A stretch of DNA of 64,000 bases from NCBI GenBank assembly GCA_950097015.1, contig CATNEN010000038.1, positions 3,596,001 to 3,660,000 of the forward strand, written 5' to 3'. Below, in pieces: positions 1 to 64,000 of this stretch. The translations under genes were made by a program, and so were the position numbers. The DNA is from Macrostomum hystrix. Its lineage: Eukaryota; Animalia; Platyhelminthes. Every line of letters starts with the position of its first letter. Position 1 is the first letter of the stretch. Under the pieces are notes generated by a model, which made no database searches, was not told the origin of the DNA, and was given only the letters and a program-made list of their open reading frames with translations.

Positions 1-3000
1 GTCGCGTCTCGGAGTTGTAGACCCTCGAGTCCCCCCCACTCTGATATCTCCCATTTTAAAAGTACTTTTCGTCACCTCACTGAATCTGGTGGTCAAAAGA
101 AGCTGAAAACTCAGATCTGGAAGGAAACAATATCTGTGAACACGGCTGTAAAATTTCAGAGCCCTGACTAGTCGCGTCTCGGAGTTGTAGACCCTCGAGT
201 CCCCCCCACTCTGATATCTCCCATTTTAAAAGTACTTTTCGTCACCTCACTGAATCTGGTGGTCAAAAGAAGCTGAAAACTCAGATCTGGAAGGAAACAT
301 TATCTGTGAACACGGCTGTAAAATTTCAGAGCCCTGACTAGTCGCGTCTCGGAGTTGTAGACCCTCGAGTCCCCCCCACTCTGATATCTCCCATTTTAAA
401 AGTACTTTTCGTCACCTCACTGAATCTGGTGGTCAAAAGAAGCTGAAAACTCAGATCTGGAAGGAAACATTATCTGTGAACACGGCTGTAAAATTTCAGA
501 GCCCTGACTAGTCGCGTCTCGGAGTTGTAGACCCTCGAGTCCCCCCCACTCTGATATCTCCCATTTTAAAAGTACTTTTCGTCACCTCACTGAATCTGGT
601 GGTCAGACGAGGCTAAAAACTCAGATCTGGAAGGAAACATTATCTGTAAACACGGCTGTAAAATTTCAGAGCCCTGACTAGTCGCGTCTCGGAGTTGTAG
701 ACCCTCGAGTCCCCCCCACTCTGATATCTCCCATTTTAAAAGTACTTTTCGTCACCTCACTGAATCTGGTGGTCAGACGAGGCTAAAAACTCAGATCTGG
801 AAGGAAACATTATCTGTAAACACGGCTGTAAAATTTCAGAGCCCTGACTAGTCGCGTCTCGGAGTTGTAGACCCTCGAGTCCCCCCCACTCTGATATCTC
901 CCATTTTAAAAGTACTTTTCGTCACCTCACTGAATCTGGTGGTCAAAAGAAGCTAAAAACTCAGATCTGGAAGGAAACATTATCTGTAAACACGGCTGTA
1001 AAATTTCAGAGCCCTGACTAGTCGCGTCTCGGAGTTGTAGACCCTCGAGTCCCCCCCACTCTGATATCTCCCATTTTAAAAGTACTTTTCGTCACCTCAC
1101 TGAATCTGGTGGTCAAAAGAAGCTGAAAACTCAGATCTGGAAGGAAACATTATCTGTGAACACGGCTGTAAAATTTCAGAGCCCTGACTAGTCGCGTCTC
1201 GGAGTTGTAGACCCTCGAGTCCCCCCCACTCTGATATCTCCCATTTTAAAAGTACTTTTCGTCACCTCACTGAATCTGGTGGTCAGACGAGGCTAAAAAC
1301 TCAGATCTGGAAGGAAACATTATCTGTAAACACGGCTGTAAAATTTCAGAGCCCTGACTAGTCGCGTCTCGGAGTTGTAGACCCTCGAGTCCCCCCCACT
1401 CTGATATCTCCCATTTTAAAAGTACTTTTCGTCACCTCACTGAATCTGGTGGTCAAAAGAAGCTGAAAACTCAGATCTGGAAGGAAACATTATCTGTGAA
1501 CACGGCTGTAAAATTTCAGAGCCCTGACTAGTCGCGTCTCGGAGTTGTAGACCCTCGAGTCCCCCCCACTCTGATATCTCCCATCTTAAAAGTACTTTTC
1601 GTCACCTCACTGAATCTGGTGGTCAGACGAGGCTAAAAACTCAAATCTGGAAGGAAACATTATCTGTAAACACGGCTGTAAAATTTCAGAGCCCTGACTA
1701 GTCGCGTCTCGGAGTTGTAGACCCTCGAGTCCCCCCCACTCTGATATCTCCCATTTTAAAAGTACTTTTCGTCACCTCACTGAATCTGGTGGTCAAAAGA
1801 AGCTGAAAACTCAGATCTGGAAGGAAACATTATCTGTGAACACGGCTGTAAAATTTCAGAGCCCTGACTAGTCGCGTCTCGGAGTTGTAGACCCTCGAGT
1901 CCCCCCCACTCTGATATCTCCCATTTTAAAAGTATTTTTCGTCACCTCACTGAATCTGGTGGTCAGACGAGGCTAAAAACTCAGATCTGGAAGGAAACAT
2001 TATCTGTAAACACGGCTGTAAAATTTCAGAGCCCTGACTAGTCGCGTCTCGGAGTTGTAGACCCTCGAGTCCCCCCCACTCTGATATCTCCCATTTTAAA
2101 AGTACTTTTCGTCACCTCACTGAATCTGGTGGTCAGACGAGGCTAAAAACTCAGATCTGGAAGGAAACATTATCTGTAAACACGGCTGTAAAATTTCAGA
2201 GCCCTGACTAGTCGCGTCTCGGAGTTGTAGACCCTCGAGTCCCCCCCACTCTGATATCTCCCATTTTAAAAGTACTTTTCGTCACCTCACTGAATCTGGT
2301 GGTCAAAAGAAGCTAAAAACTCAGATCTGGAAGGAAACATTATCTGTAAACACGGCTGTAAAATTTCAGAGCCCTGACTAGTCGCGTCTCGGAGTTGTAG
2401 ACCCTCGAGTCCCCCCCACTCTGATATCTCCCATTTTAAAAGTACTTTTCGTCACCTCACTGAATCTGGTGGTCAAAAGAAGCTGAAAACTCAGATCTGG
2501 AAGGAAACATTATCTGTGAACACGGCTGTAAAATTTCAGAGCCCTGACTAGTCGCGTCTCGGAGTTGTAGACCCTCGAGTCCCCCCCACTCTGATATCTC
2601 CCATTTTAAAAGTACTTTTCGTCACCTCACTGAATCTGGTGGTCAGACGAGGCTAAAAACTCAGATCTGGAAGGAAACATTATCTGTAAACACGGCTGTA
2701 AAATTTCAGAGCCCTGACTAGTCGCGTCTCGGAGTTGTAGACCCTCGAGTCCCCCCCACTCTGATATCTCCCATTTTAAAAGTACTTTTCGTCACCTCAC
2801 TGAATCTGGTGGTCAAAAGAAGCTGAAAACTCAGATCTGGAAGGAAACATTATCTGTGAACACGGCTGTAAAATTTCAGAGCCCTGACTAGTCGCGTCTC
2901 GGAGTTGTAGACCCTCGAGTCCCCCCCACTCTGATATCTCCCATCTTAAAAGTACTTTTCGTCACCTCACTGAATCTGGTGGTCAGACGAGGCTAAAAAC

Positions 3001-5672
3001 TCAAATCTGGAAGGAAACATTATCTGTAAACACGGCTGTAAAATTTCAGAGCCCTGACTAGTCGCGTCTCGGAGTTGTAGACCCTCGAGTCCCCCCCACT
3101 CTGATATCTCCCATTTTAAAAGTACTTTTCGTCACCTCACTGAATCTGGTGGTCAAAAGAAGCTGAAAACTCAGATCTGGAAGGAAACATTATCTGTGAA
3201 CACGGCTGTAAAATTTCAGAGCCCTGACTAGTCGCGTCTCGGAGTTGTAGACCCTCGAGTCCCCCCCACTCTGATATCTCCCATTTTAAAAGTATTTTTC
3301 GTCACCTCACTGAATCTGGTGGTCAGACGAGGCTAAAAACTCAGATCTGGAAGGAAACATTATCTGTAAACACGGCTGTAAAATTTCAGAGCCCTGACTA
3401 GTCGCGTCTCGGAGTTGTAGACCCTCGAGTCCCCCCCACTCTGATATCTCCCATTTTAAAAGTACTTTTCGTCACCTCACTGAATCTGGTGGTCAGACGA
3501 GGCTAAAAACTCAGATCTGGAAGGAAACATTATCTGTAAACACGGCTGTAAAATTTCAGAGCCCTGACTAGTCGCGTCTCGGAGTTGTAGACCCTCGAGT
3601 CCCCCCCACTCTGATATCTCCCATTTTAAAAGTACTTTTCGTCACCTCACTGAATCTGGTGGTCAAAAGAAGCTGAAAACTCAGATCTGGAAGGAAACAT
3701 TATCTGTGAACACGGCTGTAAAATTTCAGAGCCCTGACTAGTCGCGTCTCGGAGTTGTAGACCCTCGAGTCCCCCCCACTCTGATATCTCCCATTTTAAA
3801 AGTACTTTTCGTCACCTCACTGAATCTGGTGGTCAGACGAGGCTAAAAACTCAGATCTGGAAGGAAACATTATCTGTGAACACGGCTGTAAAATTTCAGA
3901 GCCCTGACTATTCGCGTCTCGGAGTTGTAGACCCTCGAGTCCCCCCCACTCTGATATCTCCCATTTTAAAAGTACTTTTCGTCACCTCACTGAATCTGGT
4001 GGTCAAAAGAAGCTGAAAACTCAGATCTGGAAGGAAACATTATCTGTGAACACGGCTGTAAAATTTCAGAGCCCTGACTAGTCGCGTCTCGGAGTTGTAG
4101 ACCCTCGAGTCCCCCCCACTCTGATATCTCCCATTTTAAAAGTACTTTTCGTCACCTCACTGAATCTGGTGGTCAGACGAGGCTAAAAACTCAGATCTGG
4201 AAGGAAACATTATCTGTGAACACGGCTGTAAAATTTCAGAGCCCTGACTATTCGCGTCTCGGAGTTGTAGACCCTCGAGTCCCCCCCACTCTGATATCTC
4301 CCATTTTAAAAGTACTTTTCGTCACCTCACTGAATCTGGTGGTCAAAAGAAGCTGAAAACTCAGATCTGGAAGGAAACATTATCTGTAAACACGGCTGTA
4401 AAATTTCAGAGCCCTGACTAGTCGCGTCTCGGAGTTGTAGACCCTCGAGTCCCCCCCACTCTGATATCTCCCATCTTAAAAGTACTTTTCGTCACCTCAC
4501 TGAATCTGGTGGTCAAAAGAAGCTGAAAACTCAGATCTGGAAGGAAACATTATCTGTGAACACGGCTGTAAAATTTCAGAGCCCTGACTAGTCGCGTCTC
4601 GGAGTTGTAGACCCTCGAGTCCCCCCCACTCTGATATCTCCCATTTTAAAAGTACTTTTCGTCACCTCACTGAATCTGGTGGTCAAAAGAAGCTGAAAAC
4701 TCAGATCTGGAAGGAAACAATATCTGTGAACACGGCTGTAAAATTTCAGAGCCCTGACTAGTCGCGTCTCGGAGTTGTAGACCCTCGAGTCCCCCCCACT
4801 CTGATATCTCCCATTTTAAAAGTACTTTTCGTCACCTCACTGAATCTGGTGGTCAAAAGAAGCTGAAAACTCAGATCTGGAAGGAAACATTATCTGTGAA
4901 CACGGCTGTAAAATTTCAGAGCCCTGACTAGTCGCGTCTCGGAGTTGTAGACCCTCGAGTCCCCCCCACTCTGATATCTCCCATTTTAAAAGTACTTTTC
5001 GTCACCTCACTGAATCTGGTGGTCAAAAGAAGCTGAAAACTCAGATCTGGAAGGAAACATTATCTGTGAACACGGCTGTAAAATTTCAGAGCCCTGACTA
5101 GTCGCGTCTCGGAGTTGTAGACCCTCGAGTCCCCCCACTCTGATATCTCCCATTTTAAAAGTACTTTTCGTCACCTCACTGAATCTGGTGGTCAAAAGAA
5201 GCTGAAAACTCAGATCTGGAAGGAAACATTATCTGTGAACACGGCTGTAAAATTTCAGAGCCCTGACTATGCGCGTCTCGGAGTTGTAGACCCTCGAGTC
5301 CCCCCCACTCTGATATCTCCCATTTTAAAAGTACTTTTCGTCACCTCACTGAATCTGGTGGTCAGACGAGGCTAAAAACTCAGATCTGGAAGGAAACATT
5401 ATCTGTAAACACGGCTGTAAAATTTCAGAGCCCTGACTAGTCGCGTCTCGGAGTTGTAGACCCTCGAGTCCCCCCCACTCTGATATCTCCCATTTTAAAA
5501 GTACTTTTCGTCACCTCACTGAATCTGGTGGTCAAAAGAAGCTGAAAACTCAGATCTGGAAGGAAACATTATCTGTGAACACGGCTGTAAAATTTCAGAG
5601 CCCTGACTAGTCGCGTCTCGGAGTTGTAGACCCTCGAGTCCCCCCCACTCTGATATTTCCCATTTTAAAAGT
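1..5672 (+). repeat. 170-bp tandem satellite, left inverted arm (~33 copies visible)
   Basis: The unit gtcgcgtctcggagttgtag...gccctgacta recurs every 170 bp. Two main subtypes: ggtcaaaagaagctg and ggtcagacgaggcta. Confidence 0.98.
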
Positions 5673-6294
5673 GGGCACAACACAACACCCTCACTCTGAG
5701 ATGCCTGCGTATTTTTAGCGTTGAGTTGCGTAACATGTAGGGATGTAATGCGCAATTGGTAATACAGGGTAATATTTTTGCCTTGTCGTGCACATGGGTC
5801 TCAATTTTCGCATGTTGGATCTGATTTTTGCTATTTGTTTTTTTATTATTTGAAGTACTAATGCCCTCTTATGTTTGTCGGCTTTTGAGGCTTTAGCGTT
5901 TGAAGTTGAGTGTTGAGATTTCAAGCCTCGTGTTTTATAGTCTTCGCATTATTAAAAGCCTTCGTATTTTATAGTGACGATTGCGTATCCTCTATTGCAT
6001 TTAGTTCTTAGTGCTTTGTCCTTACGTTTTATCGCTAATGCCTGACAAAATAAGTGTTCTGGGGTGTGTACCGTGCTCTGTTTTACACTAGTAGCTGGAA
6101 TATCCAATCAGCTGCTTTATCTGCTTCTTGCTTGCTATCTCATATCCCTATCCGAACAACCCATGCATAAATTTTCGAGTATAAAGCCTTGAGGAAAGCA
6201 GATTTCAATCGTCTGCTAGTATATTCATATATTTTTAACCATGATTTTCAGTCTTCGCATCATCGCTTTACTTTCAATTTTCTTTATTTGCTAA

Positions 6295-8040
6295 GCAACC
6301 CACAATCGACGCATTTCTTTTTTTGAACTGTCGCCTGAATATTTTGAAGACTATAGTGATGAGTGCCTTGGCAAATCATTTCGCTGTCCCTATGGTGCTT
6401 GCGGGCAAATTCTGAGCAAGCTTTCAGCAAAGAACACTATTGAAAACCGTCGAGTTGTCTGGCTTTATTATCAGCGTAAAATTGTCGGTAAGTCAAAATC
6501 TTCTGTTTCGAAAAGAAAGAAAACTGCTAATCATAAATCTGCTGTGGTAAGATCCACTCGAGTTGCTGTTGCTGCTTCTGTTGTGCCTGGCCGTGGTGCT
6601 GTTGCTGCTTCTGTTGTGCCTGCTCGTCGTGCTGTTGCTGCTTCTGTTGTGCCTGCCCGGGGTGCTGTTGCTGCTTCTGTTGTGCCTGCTCGTCGTGCTG
6701 TTGCTGCTTCTGTTGTGCCTGCCCGGGGTGCTGTTGCTGCTTCTGTTGTGCCTGCTCGTCGTGCTGTTGCTGCTTCTGTTGTGCCTGCCCGGGGTGCTGT
6801 TGCTGCTTCTGTTGTGCCTGCCCGTGGTGCTGTTGCTGCTTCTGTTGTGCCTGCCCGTGGTGCTGTTGCTGCTTCTGTTTTGCCTGCTCGTCGTGCTGTT
6901 GCTGCTTCTGTTGTGCCTGCCCGGGGTGCTGTTGCTGCTTCTGTTGTGCCTGCTCGTCGTGCTGTTGCTGCTTCTGTTGTGCCTGCCCGGGGTGCTGTTG
7001 CTGCCTCTGTTGTGCCTGCTCGTCGTGCTGTTGCTGCTTCTGTTGTGCCTGCCCGGGGTGCTGTTGCTGCTTCTGTTGTGCCTGCCCGTGGTGCTGTTGC
7101 TGCTTCTGTTGTGCCTGCCCGTGGTGCTGTTGCTGCTTCTGTTGTGCCTGCCCGTGGTGCTGTTGCTGCTTCTGTTGTGCCTGCCCGTTGTGCTGTTGCT
7201 GCTTCTGTTGTGCCTGCCCGTGGTGCTGTTGCTGCTTCTGTTGTGCCTGCCCGTCGTGCTGTTGCTGCTTATGTGGGGCCTGCTCATGGAAGTAATGACG
7301 CTTGTGGTGATGATATGAGTGATTCTAGGAGTGGTGATGCTGGGAGTGATGATGCTGGGAGTGAGGATGCTGGGAGTGATGATGGTTGGAGTGATGATGC
7401 TGGGAGTGATGATGGTTGGAGTGATGATGCTGGGAGTGAGGATGCTGGGAGTGATGATGCTGGGAGTGAGGATGCTGGGAGTGATGATGCTGGGAGTGAG
7501 GATGCTGGGAGTGATGATGGTTGGAGTGATGATGCTGGGAGTGATGATTCAGAAGTAAGGGACTGTACTAATGCTGAAGTTGCTGTTGATTTCGAGAGTG
7601 GTGCAAGCGGATCAATAACTAATTTAGTTTTTCATTTTCGAATAGCTTGGAGCCAGTGGAAAAATAACTTTTTTATCAGGCGGGGAGAAAAAATGCATTC
7701 GATATGTCAGAGAACCGCTTTTTGGTGGCTAAACTGCATTCGTGAAAATTATCGACAATATTGCTCTTCGAATGTGGAAGCAAGTAACTGTGTTCTTAAA
7801 TTTAAGAATCGATATCTGAACTTTCCAAATCTCAGAGCACAAAAGCCAAAATATTTCGTAAAACAGGTCGCATTATGCCAGCATCCCGCATGCAAAATAG
7901 TACACGATTTTAGAATTATAGATTTTCCAACTGAAAATGAGCCTGTGGTGGTAGTTGTTAATTCTAAAGGTGAGAAGAATCATAATCATCCAACGATGTC
8001 TAGAATGACGCCATTAGAATCAGAAAGGATAGCAAATTGA
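6295..8040 (+). CDS. N-terminal part of the MULE/NOF-like transposase, with a zinc-finger-like C-x4-C...H-x-H region; start and exon structure uncertain
   Basis: The frame is open from 6295 to TGA 8040 (the ORF track starts at GTG 6544). The C-terminal part CVLKFKNRY...ALCQHPAC...GEKNHNH resembles the N-terminal zinc-finger region of Mutator-type transposases and runs into the next ORF via a frameshift near 8033-8040. Confidence 0.6.
   Translation, partial: ATHNRRISFFELSPEYFEDYSDECLGKSFRCPYGACGQILSKLSAKNTIENRRVVWLYYQRKIVGKSKSSVSKRKKTANHKSAVVRSTRVAVAASVVPGRGAVAASVVPARRAVAASVVPARGAVAASVVPARRAVAASVVPARGAVAASVVPARRAVAASVVPARGAVAASVVPARGAVAASVVPARGAVAASVLPARRAVAASVVPARGAVAASVVPARRAVAASVVPARGAVAASVVPARRAVAASVVPARGAVAASVVPARGAVAASVVPARGAVAASVVPARGAVAASVVPARCAVAASVVPARGAVAASVVPARRAVAAYVGPAHGSNDACGDDMSDSRSGDAGSDDAGSEDAGSDDGWSDDAGSDDGWSDDAGSEDAGSDDAGSEDAGSDDAGSEDAGSDDGWSDDAGSDDSEVRDCTNAEVAVDFESGASGSITNLVFHFRIAWSQWKNNFFIRRGEKMHSICQRTAFWWLNCIRENYRQYCSSNVEASNCVLKFKNRYLNFPNLRAQKPKYFVKQVALCQHPACKIVHDFRIIDFPTENEPVVVVVNSKGEKNHNHPTMSRMTPLESERIAN
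6563..7280 (+). repeat. 33-bp minisatellite (~21 copies; GAVAASVVPAR in the ORF frame)
   Basis: ggtgctgttgctgcttctgttgtgcctgcccgt repeated in tandem. Confidence 0.95.
7330..7548 (+). repeat. 15-bp minisatellite encoding acidic DAGSD/E repeats
   Basis: gatgctgggagtgat repeated ~14 times. Confidence 0.92.
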
Positions 8041-10366
8041 AACTGAAGCACCAACTGATGTACATGATAGACTACTCTCGGAAATGACAGATAAAGAGAT
8101 AAAGGAAAATGACTTTTCTCGATCAAAAAATTTGGATGCCATTCGGCGGGTAAACGCGAAGCGGTTGGTTGCCGCAGAAGAACGGCTGCATAAAAATGTT
8201 GAAGTCGAAATTGCTGCTTTGCAACGAATACTGAGCGAAACAGACACAGAGAGTAAGAGTATACGCGGATACATTCAAGCTGTGTCTCGCCATCCATTTC
8301 ATGTACATCTGTACCTCGAAAGACAGCTTAGACTTGTTACAAGTAGGCCGCAGTGTGTTTTACATCTAGATGCCACTGGAAGCATTTTCAAGAGAATGAA
8401 TTTCGCAGGTAGCCAAATATTTCTTTACTCGCTGACAATGCCCTCCGATAACGGTCAGACGCGTGGTGTGCCTGTGGCCGAAATGATAACAAGTGAGCAT
8501 AGGACCAAATCAATCCAACACTTTTTGTTTTCTGTCCGCGCAGATTTGGGCACACTAGCAAGCAGTACTATTATGTCGCATGACTATTTACCCGCTGTCA
8601 TCGTCACGGACTTCTCTTGGGCTATGTTACACTCGGTATGCCAGTCATTTGGCACCAGCTTAGAGCAATACCTTATTGATACGCATTGTGCGTTACGCAT
8701 GGGGAAACAAATCAAGTACACGATTCCATTCATTTGCACAAATCACGTAATCCGTGCGTTCATTAATGGCATACAACTAAAGTCTAAAACTGCGGAAGGT
8801 AAAGCTATGCGGGAATTATTTATTAGCGCATTTGTCTTTTTATTACATCAGGAGACTTTTGAAGCGTTTGAAACTACCTTGAGTCTCACTGTAGATACAT
8901 TTTTAGGGCAGCGAGATCCGAAAGAATTAAGATCAGCGATTAACAATTGGGAAACTGAGCCCGTGGACGAAGAATATTCGCTCTACAACGACGATGAAAT
9001 AAATAACGATAAGGAAGAGCAGGCCGAAAGTTCTCGATTTGCTTCTCTGCGCGAAGGCTCTCCGTACATTTTTCTTTTCAAGTCCCGACAGGCAAGTATT
9101 GATGCAACCGACGAGCCAGCCGGGCCATTTAAAAGCTATTACTCACCAAAACTGCTGGTTTACTTGCTGAAGCACTGGTGTAGTTTAGCTCCATTGTTCT
9201 GCCATTTCATCGGGAGTATCAAGAGCTTCAGAAAGAATAAAAGTTGGTTTTCAAACTCTTACGTAGAATCGTACTTTTCAGACGTTAAATCTCGAAAAAC
9301 AAGGTTCGGCAAGGCTTCCAGGGTGAACGTGTCGAGTTTTATTTGCGGACGGTTAAAATATTTAAAAACAAGATTAACAGCTTTCGACATAATCAACAAA
9401 GTAGGGAAAGCAACGTTATCTGGAAGGAAGAGAAAGCACGAAGATATTTCCTTTTCTCGCGAGGAGTGGCGAAGGGCCGAGCGGGTTAGTCGTTCAAAGT
9501 ACAAGCGACAGAGAACAGAATCAGCGACAAAGAATAGAAAGCAGCAAGGCACAGCAGAACGGGAACAGGTGTGGTGCACCCGCGCTGGAGACTTCCTAAC
9601 TGAGTTTGATAGAGAATCATTGGAACCCGGAAAGTGGCTTTCTGTCGGAATAGTAAATTCATTCATACATCTACTTTGCGTATGCAACCCAAGCAGCAAA
9701 GCGGGCCACCTACCATCCAGCTTCTTTAGCTGCATTCGCAAAGGAGATTCGAGCGCTGCGATTGACATGCTAAGAGCGACAGTTTCAAACAAATGCACCC
9801 GTTTAATCTGTCCGATTCTTCAGAACGACCACTTCTACTTAGTCTATATTGACACAACACGCAAAGAACTAGCTGTCCTAGACACAAAACCTATCTCAGA
9901 TAAGTCGATACCAAAACATTTTATAAAACTATGGCAAAACCTAATCAAAAGCACCACCAGTATTCGCGAAGACATGCCAGAAATTTTAGGTACGTATAAA
10001 AATAAATCAATGTTGAGATCATTGCAGTTTGATGGTCATAGCTGTGGTGTATTTGTCTGTCTGTACGCGAAAGTTCTAGTAACATCCGTTGATACCGAGT
10101 TCCGAGCTTTGTGCTTTCCAACAACGGAGGGATTTCTTAACAGAGCTCGAATCTGCATCTGGAAAGACTTGGAAAGAGAAAATGAAGAATCCACCAACTC
10201 GTGCGTTCGCTGTCATGAAGCTGAACCCAGTGCGACTGGAACTTGGCTGCAATGTGATCTTTGTGATTCATGGCTGCACCATGAGTGTGCATCGAAAGAT
10301 ATGCACCAGCGCCACGCGTCCAACGGCTACGTCTGCTGCTGTGCCGAGTACGCAGCAACGCGATAG
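8033..10366 (+). CDS. MULE/NOF-type DDE transposase fused to a Ulp1-like (C48) cysteine protease and a C-terminal PHD finger
   Basis: Transposase motifs: LHLDATGS (D1), IVTDFSWAM (D2), ICTNH (CxxH), SNSYVESYF (E). Basic NLS-like GRKRKH. Protease motifs: WLSVGIVNSF, NDHFYL (His), VLDT (Asp), LQFDGHSCGVF (Gln/Cys). PHD: CVRC...WLQCDLCDSWLHHEC...YVCCC. The frame is open from 8033; first ATG at 8084. Confidence 0.88.
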   Translation, partial: QIETEAPTDVHDRLLSEMTDKEIKENDFSRSKNLDAIRRVNAKRLVAAEERLHKNVEVEIAALQRILSETDTESKSIRGYIQAVSRHPFHVHLYLERQLRLVTSRPQCVLHLDATGSIFKRMNFAGSQIFLYSLTMPSDNGQTRGVPVAEMITSEHRTKSIQHFLFSVRADLGTLASSTIMSHDYLPAVIVTDFSWAMLHSVCQSFGTSLEQYLIDTHCALRMGKQIKYTIPFICTNHVIRAFINGIQLKSKTAEGKAMRELFISAFVFLLHQETFEAFETTLSLTVDTFLGQRDPKELRSAINNWETEPVDEEYSLYNDDEINNDKEEQAESSRFASLREGSPYIFLFKSRQASIDATDEPAGPFKSYYSPKLLVYLLKHWCSLAPLFCHFIGSIKSFRKNKSWFSNSYVESYFSDVKSRKTRFGKASRVNVSSFICGRLKYLKTRLTAFDIINKVGKATLSGRKRKHEDISFSREEWRRAERVSRSKYKRQRTESATKNRKQQGTAEREQVWCTRAGDFLTEFDRESLEPGKWLSVGIVNSFIHLLCVCNPSSKAGHLPSSFFSCIRKGDSSAAIDMLRATVSNKCTRLICPILQNDHFYLVYIDTTRKELAVLDTKPISDKSIPKHFIKLWQNLIKSTTSIREDMPEILGTYKNKSMLRSLQFDGHSCGVFVCLYAKVLVTSVDTEFRALCFPTTEGFLNRARICIWKDLERENEESTNSCVRCHEAEPSATGTWLQCDLCDSWLHHECASKDMHQRHASNGYVCCCAEYAATR

Positions 10367-10661
10367 CTGGATGGATGCACCAAGAAGTGCAGCGAAAAAA
10401 TGTACTCACACTAATTACTAAAAGCTACTTGCTTAAAAATAAAATGTCAATTCTGTAGTTTTTGTTATAACAACAAGTCAATTCTGTAAACAATTATGGC
10501 ACCGCTTTGCAATGTAAAACTGTGAATAATCTAAGCTGCAAAATATTATAAGACATATGTAAAATAGTGGCCTTTGTGTGACACAGAAACACTAATACGA
10601 ACAAAAACCTTAAAAAATAAACAAAAATCTTCTAACACCGAACTTAAAATATATTAAAGAC

Positions 10662-10724
10662 TTTGTGAAAAACTCTGCCTTAGCCAGTCCCAAGCCTGGT
10701 TTCAAAAAGAGGAGGGCTCACGAA
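10662..10724 (+). ncRNA. Twister ribozyme (P1 type, no P3 stem)
   Basis: tttgtga-aaaa-CTC-TGCC-tta-gCCAG-TCCCAAGC-CTGG-tttcaaaaa-GAG-GAGGG-c-tcacgaa fits the twister layout. Stems: P1 tttgtga/tcacgaa, P2 CTC/GAG, P4 CCAG/CTGG. Pseudoknots: CCC:GGG and GC:GC. Confidence 0.82.
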
Positions 10725-10825
10725 AAATATACCAAAAGCAAATCTTAAATTATATTCAGTAAAATCAAACAAAAAAACTACAAAAAATACAGACTACAAA
10801 AACAATAGCTCCTTCGAAACCTCAT

Positions 10826-13800
10826 TTTTCAGCTTCTTTTGACCACCAGATTCAGTGAGGTGACGAAAAGTACTTTTAAAATGGGAGATATCAGAGTGGG
10901 GGGGACTCGAGGGTCTACAACTCCGAGACGCGAATAGTCAGGGCTCTGAAATTTTACAGCCGTGTTCACAGATAATGTTTCCTTCCAGATCTGAGTTTTT
11001 AGCTTCTTTTGACCACCAGATTCAGTGAGGTGACGAAAAGTACTTTTAAAATGGGAGATATCAGAGTGGGGGGGGACTCGAGGGTCTACAACTCCGAGAC
11101 GCGACTAGTCAGGGCTCTGAAATTTTACAGCCGTGTTTACAGATAATGTTTCCTTCCAGATCTGAGTTTTTAGCCTCGTCTGACCACCAGATTCAGTGAG
11201 GTGACGAAAAGTACTTTTAAAATGGGAGATATCAGAGTGGGGGGGACTCGAGGGTCTACAACTCCGAGACGCGAATAGTCAGGGCTCTGAAATTTTACAG
11301 CCGTGTTCACAGATAATGTTTCCTTCCAGATCTGAGTTTTCATCTTCTTTTGACCACCAGATTCAGTGAGGTGACGAAAAGTACTTTTAAAATGGGAGAT
11401 ATCAGAGTGGGGGGGACTCGAGGGTCTACAACTCCGAGACGCGACTAGTCAGGGCTCTGAAATTTTACAGCCGTGTTCACAGATAATGTTTCCTTCCAGA
11501 TCTGAGTTTTCAGCCTCGTCTGACCACCAGATTCAGTGAGGTGACGAAAAGTACTTTTAAAATGGGAGATATCAGAGTGGGGGGGACTCGAGGGTCTACA
11601 ACTCCGAGACGCGACTAGTCAGGGCTCTGAAATTTTACAGCCGTGTTCACAGATAATGTTTCCTTCCAGATCTGAGTTTTCAGCTTCTTTTGACCACCAG
11701 ATTCAGTGAGGTGACGAAAAGTACTTTTAAAATGGGAGATATCAGAGTGGGGGGGACTCGAGGGTCTACAACTCCGAGACGCGACTAGTCAGGGCTCTGA
11801 AATTTTACAGCCGTGTTCACAGATAATGTTTCCTTCCAGATCTGAGTTTTCAGCTTCTTTTGACCACCAGATTCAGTGAGGTGACGAAAAGTACTTTTAA
11901 AATGGGAGATATCAGATTGGGGGGGACTCGAGGGTCTACAACTCCGAGACGCGACTAGTCAGGGCTCTGAAATTTTACAGCCGTGTTCACAGATAATGTT
12001 TCCTTCCAGATCTGAGTTTTTAGCCTCGTCTGACCACCAGATTCAGTGAGGTGACGAAAAGTACTTTTAAAATGGGAGATATCAGAGTGGGGGGGGACTC
12101 GAGGGTCTACAACTCCGAGACGCGACTAGTCAGGGCTCTGAAATTTTACAGCCGTGTTCACAGATAATGTTTCCTTCCAGATCTGAGTTTTCAGCTTCTT
12201 TTGACCACCAGATTCAGTGAGGTGACGAAAAGTACTTTTAAAATGGGAGATATCAGAGTGGGGGGGACTCGAGGGTCTACAACTCCGAGACGCGACTAGT
12301 CAGGGCTCTGAAATTTTACAGCCGTGTTTACAGATAATGTTTCCTTCCAGATCTGAGTTTTTAGCTTCTTTTGACCACCAGATTCAGTGAGGTGACGAAA
12401 AGTACTTTTAAAATGGGAGATATCAGAGTGGGGGGGACTCGAGGGTCTACAACTCCGAGACGCGACTAGTCAGGGCTCTGAAATCTTACAGCCGTGTTCA
12501 CAGATAATGTTTCCTTCCAGATCTGAGTTTTCAGCTTCTTTTGACCACCAGATTCAGTGAGGTGACGAAAAGTACTTTTAAAATGGGAGATATCAGAGTG
12601 GGGGGGACTCGAGGGTCTACAACTCCGAGACGCGACTAGTCAGGGCTCTGAAATTTTACAGCCGTGTTCACAGATAATGTTTCCTTCCAGATCTGAGTTT
12701 TCAGCTTCTTTTGACCACCAGATTCAGTGAGGTGACGAAAAGTACTTTTAAAATGGGAGATATCAGATTGGGGGGGACTCGAGGGTCTACAACTCCGAGA
12801 CGCGACTAGTCAGGGCTCTGAAATTTTACAGCCGTGTTCACAGATAATGTTTCCTTCCAGATCTGAGTTTTTAGCCTCGTCTGACCACCAGATTCAGTGA
12901 GGTGACGAAAAGTACTTTTAAAATGGGAGATATCAGAGTGGGGGGGACTCGAGGGTCTACAACTCCGAGACGCGACTAGTCAGGGCTCTGAAATTTTACA
13001 GCCGTGTTCACAGATAATGTTTCCTTCCAGATCTGAGTTTTCAGCTTCTTTTGACCACCAGATTCAGTGAGGTGACGAAAAGTACTTTTAAAATGGGAGA
13101 TATCAGAGTGGGGGGGACTCGAGGGTCTACAACTCCGAGACGCGAATAGTCAGGGCTCTGAAATTTTACAGCCGTGTTCACAGATAATGTTTCCTTCCAG
13201 ATCTGAGTTTTCATCTTCTTTTGACCACCAGATTCAGTGAGGTGACGAAAAGTACTTTTAAAATGGGAGATATCAGAGTGGGGGGGACTCGAGGGTCTAC
13301 AACTCCGAGACGCGACTAGTCAGGGCTCTGAAATTTTACAGCCGTGTTCACAGATAATGTTTCCTTCCAGATCTGAGTTTTCAGCTTCTTTTGACCACCA
13401 GATTCAGTGAGGTGACGAAAAGTACTTTTAAAATGGGAGATATCAGAGTGGGGGGGACTCGAGGGTCTACAACTCCGAGACGCGACTAGTCAGGGCTCTG
13501 AAATTTTACAGCCGTGTTCACAGATAATGTTTCCTTCCAGATCTGAGTTTTCAGCTTCTTTTGACCACCGGATTCAGTGAGGTGACGAAAAGTACTTTTA
13601 AAATGGGAGATATCAGAGTGGGGGGGACTCGAGGGTCTACAACTCCGAGACGCGACTAGTCAGGGCTCTGAAATCTTACAGCCGTGTTCACAGATAATGT
13701 TTCCTTCCAGATCTGAGTTTTCAGCTTCTTTTGACCACCAGATTCAGTGAGGTGACGAAAAGTACTTTTAAAATGGGAGATATCAGATTGGGGGGGACTC

Positions 13801-16800
13801 GAGGGTCTACAACTCCGAGACGCGACTAGTCAGGGCTCTGAAATTTTACAGCCGTGTTTACAGATAATGTTTCCTTCCAGATCTGAGTTTTTAGCCTCGT
13901 CTGACCACCAGATTCAGTGAGGTGACGAAAAGTACTTTTAAAATGGGAGATATCAGAGTGGGGGGGACTCGAGGGTCTACAACTCCGAGACGCGAATAGT
14001 CAGGGCTCTGAAATTTTACAGCCGTGTTCACAGATAATGTTTCCTTCCAGATCTGAGTTTTCATCTTCTTTTGACCACCAGATTCAGTGAGGTGACGAAA
14101 AGTACTTTTAAAATGGGAGATATCAGAGTGGGGGGGACTCGAGGGTCTACAACTCCGAGACGCGACTAGTCAGGGCTCTGAAATTTTACAGCCGTGTTTA
14201 CAGATAATGTTTCCTTCCAGATCTGAGTTTTTAGCTTCTTTTGACCACCAGATTCAGTGAGGTGACGAAAAGTACTTTTAAAATGGGAGATATCAGAGTG
14301 GGGGGGACTCGAGGGTCTACAACTCCGAGACGCGACTAGTCAGGGCTCTGAAATCTTACAGCCGTGTTCACAGATAATGTTTCCTTCCAGATCTGAGTTT
14401 TCAGCTTCTTTTGACCACCAGATTCAGTGAGGTGACGAAAAGTACTTTTAAAATGGGAGATATCAGAGTGGGGGGGACTCGAGGGTCTACAACTCCGAGA
14501 CGCGACTAGTCAGGGCTCTGAAATTTTACAGCCGTGTTCACAGATAATGTTTCCTTCCAGATCTGAGTTTTCAGCTTCTTTTGACCACCAGATTCAGTGA
14601 GGTGACGAAAAGTACTTTTAAAATGGGAGATATCAGATTGGGGGGGACTCGAGGGTCTACAACTCCGAGACGCGACTAGTCAGGGCTCTGAAATTTTACA
14701 GCCGTGTTCACAGATAATGTTTCCTTCCAGATCTGAGTTTTTAGCCTCGTCTGACCACCAGATTCAGTGAGGTGACGAAAAGTACTTTTAAAATGGGAGA
14801 TATCAGAGTGGGGGGGACTCGAGGGTCTACAACTCCGAGACGCGACTAGTCAGGGCTCTGAAATTTTACAGCCGTGTTCACAGATAATGTTTCCTTCCAG
14901 ATCTGAGTTTTCAGCTTCTTTTGACCACCAGATTCAGTGAGGTGACGAAAAGTACTTTTAAAATGGGAGATATCAGAGTGGGGGGGACTCGAGGGTCTAC
15001 AACTCCGAGACGCGACTAGTCAGGGCTCTGAAATTTTACAGCCGTGTTCACAGATAATGTTTCCTTCCAGATCTGAGTTTTCAGCTTCTTTTGACCACCA
15101 GATTCAGTGAGGTGACGAAAAGTACTTTTAAAATGGGAGATATCAGATTGGGGGGGACTCGAGGGTCTACAACTCCGAGACGCGACTAGTCAGGGCTCTG
15201 AAATTTTACAGCCGTGTTCACAGATAATGTTTCCTTCCAGATCTGAGTTTTTAGCCTCGTCTGACCACCAGATTCAGTGAGGTGACGAAAAGTACTTTTA
15301 AAATGGGAGATATCAGAGTGGGGGGGACTCGAGGGTCTACAACTCCGAGACGCGACTAGTCAGGGCTCTGAAATTTTACAGCCGTGTTCACAGATAATGT
15401 TTCCTTCCAGATCTGAGTTTTCAGCTTCTTTTGACCACCGGATTCAGTGAGGTGACGAAAAGTACTTTTAAAATGGGAGATATCAGAGTGGGGGGGACTC
15501 GAGGGTCTACAACTCCGAGACGCGACTAGTCAGGGCTCTGAAATCTTACAGCCGTGTTCACAGATAATGTTTCCTTCCAGATCTGAGTTTTCAGCTTCTT
15601 TTGACCACCAGATTCAGTGAGGTGACGAAAAGTACTTTTAAAATGGGAGATATCAGAGTGGGGGGGACTCGAGGGTCTACAACTCCGAGACGCGACTAGT
15701 CAGGGCTCTGAAATTTTACAGCCGTGTTTACAGATAATGTTTCCTTCCAGATCTGAGTTTTTAGCCTCGTCTGACCACCAGATTCAGTGAGGTGACGAAA
15801 AGTACTTTTAAAATGGGAGATATCAGAGTGGGGGGGACTCGAGGGTCTACAACTCCGAGACGCGAATAGTCAGGGCTCTGAAATTTTACAGCCGTGTTCA
15901 CAGATAATGTTTCCTTCCAGATCTGAGTTTTCATCTTCTTTTGACCACCAGATTCAGTGAGGTGACGAAAAGTACTTTTAAAATGGGAGATATCAGAGTG
16001 GGGGGGACTCGAGGGTCTACAACTCCGAGACGCGACTAGTCAGGGCTCTGAAATTTTACAGCCGTGTTCACAGATAATGTTTCCTTCCAGATCTGAGTTT
16101 TCAGCCTCGTCTGACCACCAGATTCAGTGAGGTGACGAAAAGTACTTTTAAAATGGGAGATATCAGAGTGGGGGGGACTCGAGGGTCTACAACTCCGAGA
16201 CGCGACTAGTCAGGGCTCTGAAATTTTACAGCCGTGTTCACAGATAATGTTTCCTTCCAGATCTGAGTTTTCAGCTTCTTTTGACCACCAGATTCAGTGA
16301 GGTGACGAAAAGTACTTTTAAAATGGGAGATATCAGAGTGGGGGGGACTCGAGGGTCTACAACTCCGAGACGCGACTAGTCAGGGCTCTGAAATTTTACA
16401 GCCGTGTTCACAGATAATGTTTCCTTCCAGATCTGAGTTTTCAGCTTCTTTTGACCACCAGATTCAGTGAGGTGACGAAAAGTACTTTTAAAATGGGAGA
16501 TATCAGATTGGGGGGGACTCGAGGGTCTACAACTCCGAGACGCGACTAGTCAGGGCTCTGAAATTTTACAGCCGTGTTCACAGATAATGTTTCCTTCCAG
16601 ATCTGAGTTTTTAGCCTCGTCTGACCACCAGATTCAGTGAGGTGACGAAAAGTACTTTTAAAATGGGAGATATCAGAGTGGGGGGGACTCGAGGGTCTAC
16701 AACTCCGAGACGCGACTAGTCAGGGCTCTGAAATTTTACAGCCGTGTTTACAGATAATGTTTCCTTCCAGATCTGAGTTTTCAGCTTCTTTTGACCACCA

Positions 16801-19800
16801 GATTCAGTGAGGTGACGAAAAGTACTTTTAAAATGGGAGATATCAGAGTGGGGGGGACTCGAGGGTCTACAACTCCGAGACGCGACTAGTCAGGGCTCTG
16901 AAATCTTACAGCCGTGTTCACAGATAATGTTTCCTTCCAGATCTGAGTTTTCAGCTTCTTTTGACCACCAGATTCAGTGAGGTGACGAAAAGTACTTTTA
17001 AAATGGGAGATATCAGAGTGGGGGGGACTCGAGGGTCTACAACTCCGAGACGCGACTAGTCAGGGCTCTGAAATTTTACAGCCGTGTTCACAGATAATGT
17101 TTCCTTCCAGATCTGAGTTTTCAGCTTCTTTTGACCACCAGATTCAGTGAGGTGACGAAAAGTACTTTTAAAATGGGAGATATCAGATTGGGGGGGACTC
17201 GAGGGTCTACAACTCCGAGACGCGACTAGTCAGGGCTCTGAAATTTTACAGCCGTGTTCACAGATAATGTTTCCTTCCAGATCTGAGTTTTTAGCCTCGT
17301 CTGACCACCAGATTCAGTGAGGTGACGAAAAGTACTTTTAAAATGGGAGATATCAGAGTGGGGGGGACTCGAGGGTCTACAACTCCGAGACGCGACTAGT
17401 CAGGGCTCTGAAATTTTACAGCCGTGTTCACAGATAATGTTTCCTTCCAGATCTGAGTTTTCAGCTTCTTTTGACCACCAGATTCAGTGAGGTGACGAAA
17501 AGTACTTTTAAAATGGGAGATATCAGAGTGGGGGGGACTCGAGGGTCTACAACTCCGAGACGCGAATAGTCAGGGCTCTGAAATTTTACAGCCGTGTTCA
17601 CAGATAATGTTTCCTTCCAGATCTGAGTTTTCATCTTCTTTTGACCACCAGATTCAGTGAGGTGACGAAAAGTACTTTTAAAATGGGAGATATCAGAGTG
17701 GGGGGGACTCGAGGGTCTACAACTCCGAGACGCGACTAGTCAGGGCTCTGAAATTTTACAGCCGTGTTCACAGATAATGTTTCCTTCCAGATCTGAGTTT
17801 TCAGCTTCTTTTGACCACCAGATTCAGTGAGGTGACGAAAAGTACTTTTAAAATGGGAGATATCAGAGTGGGGGGGACTCGAGGGTCTACAACTCCGAGA
17901 CGCGACTAGTCAGGGCTCTGAAATTTTACAGCCGTGTTCACAGATAATGTTTCCTTCCAGATCTGAGTTTTCAGCTTCTTTTGACCACCGGATTCAGTGA
18001 GGTGACGAAAAGTACTTTTAAAATGGGAGATATCAGAGTGGGGGGGACTCGAGGGTCTACAACTCCGAGACGCGACTAGTCAGGGCTCTGAAATCTTACA
18101 GCCGTGTTCACAGATAATGTTTCCTTCCAGATCTGAGTTTTCAGCTTCTTTTGACCACCAGATTCAGTGAGGTGACGAAAAGTACTTTTAAAATGGGAGA
18201 TATCAGATTGGGGGGGACTCGAGGGTCTACAACTCCGAGACGCGACTAGTCAGGGCTCTGAAATTTTACAGCCGTGTTTACAGATAATGTTTCCTTCCAG
18301 ATCTGAGTTTTTAGCCTCGTCTGACCACCAGATTCAGTGAGGTGACGAAAAGTACTTTTAAAATGGGAGATATCAGAGTGGGGGGGACTCGAGGGTCTAC
18401 AACTCCGAGACGCGAATAGTCAGGGCTCTGAAATTTTACAGCCGTGTTCACAGATAATGTTTCCTTCCAGATCTGAGTTTTCATCTTCTTTTGACCACCA
18501 GATTCAGTGAGGTGACGAAAAGTACTTTTAAAATGGGAGATATCAGAGTGGGGGGGACTCGAGGGTCTACAACTCCGAGACGCGACTAGTCAGGGCTCTG
18601 AAATTTTACAGCCGTGTTTACAGATAATGTTTCCTTCCAGATCTGAGTTTTTAGCTTCTTTTGACCACCAGATTCAGTGAGGTGACGAAAAGTACTTTTA
18701 AAATGGGAGATATCAGAGTGGGGGGGACTCGAGGGTCTACAACTCCGAGACGCGAATAGTCAGGGCTCTGAAATTTTACAGCCGTGTTCACAGATAATGT
18801 TTCCTTCCAGATCTGAGTTTTCATCTTCTTTTGACCACCAGATTCAGTGAGGTGACGAAAAGTACTTTTAAAATGGGAGATATCAGAGTGGGGGGGACTC
18901 GAGGGTCTACAACTCCGAGACGCGACTAGTCAGGGCTCTGAAATTTTACAGCCGTGTTCACAGATAATGTTTCCTTCCAGATCTGAGTTTTCAGCCTCGT
19001 CTGACCACCAGATTCAGTGAGGTGACGAAAAGTACTTTTAAAATGGGAGATATCAGAGTGGGGGGGACTCGAGGGTCTACAACTCCGAGACGCGACTAGT
19101 CAGGGCTCTGAAATTTTACAGCCGTGTTCACAGATAATGTTTCCTTCCAGATCTGAGTTTTCAGCTTCTTTTGACCACCAGATTCAGTGAGGTGACGAAA
19201 AGTACTTTTAAAATGGGAGATATCAGAGTGGGGGGGACTCGAGGGTCTACAACTCCGAGACGCGACTAGTCAGGGCTCTGAAATTTTACAGCCGTGTTCA
19301 CAGATAATGTTTCCTTCCAGATCTGAGTTTTCAGCTTCTTTTGACCACCAGATTCAGTGAGGTGACGAAAAGTACTTTTAAAATGGGAGATATCAGATTG
19401 GGGGGGACTCGAGGGTCTACAACTCCGAGACGCGACTAGTCAGGGCTCTGAAATTTTACAGCCGTGTTCACAGATAATGTTTCCTTCCAGATCTGAGTTT
19501 TTAGCCTCGTCTGACCACCAGATTCAGTGAGGTGACGAAAAGTACTTTTAAAATGGGAGATATCAGAGTGGGGGGGACTCGAGGGTCTACAACTCCGAGA
19601 CGCGACTAGTCAGGGCTCTGAAATTTTACAGCCGTGTTCACAGATAATGTTTCCTTCCAGATCTGAGTTTTCAGCTTCTTTTGACCACCAGATTCAGTGA
19701 GGTGACGAAAAGTACTTTTAAAATGGGAGATATCAGAGTGGGGGGGACTCGAGGGTCTACAACTCCGAGACGCGACTAGTCAGGGCTCTGAAATTTTACA

Positions 19801-19828
19801 GCCGTGTTCACAGATAATGTTTCCTTCC
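10826..19828 (-). repeat. 170-bp tandem satellite, right inverted arm (~53 copies)
   Basis: Reverse complement of the left-arm unit, with a 170-bp period. Confidence 0.98.
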
Positions 19829-22133
19829 TTATCATTGCTCTCAGCTGTATATGATGTACGAGTAATAATCCTGCGAAGCGCAAAAGTGAGGTTGTATTTT
19901 TAGTTTTTTTGATGAAGGTTACGATGATTATAAAAGTAATAAATTATACAAACACATTTAATGAGGTGAGTTTTGAGTTGTGATTTTAGTAGTTGCGATA
20001 TTTAGTAAACCGCTTTTTGTATTCGTTTACTCAGTTGGTTGAGTAAATTTGTTTTATTCTATGAAAAAAATATATTAGAAAACGTTTTGTGAAAGTAAAC
20101 CATTTTTTGTGTGTTGTGCGCAAGTCCGTCGATATTTATCAATTTTATTCTCAATAATGATATTTTCGGACCGATATATAAGTATTTCATCTGTTAGAAG
20201 TCTTTTTATTAGTTGCTTGTCGATTTTTTGTTGGCTATAACATAATTTTTTTCTGGTACTGGTTCTGGTACTGGTTCTGGTACTGGAAGTATAGACGTGT
20301 TCAGCCAGTCACTTCCAGTGTTGTTTTCTTCATTTTTAAAATAGAAAGTGGAATTGCTGATTTTCTTTATGTAAGCTCCAAATAATATATATAGATGAGA
20401 TAGGCATAGGGCCTAGCTAGTTGCAATAGCTAGCCATCAGTATTCATCACTCTGAAAATTCTGCAAACTTTTAGATATTCCACTAAACCAAAATAGTGAA
20501 ATATGTTTTTTAATGTAGTAATTAAAGTGAATGTTAGTTTGTTTATTTAGAAAATAGAAAGTCCATGACTACAAAAACCCCACAATAGCTGTGATTGGCC
20601 CCAAGATTCCAAGAATGAGAAAATGTTGTCATCATAGTTGCCACTGCTGCGCTATTTTAGCTATTCTCAATTGCCTGCGCTATTGCGCTACTATTTGCAA
20701 AACATGACCAATTCTGCGCTGAAATGTGATTTCTGTCACAAGTTGAGCTTTATGCGATTGTTTTTCTCTCGCCAGACTGATTCTGTACATTGGAGGAGGG
20801 GCAGAGACTTCTAGAAATAACAAAGCTGTTACTTCTAGAAGTCTCTGGCTGCAGTAAACAAGTTTGTGCACTTCCATCTGCCCCTAAAAATGCCGGCCTC
20901 AACTTGCAGGGAAAACAGTAGTCATTGCTGTGCCTTGCTTGCGGGTCCAGTCGTTATTTCTAGAAGACTCTGGAGGAGGGGTTGCAGTTAGATTGCCGAC
21001 CCCTGGTGTAACCCCATGTTTATTTTGACGCTTCTCTTACCCCAACTTTAAAGTCAAACGCCACAGCTCACTTGCTATTGGCTGGGCTGTGAATCTCTCC
21101 CTCGTCCACTTTTCTACCCAAAGACTAAAAAGGATTAAGGCCTACCCCATGGATGTCTTCTGTCTGGATTTCTTCCCCCTCCCTTTATACTTAAAACCCT
21201 TCTGAGACAAATCAATTTTTTGCTAAAAAATAAACAGGTTTCTTATTCAGTGCACATTAATTTATGCTGCCTTTTGCTGTCATTGTCTGGATGACAGACA
21301 GTAAGAGGGAGAGAAAGAAGCAGTTGGGCGTGGGCGGGGGCCTGGGCAGCAAAGGGGGTCACATATATCGCATGTTTTGTCATTTGGGTGAACCTGCGCT
21401 ATTTTTACCTTTCTGCGCTACTAATTTCTTCACGACCTGTGGCAACTATGGTTGTCATATTCCCTGCTTTTTGAATTGGCTCTGTGTTTCAGTATTTGGT
21501 TTTATGTTTTTACTTTTTAGGCAAAGTTTATACTGTAGCTAGACCCCGGTAGTTATATTTATTGTTAACAACCAAATAAGTAGGAAAACAAGGTTTAACA
21601 TGGCCTAACAAGGTTTTAAAGTTAACTGTTGTCTTTTATATAGACCACAATAATAAATATGCTATGCAAGAGATGTTAATAAACAGGCATACAAATAGAA
21701 CAGATAAGACTAACTAAAGGATTTCTAATTAAGAATCAAAGTTTTCGTAAAAATCGGCCTAATTTTTATAGAATTGGTTAGCTGTAGATAGATAAACAGG
21801 GCTATATAAATAGATTTTTATTCCTAAAAGTAGGCCCCATTAAACTGTAGCTTATTGTTTCATTTATTACTGTCATAGCAAATTTTCAGTTGTACATCAA
21901 ATTTTGGCATATACTAAGTACCTGAGACAACATTTAAATTGAGTTTCTGTATGTTACAGTCAAAAATAAGTTATTTCACTTTCATTTGCATGGCTAAAGT
22001 CCTGGAATCCATTATGAATATTTTTTAGGTATTGATCTCAATCCAGTGCCCTACCCTATGTAAGATTAATCTGAGTCATTTTCTATCATTGGTATTGACC
22101 TTGCAGCTGTTTATCTAGCTTTGGAGTTAAGCC

Positions 22134-24750
22134 ATGTCCGGTTTCAATCCCAGCCAACCAACTGGCAGTCTGTTTGGTGCCAGCGGCGGCTCTGCCAGCT
22201 CGCCATTTGCTGGCTTCGGAGCTGCTTCAACAACTAGCGGAGGCCTCTCTGGCTTCAGTGGTTTCGGCTCTGGAGCTGCTGGCGGTGGCGGCGGCTCCGC
22301 TGCTCTGCCCAGCTTTGGCAGCTTCACAACCTCGTCTAGCACTGGAGCCAATCCGCCATCCTTTGGCGGGTTCGGCGGAATTGGATCAAGTGGGCTTGCA
22401 CCGACTGCGACCGCTGCTGCGCCTGCTCCTGCTGGCACCGCCTCATTCGCTGGCTTCGGTGCTCCTGCGGCTACGACTGCAGCTACAGCGGCGCCTTTCG
22501 GCTTCTCGTCAACAATTTCGAGCGCTCCGAGTGCTAGCGGCGCCACTTCGACATTTTCCGGATTCGGTTTGGCTTCGAATCCGCTTGCAGGCGGCTCCAC
22601 CACTCCTGCCACAACTACTTTGGCCTTCACTGGCTTCAGCACTCCGACTGCCTCAGCAACCACTGCGCCCTCAGGATCCGGCCTGGGCGGATTCGGATTG
22701 ACAGCTGGGTCGGCATCAACCACCACACCGGCCTTCACTGGTTTCAGCACACCATCGACTGCCGCGACCACCACCGCCTCGATTGGCTTCGGCGCTTCGA
22801 CTGCAACCACAACGACTGCTTCCGGATCTGGCTTGCCGGGTTTCGAATTCGCTGGCGGTGCCGCTCCTGCCACCACCACCGCCACCGCTTTCGCTGGCTT
22901 CGGCACACCGTCGACCACCACTGCGGCCACCGCGGCACCTACTGGATTCTCCGGCTTCGGCTCCGCAAATGCAGCTGGCGCCGCAGCCACCCCAACTACC
23001 ACTGCGGCCGGCCTGCCAACTTCATTCGGTCTAACAGGCGCTCCTAGCCTGTTGGGTGGCAGCGGAGCTAAGCCAAACACGGCCGGCACCACAGCCGGCA
23101 AGTCGGTGGGTTTCCAGCTGCCAACTACGGCCACCGCGGCGCCGTCCCTGACAGCGGCGCCATCGACCGCGGCAGGGGCTCCGGCTTCCACGGCGTCCAC
23201 TGCAGCCGGTGCCAGACAGGCTAGCTCTGGTAGCGGCTCCCTGACCTACCAGCAGCTTGAAGAGCTCGTCAACCAGTGGACCGCCGAGTTGGTAGATCAC
23301 GAGAGACAGTTTCTGGAGGAGGCGGCCCGCATCAACGCTTGGGATCGCTACTTGTTGGAGAATGGGAAGAAGGCAGGTGGCGCTGAATATATATTTCCCA
23401 ATTTGTTTATAGAATTAGGGATTCTGGATCTGTGATTCCATTTTCCCAATTCGTTTATAGAATTAGGGATTCTGGATCTGTGATTTGATTGTCCCAATTG
23501 GTTCGTAGACATGGAAGGCACAGAACTTTTCGTGTGAGTTCGTGTGAAATCCGGCTTCTTCTAACAATTCTACTGTTAGTAGGCACCTTAAAATATTCCC
23601 ACACTCAGTCAACTCATTCGAGCTGCAATGTCATTCTGCATGCAGATCTCCGAGCTGCAGGAGCAGGTGGACCGGGCCGGCTCAGACCAGGCCCGCCTAG
23701 ACCAGGAGCTGGAGTTCTTGGCCTCCCAGCAGCAAGAGTTGGAGGAGGCCCTGGCGCCTCTTGAGCAGGCGGTCCAGGCCATGCCGCCCACCGGCCAGTC
23801 GCAGGCCGATCGCGAGCGCGAGGCTCTGTTCAACCTGGCTGAGAGTCTGGACTCGGAGCTGCGCCACTCCGTGCAGGAGGTGCGAGAAGCCGTCGACTAT
23901 GTCAACAGTCAGCAGGCCGGCGGCGCCGGCGAGAGCACCGACTCCATGGCCAAGATTGGTAGGATTCTTGGTGCCCACCTGGAGTCGCTTCAGTGGATTA
24001 CACACACGACTCGTGAGTACTTTTGTATTGGCTGCTCTGTGCTCACACGGCCTGACCAACTCTGTAGCTTAAAAACAGTAGGATAGTAATCTCAACTCTG
24101 TACCTGCTTATAACTTATTTGCTTATTCTGTCGTTTATATCTCATTGGAATAATTCTGTAGTTAATAACCCTGTGGGATAATTCTGGACTTATTTATCCT
24201 TTGGGGATAATTCTGAACTTATTTATCCTTTGGGATAATTCTGTACTTATTTATCCTTTGTGATGCTTCAGTTCAGTACCTTTTTATCCTTTGGTATAAC
24301 TCTGTAGTTTATAATCCGCTGAGATAATTATACGATTGCCTGAATAGTAGGGTTGCAGCCTAGTGATTACAGCGTCGGACTCACTTACTTAACGGTCAGG
24401 GGTTCGTTTCCCGACTCCATTTGAAGAATTTTGTCATTTAGCAAGTCATTTAACTCTACACTGTTTCAGTTCGCCCAGTTATTAAATGGGTACGAGCATT
24501 AGCTGCGCTAATTAAGGGGTGGGTATGGCGTCCCCCCAGTCCATGGACTGGACAGCCGTACAAATAGGCATAGGAATAGGTACGAATACAGCCACAAGTC
24601 AGGCATTATTGTTCAGTTTAGCCTATCTGCTACATACGATTGGTTGACAATTGATTCATGTACCTATTGAAATGAATTGCAGAGTCGCTGCAGCGGAAGA
24701 TGGACTCTCTGTCTGAGGAGATCAAGCTGAAGCAGCACAGTTTCATCTAG
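22134..24750 (+). CDS. Nup62: Nucleoporin Nup62; exons 22134-23372, 23646-24012, 24683-24750
   Basis: FG/FxGF-rich N-terminus and Ala/Thr linker, then the Nsp1-type coiled coil LEELVNQW...NAWDRYLLENGKK|ISELQ...RLDQELEF...ILGAHLESLQWI...|SLQRKMD. Splice phases are consistent (GC-AG, then GT-AG). Confidence 0.93.
24349..24610 (+). mobile_element. tRNA-derived SINE with CORE-like central segment, in Nup62 intron 2
   Basis: A-box-like gcagcctagtgattacagcg and B-box ggttcgtttccc, followed by gcaagtcatttaactct...ttaaatgggtac. A related 3' fragment lies antisense at 45734-45811. Confidence 0.65.
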
Positions 24751-25195
24751 CTGCAGCTGCATGCGCGCATTTCGTTTGTCACTCATAATACGCGATCAAT
24801 TTTTTCAAGTTCGGTAGCAACTTATTACCACTTATTACTCCTGTAACTTGCATCATGTGTCTCGTGCGTGAAAAATTATGTGCCTTCTAAGGCGTGTTCG
24901 ATAAAATACACTTTTTTACAATTGCAAACAACTGCGTCATTGGTAATAATGTACTTTCGAATGTACAAGCTTGGCGTATGTCTTTGACCGATACCCGTTT
25001 TAATGAAAATGAGACGGTCCAGTTATTGCTCTGGAATTCGCTACTAATTCCTCCCCTGGGGAAAAAGCACGTAAGATATTTAAAAACCCACTGAATATAC
25101 TTCACGATCGATGGCTCCAAACCGAATGACCGATTTTGGTGAAAGTCAACCATATGGATTTCAATTTTTCGCCCCTTTCAATGAACTAACTTTCA

Positions 25196-25837
25196 AGGCC
25201 GTCCATATCAGCATCATTGAGGTATTCAGCGATTCTGTCGAGGCTGTCCAATGTCAGCATCATTGAGGTATTCAGCGATTCTGTCGAGGCTGTCCAATGT
25301 CAGCATCATTGAGGTATTCAGCGATTCTGTCGAGGCCGTCCAATGTCAGCATCATTGAGGTATTCAGCGATTCTGTCAAGGCCGCCCAATGTCAGCATCA
25401 TTGAGGTATTCAGCGATTCTCTCGAGGCCGTCCAATGTCAGCATCATTAAGGTATTCAGCGATTCTGTCGAGGCCGTCCATATCAGCATCATTGAGGTAT
25501 TCAGCGATTCTGTCGAGGCTGTCCAATGTCAGCATCATTGAGGTATTCAGCGATTCTGTCGAGGCCGTCCATATCAGCATCATTGAGGTATTCAGCGATT
25601 CTGTCGAGGCTGTCCAATGTCAGCATCATTGAGATATTCAGCGATTCTGTCGAGGCCGTCCAATGTCAGCATCATTGAGATATTCAGCGATTCTGTCGAG
25701 GCCGTCCAATGTCAGCATCATTGAGGTATTCAGCGATTCTGTCGAGGCCGTCCAATGTCAGCATCATTGAGGTATTCAGCGATTCTGTCGAGGCCGTCCA
25801 ATGTCAGCATCATTGAGGTATTCAGCGATTCTGTCGA
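25196..25837. repeat. 46-bp minisatellite (~14 copies)
   Basis: gtccaatgtcagcatcattgaggtattcagcgattctgtcgaggcc in tandem. Confidence 0.95.
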
Positions 25838-26399
25838 AGACCCTGTTGTCAAGGGCAACTGACATTGCTCTCTATAAACCTGTATGGGCTATGTTATTAT
25901 GGTATCTATAATAACAAAAAATATATAATAATGCCCTTCGTATAATAAATAATGACATAATAACTGCAATATAAAAAAACAAAAGTAAAGAAACGACATC
26001 GTTACATGATAAAATGTATGCCTATATTGGTGGCTTATTTGAAATTCTCGACAATGCCGATGTTTTGTGATTCCATAGAAGTTGTTTCAACGGAACGAGC
26101 GGAAAAGTTTCATGGCGACAGGATGAATATTTTAAGAGATACAGAAAAGTGTTTGTGTTTGACATACCCCCGTGGTGATAGGTTGCCACAACTTTGGCTT
26201 GCATTAGCATCTTTCGGAGCTCAGTCACAGCTGATGCAATTTAAAGATGAAGATGACACTTAACCAAGTTGGGCTAGATTTGCAACCCAGTGGCACTGAG
26301 ACATTCTGTGATTTGCATGTGATTTTGTGTTAACCCGGGTCTTAATTTATCCTGAATTTTATAGCTGAATTATAACTTATAATGACTGCAGCAGGAATA

Positions 26400-26790
26400 T
26401 AGGAATATGGGACAGAATGTGGGAAGATGGGACAGAATGTGGGAAGATGGGACAGAATATGGGAAGATGGGACAGAATGTGGGAAGATGGGACAGAATAT
26501 GGGAAGATGGGACAGAATGTGGGAAGATGGGACAGAATATGGGAAGATGGGACAGAATGTGGGAAGATGGGACAGAATGTGGGAAGATGGGACAGAATAT
26601 GGGAAGATGGGACAGAATGTGGGAAGATGGGACAGAATATGGGAAGATGGGACAGAATGTGGCAAGATGGGACAGAATATGGGAAGATGGGACAGAATGT
26701 GGGAAGATGGGACAGAATATGGGAAGATGGGACAGAATGTGGGAAGATGGGACAGAACGTAGGAAGATGGAACAAGATGTGGGAAAATGG
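26400..26790. repeat. 20-bp minisatellite
   Basis: gggaagatgggacagaat(g/a)t in tandem. Confidence 0.95.
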
Positions 26791-27924
26791 ACTGGGTGAG
26801 AGAAATGGTATTGAACTTGGGAAGATAAGACAGATTTCTCATCCATTCATCGTTTCGGCAAAACGGAGTATATTTTTAAGCTAATACAAGTAGACTAAAG
26901 GTGCATGAAATCTTCATTAACACAAGACTGTAAAAGGCATAATTCCATTATTTTGTCCTAATCAAGCGCAAAAGTACAATTAAATGCTGATATACATCAG
27001 ATACATGAGCATTACATGTTATTATAAAAAATAATACAAGGATTATTGACAGTCTCGCAAATGGTTTGAAAAATGTGGTTGCCTTTGGCATACTTTTCTC
27101 GAGTTTATTGAAGGACGGAAGCGATAATGGAGACGCATTTAGCGCATTGAAACCAATTATATTAGATTTATATTGTTCTTTGCATTGTCATTCTTCCTCG
27201 CAGAAAGTTTCTGGGCTTCTGGGGCCCGAGGCTGGGACAGATTGGAGGTTGGCGTCTCAATGCCATGGCAACAAAGCAGAGGCAGAGACTGCGGTCCGTC
27301 CCCGAGTGTCTCGTCAATGCTGAGGGAGGTGGGTGCCACGTGCTTGGCGCCTTCGCCTCTGTGCGGGGAGGAGGGGGTGGGTGAGTCGCTGCCACGTGCG
27401 GGGAGGGGGGTGGGTGCGGCAGCCCCACCAGGCTTCTCTTCTGCAGCTGCGAGGGCCGCCTCCATTCAACCTGCTGGTTTAATGGGGCCGAAGCCTCAGT
27501 CAGCTGCTGCGCATTGTGGCTTGGCCAGTTTGAACTGGCTCTAACCACACCCCACAGCCTGTCAAACTAATTCGCATTGTGCTTATCCACTTCAGCTTTT
27601 CATCGCTCGGCAATATCTTTCAAAGAATGCTTAAAGTGTGCTCAGAAGCCCCATTGAGCACAGAGTCTCTGGTAGGAAGCAGTGGCTTTCAAGACAATAG
27701 CTGGCTGTGTTAGGGACTGGGCAGACACAAATACTTTATCATTTTTAAGCTAGAAAAAAATTGACAAAATATTAGCAATATGCAGCTCATTTTGCAGCTC
27801 TAGCTAGCCAATTTATTTATTAGCACACCTGTTCACGTGATGGAATCCGATACTTTAATAGACAAGATTTCGGGTTTGGCTTGAGGATTGGCCTCGGGCT
27901 GATGGCAAGAATTTAGAATAGGAT

Positions 27925-28225
27925 TTAGGACAGGTTTTAGGACAGGGTTTAGGACAGGCTTTAGGACAGGCTTTAGGACAGGCTTTAGGACAGGCTTTCG
28001 GGCGGGGTTTAGGGCGGGGTTTAGGGCAGGGTTTAGGGCAGGGATTAGGTCAGGGATTAGGGTTTAGGGCAGGATTTAGGACAGGGTTTAGGACAGGGTT
28101 TAGGACAGGGTTTAGGGCAGGGTTTAGGTATAGACAGGGTTCAGGGCAGGCTTGAGGCATAGGGCAGGATTTAGGACAGGGTTCAGGGCAGGCTTGAGGC
28201 ATAGGGCAGGGTTTAGGGCAGGGTT
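27925..28225. repeat. Degenerate 12-bp (gggtttaggaca/gggtttagggca) repeat with TTAGGG-like cores
   Basis: Visible tandem repeat. Confidence 0.8.
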
Positions 28226-28448
28226 TATATAAGTGTAAAATGAAGGTATTGAACTCGTATTTTAGTATCCAGACTCGGGATCAACGTTGCTAGATCAGAG
28301 GAATCGAGTTCAGGATCGGGAATTTGCTCTAATTTCCAGCCTAGTCATCTAGACTCAGGAGGTTTTAGTCCCGTGGTTAGAGCTGCGATTTCTAATTAAT
28401 TACCACACAAATCAGCCACATTAGTCAATGGCTTTGGAGGGGTGGTTT

Positions 28449-29124
28449 CCATTCTCTGCCTCCATCTGCCATTCTCTCTGTCTCCATCTGCCATTCTCTC
28501 TGTCTCCATCTGCCATTCTCTCTGTCTCCATCTGCCATTCTCTCTGTCTCCATCTGCCATTCTCTCTGTCTCCATCTGCCATTCTCTCTGTCTCCATCTG
28601 CCATTCTCTCTGTCTCCATCTGCCATTATCTCTGTCTCCATCTGCCATTCTCTCTGTCTCCATCTGCCATTCTCTCTGCCTCCATCTGCCATTCTCTCTG
28701 CCTCCATCTGCCATTCTCTCTGTCTCCATCTGCCATTCTCTCTGTCTCCATCTGCCATTCTCTGTCTCCATCTGCCATTCTCTCTGTCTCCATCTGCCAT
28801 TCTCTCTGTCTCCATCTGCCATTCTCTGTCTCCATCTGCCACTCTCTCTGCCTCCATCTGCCACTCTCTCTGCCTCCATCTGCCATTCTCTCTGTCTCCA
28901 TCTGCCATTCTCTGTCTCCATCTGCCATTCTCTCTGTCTCCATCTGCCATTCTCTCTGTCTCCATCTGCCATTCTCTCTGTCTCCATCTGCCATTCTCTC
29001 TGTCTCCATCTGCCATTCTCTGCCTCCATCTGCCATTCTCTCTGCCTCCATCTGCCATTATCTCTGTCTCCATCTGCCACTCTCTCTGTCTCCATCTGCC
29101 ATTCTCTCTGTCTCCATCTCCCAT
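28449..29124. repeat. 22-bp pyrimidine-rich minisatellite
   Basis: ccattctctctgtctccatctg in tandem; the same family recurs at 33570-33783. Confidence 0.95.
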
Positions 29125-29997
29125 TCACAGCTAATCCAATCTGAGACCATTCTCAAATCGAGCAGTCAAAGCTGAGAATAGAGAGCAGAGGAGTGGAGTC
29201 TGTGAACAGCTGGAGCTGCAGCATCATGACATTGGAGGGAGGTGGGTGAGTCGCACAGGCCCATTGTGTCGATGAAGGCAGGCCCGAGCTGGAGTCTGCG
29301 AGGCAACGTGCGAGCGGCCGCGGCTGCCACGGGCTCAGCGCCTTCGCCTCCGAGCGGGGAGGGCCGTCAGGAGAGGCTGGGAATTGTACAGAATCTGCGG
29401 ACCATGCTTAGAGCCAGTGCACCCCAAACAATGTAGCCAGTTTAGCTCTGTCTCAGCTTCATTGTGTTGCTAAGGCCCTTCGTTTCAGTGAGCTCAGTGA
29501 CTCAACTGTGCTCAATTCGATGTCTGCTAATAAAATACTGCAGCTTTTTCTCGGCTTCTATGCCACAGAATGCACTGAGGGTGCTCAGAAGCCCCTAGAG
29601 CACAGGGTCTCTGGTAGGAAGCGGTGGCTCTCTAAACAATAGCTTTGAATGTTCTCAAACTCATAAAATACATAACTCATTCTCAGACCAACTCAGTTAG
29701 TGTGTCTCTTGCCCAGGCCGCAGTTTTAGAAGCTGTGACTGCTCATTGTGCTCAGAAAACCCTCAGCACAATGCCTCTGGATGGGAGTGGGGTGGCTGAC
29801 CCATTAGTTACAGCCTCTCTGATTATATTTGTGCTCAGACAGTGCCATGCTCAACTCGATGTGAGCAGAATCCAGTCTGCTTTTTGGTGGCTGACCTGCC
29901 CTCCCTCCAATGTTCTGAGGCTGCAAGTACAAAAGATATGGAGTGCTCAAACAAAGCTAATGGCTTTTCTCAGCTTTTCCGCTTTTCCGCTGACTGC

Positions 29998-30927
29998 TTT
30001 CTGTCTGCTTCTGTCCTCACCTCTGTCTGCTTCTGTCCTCACCTCTGTCTGTTTCTCCCCTCACCTGTGTCTGTTTCTCCCCTCACCTGTGTCTGTTTCT
30101 CTCCGCATCTCTGTATGTTTCTCCCCTCATCTGTGTCTGTTTCTCCCCTCACCTCTGTCTGTTTCTCCCCTCACCTATGTCTGTTTCTCTCCGCATCTCT
30201 GTCTGTTTCTCTCCGCATCTCTGTCTGTTTCTCCCCTCACCTGTGTCTGTTTCTCCCCTCACCTATGTCTGTTTCTCCCCTCACCTATGTCTGTTTCTCC
30301 CCTCATCTCTGTCTGTTTCTCCCCTCATCTGTGTCTGTTTCACCCCTCATCTCTGTCTGTTTCTCCCCTCACCTGTGTCTGTTTCTCCCCTCACCTCTGT
30401 CTGTTTCTCCCCTCACCTGTGTCTGTTTCTCCCCTCATCTCTGTCTGTTTCTCCCCTCATCTGTGTCTGTTTCTCTCCGCATCTCTGTCTTTTTCTCCCC
30501 TCACCTCTATCTGTTTCTCCCCTCACCTCTGTCTGTTTCTCCCCTCATCTCTGTCTGTTTCTCCCCTCACCTCTGTCTGTTTCTCCCCTCACCTCTGTCT
30601 GTTTCTCTCCTAACCTCTGTCTGTTTCTCCCCTCATCTCTGTCTGCTTCTGTCCTCACCTATGTCTTTTTCTCCCCTCACCTCTATCTTTTTCTCCCCTC
30701 ACCTCTGTCTGTTTCTCCCCTCATCTCTGTCTCTTTCTCTCCGCATCTCTGTCTGCTTCTGTCCTCAACTGTGTCTGTTTCTCCCCTCATCTCTGTCTGA
30801 TTCTGTCCTCACCTGTGTCTGTTGCTCCCCTCACCTCTGTCTGTTTCTCCCCTCACATCTGTCTGTTTCTCCCCTCACCTCTGTCTGTTTCTCTCCGCAT
30901 CTCTGTCTTTTTCTCCCCTCACATCTC
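29998..30927. repeat. 22-bp pyrimidine-rich minisatellite
   Basis: ctcccctcacctctgtctgttt in tandem. Confidence 0.93.
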
Positions 30928-31913
30928 AGAATTTAACTTTGCAATCCTGAAGCATGAGCACAGCATAGAGAATGTTGAGTCAGGCCTCAAAAAGCAGCTC
31001 AAAACAGTAGCTGAAGAGAGACAGAAAAATTTAACCAGCTGTGAGCAGAAATTGAAGCTGTAATTAACTTGAGCATACTCAGTATCTGGGCGCCAACCCA
31101 GCACAGCAATGAGACCCTCCCGCAGGTAAAAACGCAGCCAAAGGGCGCCAGTCAAGCGGGCCAGGCTGAGAGCTCGAGGCCGAGTGCAAAACTGCTCAAA
31201 CCTGCTGGAGGGAGGAGGTCGACATGCGGCCCTTGGCAACCGAGACCAACACGGGGACTGGAATGGACTGCGCGGAGACGAGAGTAGGGGAAGGCAGAGG
31301 CTGGATTGAGAATAGACTCCAGTCTGTCCAAAGCAACCAATGCTCAGCCAAACCTGCAGTCTATGAGCTTGTCTTGCATGCCAACCTGCCACTTATGCAC
31401 ATTTCAGCTATGCAAAGCAGATAAATGTGTTCTACTCGTATTTAAATCATCATCTTTACTCACAAGCGTTGCTAACAACAACAAAACTGCAGCCCACCCT
31501 GCTGGATGAAAATACTCACACAGAAACAGCAGACTTTGCATATTACGAGCTTCAAAAGGAAAGCATGCAAGATAAATTTACCATCTCAAAGTTAATCATT
31601 TGAATAAATATAAAAACACAAAGCAAATTCTTGCTGTAACATTGTTAAGAAGTGAGCATACATGTGGATTGGAAACTCATGTTGAATATCGCATTTAAGT
31701 TTGATAACAACAATATTCAAAGTGATATAATTACGAGTATATATTTTTATTAACAACTCGATACATTTCTGAATATATTTAAGCTGTGCTCAACTCATTG
31801 CCTGCTTGAGAATGCTTTTTCGGGAGGTAATTCAAAGGCTCTCCTGAACCGCATCTGAGGAGGCTGGGGTGGCTGCAGCTGAGACTGCTCACAGTGTGCT
31901 CAGAATTGCTCAG

Positions 31914-32662
31914 AATTCAGGATTGTGGAATCAGAGCCGTGGATTTAGGGTTGTGGATTCAGGGTTGCGGATTCAGGGCTGTGGATTCAGGGCTGTGGAT
32001 TCAGGGCTGTGGAGTCAGGGCTGTGGATTCAGGGCTGTGGATTCAGGGCTGTGGATTCAGGGCTGTGGATTCAGGGCTGTGGAGTCAGGGCTGTGGATTC
32101 AGGGCTGTGGAGTCAGGGCTGTGGATTCAGGGCTGTGGATTCAGGGCTGTGGATTCAGGGCTGTGGATTCAGGGCTGTGGAGTCAGGGCTGTGGATTCAG
32201 GGCTGTGGAGTCAGGGTTGCGGATTCAGGGCTGTGGATTCAGGGCTGTGGATTCAGGGCTGTGGAGTCAGGGCTGTGGATTCAGGGCTGTGGAGTCAGGG
32301 CTGTGGATTCAGGGCTGTGGATTCAGGGCTGTGGAGTCAGGGCTGTGGATTCAGGGCTGTGGAGTCAGGGCTGTGGATTCAGGCTGTGGATTCAGGGCGG
32401 TCGATTCAGGGCTGTGGATTCAGGGCTGTGGATTCAGGGCTGTGGATTCAGGGCTGTGGAGTCAGGGCTGTGGATTCAGGGCTGTGGATTCAGGGCGGTC
32501 GATTCAGGGCTGTGGATTCAGGGCTGTGGATTCAGGCTGTGGATTCAGGGCTGTGGAGCCAGGGCTGTGGATTCAGGGCTGTGGATTCAGGGCTGTGGAT
32601 TCAGGCTGTGGATTCAGGCTGTGGATTCAGGCTGTGGATTCAGGGCTGTGGATTCAGGGTTG
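31914..32662. repeat. 14-bp minisatellite
   Basis: ctgtggattcaggg in tandem. Confidence 0.95.
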
Positions 32663-33392
32663 TAAAATTTATTGAGGATTGTTACCCTCATCATAGCACA
32701 CACAGCATTCCTCAGCACTTAACAACTTTGGCTCAGGCAGGCAGGCAGTCTCCGACTGTTCTCAAACTCATAAAATCATGAACTCAGCAGCGGCCCATTC
32801 ATTCTTCTCAACCCATCTCAGCCTGCCTGTCTACTGCTAAGGCCGCAGTTTGAGAAGCTGTGAAGGCTCACTGTGCTCAGATAAACCCATCAGCACAATG
32901 CCTCAGTCTGGGAGTGGGGTGGCTGCCCCTTAGTTACAGCCTCTCAGGATAATTGTGTTCAGACAGTACCGTGCTCAACTCGATGCTGAGCAGAATCTGG
33001 CCTGCTTCACATCGGGCGGTGACCCCCTCCAGCCCTTAAAGTCGAGCACTCACAGCAGGGAATGAAGAGGACAGGAGGGGACAGAAGCGGAGAGACTGCG
33101 GTTCAGCCTCATCGGAGCGGAGGGAGGTGGGTGAGTTCCACAGGCCCATTGTGTCGGAGAAGGCAGGCCCGAGATGCCTTTGCCTTCGCCTCGGTGCTCG
33201 GAGGGGCCATCAGGAGAGGCTGCGGATTGTACAGCGGCGAGCCCTGCTCAGAGCGGAGGGCGGAGGGAGGGAGGGATGTGAGTACGGCAGTTCAGCTTGG
33301 CCCTGCAGTTTGAACTGGAATTTGCCGCACCCGCGGCCTCCCTAATTAACTGGCATTGTGCTCAGCTGCTGCTGTGCTCTACTCAATGTTAC

Positions 33393-33783
33393 CCTGCATC
33401 TCTGCTTCTCTGTCTGCATCTCCGCTTCTCTGTCTGCATCTCTGCTTCTCTGTCTGCATCTCCGCTTCTCTGTCTGCATCTCCGCTTCTCTGTCTGCATC
33501 TCCGCTTCTCTGTCTGCATCTCTGCTTCTCTGTCTGCATCTCCGCTTCTCTGTCTGCATCTCCGCTTCTCTGTCTCCATCTGCCATTCGCTCTGTCTCCA
33601 TCTGCCATTCTCTCTGTCTCCATCTGTCATTCTCTGTCTCCATCTGCCACTCTCTCTGTCTCCATCTGCCATTATCTCTGTCTCCATCTGCCATTATCTC
33701 TGCCTCCATCTGCCATTCTCTCTGTCTCCATCTGCCATTATCTCTGTCTCCATCTGCCATTATCTCTGTCTCCATCTCCCATT
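33393..33783. repeat. Compound minisatellite: 20-bp unit followed by the 22-bp unit
   Basis: ctgcatctccgcttctctgt array grading into a ccattctctctgtctccatctg array. Confidence 0.92.
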
Positions 33784-34494
33784 GGCTGCCTGATTTGCTC
33801 AAACCCTCGGCCTGATATGAGTGCTCAACTCACTAAAGATTCCCCCGCTTCTCCAATGGACTCTGTGGGGCTGGAGTGCTTGTTGCTATGGCAACTGACT
33901 CAAAAATGACGGATCAGGTTTGATAGGCTACTCGATTGCGCACATATTCAAAGGGATTTGGGAACGAGGGCTAGGATCAGGTTTTGGGATGACGCTTCGA
34001 TAATCCGGATTTGGATACCGAGCTTTATTATCGTTTCGGGATCAGATTTTCAGCCTTTGGTGGCCGTCACTTTTTGATGGAACAGGGTTGATTAGGGTTG
34101 GGAATCAGTGTTTGGGATCAGGGTTAGGGATCTGGGTTGGGGAACACTGACACAGTCTAACACAGACACAGTCTAACTCAAACATTCATCAATTCTTATA
34201 AATGACGATTTTTCCATGACATTTGTGGGCTGAAGTGCTTGTTTCTGTGGAAACAGAACCAGAGAAAGGCTGGTCCAAGATGTCTGGGTTTGAGGTCTGG
34301 ATTTTGGAAAATATTTATATTCTAATACGAGCTAGTAGGATTATGGGAAGGATTTAGGAAAATATTTTAGTATTCGAGATGAGACTCAGCATCTAGGTTT
34401 GGGATCTGATTAGTTAAGCCTCTTGAGTGTTAACTTTGGGATCACATGGTTTGCTCTTGGCATTGTGATTAACAGTGAAAATAAATTCAATTAG

Positions 34495-37400
34495 CACTGG
34501 CTATGCCTGAAGTTCGATGGTCACTGGCCTAAAGTTCGATGGTCACTGGCCTGAAGTTCGATGGTCACTGGCCTGAAGTTCGATGGTCATTGGCCTGAAG
34601 TTCGATGGTCACTGGCCTGAAGTTCGATGGTCACTGGCCTGAAGTTCGATGGTCACTGGCCTGAAGTTCGATGGTCACTGGCCTGAAGTTCGATGGTCAC
34701 TGGCCTGAAGTTCGATGGTCACTGGCCTGAAGTTCGATGGTCACTGGCCTGAAGTTCGATAGTCACTTGCCTGAAGTTCGATGGTCACTGGCCTGAAGTT
34801 CGATAGTCACTGGCCTGAAGTTCGATGGTCACTGGCCTTAAGTTAGTAGGTCACTGGCCTGAAGTTCGATAGTCACTGGCCTGAGGAGGTAGGACTCACT
34901 CACAAAGCACGAGCCTGAAGTTCGATGGTCACAGGCCCGAAGTTCGATGGTCACTGGCCTGAAGTTCGATAGTCACAGGCCTGAAGTTCGATGGTCACTG
35001 GCCTTAAGTTAGTAGGTCACTGGCCTGAAGTTCGATGGTCACTGGCCTGAAGTTCGATGGTCATTGGCCTGAAGTTCGATGGTCACCGGCCTGAAGTTCG
35101 ATGGTCACTGGCCTGAAGTTCGATGGTCACTGGCCTGAAGTTCGATAGTCACTTGCCTGAAGTTCGATGGTCACTGGCCTGAAGTTCGATAGTCACAGGC
35201 CTGAAGTTCGATGGTCACTGGCCTTAAGTTAGTAGGTCACTGGCCTGAAGTTCGATAGTCACAGGCCTGAGGAGGTAGGACTCACTCACAAAGCACGAGC
35301 CTGAAGTTCGATGGTCACAGGCCCGAAGTTCGATGGTCACTGGCCTGAAGTTCGATAGTCACAGGCCTGAAGTTCGATGGTCACTGGCCTGAAGTTAATT
35401 AGTCACTGGCCTGAAGTTCGATGGTCAGTGGTCTGAAGTTAATTAGTCACTGGCCTGAAGTTCGATGTCACTTGCCTGAAGTTCGATAGTCACTGGCCTG
35501 AGGAGGTAGGACTCATTCACAAAGCACGAGCCTGAAATTCGATGGTCACTGGCCTGAAGTTCGATGGTCACTTGCGTGAAGTTTTGATCGTCACTGGCCT
35601 GAGGAGGTGCGACTCACTCACAAAGCACGAGCCTGAAGTTCCATGGTCACTGGCCTTAAGTTGGTAGGTCACTGGCCTGAAGTTCGATAGTCACTGGCCT
35701 GAAGTTCGATGTCACTTGCCTGAAGTTCGATGGTCAGTGGCCTGAAGTTAATTAGTCACTGGCCTGAAGTTCGATGGTCACTGGCCTGAAGTTCGATGGT
35801 CACGGGCCTGAAGTTAGATGGTCAATTGCGTGAAGTTTTGTTCGTCACTGGCCTGAGGAGGTAGGACTCACTCACAAAGCACGAGCCTGAAGTTCGATGG
35901 TCACTGGCCTGAAGTTGGTAGGTCACTGGCCTAAATTCGATAGTCACTGGCATGAAGTTCGATAGTCACTGGCCTGAGGAGGTAGGACTCATTCACAAAG
36001 CACGAGCCTGAAGTTCGATGGTCACTGGCCTGAAGTTGGTAGGTCACTGGCCTAAATTCGATAGTCACTGGCATGAAGTTCGATAGTCACTGGCCTGAGG
36101 AGGTAGGACTCATTCACAAAGCACGAGCCTGAAGTTCGATGGTCACTGGCCTGAAGTTGGTAGGTCACTGGCCTAAATTCGATAGTCACTGGCATGAAGT
36201 TCGATAGTCACTGGCCTGAGGAGGTAGGACTCACTCACAAAGCACGAGCCTGAAGTTCGATGGTCACTGGCCTTAAGTTGGTAGGTCACTGGCCTGAAGT
36301 TCGATGGTCACTGACCTGAAGTTCAATAGTCACTGGCCTGAAGTTCGATGTCACTTGCCTGAAGTTCGATGGTCACTGGCCTGAAGTTAATTAGTCACTG
36401 GCCTGAAGTTCGATGTCACTTGCCTGAAGTTCGATGGTCACTGGCCTGAAGTTAATTAGTCACTGGCCTGAAGTTCGATGGTCAGTGGCCTGAAGTTCGA
36501 TGGTCACTGGCCTGAAGTTCGATGGTCATTGGCCTGAAGTTCGATGGTCACTGGCCTGAAGTTCGATGGTCACTGGCCTGAAGTTCGATGGTCACTGGCC
36601 TGAAGTTCGATAGTCACAGGCCCGAAGTTCGATGGTCACTGGCCTGAAGTTCGATAGTCACAGGCCTGAAGTTCGATGGTCACTGGCCTTAAGTTAGTAG
36701 GTCACTGGCCTGAAGTTCGATAGTCACAGGCCTGAGGAGGTAGGACTCACTCACAAAGCACGAGCCTGAAGTTCGATGGTCACAGGCCCGAAGTTCGATG
36801 GTCAATGGCCTGAAGTTCGATAGTCACAGGCCTGAAGTTCGATGGTCACTGGCCTTAAGTTAGTAGGTCACTGGCCTGAAGTTCGATAGTCACAGGCCTG
36901 AGGAGGTAGGACTCACTCACAAAGCACGAGCCTGAAGTTCGATGGTCACTGGCCTGAAGTTCGATAGTCACAGGCCTGAAGTTCGATGGTCACTGGCCTT
37001 AAGTTAGTAGGTCACTGGCCTGAAGTTCGATAGTCACTGGCCTGAGGAGGTAGGACTCACTCACAAAGCACGAGCCTGAAGTTCGATGGTCACTGGCCTG
37101 AAGTTAATTAGTCACTGGCCTGAAGTTCGATGGTCAGTGGTCTGAAGTTAATTAGTCACTGGCCTGAAGTTCGATGTCACTTGCCTGAAGTTCGATAGTC
37201 ACTAGCCTGAGGAGGTAGGACTCATTCACAAAGCACGAGCCTGAAATTCGATGGTCACTGGCCTGAAGTTCGATGGTCACTTGCGTGAAGTTTTGATCGT
37301 CACTGGCCTGAGGAGGTGCGACTCACTCACAAAGCACGAGCCTGAAGTTCGATGGTCACTGGCCTTAAGTTGGTAGGTCACTGGCCTGAAGTTCGATAGT

Positions 37401-40400
37401 CACTGGCCTGAAGTTCGATGTCACTTGCCTGAAGTTCGATGGTCAGTGGCCTGAAGTTAATTAGTCACTGGCCTGAAGTTCGATGGTCACTGGCCTGAAG
37501 TTCGATGGTCACGGGCCTGAAGTTAGATGGTCAATTGCGTGAAGTTTTGTTCGTCACTGGCCTGAGGAGGTAGGACTCACTCACAAAGCACGAGCCTGAA
37601 GTTCGATGGTCACTGGCCTGAAGTTGGTAGGTCACTGGCCTAAATTCGATAGTCACTGGCATGAAGTTCGATAGTCACTGGCCTGAGGAGGTAGGACTCA
37701 TTCACAAAGCACGAGCCTGAAGTTCGATGGTCACTGGCCTGAAGTTGGTAGGTCACTGGCCTAAATTCGATAGTCACTGGCATGAAGTTCGATAGTCACT
37801 GGCCTGAGGAGGTAGGACTCATTCACAAAGCACGAGCCTGAAGTTCGATGGTCACTGGCCTGAAGTTGGTAGGTCACTGGCCTAAATTCGATAGTCACTG
37901 GCATGAAGTTCGATAGTCACTGGCCTGAGGAGGTAGGACTCACTCACAAAGCACGAGCCTGAAGTTCGATGGTCACTGGCCTTAAGTTGGTAGGTCACTG
38001 GCCTGAAGTTCGATGGTCACTGACCTGAAGTTCAATAGTCACTGGCCTGAAGTTCGATGTCACTTGCCTGAAGTTCGATGGTCACTGGCCTGAAGTTAAT
38101 TAGTCACTGGCCTGAAGTTCGATGTCACTTGCCTGAAGTTCGATGGTCACTGGCCTGAAGTTAATTAGTCACTGGCCTGAAGTTCGATGGTCAGTGGCCT
38201 GAAGTTCGATGTCACTTGCCTAAAGTTCGATAGTCACTGGCCTGAGGAGGTGCGACTCATTCACAAAGCACGAGCCTGAAGTTCGATGGTCACTGGCCTG
38301 AAGTTCGATGGTCACTTGCGTGAAGTTTTGTTCGTCACTGGCCTGAGGAGGTGCGACTCACTCACAAAGCACGAGCCTGAAGTTCGATGGTCACTGGCCT
38401 TAAGTTGGTAGGTCACTGGCCTGAAGTTCGATAGTCACTGGCCTGAAGTTCGATGTCACTTGCCTGAAGTTCGATGGTCAGTGGCCTGAAGTTAATTAGT
38501 CACTGGCCTGAAGTTCGATAGTCACTGGCCTGAAGTTCGATAGTCACTGGCCTGAAGTTCGATAGTCACTGGCCTGAAGTTCGATGTCACTTGCCTGAAG
38601 TTCGATAGTCACTGGCCTGAGAAGGTAGGACTCACTCACAAAGCACGAGCCTGAAGTTCGATGGTCACTAGCCTGAAGTTCGATGGTCACTGGCGTGAAG
38701 TTTTATCGTCACTGGCCTGAGGAGGTGCGACTCACTCACAAAGCACGAGCCTGAAGTTCGATGGTCACTGGCCTGAAGTTCAATAGTCACTGGCCTGAGG
38801 AGGTGCGACTCACTCACAAAGCACGAGCCTGAAGTTCGATGGTCACTGGCCTTAAGTTGGTAGGTCACTGGCCTAAATTCGATAGTCACTGGCATGAAGT
38901 TCGATAGTCACTGGCCTGAGGAGGTAGGACTCACTCACAAAGCACGAGCCTGAAGTTCGATGGTCACTGGCCTGAGGAGGTAGGACTCACTCACAAAGCA
39001 CGAGCCTGAAGTTCGATGGTCACTGGCCTGAAGTTGGTAGGTCACTGGCCTAAATTCGATAGTCACTGGCATGAAGTTCGATGGTCACTGGCCTGAGGAG
39101 GTAGGACTCACTCACAAAGCACGAGCCTGAAGTTCGATGGTCACTGGCCTTAAGTTGGTAGGTCACTGGCCTGAAGTTCGATGGTCACTGACCTGAAGTT
39201 CAATAGTCACTGGCCTGAAGTTCGATGTCACTTGCCTGAAGTTCGATGGTCACTGGCCTGAAGTTAATTAGTCACTGGCCTGAAGTTCGATGTCACTTGC
39301 CTGAAGTTCGATGGTCACTGGCCTGAAGTTAATTAGTCACTGGCCTGAAGTTCGATGGTCAGTGGCCTGAAGTTCGATGTCACTTGCCTAAAGTTCGATA
39401 GTCACTGGCCTGAGGAGGTGCGACTCATTCACAAAGCACGAGCCTGAAGTTCGATGGTCACTGGCCTGAAGTTCGATGGTCACTTGCGTGAAGTTTTGTT
39501 CGTCACTGGCCTGAGGAGGTGCGACTCACTCACAAAGCACGAGCCTGAAGTTCGATGGTCACTGGCCTTAAGTTGGTAGGTCACTGGCCTGAAGTTCGAT
39601 AGTCACTGGCCTGAAGTTCGATGTCACTTGCCTGAAGTTCGATGGTCAGTGGCCTGAAGTTAATTAGTCACTGGCCTGAAGTTCGATAGTCACTGGCCTG
39701 AAGTTCGATAGTCACTGGCCTGAAGTTCGATAGTCACTGGCCTGAAGTTCGATGTCACTTGCCTGAAGTTCGATAGTCACTGGCCTGAGAAGGTAGGACT
39801 CACTCACAAAGCACGAGCCTGAAGTTCGATGGTCACTAGCCTGAAGTTCGATGGTCACTGGCGTGAAGTTTTATCGTCACTGGCCTGAGGAGGTGCGACT
39901 CACTCACAAAGCACGAGCCTGAAGTTCGATGGTCACTGGCCTGAAGTTCAATAGTCACTGGCCTGAGGAGGTGCGACTCACTCACAAAGCACGAGCCTGA
40001 AGTTCGATGGTCACTGGCCTTAAGTTGGTAGGTCACTGGCCTAAATTCGATAGTCACTGGCATGAAGTTCGATAGTCACTGGCCTGAGGAGGTAGGACTC
40101 ACTCACAAAGCACGAGCCTGAAGTTCGATGGTCACTGGCCTGAGGAGGTAGGACTCACTCACAAAGCACGAGCCTGAAGTTCGATGGTCACTGGCCTGAA
40201 GTTAATTAGTCACTGGCCTGAAGTTCGATGGTCAGTGGCCTGAAGTTCGATGTCACTTGCCTGAAGTTCGATAGTCACTGGCCTGAGAAGGTAGGACTCA
40301 CTCACAAAGCACTAGCCTGAAGTTTTATGGTCACTGGCGTGAAGTTCGATAGTTACTGACCTGAAGTTCGATAGTCACTGGCCTGAAGTTCGATGGTCAC

Positions 40401-43400
40401 TGGCTTCAGAGGGTAGGACATTCTCACACAGCACAAGCCTGAAGTTCGATAGTCATTTGCTTGAAGTTCGATGGTCAACTGGCCTGAAGTTAATTAGTCA
40501 CTGGCCTGAAGTTCGATGGTCAACTGGCCTGAAGTTAATTAGTCACTGGCCTGAAGTTCGATGGTCACTGGCCTGAAGTTCGATGGTCACTGGCCTCAAT
40601 TTAGTAGGTCACTGGCCTGAAGTTCGATAGTCACATTCCTGAGGAGGTAGGACTCACTCACAAAGCACGAGCCTGAAATTCGATGGACACTGGCCTGAAG
40701 TTAATTAGTCACTGGCCTGAAGTTCGATGGTCAGTGGCCTGAAGTTAATTAGTCACTGGCCTGAAGTTCGGTGTCACTTGCCTGAAGTTCGATAGTCACT
40801 TGCCTGAGGAGGTAGGACTCACTCACAAAGCACGAGCCTGAAGTTCGATGGTCACTGGCCTGAAGTTGTTAAGTCACTGGCCTAAATTCGATAGTCACTG
40901 GCCTAAATTCGATGGTCACTGGCCTGAAGTTAATTAGTCACTGGCCTGAAGTTCGATAGTCACTTGCCTGAGGAGGTAGGACTCACTCACAAAGCACGAG
41001 CCTGAATTTCGATGGTCAGTGGCCTGAAGTTGGTAGGTCACTGGCCTAAATTCGATGGTCACTGGCCTGAAGTTCGATGGTCACTTGCGTGAAGGTTTTT
41101 TCTTCACTGGCCTGAGGAGGTGCGACTCACTCACAAAGCACAAGCCTGAAGTTCGATGGTCACTGGCCTTAAGTTGGTAGGTCACTGGCCTGAAGTTCGA
41201 TAGTCACTGGCCTGAGGAGGTGGGACTCACTCACAAAGCACGAGCCTGAAGTTCGATGGTCACTGGCCTGAAGTTAATTAGTCACTGGCCTGAAGTTCGA
41301 TGGTCAGTGGTCTGAAGTTAATTAGTCACTGGCCTGAAGTTCGATGTCACTTGCCTGAAGTTCGATAGTCACTGGCCTGAGGAGGTAGGACTCATTCACA
41401 AAGCACGAGCCTGAAATTCGATAGTCACAGGCCTGAAGTTCGATGGTCACTGGCCTTAAGTTAGTAGGTCACTGGCCTGAAGTTCGATAGTCACTGGCCT
41501 GAGGAGGTAGGACTCACTCACAAAGCACGAGCCTGAAGTTCGATGGTCACTGGCCTGAAGTTAATTAGTCACTGGCCTGAAGTTCGATGGTCAGTGGTCT
41601 GAAGTTAATTAGTCACTGGCCTGAAGTTCGATGTCACTTGCCTGAAGTTCGATAGTCACTGGCCTGAGGAGGTAGGACTCATTCACAAAGCACGAGCCTG
41701 AAATTCGATGGTCACTGGCCTGAAGTTCGATGGTCACTTGCGTGAAGTTTTGATCGTCACTGGCCTGAGGAGGTGCGACTCACTCACAAAGCACGAGCCT
41801 GAAGTTCGATGGTCACTGGCCTTAAGTTGGTAGGTCACTGGCCTGAAGTTCGATGGTCACTGACCTGAAGTTCGATGTCACTTGCCTGAAGTTCGATGGT
41901 CAGTGGCCTGAAGTTAATTAGTCACTGGCCTGAAGTTCGATGGTCACTGGCCTGAAGTTCGATGGTCACGGGCCTGAAGTTAGATGGTCAATTGCGTGAA
42001 GTTTTGTTCGTCACTGGCCTGAGGAGGTAGGACTCACTCACAAAGCACGAGCCTGAAGTTCGATGGTCACTGGCCTGAAGTTGGTAGGTCACTGGCCTAA
42101 ATTCGATAGTCACTGGCATGAAGTTCGATAGTCACTGGCCTGAGGAGGTAGGACTCATTCACAAAGCACGAGCCTGAAGTTCGATGGTCACTGGCCTGAA
42201 GTTGGTAGGTCACTGGCCTAAATTCGATAGTCACTGGCATGAAGTTCGATAGTCACTGGCCTGAGGAGGTAGGACTCATTCACAAAGCACGAGCCTGAAG
42301 TTCGATGGTCACTGGCCTGAAGTTGGTAGGTCACTGGCCTAAATTCGATAGTCACTGGCATGAAGTTCGATAGTCACTGGCCTGAGGAGGTAGGACTCAT
42401 TCACAAAGCACGAGCCTGAAGTTCGATGGTCACTGGCCTGAAGTTGGTAGGTCACTGGCCTAAATTCGATAGTCACTGGCATGAAGTTCGATAGTCACTG
42501 GCCTGAGGAGGTAGGACTCACTCACAAAGCACGAGCCTGAAGTTCGATGGTCACTGGCCTTAAGTTGGTAGGTCACTGGCCTGAAGTTCGATGGTCACTG
42601 GCCTGAAGTTCAATAGTCACTGGCCTGAAGTTCGATGTCACTTGCCTGAAGTTCGATGGTCACTGGCCTGAAGTTAATTAGTCACTGGCCTGAAGTTCGA
42701 TGTCACTTGCCTGAAGTTCGATGGTCACTGGCCTGAAGTTAATTAGTCACTGGCCTGAAGTTCGATGGTCAGTGGCCTGAAGTTCGATGTCACTTGCCTA
42801 AAGTTCGATAGTCACTGGCCTGAGGAGGTGCGACTCACTCACAAAGCACGAGCCTGAAGTTCGATGGTCACTGGCCTTAAGTTGGTAGGTCACTGGCCTG
42901 AAGTTCGATAGTCACTGGCCTGAAGTTCGATGTCACTTGCCTGAAGTTCGATGGTCAGTGGCCTGAAGTTAATTAGTCACTGGCCTGAAGTTCGATAGTC
43001 ACTGGCCTGAAGTTCGATAGTCACTGGCCTGAAGTTCGATAGTCACTGGCCTGAAGTTCGATGTCACTTGCCTGAAGTTCGATAGTCACAGGCCTGAGGA
43101 GGTAGGACTCACTCACAAAGCACGAGACTGAAGTTCGATAGTCACATTCCTGAGGAGGTAGGACTCACTCACAAAGCACGAGCCTGAAATTCGATGGACA
43201 CTGGCCTGAAGTTAATTAGTCACTGGCCTGAAGTTCGATGGTCAGTGGCCTGAAGTTAATTAGTCACTGGCCTGAAGTTCGGTGTCACTTGCCTGAAGTT
43301 CGATAGTCACTTGCCTGAGGAGGTAGGACTCACTCACAAAGCACGAGCCTGAAGTTCGATGGTCACTGGCCTGAAGTTGTTAAGTCACTGGCCTAAATTC

Positions 43401-43772
43401 GATAGTCACTGGCCTAAATTCGATGGTCACTGGCCTGAAGTTAATTAGTCACTGGCCTGAAGTTCGATAGTCACTTGCCTGAGGAGGTAGGACTCACTCA
43501 CAAAGCACGAGCCTGAATTTCGATGGTCAGTGGCCTGAAGTTGGTAGGTCACTGGCCTAAATTCGATGGTCACTGGCCTGAAGTTCGATGGTCACTTGCG
43601 TGAAGGTTTTTTCTTCACTGGCCTGAGGAGGTGCGACTCACTCACAAAGCACAAGCCTGAAGTTCGATGGTCACTGGCCTTAAGTTGGTAGGTCACTGGC
43701 CTGAAGTTCGATAGTCACTGGCCTGAGGAGGTGGGACTCATTCACAAAGCACGAGCCTGAATTTCGATGTCA
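34495..43772. repeat. 9.3-kb composite satellite: 22-bp monomer interspersed with a ~34-bp insert unit, with higher-order blocks
   Basis: ggtcactggcctgaagttcgat monomers punctuated by gcctgaggaggtaggactcactcacaaagcacga. Block duplications are visible, e.g. identical ORFs at 38668 and 39836. Confidence 0.97.
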
Positions 43773-44037
43773 AGTTTGCGGAAATGGCGGAGGGCGGTAT
43801 CGGAGCTGCAGGATTTGAGGCCCGTTTTCATATCCATATTTATCATGGCTTTGCAGGCGATCATAGAATTACTAATAAAATGTGTTTTCTGGTTTACTTT
43901 TGGTTGAATCGTGTTCTTGGCATCCACGTTAGGGTCACACACACACACAGCTCTTTGATCCACAACTGGTTTTTCTTTCTTGGTATGCAAGTTGACTCGA
44001 ATACTCAAATGCATATTCACCTTGGTCTTGGCGATCT

Positions 44038-47000
44038 TCACCTTGACTTGCTCAGCCTCTCAATCTTCTGCTGCAGCCACCCCGGCAGCCGGAACAGCTC
44101 GTGAGTGATTCTTCTGCGCAGCCGCCGCAGCTGCTCCAGATCTCCGCAGATCGCCGCAGCCACCAGCAGCTCCTGCTCATCCGAATCCTCCATCTGAGCC
44201 ACATCCCGGATCCAGTCCTGATCGCTCCCGTCTCCTGCTCCTGTCAGCTCATTGCGAAGGGCCCGCAGCAGAGCGTCAAAGTTCAGGTAGAAGTAGTTGA
44301 CGTAGTTTTTCATCTTCAGCGGAAAGCAGTCGGCAAAGACTTTGTGCTCAATCGGCAGCTTCGGTCGCTTGTCAAACTTAAAGCAGAATTTCCAGGCGGA
44401 GTCTCGGCTCCTCAGGTGCTGCCACACAAAGTCCGCAGTGGCCTCACTCGCCGACCTCTCAGCTCCCCAATCGATTCCTCTGCTCGCAATGAACGGCCCG
44501 CAGTCGCTCACAACTCTCGCTGCACTGAGTCGGTCGCCGAACTTCAGGCAGGCCAGCGCTCTGAGAGACTCTCGCGCTGATCGGGCGCAGTCTGGCAGTT
44601 TGTCGATCAGCTCTGCGAGACTCTCTCGGGACTGCGGGCTGCGGTCTCCATCGGACACACGAAGCACCGACTCTCTCACGATGTCATAGATCTCGTGGAA
44701 CTCGCATGTCTTGGCTTCTGGTACAGGTGTGAGCCGAAGATCTGGCAGGATGAGGAACGGGTGGAAGTGGAATTGGCCCGAGTCGGTGACGGGTCGCAGA
44801 CTGTCCTCGAACTGCAGCAGCAGCTGAGGCAGCTCAGCCATGGCGTCTCTCAATGCGCCGGCTGCCCGATCCAACGCTTCGCTCACTCTCTCAGCTGACT
44901 TCAAGCCCTTCAGGTACACAGCGGCATCGCTCAGGAAGAAGTGCTCCAGGATCCGACCGTCAGGTGTGTCTGATCTGCAGCCGCTCTCCACACCGTCAAG
45001 CAAAATCTTCAGCGAGCGTGTCGTGAGACTCACGAGATTCTCCGGCTTCCACTGCTCAGCCGGTGTCTCCTCCAGCATTCGGAACGTGACGGTCTTTGCG
45101 TGATAGGACTTGAAGCCGACGTTTGAGATTTTCTTCTTCAGCAGCCACTTGAGTGTAACGAACAGCTGGCCTTGCAGAGTGCTGAGACTCCGCAGCAGTC
45201 GCCTCTCCAGGAAGCTGCTGCTCACTCGGAGCTGCTGGCCTCCCATTCCGGGAGGAGCTGCGTGCACCACGTGACAGGGCGATGAATCAGAGGTGAGGTC
45301 TCGCTGGAGTGACAGCAGCACGGACTGGGGAATGTTGGAGTTGGAGACTCTTGGTGGCAGCAGCGGCGCGATGGGAGGGTAGCGGCAGAGGCGGCGGGCG
45401 GTGACTTGGTCCACAGCCGGTCTCAGGGCAGAGCCTCCCAATGAATTGGCTGGGTTGGAGGCTGGAGAAACGGAAATGCGAGAAATATGGAAAATGCCAT
45501 CTGATTTCAAGTTGATGGACAAAAAACTATTTCTCGATAATCTAAACAGGAAAAACTAGTGCAAATATGGTTTGTAGCTGCCATTATACGAGTATATTGC
45601 TAGTAAGAATTGGCTGTTCGGAATATAGTTGAAAATCAATGGACATTGATTAGCATAATTTCAAAATCACAGAAAACGAATTCTGTAAAAACGGCAATAG
45701 AATATAATATAACAGAAATCACATACATTTGCAATGGCCCAGCCGCAGCTTTTGTACTACGCTTCCAAAAGCTGTGTACAACGGTTCAGTCCATGGACTG
45801 GGGTGGACACCTCAAAAACTGTCTTTTTTATTAGTCATTTTGCTTGTACCCGCTTTGCTGGCTGTTGAATTGGAAACTTTTCAGCTTTTCAGCTTTCATA
45901 TTGCCGTTCAAAGAGGAATTTCACAAATCAGTAATTACAACTCATTACTTTAATTTTACACGCCTGTGACTGTGAAAGTATTGCGAGCCTCTGAAACAAA
46001 GAGAAACTTGAATGAATCGTCTGGGCTCCCCGAAGATGGGCTTACATGGCTAGTTAAGTAACAGTTTAGAGCGAATATGGGATATTTGATTTTGGCTTAT
46101 AAAAATCTGTACGTACAATGAATATATAATATGGCATCACTATTCACTGAGTACACTGAGCGATGAGCGCTCAGCCTCTGTTTGGTTCCCAGAGGAATCG
46201 CGCCGAATGAAAAATCGCACTTTACATTTTTGCTGGGAAGTTTCTTGCTCTGGCTCTGCATTTCAAACTGGACTGAACATTTGTTGGTTTTCCTTGTTTG
46301 TTGTTTGCTTTAGAAAGCCAAAGAAGATCAGCAAGCCAAACGCATGTTCAATTCTTGTCCCAGCCATCCCGACAGTCTCTGACAGGAAATTCTCACCGAA
46401 TCCGGAGCTCAGGATGTGGCCATTGCTGAGCTCCACTGTCTGAGCAGCCTCCACTCGGTCGCACTCGCACACATCTCTCGGGTGAATCGGCCTTCCAGGA
46501 ATCAGCTGAATAACATCGATGTCAGAGTCGATGTCAGTTCTGCCATCCAGAGAGACCAGGCTGTTGCCCCAGGCCTCAGAGAAGCTGCCCACAGCGAAAC
46601 AGTCGTCATAGTTCAATCTCTTCCTGAGAACATCCTGCAAGACGTCAGCCACAGCGATCTGCAAGGCGGCTCTGGAGTCCACGAATCCCGACTGAGAGAG
46701 CTTGGAGTGCAGCTGCTGGCTCAGCTCTGCGTGGCTGGGTGCGGCTCTGAAGGGTGAGAGGAGGCGGCAGTGCTGAGTTTCAGTGAGGCTGGGAGGCTCT
46801 GAAGGGTGAGAGGAGGCGGCAGTGATGAGTTTCAGTGAGGCTGGGAGGCTCTGAAGGGTGAGAGGAGGCGGCAGTGCTGAGTTTCAGTGAGGCTGGGAGG
46901 CTCTGAAGGGTGAGAGGAGGCGGCAGTGATGAGTTTCACTGGGATTAAAACTACAGCTGAAACGAGGAATGTGAGAAATGAATACTTTTAAAAAATAGTA

Positions 47001-50000
47001 GGCGGATTTTTTGCCACTAAACAGTCAGAATGTGCCAATTTCAAAAAATTTAAATCCTGTATTTTTTTTGTAACACTAATTCTAAACCTGTAACATTAAA
47101 TCCCAAACCTGTAAAACTGCATCCCAAACCTGTAATACTGCATCCCAAACCTGTAATATTGAATTCCAAACCTGTAATGTTGAATCCCAAACCTGTAATA
47201 CTGCATCCCAAACCTGTAATATTGAATTCCAAACCTGTAATGTTGAATCCCAAACCTGTAATACTGCATCCCAAGCCTGTAATACTGTATCCCAAACCTG
47301 TAACATTAAATCCGAAACCTGTAATATTAAATCCCAAACCTGTAACATGAAATCCCAAACCTGGAATACTGCATCCCAAACCTGTAATATTAAATCCCAA
47401 ACCTGTAATACTGCATCCCAAACCTGTAATACTGCATCCCAAACCTGTAATACTGCATCCCAAACCTGTAATACTGAATCCCAAACCTGTAATATTAAAT
47501 CCCAAACCTGTAATACTGCATCCCAAACCTGTAATATTAAATCCCAAACCTGTAATACTGCATCCCAAACCTGTAATATTTTATTCCAAACCTGCAATAC
47601 TGCATCCCAAACCTGTAATACTGCATCCCAAACCTGTAATACTGCAACCCAAACCTGTAATGCTGCAACCCAAACCTGTAATACTGCAACCCAAACCTGT
47701 AATACTGCAACCCAAACCTGTAATACTGCAACCCAAACCTGTAATACTGCATCCCAAACCTGTAATATTAAATCCCAAACCTGTAATATTAAATCCCAAA
47801 CCTGTAATACTGCATCCCAAACCTGTAATACTGCATCCCAAACCTGTAACATTAAATCCCAAACCTGTAACATGAAATCCCAAACCTGTAATACTGCATC
47901 CCAAACCTGTAATATTAAATCCCAAACCTGTAATACTGCATCCCAAACCTGTAATACTGCATCCCAAACCTGTAATATTAAATCCCAAACCTGTAATATT
48001 AAATCCCAAACCTGTAATATTAAATCCCAAGCCTGTAATATTAAATCCCAAACCTGAAATACTGCATCCCAAACCTGTAATATTAAATCCCAAACCTGTA
48101 ATACTGCATCCCAAACCTGTAATACTACAACCCAAACCTGTAATACTGCATCCCAAACCTGTAATATTAAATCCCAAACCTGTAGTACTGCATCCCAAAC
48201 CTGTAATACTGCATCCCAAACCTGTAATACTGCATCCCAAACCTGTAATATTTAATTCCAAACCTGTAATACTGCATCCCAAACCTGTAATACTTCATCC
48301 CAAACCTGTAATACTGCATCCCAAACCTGTAATACTGCAACCCAAACCTGTAATATTGAATTTCAAACCTGTAATGTTGAATCCCAAACCTGTAATACTG
48401 CATCCCAAGCCTGTAATACTGTATCCCAAACCTGTAACATTAAATCCCAAACCTGTAATATTAAATCCCAAACCTGTAGCATTAAATCCAAAACCTGTAA
48501 TATTAAATCCCAAACCTGTAATACTGCATCCCAAACCTGTAATATTAAATCCCAAACCTGTAGTACTGCATCCCAAACCTGTAATATTAAATCCCAAACC
48601 TTTAATATTTAATTCTAAACCTGTAATACTGCATCCCAAACCTGTAATACTGCAACCCAAACCTGTAATACTGCATCCCAAACCTGTAATACTGCAACCC
48701 AAACCTGTAATATTGAATTCCAAACCTGTAATATTGAATCATCCAAAATCAAATCCCATATTCATAAACTGAGAATTAAACTGAGAATTTTGAAGTGGAG
48801 TCTGCTGTCTGTAGCTAAACAGGCATTGTCAATAAGAGCCACTAGGAAGTTCTGTATTTTGCTTTCTGAGGGCGCCACTAAAAACTAGGGGCAGTGCCAC
48901 TGCCAGTGCCACTAACAATTTCCAATCTTTGTAGTATATTCTTCGGCGCAAACAAACCCTTTTTTCTATTTCCTATCACCGTACGTTTCGGTTATTTTAC
49001 TCCTAGTGGTCATTGGTGGGAATTCGCGGATTTTCGGGGGCAATTCGCTAAAAATCCGCCAGCTCTTAAAAAATGCAAAGTAAAAGCAGCAGGTATTTGA
49101 GAGAACCTTTTTGTGCTCACAAGGGTTGTACACAGGCTACCATATTTTGTATCTACAGTAACTGACACACAATCAGTTCCGAACTTCAGCTAACAGATTT
49201 CGAGTCTGATTGCTCAGAGAATCCGAAGTCTCAAATTATCTATGATTGCTCAGGTGACTTTTACAAGAAACAGGAGCTCCTACCTGTTTTGCTTCTCAGG
49301 AAATGGCGCGGACGATCCACGGCTCAGCAGGTCAACCACTCGGTCATGGCCGATTTCCGTGGCGATTCGCAGAGCAGCTTCCAGCAATTCTAGGCTATGA
49401 ACGACCTTCATGAGTGACTCGACAACACTGAGGTGGCCGTTCTGTGACGCAATGTAGAGAGGTGAGGAGCCATGGACTTTCTCTTGAAGATTGACGTCGG
49501 CTCGTGCTTTGATGAGTGAGTCCACCACCTCCTTATGGCCATTTTGTGATGCAATGTAGAGAGGTGAGCAGCCATGGACTTTCTCTTGAAGATTGACGTC
49601 GGCTCGTGCTTTGATGAGTGAGTCCACCACCTCCTTATGGCCATTGTAGGATGCACGGAAGAGAGGTGACTCGCCAGTATTTCTTTGAAGATTGACGTCG
49701 GCTCGTGCTTTGATGAGTGAGTCCACCACCTCCTTATGGCCTTGCTGTGATGCAATGTAGAGAGGTGAGCAGCCATCGACTTCTTGAAGATTGACGTCGG
49801 CTCGTGCTTTGATGAGTGAGTCCACCACCTCCTTATGGCCATTTTGTGATGCAATGTAGAGAGGTGAGCAGCCATGGACTTTCTCTTGAAGATTTACGTC
49901 GGCTCGTGCTTTGATGAGTGAGTCCACCACCTCCTTATGGCCTTGCTGTGATGCAATGTAGAGAGGTGAGCAGCCATCGACTTCTTGAAGATTGACGTCG

Positions 50001-50974
50001 GCTCGTGCTTTGATGAGTGAGTCCACCACCTCCTTATGGCCTTGCCGTGATGCAATGTAGAGAGGTGAGCAGCCATCGACTTCTTGAAGATTGACGTCGG
50101 CTCGTGCTTTGATGAGTGAGTCCACCACCTCCTTATGGCCATTTTGTGATGCAATGTAGAGAGGTGAGCAGCCATGGACTTTCTCTTGAAGATTTACGTC
50201 GGCTCGTGCTTTGATGAGTGAGTCCACCACCTCCTTATGGCCTTGCTGTGATGCAATGTAGAGAGGTGAGCAGCCATCGACTTCTTGAAGATTGACGTCG
50301 GCTCGTGCTTTGATGAGTGAGTCCACCACCTCCTTATGGCCTTGCCGTGATGCAATGTAGAGAGGTGAGCAGCCATCGACTTCTTGAAGATTGACGTCGG
50401 CTCGTGCTTTGATGAGTGAGTCCACCACCTCCTTATGGCCATTTTGTGATGAAATGTAGAGAGGTGACTCGCCAGTATTTCTTTGAAGATTGACGTCGGC
50501 TCGTGCTTTGATGAGTGAGTCCACCACCTCCTTATGGCCATTTTGTGATGAAATGTAGAGAGGTGAGGAGCCATGGACTTTCTCTTGAAGATTGGCGTCG
50601 GCTCGTGCTTTGATGAGTGAGTCCACCATTCGGTGGTGACCAAATGCGGATGCAAAAAGCAATGCTGTCTCCCCTCTCCAGTTCTGCTTATCTACATCTG
50701 CAATGGCTCGGATGAGTCTGACCAGAATTTCATGTCTTCCGTAGAGGCAAGCGAGCATTGCTGGAGTATAAAATGAGTCTGTAAAGGGGATGAAGGCATC
50801 GAGGCTCCCGCCGCTGGCAATGAATCGCTGAACCGACTCCACTCGGTCATCTCTGATGGCTGCCAGCAGCTCCTCGTTGGTGAGTTCTTCTGAGTCTTCT
50901 CGCTGCTGTGAGGAATGAAGTGAGTTCATCAGGTACTCCAGGACAGCCGTGAGTATTCTCAGCAAGAGAAACAT
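44038..50974 (-). CDS. Ankyrin-repeat cGAS-like receptor (ANK + Mab-21 nucleotidyltransferase); exons 50974(or 50929)-49284, 46746-46397, 45461-44038
   Basis: Exon 1: ~15 ankyrin repeats ([26 protein letters not shown]). Exon 2: VGSFSE...SDIDV NTase motif. Exon 3: AVDQV third acidic residue and Mab-21 helical motifs [38 protein letters not shown]. Both GT-AG junctions are in phase (phase 2, then phase 1). Confidence 0.85.
45734..45811 (-). mobile_element. 3' fragment of the same SINE family as 24349-24610
   Basis: The reverse complement ggtgtccaccccagtccatggactgaacc.. matches ggcgtccccccagtccatggactggaca at ~24527. Confidence 0.55.
46747..46940. repeat. 52-bp tandem repeat (~3.7 copies) containing the splice acceptor of cGLR exon 2
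   Basis: gaagggtgagaggaggcggcagtg(a/c)tgagtttcagtgaggctgggaggctct in tandem. Confidence 0.9.
47070..48740. repeat. 21-bp intronic minisatellite
   Basis: cccaaacctgtaatactgcat in tandem. Confidence 0.96.
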
Positions 50975-51107
50975 TTTGCATGTGTCTGCTTCTGGGTTGG
51001 GAAAATGGCAAATGTGGTGGAGTAGCTTGGCACATTGCTTTTGTTGTCCGCTGCAGCCAACCAGAAGCCTTCTTTACTGCAGGAGGCTTATTGGCTGTTC
51101 AGCTGCT

Positions 51108-52141
51108 TAGAGGAGAGGGAAGGAGAGGAGAAGAGGAGAGGAGGAGACGAGAGGAGAGAAGAAAACGAGAGAAGAGGAGAAAAGAGGAGAGAAGAGGAGC
51201 TGACGACGAGAAAAGAGGAGACGAGAGGAGAGGAGAAGAGAAGAGAGGAGAGGGGAAAAGGAGAGATGAGAAGAGAGAAGACAAGAGGGGACAGGAGAGG
51301 AGAGAAGACGAGAGCTGAAGAGAAGAGGAGATGAGAGAAAAGGAGAGAAGGAGAGGAGAGGAGAGAAGAAATGGAGAGAAGAGGAGAAAAGAGGAGGAGA
51401 GGAGAGGAAAGGAGAGGAGAAAGAGAGAAGAGGAGAGGAGAGGAGAGGAGAAAAGTAGATGAATAAAGGAGAGGAGAGAACAAAGGAAAAGAAGAGGAGA
51501 GAGGAGGAGAGGAGAGAAGAGGAGACGAGGAGAGGAGAGGAGAAAGGGAGAGGAGAAGAGGAAAAAGGAGAGGTGTGGAGAGGAGAGGAGAAGAGGAGAG
51601 GAGGAGAGAAAAAGAGGAGAGTAGATAAGAGAAGAAGAGGAGAGGAGAAGAGGAAAAGAGAGAAAAGGAGGGAAGAGGAGAGGAGAGGAGAAGAGGAGAG
51701 GAGAGGAGAAGAGGAGAGGACAGGAGAAGAGGAGAGGAGAAGAGAGGAGAAGAGGAGAGAGGAGGAGAAGAGAGGAAAAGAGGAGAGGAAGGGAGTGGAG
51801 AAAAGGAGAATAGGAGAGGAGAGGAGAGGTGAGGAGAAGAGGAGAGGAGAGGAGAAGAGGAAAGGAGTAGAGGAGAGAAGATGAGAAAAGAGGAGAAAAG
51901 GGGAGAAAAGAGGAGAAGAGGAGAGAAGAGGAGACAAGAAGAGGAGAGGAGAGAAGAGGAGGGAAGAGGAGAGGAGAGGAGAGGAGAAGAGGAGAGGAGA
52001 GGAGAAGAGGAGTGGAGTAGAGGAGAAAGAGGAGAGAAGAGAAGAGGAGAGGAGAAGAGGAGGAGAGAGAAGAAGAGAGAAGAGGAGAGGAGAGGAGAAG
52101 AGGAGAGGAGGGGAGGAGTGGAGAGGAGAGGAGAGGAGAGA
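51108..52141. repeat. ~1-kb polypurine (GA-rich) low-complexity tract
   Basis: Almost only G and A on the + strand. Confidence 0.96.
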
Positions 52142-55100
52142 AGCTCGCACAGGCGGGACACAACGCCTGTGAGGTATGAGTCAGTCCAGGCCCACGGGCT
52201 AAGGTCTGCGATGCCTTACACCTGCAGTCGCCTTTTGAGCAGGCTTGGCAGGAAGGAGCCCCGTGCCTTCGGGTGCAGGAAACCCTCCACGTTTTCCCGT
52301 CAGCTGACCCATGGGTACACGTCCCGCGAGTGTTCAAGGCTGACCCTAGGGCAGCCGGACAGAATGGGCAACAGCGCTGGATGACCCATCCAGGGCCTCT
52401 GGCCAAACTGGGTACCTCTAGCCTTGGCTGGAGGGAAAGGTGTCACCCTTTGACCTCAACAGGGTATGCGGCCAGTCCGCAGCGTTCGTGCACCTGTGCG
52501 TGATCAGGTACCTCTGGCTACGGCTGGTGGAACAGGTGTCACCCTTCGACCTCAACAGGGTACGCAGCCAGTCTGCGGGCCTGGCACTGCTCTAGGTGCC
52601 CTCTTATGCCTAAGGTCTCACCGCGCTGAGGGGCTGAAAGGTCCGGGGAGTATATCCGGCTAATCCGTTAGCGGTTTTTATGTTTAATTTAAAATTTTTT
52701 TGTCATTCCAGCAACCTATGGAGTCCCACTATAGCTCCAGCACGTCCCAGGACCCTGCTGAAACGCTGACCCCGGCCGGCGACGCAGATCCTCAGGACCA
52801 GCGCCAGGGCGACACCGGTTCCACCGGCGCTCAAAACCCATCCTGCTCCTCCGCCACTCAGAAAAACACCAGAGCGGCTGGATCTAAGAGCAAACGCTCC
52901 CCTGCCAGCTTCGCCCGCTTCCAGGAATTCGGGCGGCGCAAACAGGAAGCACGGTTGGCTGCAAAATCCGCGCCAAACACCGCCTCCGAGGAGGGGGCCG
53001 GCAACTCTGCAAACATCGCGGAGGAACCGGCACCCAACAAGGAGGCGGACTCCTCGCGTCGTCCGGGAAACCCGGAAGCGCGGAAAAGTGCCGCCCAGGC
53101 CTCTGGGGCGTCCGGTTCCTCTCGTGGCGGAACCTCTCACAGTCATCCGGAAACTCCGACGACTGCTGGGGGGCCGTTGCGGGAGGCGCCGGCCAAACCA
53201 CAAAGCCAAAGCGCACTTACGCTGCTATGGCAAAGAGGCAGCCGGCCTTGGTTATCCGAGGCCAGGAGACGCCCCTCTCGACAGCGCAACTCGACCAGAT
53301 TTGGCGCAGATTGGACTCCCTTCTGGTGAAACTGGCACTGAGCGGTACTGTGCTGCACGTCCTGAAGACCGACATCCAGGACCAAGCCCTCATTGTCCAG
53401 CCTTGTCCAACCAGTCCGGACTGCAACTCCTCGAGATGCTGAAAACCTTCGACTGGGGCACGGAAATGGGCAACCTGTTTATCTACAGGGAGGACGAGCG
53501 CCCCTAGACACACCGTCATCGTGTTTGGATCCCAGCTCGCAGCGCCATCTGCTGTTGGCAATCTACCCGGATCTGCCAGCAAACGGTGTCGTGGTTCATG
53601 AAACCATCACCAGACCTGATGGAGATGGTTTCACGGCCATTCTAGGACTGACGGACAGCTGGATGCTCCGCTGCCCAGACATGTCCTACATCAGTGCAGG
53701 TCTCACTCGAATGCAGATCTTCAGCTTCGAGTCCGACGCCACTCGCCCGCCGCCCCCGGAAAAGCGGAAACGGACGAATCAGAGCTCTGCCGGGCCCCTG
53801 CGATGAGGAATCTCTCCTGAACAACTCGCCGTAGGCCAGCAGGTAACCGCACGGACCGCCCCTTCTGGGGTGAGCTTCCTGCAGCTGAACCTGCACCACT
53901 GCATCGCGGCCTCGACCAACCTGGTGCGTGTGGTGGACTTCGTAAAACCGGGCATCATCCTCCTCCAGGAGCCCTGGACGAAGAAAGGTAAGATTCCGAA
54001 CATTCCTGCAGGTTTTGACTGTTTTTCATGCCCCAAAACCCCAGGGCTGCTGTGTTCGCGACTACCGATCTCAAAGCTTGGCATAGACCAGACCTCTCTG
54101 ACAAAGACCTCTGTGCCATCCAAACCAACCACATTCTCCCGAACCGCACCGTCATCATCGCCTCTATCTACATTCCTGGTGACGGTCCGGCGGTTCCGCC
54201 CAGTCTGACTTCCCTCGTGGACTACTGCTCAGACCGCGACTTTGAGCTGCTGGTGGCAGGCGACATTAACGCCCACCACACCCACTGGGGCAGTGTTACT
54301 TCAAACTGCTGAGGCGAGGATCTCCTTGCCTACATCTGCACCACCAATATTGAGTTCTGCAACTCGGGTGGCACACCCACCTTTGACAATGCGCGACCAT
54401 CCTGACAGCTCATGAAACCTCTTGCCCCCTTAAAGCCTACAAAGGCAAAAAATCCGCTCCCTGGTGGAACCCAGCGCTTGGAACCCTCCGGCGCAAGGCC
54501 AAATCCCTCCAGCGGATTGCGCGGAAAAGCAAGGACCCAGCTGACCTGACCGCCTACCAGAATGCGATTCGCGACTTTAAGCATGACACCAGGAAAGCGA
54601 AGTCCGATAAGTGGCGCCAATACTGCGCCGAGCTTGAGGGCACGCGCCCAACCTCTCGCGTTGTAAAAGCGCTCACTCCTGACAAAATGTCGAAGCTCTC
54701 AGTGATCAAAAGACCGGACGGCCGGCTTGCTGAGAATCCTGGCGAATCGCTGGACATCATGCTCGCCAGCGCTTTCCCCCGGACAGCGCCGCTTCAGGAC
54801 CCGCCGGACCACACTCCGGGTGGACACATCCTTGCGACCACCATTATCACTAGAGAACGGACAGCTCGCGCTGCTAATTCCTTCTCACCTTTTAAGTCAC
54901 CTGGACCTAACAAGATTTACCCCGCCTTCCTACATGAAGCGGTGAAAAATGACAAGTTCCTCGGCCTCCTCTGCAACCTGTTCAAGGCCTGCATCACCCT
55001 CGGGTACGTACCCAGGTCTTGGCAGGAAGCCACTATCGTCTTCATCCCCAAGCCTGGGAAGGGAGACTACCATTGCGCCAAAGCCTTCCGCCCCATCAGC

Positions 55101-55225
55101 TTAACATCCTTCTTTCTTAAACTGCTTGAAAGGCTAGTTCTTTGTCGCCTCCTTCACGTTGAGCTGAGGAACTCCCCGCTCTCCGCCAACCAGCACGCCT
55201 TTCGATCCGGACGCTCCATCGAAAG
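52142..55225 (+). mobile_element. Decayed non-LTR retrotransposon (LOA/R1-like): 5'UTR, disrupted ORF1, APE endonuclease and 3'-truncated RT
   Basis: APE motifs: FLQLNLHH, LLQEPW, IASIYIP, AGDINAHHTHWGS, GGTPTF. RT N-terminal motifs: KSPGPNKI, WQEATIVFIPKPGK, FRPISLTSFFLKLLERLV, QHAFRSGRS. Several frameshifts and stops. Confidence 0.88.
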
Positions 55226-55730
55226 TCTTATTACGTGAAGCTGGCGGAGGAGATTCACAGCGAGCTCCTTTTCAACATTGTTCCGGATAAAAGCGATTTT
55301 TTCATCGTTTATTACGTGTGCGGCTTCTGCGCCCGCTCTGTGACGAAATTGCGAATCATGCAGGGAGACCCTCCTCTGGGATGCTCCATCAGCAGAATTT
55401 TACTTTAAAGAGGACGGAGCTAAGAACATCAAGGATGCTTCGGACTTTCTCGCTGAAGTCAATCGAGAAGGCACTTGTTCCCGATTGGCATACTATGCTG
55501 GCGTGCCTTCGTCGAGATTAAGAGCACACCAAGATTGAAGGACAGGTTTCTGTCAGCCTCGAACCAGAGAGCCGGGTTTCATCAAGTCATGGATTTTGTG
55601 CTCGCGGACAACCCGACGTTCCTGTTCGGCCGGACGCACTGCACGGATGGCGACGACTTGGTGCCGGAGATTACTAAGAGGTTTCTCAATTGCATGGCCA
55701 AAAACCTGGCTCGGCAGATGGCCGAGTACT
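55226..55730 (+). pseudogene. Possible C-terminal fragment of a P-element/THAP9-like transposase
   Basis: Broken frames give FIVYYVCGFCARSV and FLSASNQR...HCTDGDDLVPEITKRFLNCMAKNLA, resembling P-type transposase C-termini as I recall them. Confidence 0.45.
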
Positions 55731-55760
55731 GTACTGTACTGTGTACTATACTGAAAGTAC

Positions 55761-55950
55761 TGTGTAGTTTCATTGAGCAACGCTGGGATTCCCGCCATGC
55801 TCTGTTTGCACCATAGACATTCCACCGGGGTTTTAATGTCGTCTATTAAAACCGCGCGGTATTTAATGGCGGGAATCCCAGCGTTGCTCAATGAAAATAC
55901 ACACCGGCTATTTCGGGCATCAATGTCTATGACATGCTATTTTCTTTGCT
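55761..55950. mobile_element. Truncated copy of a palindromic MITE-like element
   Basis: Near-identical to ~57421-57610. Confidence 0.75.
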
Positions 55951-56677
55951 TTGCTTAATATCAGCATTAACCAAGCTGATGTCACTGCAGTACTGCAAAG
56001 GAGGCTGCAGAAGCTGACCGGTTCCAGTAGCAGAAGTTAAATGGACTTGCAACTTAACTAAGGACACTATAGTTACTGTTTTACTGTTGGACTATTCATT
56101 CCTATCACTTTCAGTGAAAGTAGTGAGTACTAATTTTGATCTTGATTTCTCATATAGGAATTTTAATGTTTTTGTGTTTGCTAAGAAATTTCTATTTTCT
56201 TTTGCCATTGCTATACTGCTATTTGTATTTTCTATTCAGCTATTGTTACGAAAGCAATTGTATGGATCATCTTTTTAATTTTTAATTTTCTTTTCAATTT
56301 CCTGTACAAGCATACTTATTACAGTATTTGATTCTACTTAGTGCACGTGCAAAATAAACCTTGGGGCTTGGGGTAGTGAGGCTTTCCAGACTAGAAAAAG
56401 CCAGCCGTGTATGGTGTGGCAGCCAAAATGGGAGTTTCCATTCCAGCTACTGTATTCAGAGTTCCTTGGCGTAACACGTCAGTGCACGGCGGGAGGGCTC
56501 TGAACGGTTTTGGACAGCATCGCTTAGCAATCGATTCAGAGTTCAATTTATTTCTCTTCAATGCCAGAAAAGGCAGTCTGAAAAAAACTGGCAGAAATAA
56601 ATAGGATCGCATTATTCCAACCTAACAGACACTATCAAATAAACTCATACAAGCGTAACAAGAGAAAGGTCTGCACA

Positions 56678-58433
56678 ATGAGACCACTTGTAGTTCTCAT
56701 CCGCCACCCGCTCTGCTGCTCGGTCCTCCGCTGCGTGTTTGCCGTTGAGCTCGGTCCCATCGGCTGCTACGTGGATAACGTGGGCGTTGTCAGGGACCTC
56801 AATGGCCTGGCCGGCATGTCCACCATCGGGTCCTACACGGTGAACACATTCGAAAAGGGCGTCTTTATGAGCTCAATGACTCTGCAGTTGTGCAGCACCA
56901 TCTGCAGCATCGGCAGCTTTGTCTACTTTTGTGTCCAGAATGGAGACTACTGCTTCTGTGGCAACTCCTACGGCAGTCAGGGCGTTGCTGCGGCCTCCGA
57001 CTGCAACAAGCCGTGCGCTGGAGATGTCAGCCAGATCTGCGGAGCTTGGGATCGCAACTCTGTGTACCAACTGCTCTACCTGCGTTCTAGTAAGCACTTT
57101 TGGATATATATTATTATCAGATTATCCTGCCACAATTGTTGCATTTCCTTATGGCTTGCAATCTCGATCATTGTAATTTTCCTGCACGACTTTTCATGTC
57201 GAAATATCGTTGTCTTTCGACCACAGACAATTTCATTCTCGCTCGTCATTTGGGGATGATAAAAAATAATGTTACCAATGTTGACCAACTGCTAGCTTTT
57301 CCTTAGTCTCGTCGCTTTGATTGGTTTATTCCTGCACGCGGACGAGCGCGTGAATGTAAGAATATATACCGGCTATTGAGGGTATCAAAGGGCATAGACA
57401 GTGATGCCCGAAATAGCCGGTGTGTATTTTCATTGAGCAACGCTGGGATTCCCGCCATGCTCTGTTTGCACCATAGACATTCCACCGGGGTTTTAATGTC
57501 GTCCATTAAAACCGCGCGGTATTTAATGGCGGGAATCCCAGCGTTGCTCAATGAAAATACACACCGGCTATTTCGGGCATCAATGTCTATGAAATGCTAT
57601 TATCTTTGCTCCCTCCTGTTGTCGCTACTTCAACGTTTGAACTACAAGAACGTTGTAGCCATAGACATAGACATAGTTTAACGATGTTCATTAAAACCCT
57701 TGCTCAGCGTTGTTCAATGGCAAAACAAGTGTGGGAACCGTTTTTTACCATTTCATTCCTGCATGACAAAATGTATCGTATTAAATCGGAGGAAAATTTT
57801 GGCGTCCACCAATTATATAGGGCCGATTATTGCACGCCTTAAATGTCTATGGCCACGCTTGCATTATTTGTCCTGCTACCATAGACATTTTGAGTTTCAT
57901 ATTTCATATGGATGGCGTCCAGGCGCACAGTACAGTAGCTAACGCCATTGTTGCACTCATTGCCTGTCTCTCATAGCACTCGGTTTTAACATAGACGTTA
58001 TATCGAATTTGTCGTTACGCACTCGTGATTAAGACCATTAAAGCACGCAGCTGCGATCTAGTAATCCTACATTCCTTCATGCTGTGGTCAGACGACAATG
58101 ACGCGACGCATTGAATAATGACTATAGGACATGCTGCGAGGTAATTAGCAACAGATGCATTCAAGAGCTCAACTTCCTCACAATGGAAATGCCATTCCAG
58201 TTGGCACACTGTTCGTCCTGCAGACTGGCCGATTGTACCTGAATGCGAGCTCCTCCAGCGGACCGTTCTACCGCAGCCCGCAGCCAATCAGGAGCGACAT
58301 GGAATGCTTCGTGAACTGCAACGCCGACTGCCAGGCAGTTCTGGTCGGTCCGGGCGTCTGCCAACTGTTCAAGTTCCCCGCTGTGCCCCACGAGCTGCTC
58401 AACATGCCGGGCGAGTTCTTTGTTCGAGTCTAG
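56678..58433 (+). CDS. Small secreted WSC-domain protein with a C-terminal PAN/apple-like Cys domain; exons 56678-57089, 58201-58433
   Basis: Hydrophobic leader, then WSC motif GCYVDN..RDL..MTLQLCSTIC..VQNGDYCFCGN..DCNKPCAGDVSQICG..RNSVY. Phase-1 GT-AG intron into ECFVNCNADCQAV..CQL. AATAAA at ~58495. Confidence 0.8.
57393..57591. mobile_element. ~200-bp palindromic MITE-like element with ~66-bp TIRs starting CATAGAC
   Basis: catagacagtgatgcccgaaatagccgg...cccgccat is inverted against atggcggg...ccggctatttcgggcatcaatgtctatg. Confidence 0.8.
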
Positions 58434-58984
58434 CCTTCAAGATGAGACCGTCTTCAATGTGGCTCACGGGTGAAACATCTCAATGAGAGCAAAAAATAAA
58501 GAATATTTAAAATATTTAAATTCCTGAGCAACTCTAATTACTTAAAACTCCGGCCAGCATTACAATGAAACACTTTTCAAGTTATTTATCAAAACCTTGA
58601 GTAGCTACAAAATATACTGACTTGGCTTTGACAAAGACCTCTTTGCAGCCATTGAGAAGCATCTATTGATTAACAAAGATAAGCTATCAAGCACACGCAG
58701 ACAGTGTAGTATTCAGTATCACAAAGAAATCAAATTTTTGAATGACAAATACTTAATAACATCACAGCAAGAAAGACATTGGCAGCAATTGAGCAGCATG
58801 AATTGGTTGAAATATTGTCCCCCAAAGAACCCAGCGAAAACTCTTGATATTTTAAACTCAGAAGTGTTGATCGACACGCTAACTGTCCTGAGGTCAAACT
58901 CACATTAAGACAATAACTGACTAAGAGAAGTTATTGAAAATCATTAATTAATGAAAAATAATTCTCTTACAGTCACTGATGACA

Positions 58985-60505
58985 CCCGGATCACTCTCCC
59001 AGTCTCTGTTCACTGCGGGATCACTCTCCCAGTCTCTGTTCACTGCGGGATCACTCTCCCAGTCTCTGTTCACTGCGGGATCACTCTCCCAGTCTCTGTT
59101 CACTCCCGGATCACTCTCCCAGTCTCTGTTCACTGCGGGATCACTCTCCCAGTCTCTGTTCACTGCGGGATCACTCTCCCAGTCTCTGTTCACTGCGGGA
59201 TCACTCTCCCAGTCTCTGTTCACTGCGGGATCACTCTCCCAGTCTCTGTTCACTGCGGGATCACTCTCCCAGTCTCTGTTCACTACGGGATCACTCTCCC
59301 AGTCTCTGTTCGCTCCGGGATCACTCTCCCAGTCTGTTCGCTCCAGGATCACTCTCCCAGTCTCTGTTCACTGCGGGATCACTCTCCCAGTCTCTGTTCA
59401 CTGCGGGATCACTCTCCCAGTCTCTGTTCTCTGCGGGATCACTCTCCCAGTCTCTGTTCACTGCGGGATCACTCTCCCAGTCTCTGTTCACTGCGGGATC
59501 ACTCTCCCAGTCACTGTTCACTACGGGATCACTCTCCCAGTCACTCTTCACTACGGGATCACTCTCCCAGTCTCTGTTCACTCCTGGATCACTCTCCCAG
59601 TCACTGTTCACTCCCGGATCACTCTCCCAGTCTCTGTTCACTCCCGGATCACTCTCCCAGTCTCTGTTCACTCCCGGATCACTCTCCCAGCCACTGTTCA
59701 CTCCCGGATCACTCTCCCAGTCTCTGTTCACTCCCGGATCACTCTCCCAGTCACTGTTCACTACGGGATCACTCTCCCAGTCTCTGTTCACTCCCGGATC
59801 ACTCTCCCAGTCTCTGTTCACTCCCGGATCACTCTCCCAGCCACTGTTCACTCCCGGATCACTCTCCCAGTCTCTGTTCACTCCCGGATCACTCTCCCAG
59901 TCTCTGTTCACTGCGGGATCACTCTCCCAGTCTCTGTTCACTGCGGGATCACTCTCCCAGTCTCTGTTCTCTGCGGGATCACTCTCCCAGTCTCTGTTCA
60001 CTGCGGGATCACTCTCCCAGTCTCTGTTCACTCCCGGATCACTCTCCCAGTCTCTGTTCACTCCCGGATCACTCTCCCAGTCACTGTTCACTACGGGATC
60101 ACTCTCCCAGTCTCTGTTCACTCCTGGATCACTCTCCCAGTCTCTGTTCACTCCGGGATCACTCTCCCAGTCTCTGTTCACTCCCGGATCACTCTCCCAG
60201 CCACTGTTCACTCCCGGATCACTCTCCCAGTCTCTGTTCACTCCCGGATCACTCTCCCAGTCTCTGTTCACTGCGAGATCACTCTCCCAGTCACTGTTCA
60301 CTACGGGATCACTCTCCGAGTCTCTGTTCGCTCCGGGATCACTCCCCCAGTCTCTGTTCACTCCGGGATCACTCTCCCAGTCTCTGTTCACTGCGGGATC
60401 ACTCTCCCAGTCTCTGTTCACTACGGGATCACTCTCCCAGTCTCTTTTCGCTCCGGGATCACTCTCCCAGTCTCTGTTCACTCCTGGATTACTCTCCCAG
60501 TGACT
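58985..60505. repeat. 30-bp minisatellite (~50 copies)
   Basis: ggatcactctcccagtctctgttcactgcg in tandem. Confidence 0.97.
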
Positions 60506-60678
60506 GTTTTCGAAAACGTTTTCCAGTTTTGTTTCAGGAAAACTTAGGTAAATAACTGAGTATTTAGATAAATGGTTAGTTATTCCGTAAGAAAAGACAA
60601 CACTTTAAAATGCGTGTAAGAAAAGCACAATATATTTATTCTACACAAGCATCCTCATAAACTGAACTAAACTTAATG

Positions 60679-60826
60679 AGTCAGTAGGTCAGTGTGTCAG
60701 TGAGCAGGTGGGTCAGTGGGTCAGTGGGTCAGTGAGCAGGTGGGTCAGTGGGTCAGTGAGTAGGTGGGTCAGTGGGTCAGTGATTCAGTCGGTCAATGAG
60801 TCATTGATTCAATGAGTCAGTGAGTC
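60679..60826. repeat. Degenerate (gtgggtca/gtgagtca) short repeat
   Basis: Visible tandem repeat. Confidence 0.8.
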
Positions 60827-60836
60827 AAGTACTGAC

Positions 60837-61305
60837 CGCTGCCACCCAGTGGGCCGCAACTGGCTGAGATGGGACTTCGGCAGCTTTTTTCCTACCGGCG
60901 TGCGACTCGTAGAGTGTCCACCTGTGGCTCAGGGCGGGTGGCACTGAGCTGCCCGTGAGCTGCAGGTCCAGCCTGTCTATGGTCCAACTGATCTCTGCTG
61001 GGTTGCTCTCATTAAATAATGTCCCAGACGGCGTCGTCGGTTGTGGCGCCAGAATGCTCAGCGCCTGAGTAGCGGCGTCTTCAGTGCCAACCTGCAGCCT
61101 GGGTGCGCACTGGGCACTGGCCCACACGTACAGCAGGCCGCTATTCTTGGTGCCCTTAAGCTCGCACTTGACTCGCAGGCCGGCTGCTGACCCACCCACC
61201 TGGCCAGCCTGACTCAGATCCGTGAACCTCTCCGGGTCGCGACTAGTCACCAGTTTTGTGAGCTTGACTCTCTTGCCCAGTATCTGTTGCATCTGCGGAT
61301 AATCC
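60837..61305 (-). CDS. Probable internal coding exon of an unidentified gene
   Basis: GC-rich open frame of ~155 codons, bounded by ctgcag| and |gtcagt on the minus strand. No recognisable domain. Confidence 0.4.
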
Positions 61306-61639
61306 TGCAGCAGCTGCAGTGCCGCCAGGCAGTAGTCCGCCTGCAGTGACTTGTCTGCGAGTCAAATACAGCGGCAAATAATATAAGTAGTATAGAATAG
61401 TAGTATTGGACAGCGGGAATGCCAAGCCGGAATGGCCAATTGAATTAAGTTCTATGGCCGAGAGTTTGAATGGGTAGGAGAATGAAAGCCATAGACTATG
61501 CAAGTTTATATACGATTTTGATTTATTGGCGATTTATTGGCAATTTTGAAAACATGTACACGTTCACCGCCTTTGGCCAACGTTTGAATAAGATGGCAGG
61601 TTAGAGCTCTATAGGATTGGATTGGATACCCAATCCTAA

Positions 61640-61986
61640 TGCTGAAGGGGTTCATTGGCTTACTGCTGAACGGGTTCATTGGCTTACTGCTGAAGGGGTG
61701 CATTGGCTTACTGCTAAAGGGGTTCATTGGCTTACTGCTGAAGGGGTTTATTGGCCTACTGCTGAAGGGGTTCATTGGCCTACTGCTGAAGGGGTTCATT
61801 GGCTTACTGCTAAAGGGGTTCATTGGCTTACTGCTGAAGGGGTTTATTGGCCTACTGCTGAAGGGGTTCATTGGCTTACTGCTGAAGGGGTTCATTGGCC
61901 TACTGCTGAAGGGGTTCATTGGCTTACTGCTGAAGGGGTTCATTGGCTTACTGCTGAAGGTGTTCATTGGCTTACTGCTGAAGGGG
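61640..61986. repeat. 24-bp minisatellite
   Basis: gctgaaggggttcattggcttact in tandem. Confidence 0.95.
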
Positions 61987-63274
61987 AGCTGTCAGTTATA
62001 TGGGTCATTGGTTTTCTGCTGCTTGGGGACATTTGTGCCTTATTGCTCGAGAGACATTGTTTAAATGATTGATGTGTAGTAATATTGTTTTAAGCACTTG
62101 AAGTACGAGAAATCTGCGATCAAACTCTGAACCCCCACTGCATTTCCTGCATTCTCCAAGGAGGAGCAGTCAAGAGCCATAATGCTATTCCTCTTTCGCC
62201 GAGGCTCTAGCGCCAGTGAAGCTGCTGCTGAGATGAAGACCGTACTGCACGATGAAGCTCCATCCCTCAGCACTGTGCACAAGTGGTTTGGCCGCTTCAG
62301 AGCCGTCCATTTCGATTTGGTTGACGAGCCAAGAGAAGGTCGTCCAAGAACATCAACGGACTCCTTGAATGTGGCTGCTGTGCAGTCTGCTCTGAACAAC
62401 GATGCAAGACTGACCATCAAGAGGATGGAGGAGAGTCTAGGCACTGATGCTACATCGATCTGGAGGATTCTGCACGAAGAAAGCTGCCAAATGGGTGCCA
62501 CGAATCCTCTCGCCAGAACAGAAGCAGCAGAGGATCGAATTCTGCAGGAATTTCCTCGAACAATTCAAAGATGGAGAATCAGCGAACTTCCAGAACATCG
62601 TCACAGGTGATGAAGCCTGGTTCCATCAGTACGACCCGTCAACTAAATCACAGTCGATGGTTTAGTCTCTGAAAGGAGCCCCATCTCCCCAAAAGGCGAA
62701 GCGGGTGAGGTCAGCTGGGAAAATCATGTTCGCGATTTTCTTCTCTCCCAGAGGCATTGTGGCCTCGGTGCCAGTTGAGCAAGGCCGCACTGTGACCTCT
62801 GATTGGTACGTACGTGACCAACTGCTTGCCCGCTGTGTTCAATTCCATCGCAGCTGGTCGCGGCAAAGCGGAGCTACGCCGCCACTTCCTGCATCACGAC
62901 AACGCACCTGCGCACACAGCACACAACACAGTGCAGTACATTCAGGCTTCTGGGATCAAGCTGGTGAGCGCTCCGCCTTATTCACCGGATCTGGCATCGT
63001 GCGATTTCTGGTTATTCCCGAAATTCAAGCAGCCGCTGCATGGAAAGTTGTTTGAGACTCGTGATGAGTTGATTTCCGCTGTGAATGAGCAGCTCAACTC
63101 CATTGAAAAAGATGATTTTAGGGGTTGCTTTGATAGCTGGCTGCAGCACATGCGAAACCGGTGGCGATTATGTTGAATGATCAGATTGAGATGCTGATTC
63201 ATGTGACGCAACCCGCTTTTTAATATCTGCTTGCTTTCTATCATTTTCTACGAACTTTTGAAGGACCCCTCGTA
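61987..63274 (+). mobile_element. Decayed mariner (DD34D) transposon; right TIR present, left TIR not found
   Basis: Motifs KWVPRIL, IVTGDEAWF, LHHDNAPAH and YSPDLASCDF, with 34 residues between D2 and D3. Frameshifts and an internal stop. The right end is ...aacttttgaaggacccctcg followed by TA. Confidence 0.92.
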
Positions 63275-64000
63275 TATGCATCATTATCTAAAAATCTGAA
63301 TATAGATTATGACAGTCATTATTTTTTCTGTGATGCTTTTTCATTTCTATCTTTCGATCATTTATGGAAATTCTTCATTTCTTTCATTTCTGTATTTTTA
63401 CTGCTTTACTGTTTTTTACATGTAAAAAGTAAATTTACTAATTGCGCCCCCCAGGGGGGCTTAGTATGCCAGTAATTGTCGATTACACAAACAGGCGACA
63501 AGTTAAAATTATAGTCTATGAGCGCGCGAACAAATGTGAAAATATGCAGTTGGTTGCGTCCTATTAATTTGACTCTGATCCTTGTTGTCTCTGTTAGAAT
63601 CTTGAGTTTCTGCTTTTCGTTCCATTTAGGCTGACAACATAGTCTATGGCTTTCATTCTCGGATCCACTGCGACACTGGGCCATAGAATTCAATTCTATG
63701 GGCCGTTCAGGCTTTGCATTCCCGCTTGGCAAGACAAAAACAATGAGAAGTACATGTAGTAGACTCATTACAGTTGTAGACAGTACTTGTAACAACTTAA
63801 GAATCTAAAAGCGTCAGGGACAAGATGCTTATATTCAGAGGTCCTTGGACAAGCCCTTAACGCCGATAGTCAAATGTATTAACAGTAGAACTACCAAGGG
63901 AGGGAATCCCCCTGACCATTTTTGTGCTGCACCCGAACGGAGCAATGCAAGCACGCGAAACTTAAGAACACGGGCCAACTTTTTGTGGCGCATCTTCTGA

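Follow-up and report, generated by a model that had tools for sequence, protein, structure and literature searches.

What kind of element places a coding core between two arrays of one 170-bp unit that point in opposite directions? This question is raised by the left part of the window, the whole 64,000-bp stretch of the Macrostomum hystrix genome analysed here, for which the initial annotation proposed a giant Foldback-like transposon. Very probably, the locus is one copy, about 21.2 kb long, of a multi-copy cut-and-paste foldback transposon in which the 170-bp arrays are subterminal and the core encodes one long protein with a probable zinc finger, a distantly Mutator-like DDE transposase, a SENP/Ulp1-like protease and a probable PHD finger. 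The family appears to have been active recently, and the window copy is slightly damaged. From left to right, its features are:

L031:9136-9608 (G000:C38:3595136-3595608), outside the window: left unique terminal inverted repeat (TIR), 473 bp, beyond the left array
1-5672, plus strand: left-arm 170-bp array, with 392 bp more upstream of the window (6064 bp in total, about 36 units)
5673-10809, plus strand: non-repeated core, common end to end with other copies
6544-8040 and 8084-10366, plus strand: core open reading frames (ORFs), one frame in intact copies
6564-7283, plus strand: minisatellite, 21.8 copies of a 33-bp unit, within the 5' portion of the reading frame
7320-7548, plus strand: minisatellite, 15.3 copies of a 15-bp unit, likewise within the 5' portion of the reading frame
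7700-8037, plus strand: Cys/His-rich N-terminal region, C-x4-C-x29-H-x-H, conserved in relatives (consensus A.C....C ... G...H)
8036-8037, plus strand: site of a private 5-bp deletion; ACTAC is present in the other copies and in all four public runs
8084-9583, plus strand: predicted DDE catalytic domain, with a helical insertion in its RNase-H fold
9596-10081, plus strand: predicted cysteine protease domain of SENP/Ulp1-like type; the catalytic His, Asp, Gln and Cys are all present
10190-10336, plus strand: probable C-terminal PHD finger (PF00628 E 0.041, below cut-off; PDB PHD chains E 0.02-0.05)
10666-10720, plus strand: Twister-P1-like motif between the stop codon (300 nt away) and the right array (90 nt away), conserved in all copies
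10810-19828, minus strand: right-arm 170-bp array, inverted, 9019 bp, about 53 units
19829-20301, minus strand: right unique TIR, 473 bp

The flip of the two arrays across a 5.1-kb coding core, noticed from the letters alone, was confirmed by TRF, BLAST and GC skew. TRF reports two arrays with a 170-bp period, one of 33.4 copies at 1-5672 and one of 52.9 copies at 10826-19828 (97% matches in each), the consensus of the second being the reverse complement of that of the first. BLAST with a dimer of the unit places plus units at 1-5672 and minus units at 10810-19828, and the sign of the GC skew is reversed between the arrays. The left array starts at L031:9609, and inverted arms of satellite scale are present on both sides (6.1 kb on the left, 5.7 kb of it in the window, and 9.0 kb on the right). 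The terminus originally placed at 19846 is wrong, however. The inverted repeat goes on to 20301 through 473 bp of non-satellite sequence, 471 bases of which match the stretch to the left of the left array, so that the matching left terminus sought upstream was found. The family terminus (...GTATAGACGT) reaches its end at 20298 in the window copy, and the tip is adjoined by three direct repeats of 12 bp (CCAGTACCAGAA when read inwards). Read inwards, the order is conserved tip (ACGTCTATAC...), the three 12-bp repeats, about 430 bp more of unique inverted repeat, and the array. Because the unique inverted repeat runs 473 bp past each array, the element measures about 21.2 kb and ends at 20298-20301, and we rejected the arrays as true termini.

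The genome contains at least ten core-bearing copies of 15.6 to 40 kb, which cover the core query from 1 to 5153 at 95-98% identity, together with one short-armed copy of 6.2 kb and coreless foldback derivatives. Inverted 170-bp units stand on both sides of every full core, and no core free of satellite arms was found. Across the family, the unique 473 bp of each arm are followed inwards by 170-bp units over 3-26 kb, and in arms of 12-26 kb all sampled interior points are satellite in the expected orientation. Insertion creates 8-bp target-site duplications, found in seven of the ten elements tested, among them one copy of 40 kb and a coreless one of 2.9 kb (gcctattg). The 15-40-kb elements and the coreless derivatives, made of ends plus satellite, occupy separate loci with intact duplications. 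Seven other copies carry the transposase as a single open frame of 1373-1748 codons, and the minisatellites of 6564-7548 vary in length from copy to copy. No RNA run with the element was found; the 99.8% identity of copies, the intact frames and the intact duplications suggest that the family is currently mobile.

The window copy itself belongs to the three of ten elements tested that have no duplication, and so the target-site duplication asked of this locus exists in the family but not here. Its left flank comes from inside a high-copy repeat that does not continue in the right flank, and a pattern search for the reciprocal junction of these chimeric flanks found none. In addition, the private 5-bp deletion cuts the single transposase frame into the ORFs 6544-8040 and 8084-10366. 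Judged by this frameshift and by flanks that do not come from one target site, the window copy is dead or non-autonomous, and an autonomous window copy was rejected; the description as an autonomous-type foldback element holds for the family, whose frames are intact elsewhere, but not for this copy.

Within copies the 170-bp units are 97.4% identical, and between copies 96.8%, with the same unit variants recurring across copies. A genome search with the unit gave only about 35 candidate regions, and all matches listed fall inside known elements. This satellite totals roughly 183 kb, all of which appears to reside on transposons. Short and coreless copies have 1-7 units, and autonomous-type copies 20-150 in each arm. 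The same genome also holds a diverged sister family (G000:C34:206074-212505), with a conserved tip and an 8-bp duplication, whose arms contain 4 and 1.7 units of 171 bp. The two units are homologous, with 112 identical columns and an alignment score of 34 (-8.8 +/- 5.1 for shuffles); no word of nine or more bases is common to the 170-bp unit and the terminal 473 bp. The few homologous units of the sister family indicate that the satellite is an amplified ancestral subterminal repeat, and the graded unit numbers across the lineage, with all of the satellite on transposons, give the direction as from transposon repeat to satellite. The result is an unusually clean natural series within one transposon lineage, from a few subterminal units up to 150 per arm.

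Two explanations would do away with a satellite-armed transposon altogether. According to one, a host satellite locus was hit by a transposon core, or a satellite block was inversely duplicated. Insertion of transposons into satellites is common, and the missing duplication and high-copy left flank of the window copy would fit such an event, but the core-array junctions are identical in all copies, and beyond the arrays there are unique inverted repeats and 8-bp duplications, at loci spread over seven contigs. The sister family, moreover, has its homologous units at the same position, and the matches listed include no array outside elements. We therefore rejected this explanation as very improbable. 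According to the other, the assembly collapsed or mis-joined a palindrome; long inverted satellite arrays are difficult to assemble, and the short-read contigs break within the arrays. Such an artefact was also rejected, being the least probable of the alternatives: the same layout recurs at no fewer than ten independent loci with different flanks, the two arms of the window copy, far from being mirror images, are of unequal length and arrange the monomer variants differently, one of which occurs in the right arm alone, and a contig from an independent run spans the junction of core and right array (record 24, 10525-10853).

A third alternative keeps the same foldback transposon but assigns it to the P superfamily (Galileo-like) or to hAT rather than to the Mutator/Rehavkus lineage. 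The 8-bp duplications would suit it, being typical of P and hAT elements. An alignment-based AlphaFold model of residues 1-500 (pLDDT 82) was used for structural comparison, and a single-sequence model of the 760-aa ORF (pLDDT 34) was discarded. The model matches the ISCth4/IS256 transposase with Z 12.3, the P element transposase with Z 11.4 (rmsd 4.8 A over 246 residues; also the top Foldseek match) and Hermes with Z 9.7. As the IS256 and P-element scores lie within 1 Z unit, the superfamily assignment is only moderately supported. Neither the protein nor 58 relatives match a Pfam transposase model, PF10551 being unmatched at E 0.05, and a six-frame genome search with PF10551 found matches at other loci only and none on these elements. 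A PDB-sequence profile search with alignment A1 returned no transposase, and word-indexed homologue searches returned few matches, none with PF10551. In favour of the P superfamily, Galileo is reported to have long foldback-like inverted repeats (PMC3688188). Against a P or hAT origin, Pfam finds no THAP, P-element or hAT dimerisation domain in the protein or the 58 relatives, and hhalign against five PF10551 MULE ORFs of the same genome reaches 73% probability (P 3e-5; reversed controls at most 0.4%), pairing D, D and CxxH with those of the canonical MULE ORFs. The top named protein-atlas clusters are all MULE. The DDE triad carries the MULE hallmark of C/DxxH after the second Asp and N..E at the Glu: D96, D176, C218-x2-H221 and N391-x3-E395 are invariant in 59 sequences (codons 8369, 8609, 8735/8744 and 9266), and D, D, CxxH and E are invariant in 890 relatives. 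The C-x4-C-x29-H-x-H spacing is of the WRKY/FLYWCH kind, and the arrangement of a tip with adjoining 12-bp subterminal repeats is similar to that of Muta1. We thus consider the P or hAT assignment quite unlikely, and conclude, with moderate support, that the DDE transposase is Mutator-like, though distantly; 8 bp fits the 8-11 bp duplications of MULEs (PMC6446971). The Mutator-type transposase first proposed stands in this distant sense, from the profile-profile alignment and the atlas clusters, but FB-NOF is not its best match.

[quoted passage not shown] The region 9596-10081 is a predicted Peptidase C48 (Ulp1/SENP) domain with the triad and the oxyanion-hole Gln in place. Aligned to SENP2 (1tgz) with E 1.9e-6, its HFYLVYID, LDT and QFDGHSCG correspond to HWSLVVID, LDS and QLNGSDCG. 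Peptidase_C48 scores 14.8 bits on the window protein, below the cut-off, and relatives reach 7.7e-14. The C-terminal domain is probably a PHD finger, as PF00628 matches in 8 of 59 relatives, the best at E 3e-8 and 34 bits, above the cut-off; some relatives have UCH domains instead. The transposase belongs to a large animal family (890 relatives) that lacks a Pfam model and in which fusions to deSUMOylase, deubiquitinase or PHD domains are frequent; it merits its own profile and a place in transposon classifications. Beyond the stop codon, Rfam at the gathering threshold found nothing in 1-24000, and the twister motif (RF03160) scores 40.5 bits at E 2.6e-7 against a gathering score of 67.2, with one hairpin shortened and the conserved core nucleotides present. 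Canonical MULE ORFs of the same genome have twister-like motifs about 150 nt past the stop codon, which we count as support for a possible ribozyme role.

How the arrays behave can be proposed in outline. They would lengthen and shorten independently in each arm by unequal exchange or replication slippage. In Muta1 of Aedes aegypti, more subterminal repeats lead to more transposase binding and excision (PMC5499845), and by analogy the arrays may provide additional transposase-binding or end-pairing sequence; the long inverted arms may also promote rearrangement. A joint reading, which we regard as tentative and unlikely, is that the arrays are multi-site landing pads for the zinc-finger transposase, that the twister-like ribozyme cuts the mRNA before the inverted right arm, and that the protease and PHD finger act on the chromatin of the element. 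If true, an element of 15-40 kb with arms prone to form hairpin RNA would be kept mobile and would seed new satellite loci.

The closest known kinds are Rehavkus of Tribolium, Tetris and FB, and the element is a striking case of a known origin and transport of satellites, not a new kind. FB-NOF of Drosophila melanogaster, to which it was compared initially, has tandem-repeat inverted arms, an optional coding core and many coreless copies, and is associated with rearrangements. FB arms consist of 10-, 20- and 31-bp repeats right out to the tips, with 9-bp duplications. The foldback layout with tandem-repeat inverted arms is shared, but the unique 473-bp ends, the 170-bp unit and the 8-bp duplications set our element apart from FB, by description, and FB is not the best match. 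Plant KI-MULEs are Mutator-type elements with a captured C48 (Ulp1/SENP) protease gene, whereas here, in an animal, the protease is in frame with the transposase.

Rehavkus (Rehavkus-1_TC and Rehavkus-3_TC in Repbase), grouped with or beside MULEs and compared here by description only, shares, like Tetris, the order of unique end, repeats of about 160-220 bp and core (PMC6446971, PMC10218199). A PHD finger characterises the Rehavkus transposase; in the present protein one is probable. In Tribolium it has up to 50 satellite monomers and inverted termini of more than 11 kb (bioRxiv 10.1101/2024.12.02.626372), and with these long satellite arms already published, the suggestion of an undescribed system is not borne out. 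Rehavkus is reported to have 9-bp duplications, in contrast to the 8 bp of all seven elements with a duplication and of the sister family; its 50 monomers compare with about 150 (26 kb) in the arms found here; and it is reported from insects and annelids, whereas this element resides in a flatworm. The SENP/Ulp1-like protease and the twister-like motif are without mention in the cited Rehavkus papers (PMC6446971, PMC10218199, bioRxiv 10.1101/2024.12.02.626372). Tetris of Drosophila virilis has, like our element, a unique flank, tandem repeats of about 220 bp and an inner part, with 8-9-bp duplications, and its repeats seed satellite arrays (PMC4079207). Tetris is non-autonomous, with inverted repeats of at most 1.7 kb and its satellite also outside the element, whereas here there are autonomous-type copies and the satellite is seen only inside elements. 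The Muta1/Phantom MULEs, classed as a type 2 foldback element, share 8-9-bp duplications, a terminal motif with 12-bp tandem repeats next to it in subterminal position, an N-terminal zinc finger and a DDE domain (PMC5499845). Muta1 differs in its length of 3.2 kb, its 145-bp inverted repeats and its Pfam MULE match, and lacks a protease, a PHD finger and a unit of satellite size. The present family shows intact duplications on elements as long as 40 kb.

The transposon in the window belongs to a real and striking family, of a kind already known, and this copy was disabled recently. Its layout, as proposed in the initial annotation, is composed of two opposed arrays of a 170-bp unit around a 5.1-kb core, and it was confirmed in three ways. 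Tandem Repeats Finder gave 33.4 copies (97% matches) on the left and 52.9 copies (97%) on the right, the consensus of the second being the reverse complement of the first; a dimer of the unit matched the plus strand at 1-5672 and the minus strand at 10810-19828; and the sign of the GC skew flips from the left array to the right.

Features of the window copy (window positions)
1-5672, left 170-bp array
5673-10809, core of 5.1 kb between the arrays
6544-8040, plus strand, ORF in the core
8084-10366, plus strand, ORF in the core
10826-19828, right 170-bp array as called by Tandem Repeats Finder

The window corresponds to G000:C38:3596001-3660000, and the left array starts upstream of it, at L031:9609 (L031 being the adjoining 10 kb); this array measures 6064 bp, versus 9019 bp for the right array. 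The outer flanks of both arrays (L031:9136-9608 and window 19829-20301) form an inverted repeat with 471 of 473 bases identical, so the arrays are subterminal and the element spans approximately 21.2 kb. The terminus assigned to 19846 must therefore be abandoned, as the inverted repeat goes on past the right array to 20301; comparison with other copies places the right end at 20298. The family tip is ACGTCTATAC..., and three 12-bp direct repeats come after it. In the window copy, the inverted repeat is 3 bp longer than in other copies (AAC/GTT; L031:9136-9138 and window 20299-20301). The left AAC belongs to the flanking repeat, and the extension may reflect chance or be a trace of arm-to-arm copying into the flank.

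At least 10 near-full copies of the core, with 95-98% identity, occur on seven contigs, and each of them has inverted 170-bp units on its two sides. Element extents were set by locating the 473-bp ends. Among the copies with a core, eight are assembled to both ends and span 15.6-40.1 kb (arms, 3.3-25.9 kb); two more, on C27 and C28, are cut off by contig ends, and one short-armed copy measures 6.2 kb. Coreless foldbacks are also present, such as G000:C38:17425441-17428385, which consists of an end and 5 units followed by 6.6 units and an end. All 12 points sampled in the longest arms are satellite in the expected orientation. Adding up the arms from the element extents gives approximately 183 kb of the unit. 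When the genome was searched for this unit, about 35 candidate regions came back, and all hits listed fall inside foldback elements. In the copies at G000:C25:7162013-7163612 and G000:C24:5482641-5485896, the internal coding minisatellite region has been amplified, with numerous staggered matches falling on core positions 892-1613 or 1615-1876. The core was found in four public DNA runs (one study, two organism labels) and in no public RNA run. Perfect 8-bp target-site duplications were identified in seven of the ten elements with both flanks read.

Target-site duplications of the foldback elements
C34 element: tagaaaac
C38:19.47M element: ataaagtg
C31:1.84M element: aatattaa
C24:1.89M element: ccatattt
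C24:6.02M element (40 kb): taagttag
C25 element: aaaaaatc
C38:17.43M element (coreless): gcctattg

The window copy has no target-site duplication, its left flank being aaccaaac and its right flank gttcagcc. The left flank (L031:8836-9135) comes from the interior of a high-copy repeat, with 475 candidate copies at 97-99% identity, that resembles a young transposon present in many copies. The continuation of this repeat in other copies is missing from the right flank, which is unique, and a pattern search of the assembly found no reciprocal junction. Mismatched flanks and the absence of that junction indicate that one flank was deleted or exchanged. The copy also has a private 5-bp deletion after 8036, where four other aligned copies and contigs of all four public runs have ACTAC; these contigs confirm the core sequence, and one spans the junction of core and right array. 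Seven other copies have a single open frame of 1373-1748 codons, which the deletion splits in the window copy. If begun at the first Met past the coding minisatellite, the protein would have an estimated 1000 residues.

The two arms of the window copy do not mirror each other: their local higher-order patterns differ, and one variant, with A at unit position 91, is restricted to the right arm. Two main unit variants are common to all copies, and identity is 97.4% within and 96.8% between copies. The coding regions of C24:6.03M and C28 are 99.8% identical to that of the window copy, whereas the arms measure 7.8/25.9 kb, 16.9/12.1 kb and 6.1/9.0 kb, respectively; array length thus evolves more rapidly than sequence. 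The ancestral state of the arrays is shown by a diverged sister element of 6.4 kb (G000:C34:206074-212505; L070:5075 to L071:1506). Its transposase is 67% identical, its tip is that of the family (the right one without 5 bp, CTATA), and it has an 8-bp duplication (gtcttttt), internal minisatellites of 24 and 48 bp and a 656-codon open frame. In its arms, a 171-bp repeat is present in only 4 and 1.7 units; this repeat is homologous to the 170-bp unit, with 112 identical columns and an alignment score of 34 (shuffles, -8.8 ± 5.1). The satellite thus arose by amplification of a subterminal repeat that is ancestral in the transposon.

For the catalytic part of the transposase, Pfam has no matching family, in the window protein or in 58 relatives. 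An exhaustive HMMER search identified 890 relatives, 245 of them below 1e-10, the named ones being from a sponge and from rotifers. In the alignment of the transposase and its relatives (A1), D96, D176, C218-x2-H221 and N391-x3-E395 are invariant. The alignment-based model is confident (pLDDT 82, pTM 0.80), and the structures that match it best are those of transposases in which an RNase-H fold is combined with an insertion domain.

Structural matches of the transposase model
ISCth4 (IS256 family): Z 12.3, rmsd 5.7 Å, 258 aligned residues
Drosophila P element: Z 11.4, rmsd 4.8 Å, 246 aligned residues
Hermes: Z 9.7, rmsd 6.6 Å, 258 aligned residues
RAG1: Z 8.6, rmsd 4.6 Å, 284 aligned residues

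In profile-profile comparisons, the D-D-CxxH region aligned with that of canonical PF10551 MULE ORFs from this genome with a probability of up to 73% (reversed controls, at most 0.4%), and the top named neighbours in a protein atlas are all MULE clusters. The catalytic domain is preceded by a conserved C-x4-C-x29-H-x-H region, probably a zinc finger, whose spacing suggests the WRKY/FLYWCH type. Downstream, the product of 9596-10081 matches the catalytic domain of SENP2 (E 1.9e-6), and its His, Asp, Gln and Cys motifs line up; the C-terminus has a weak PHD match. Among 59 family members, PHD was found in eight, Peptidase_C48 in seven (best 7.7e-14) and UCH in five. In P0183 and other A1 members (rotifers, other animals), a ubiquitin C-terminal hydrolase (UCH) domain is fused in place of the SENP-like domain, which suggests that ubiquitin-like-modifier proteases were captured repeatedly by this transposase family.

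A twister-P1-like motif at 10666-10720, which at 40.5 bits does not reach the gathering score (67.2), is kept in all copies, and the sister element has a twister-like motif after its ORF (C34:211813), at the matching relative position. Twister-P1-like motifs (47.6 bits, again under the gathering score) also occur at other loci of the genome, about 150 nt past the stop codons of canonical PF10551 MULE ORFs and in the orientation of these ORFs: L053:2526-2582 (in G000 coordinates, C31:1237390-1237446), G000:C41:434739, C41:1438785 and C1:3454706. A ribozyme past the transposase ORF may be a recurrent trait of Mutator-type elements in this genome.

The initial comparison was with FB-NOF, which differs from the window family in the size of its repeats, the structure of its tips and the length of its duplications. 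Tetris shares the layout of the window family, with a unique end, repeats of about 220 bp, an inner part and duplications of 8-9 bp (PMC4079207). In Tribolium, Rehavkus-1_TC has 164-bp satellite units, and one Rehavkus repeat has expanded into an 80-kb array (PMC6446971, PMC10218199, bioRxiv 10.1101/2024.12.02.626372); Rehavkus-3_TC has up to 50 satellite monomers, and Rehavkus termini of more than 11 kb occur around TfSat06 (bioRxiv 10.1101/2024.12.02.626372). Muta1 combines a terminal motif with 12-bp subterminal repeats that raise transposase binding and excision (PMC5499845). The analysis establishes the structure of the element, the census of its copies, the 8-bp duplications, the coreless derivatives, the origin of the unit and the defects of the window copy. 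By analogy with known families, transposition would be of the DDE cut-and-paste type, the tip and the 12-bp repeats being the sequences recognised, the arrays would act as accessory binding or pairing sequence, and the arms would turn over via unequal exchange. Roles for the protease, PHD finger and ribozyme are speculative.

The rest of the window has exceptionally many minisatellites between 25196 and 61986, with periods of 12-46 bp.

Other features of the window
22134-23435, GC-rich (0.59) single-exon ORF with an Nsp1_C nucleoporin domain (E 2.1e-11)
34505-43726, degenerate 22/44-bp array of 9.2 kb
49434-50628, 99-bp array

The best named match of the Nsp1-like ORF is from Macrostomum lignano, with 62% identity over a quarter of the query.

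Follow-up and report, generated by a model that had tools for sequence, protein, structure and literature searches.

A NOF/Foldback-like DNA transposon in the flatworm Macrostomum hystrix carries, after the stop codon of its transposase and shortly before its right inverted arm, a twister ribozyme motif that is conserved, has a fold supported by covariation and holds a fixed place in the element. The transposon was found in a stretch of 64,000 nucleotides (contig CATNEN010000038.1, positions 3,596,001 to 3,660,000 of the forward strand), here called the window, whose first letter is position 1 in the coordinates given below. The twister can be regarded as part of the element because the genomic copies, the linkage, the divergent lineages and the diversity within the family agree; on sequence grounds, it appears to be a selectively maintained, built-in module of these NOF/Foldback-type elements and not a stray insert. 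With respect to its task, we consider it fairly probable that this maintained module co-transcriptionally severs the coding RNA from the RNA of the arm.

The host element

The element, whose left arm is cut by the start of the window, is composed of the following parts:

1..5672, minus strand: left arm, a 170-bp satellite array inverted relative to the right arm
6544..8040, plus strand: upstream repetitive ORF, in a frame different from that of the ORF listed next and probably encoding the N-terminal part of its protein
8084..10366, plus strand: ORF of 760 aa for a putative NOF/Foldback-like (Mutator-type) transposase; it has a PHD-like finger and, C-terminally, a Ulp1/C48-like protease
10653..10658, plus strand: ATTAAA hexamer, 3 nt before P1 and 12 nt before the predicted scissile bond, kept in 14 of the 15 copies of the family
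10662..10724, plus strand: twister ribozyme motif of type P1, made up of P1, P2, P4 and the pseudoknots T1 and T2 and lacking the auxiliary P3
10797..19828, plus strand: right arm, with inverted homology from 10797 and a 170-bp array at 10826-19828 (52.9 copies)

The Atlas cluster nearest to the ORF at 8084-10366 is the "120.7 kDa protein in NOF-FB transposable element" (0.91), and residues 1-500 of this ORF are nearest to MULE transposase clusters (0.85); both similarities are leads and not proof. A homologue that is 39% identical passes Pfam for Ulp1/C48 and PHD. The profile search retrieved 5612 homologues of the transposase from public data, 879 of them at E<=1e-30, and the residues D96, D176, C218/H221 and E395 are invariant across 42 homologues, giving a D..D..CxxH..E pattern. 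The Pfam MULE search matched neither the window ORF nor 41 homologues, in which only PHD and C48 were flagged; Pfam is without a model that recognises the catalytic core of this transposase family. A metagenome scan made for comparison across species yielded six short contigs, none extending into the 3' UTR and none with a twister match. The upstream ORF (6544-8040) is probably the N-terminus of the transposase, since sister copies are single open frames of 1373-1748 aa, and there seems to be a frame break or an intron at 8040-8084, between the two ORFs of the window. The open frame of the window copy measures 777 aa, and the copies open over 1373-1748 aa have C-termini that are 98-100% identical to it. 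One public run, guessed to be RNA, contains a contig of 232 nt that matches 10066-10297, in the 3' part of the ORF, with 3 differences; this is too little to call expression.

Inverted terminal arms made of tandem repeats are present in the window element, and the same layout is found in two other lineages of this genome (B and D, see below). Drosophila FB-NOF/Foldback elements resemble the window element in that long tandem-repeat inverted arms surround a large NOF-like protein in which C48 and PHD domains occur; foldback elements whose arms consist of tandem repeats are for the most part assigned to the Mutator superfamily, and the arms of Foldback elements seed satellite DNA (PMC4079207). 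The 184-bp arm repeats of family D are 100% identical within and between arms (L053:1912-3850 and 9173-10000), which would imply, as far as sequence identity tells, a very recent amplification or a strong homogenisation.

The stop codon of the transposase ends at 10366, 296 nt upstream of the motif, where an earlier reading of the window made from the sequence alone (the sequence-only reading) had estimated about 300 bp. Its estimate of about 100 bp between the motif and the right arm also agrees with the measured start of the satellite array (10826) and of the inverted homology (10797). The same holds for its remark that the flanks show no retroelement sequence. The NOF-like ORF is the only gene of the middle domain of the element and the ribozyme motif follows its stop codon; the twister is the sole Rfam match in 5500-11000, where no second Rfam family was detected; and reverse transcriptase, LTR or SINE bodies are absent beside the ribozyme, which is not placed at a 5' end as retroelement ribozymes are. 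No mirror-image twister was found near the left arm.

The twister motif and its fold

The sequence-only reading had placed a full twister core at 10662-10724 on the sense strand, and the parts of the motif map exactly onto these bounds:

10662-10669, plus strand: 5' strand of P1, UUUGUGAA, which pairs with CUCACGAA at 10717-10724 through seven standard pairs and an A-C closing mismatch
10670-10671, plus strand: N-1 (A10670) and the conserved A+1 (A10671)
10670..10671, plus strand: predicted scissile bond, from the cmscan alignment to the consensus UAA
10673-10676 with 10708-10711, plus strand: P2, CUCU/AGAG
10677-10679, plus strand: GCC (L2)
10684-10687 with 10696-10699, plus strand: P4, CCAG/CUGG
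10688-10695, plus strand: L4 loop, UCCCAAGC, pairing CCC:GGG with 10714-10716 (T1) and GC:GC with 10677-10678 (T2)
10712-10716, plus strand: GAGGG (3' strand of L1)

The core nucleotides, namely A at +1, GCC, UCCCAAGC and GAGGG, are complete in the window motif and are also invariant or nearly so across the twister families of the genome. In the E-value scan of Rfam with cmscan, twister-P1 (RF03160) was the sole match, located at 10666-10720 on the plus strand with 40.5 bits and spanning the full model (1-68). Its E-value rises from 1.3e-7 for 401 nt to 1.7e-6 for 5.5 kb and, over the whole genome of 220 Mb, to 1.6e-5. The sequence-only reading had proposed the Rfam covariance model as a check; the E-value match stands, and the score lies below the gathering threshold, at which cmscan returned zero matches in the window. 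The gathering score of RF03160 is 67.2 bits, a curation cut-off and no property of the twister class. The motif falls short of it because the auxiliary P3 stem is missing; the P3 stem-loop is the only large gap of the motif relative to the RF03160 model, and it is described as auxiliary in twisters (CHiTA study, PMC11662667). Two models trained on this genome score 10662-10724 at 87.5 bits (R1) and 91.7 bits (R2). The fold energy of the motif is unremarkable when only nested pairs are considered (z -1.31), a value that is uninformative because plain MFE folding ignores the pseudoknots. Taken by its sequence features, 10662-10724 is best read as a genuine twister-class motif whose cleavage is predicted.

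The window motif has in common with the type-P1 twisters of Rfam the core nucleotides, the stems P1, P2 and P4, both pseudoknots and a predicted cut at the 5' edge. Unlike them, it has no P3, carries A instead of U at -1 and closes P1 with an A-C mismatch. The AAA cleavage triplet and the A-C pair are as the sequence-only reading had claimed, and its compensatory changes in P2 and P4 are borne out too, since the differences from the Rfam consensus are compensatory in the cmscan alignment. Of the two bases at the cleavage site, conservation is lower for the one 5' of the cut (PMC5408937); twisters widely tolerate changes at position -1, and P1 imperfections do not lower cleavage, P1 itself being dispensable (PMC11662667). 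Because of this tolerance, the AAA triplet and the A-C pair should not abolish activity, and both deviations should be compatible with it. The AAA triplet is common to lineages A, B and B', and it is therefore an old retained state and no recent decay. The closing pair of P1 is AU, GU, UA or GC in other twister families. Twister cleavage leaves 2',3'-cyclic phosphate and 5'-OH ends, which is the established chemistry of the class (PMC5408937); for the window motif, a 2',3'-cyclic phosphate is predicted at the 3' end of the upstream product and a 5'-OH at the start of the downstream one.

There are approximately 66 twister-like sites in the genome, belonging to several sequence families and all lacking P3. 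The highest score of any of them against RF03160 is 51.5 bits, and the Rfam gathering score overlooks all twisters of this genome because the P3 stem is absent throughout. A control search with the reversed pattern gave 15 matches, against 42 for the real one. For the analysis of the fold, 19 distinct twisters were aligned with the model R2, which had been built from eight gap-free rows (A3), giving the final alignment A4. A MAFFT alignment (A1) and the set R1/A2 were put aside, since family C was shifted by one column in them.

Among these 19 twisters, and counting the pseudoknots, 90.6% of the pair cells hold standard pairs, compared with 35-51% when the partners are slid by 1-3 columns. In 13 pairs both sides change (3-9 in the slid control), and the covariation score is 0.357, against 0.04-0.11 for the slid partners and with none of 500 shuffles as high; these values come from few and related lineages and from an alignment fitted to the structure model. 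P2 is paired in 100% of cases with 2 pairs altered on both sides, P4 in 98.7% with 3 such pairs, and P1 in 78.3% with 8. Complementarity amounts to 98.1% in T1 and 94.7% in T2, whose pairs hardly vary and show conservation, not covariation. Family D illustrates how the stems change: its P2 is CUUC/GAAG, one copy has CUUC/AAAG with a C-A mismatch, and another copy has the compensated form CUUU/AAAG. This last copy also differs in P4, where UCGG/CCGA is replaced by UCUG/CAGA, a swap of a G-C pair for a U-A pair.

The 5' strand of P1 with its preceding nucleotide, CUUUGUGA (10661-10669 in the window; also L016, L017 and L035), does not differ between lineages A, B, B' and D, and its 3' partner strand varies. 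As CUUUGUGA would form the 3' end of the cut coding RNA, it may be constrained beyond pairing.

Twisters were also observed in other surroundings. A separate element of 2.1 kb, with short inverted ends and at least 10 near-identical copies (L049:7215-9307, on G000:C3; L056; L024-L033), contains a PHD-finger ORF and a FLYWCH-finger ORF. Its twister has the canonical UAA, and AATAAA at its 3' edge; the second ORF ends about 150 nt before it, and the right end of the element is about 210 nt away. With it, there is a second kind of TIR element in which a twister lies close to the right end. Another family, with the L4 variant UCCCCAGC and the canonical UAA (L019, L050, L057 and L040; G000:C5:1647010, C39:39006, C38:18170211), is flanked by tandem repeats of 20, 40 and 344 bp and has no NOF-like ORF within 9 kb. 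A host kinase gene, 71% identical to a Macrostomum lignano protein, is located near the copy L050, on a different contig.

Conservation and position in the element

The UTR segment has 15 copies, all in one element family and all preceded by the ORF and followed by the satellite. Where the C-terminus of the transposase is kept in the genome (22 places), a twister is found 0.2-0.8 kb downstream on the same strand in 20. There are two exceptions, both judged from match tables: one copy is rearranged, with its UTR fragment at a distance of 9.4 kb, and the other (C39:883561) is degenerate. In total, 24 of the 66 genomic twister matches belong to these NOF-like elements. The linkage extends to lineages B, B' and D, whose proteins are 53%, about 40% and 39% identical to the window transposase, and whose twisters are 91%, 89% and 73% identical to the window copy. 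Between A, B, B' and D the flanks (150 nt upstream and 68 nt downstream) have decayed to the identity of shuffled sequences. The sequence-only reading had suggested looking at related elements, with absence of the motif from sister copies counting against it; sister and distant lineages keep the twister at the same position.

Diversity within family A follows the same pattern. The twister and the 3' end of the ORF both differ by 2.0-2.8% between pairs of copies, and the values for the UTR are 7.5-9.5% upstream of the twister and 17-30% downstream.

A copy of family D (G000:C29:6958890-6959714) has an open frame of 1251 aa but lacks a nearby twister. Of its twister-proximal UTR segment, the first 61 nt recur 9.4 kb downstream (C29:6969144-6969204), pointing to an insertion or rearrangement immediately ahead of the ribozyme in the copy at C29:6958890.

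The order arm, ORF, twister, arm is repeated in lineages A, B and D despite their different repeat units:

Lineage A: arm unit 170 bp; twister to right arm about 70 nt; stop codon to twister about 300 nt
Lineage B: arm unit 171 bp; twister to right arm about 75 nt; stop codon to twister about 320 nt
Lineage D: arm unit 184 bp; twister to right arm about 150 nt; stop codon to twister about 710 nt
Lineage B': no arm found; stop codon to twister about 220 nt

The distance between twister and arm is held at 70-150 nt in three lineages, whereas that between stop codon and twister ranges from about 0.2 to 0.7 kb. With respect to polyadenylation hexamers, the AATAAA sites that the sequence-only reading had pointed out upstream of the motif are indeed present in the UTR, at 10438 and 10616, but they are not conserved in the sister sublineage, unlike the ATTAAA at 10653, which we infer to be a poly(A) signal.

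Function, alternatives and meaning

The cleavage in vivo and its purpose, which we infer, would take the following course. RNA polymerase would continue beyond the stop codon of the transposase, and the nascent RNA would adopt the P1-P2-P4 fold with the pseudoknots T1 and T2. Self-cleavage would then occur between A10670 and A10671, 12 nt past the conserved AUUAAA and about 70 nt short of the right arm. The coding RNA would retain just the 9-nt 5' strand of P1, and the ribozyme body, the spacer and the arm would leave with the downstream fragment. In this way, the transposase RNA would be free of right-arm sequence and would not form long dsRNA with left-arm RNA, whether in cis or of other copies, and read-through transcripts would stop at a set position. 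5'-3' exonucleases act poorly on a 5'-OH end; therefore, cleavage need not bring termination. This arm-severing reading is favoured because the distance to the arm is kept and the distance to the stop codon is not, and the data are consistent with cleavage keeping the inverted arm out of read-through RNA. A stronger version, in which the twister would be an obligatory RNA insulator of foldback transposons whose cut before the right arm would spare a gene flanked by kilobases of perfectly inverted satellite from giant-hairpin mRNA and RNA silencing, is put forward tentatively, as a possibility about which we have considerable doubt.

Two other functional readings are less favoured than the severing of the arm. 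The twister could be a self-limiting attenuator located upstream of the real polyadenylation site, in which case most tails would be removed and transposase output would be low. This seems to us unlikely, although ribozymes in 3' UTRs alter expression in reporter constructs (PMC6765202), in the unrelated family C element the 3' edge of the twister carries AATAAA, and the motif is invariably on the sense strand within the UTR. With a functional poly(A) site located beyond the twister, cleavage would take the tail off and reduce expression. However, family A has no AATAAA or ATTAAA between the twister and the arm, this stretch being the least conserved of the UTR, and the conserved hexamer is upstream of the cut; attenuation also leaves unexplained why it is the arm distance, rather than the stop distance, that is kept. 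Alternatively, cleavage could be a processing signal that sets the 5' end of a non-coding RNA, composed of the folded twister, spacer and satellite, to be used by the element or by the host. Since the cut of a type-P1 twister is at its 5' edge, the downstream RNA keeps the whole fold, which matches the ribozymes at retroelement 5' ends (PMC8501958), and the motif lies 70-150 nt from the arm in the three lineages. Nevertheless, no part of the UTR varies more than the 70-nt spacer, and the arm units differ by lineage (170 vs 184 bp), and we hold such an RNA product to be quite improbable.

The fold and linkage data disfavour the two readings that grant the motif no function in the element. Other twister families do occur in other elements of the genome, as would be expected if the twister of another mobile RNA had landed once in an ancestral UTR and were merely carried along. 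Such a neutral passenger is nonetheless very improbable: the flanks have decayed to shuffle-level identity and the motif has not, the changes in the stems are compensatory, the diversity of the twister equals that of the coding sequence, and the flanks are without retroelement or SINE-like sequence. A chance likeness to the twister consensus in A-rich DNA, to which the score under the Rfam gathering threshold and the weak fold z-score might point, is effectively refuted by the E-value over the 220-Mb genome, by the excess of real over reversed-pattern matches, and by the covariation and conservation of the motif.

The motif is a further member of the known twister class, and what is new is its conserved place in a foldback DNA transposon. 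A full-text literature search found no report linking twisters with DNA transposons, nor was any ribozyme reported in FB-NOF/Foldback elements in the literature searched; to our knowledge, none has been described in Drosophila FB-NOF or in other Foldback elements. The statement of the sequence-only reading that eukaryotic twisters mostly sit in non-LTR retroelements was too broad, as the literature consulted gives one case, Perere-3 of Schistosoma mansoni. Twister variants occur at the 5' end of this element, and no biological function of twisters is otherwise confirmed (PMC8501958). Like the window motif, the Perere-3 twister is of this class and built into a flatworm mobile element, and it acts on the element's own transcript, as the window motif is predicted to do. 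However, Perere-3 is a retroelement, with its RNA as the intermediate of transposition and its ribozyme at the 5' end, while the window element is a cut-and-paste DNA transposon with the motif at the 3' end of the transposase transcript, beside an inverted arm. HDV-like ribozymes are known in R2 and L1Tc, and hammerheads in Penelope-like elements, SINEs and retrozymes (PMC6765202). These are also small self-cleaving ribozymes and conserved parts of mobile elements, but they are of other classes, belong to retroelements or RNA circles, and release or circularise the RNA of the element; a DNA transposon needs neither.

Few small ribozymes are as fast or as widespread as twisters. A twister held at a fixed place in a DNA transposon down to 39% protein identity provides a testable job for the class, and in a flatworm group with a transgenic model the question of what twisters are for becomes a concrete experiment. 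With respect to detection, twisters without P3 are overlooked at the Rfam gathering score. The finding also bears on how foldback elements, whose arms seed satellite DNA, express a gene located between long inverted repeats. If the insulator reading is true, a twister would for the first time have a defined biological role in a DNA transposon, and a mobile element would have a ribozyme-based means to avoid silencing itself.
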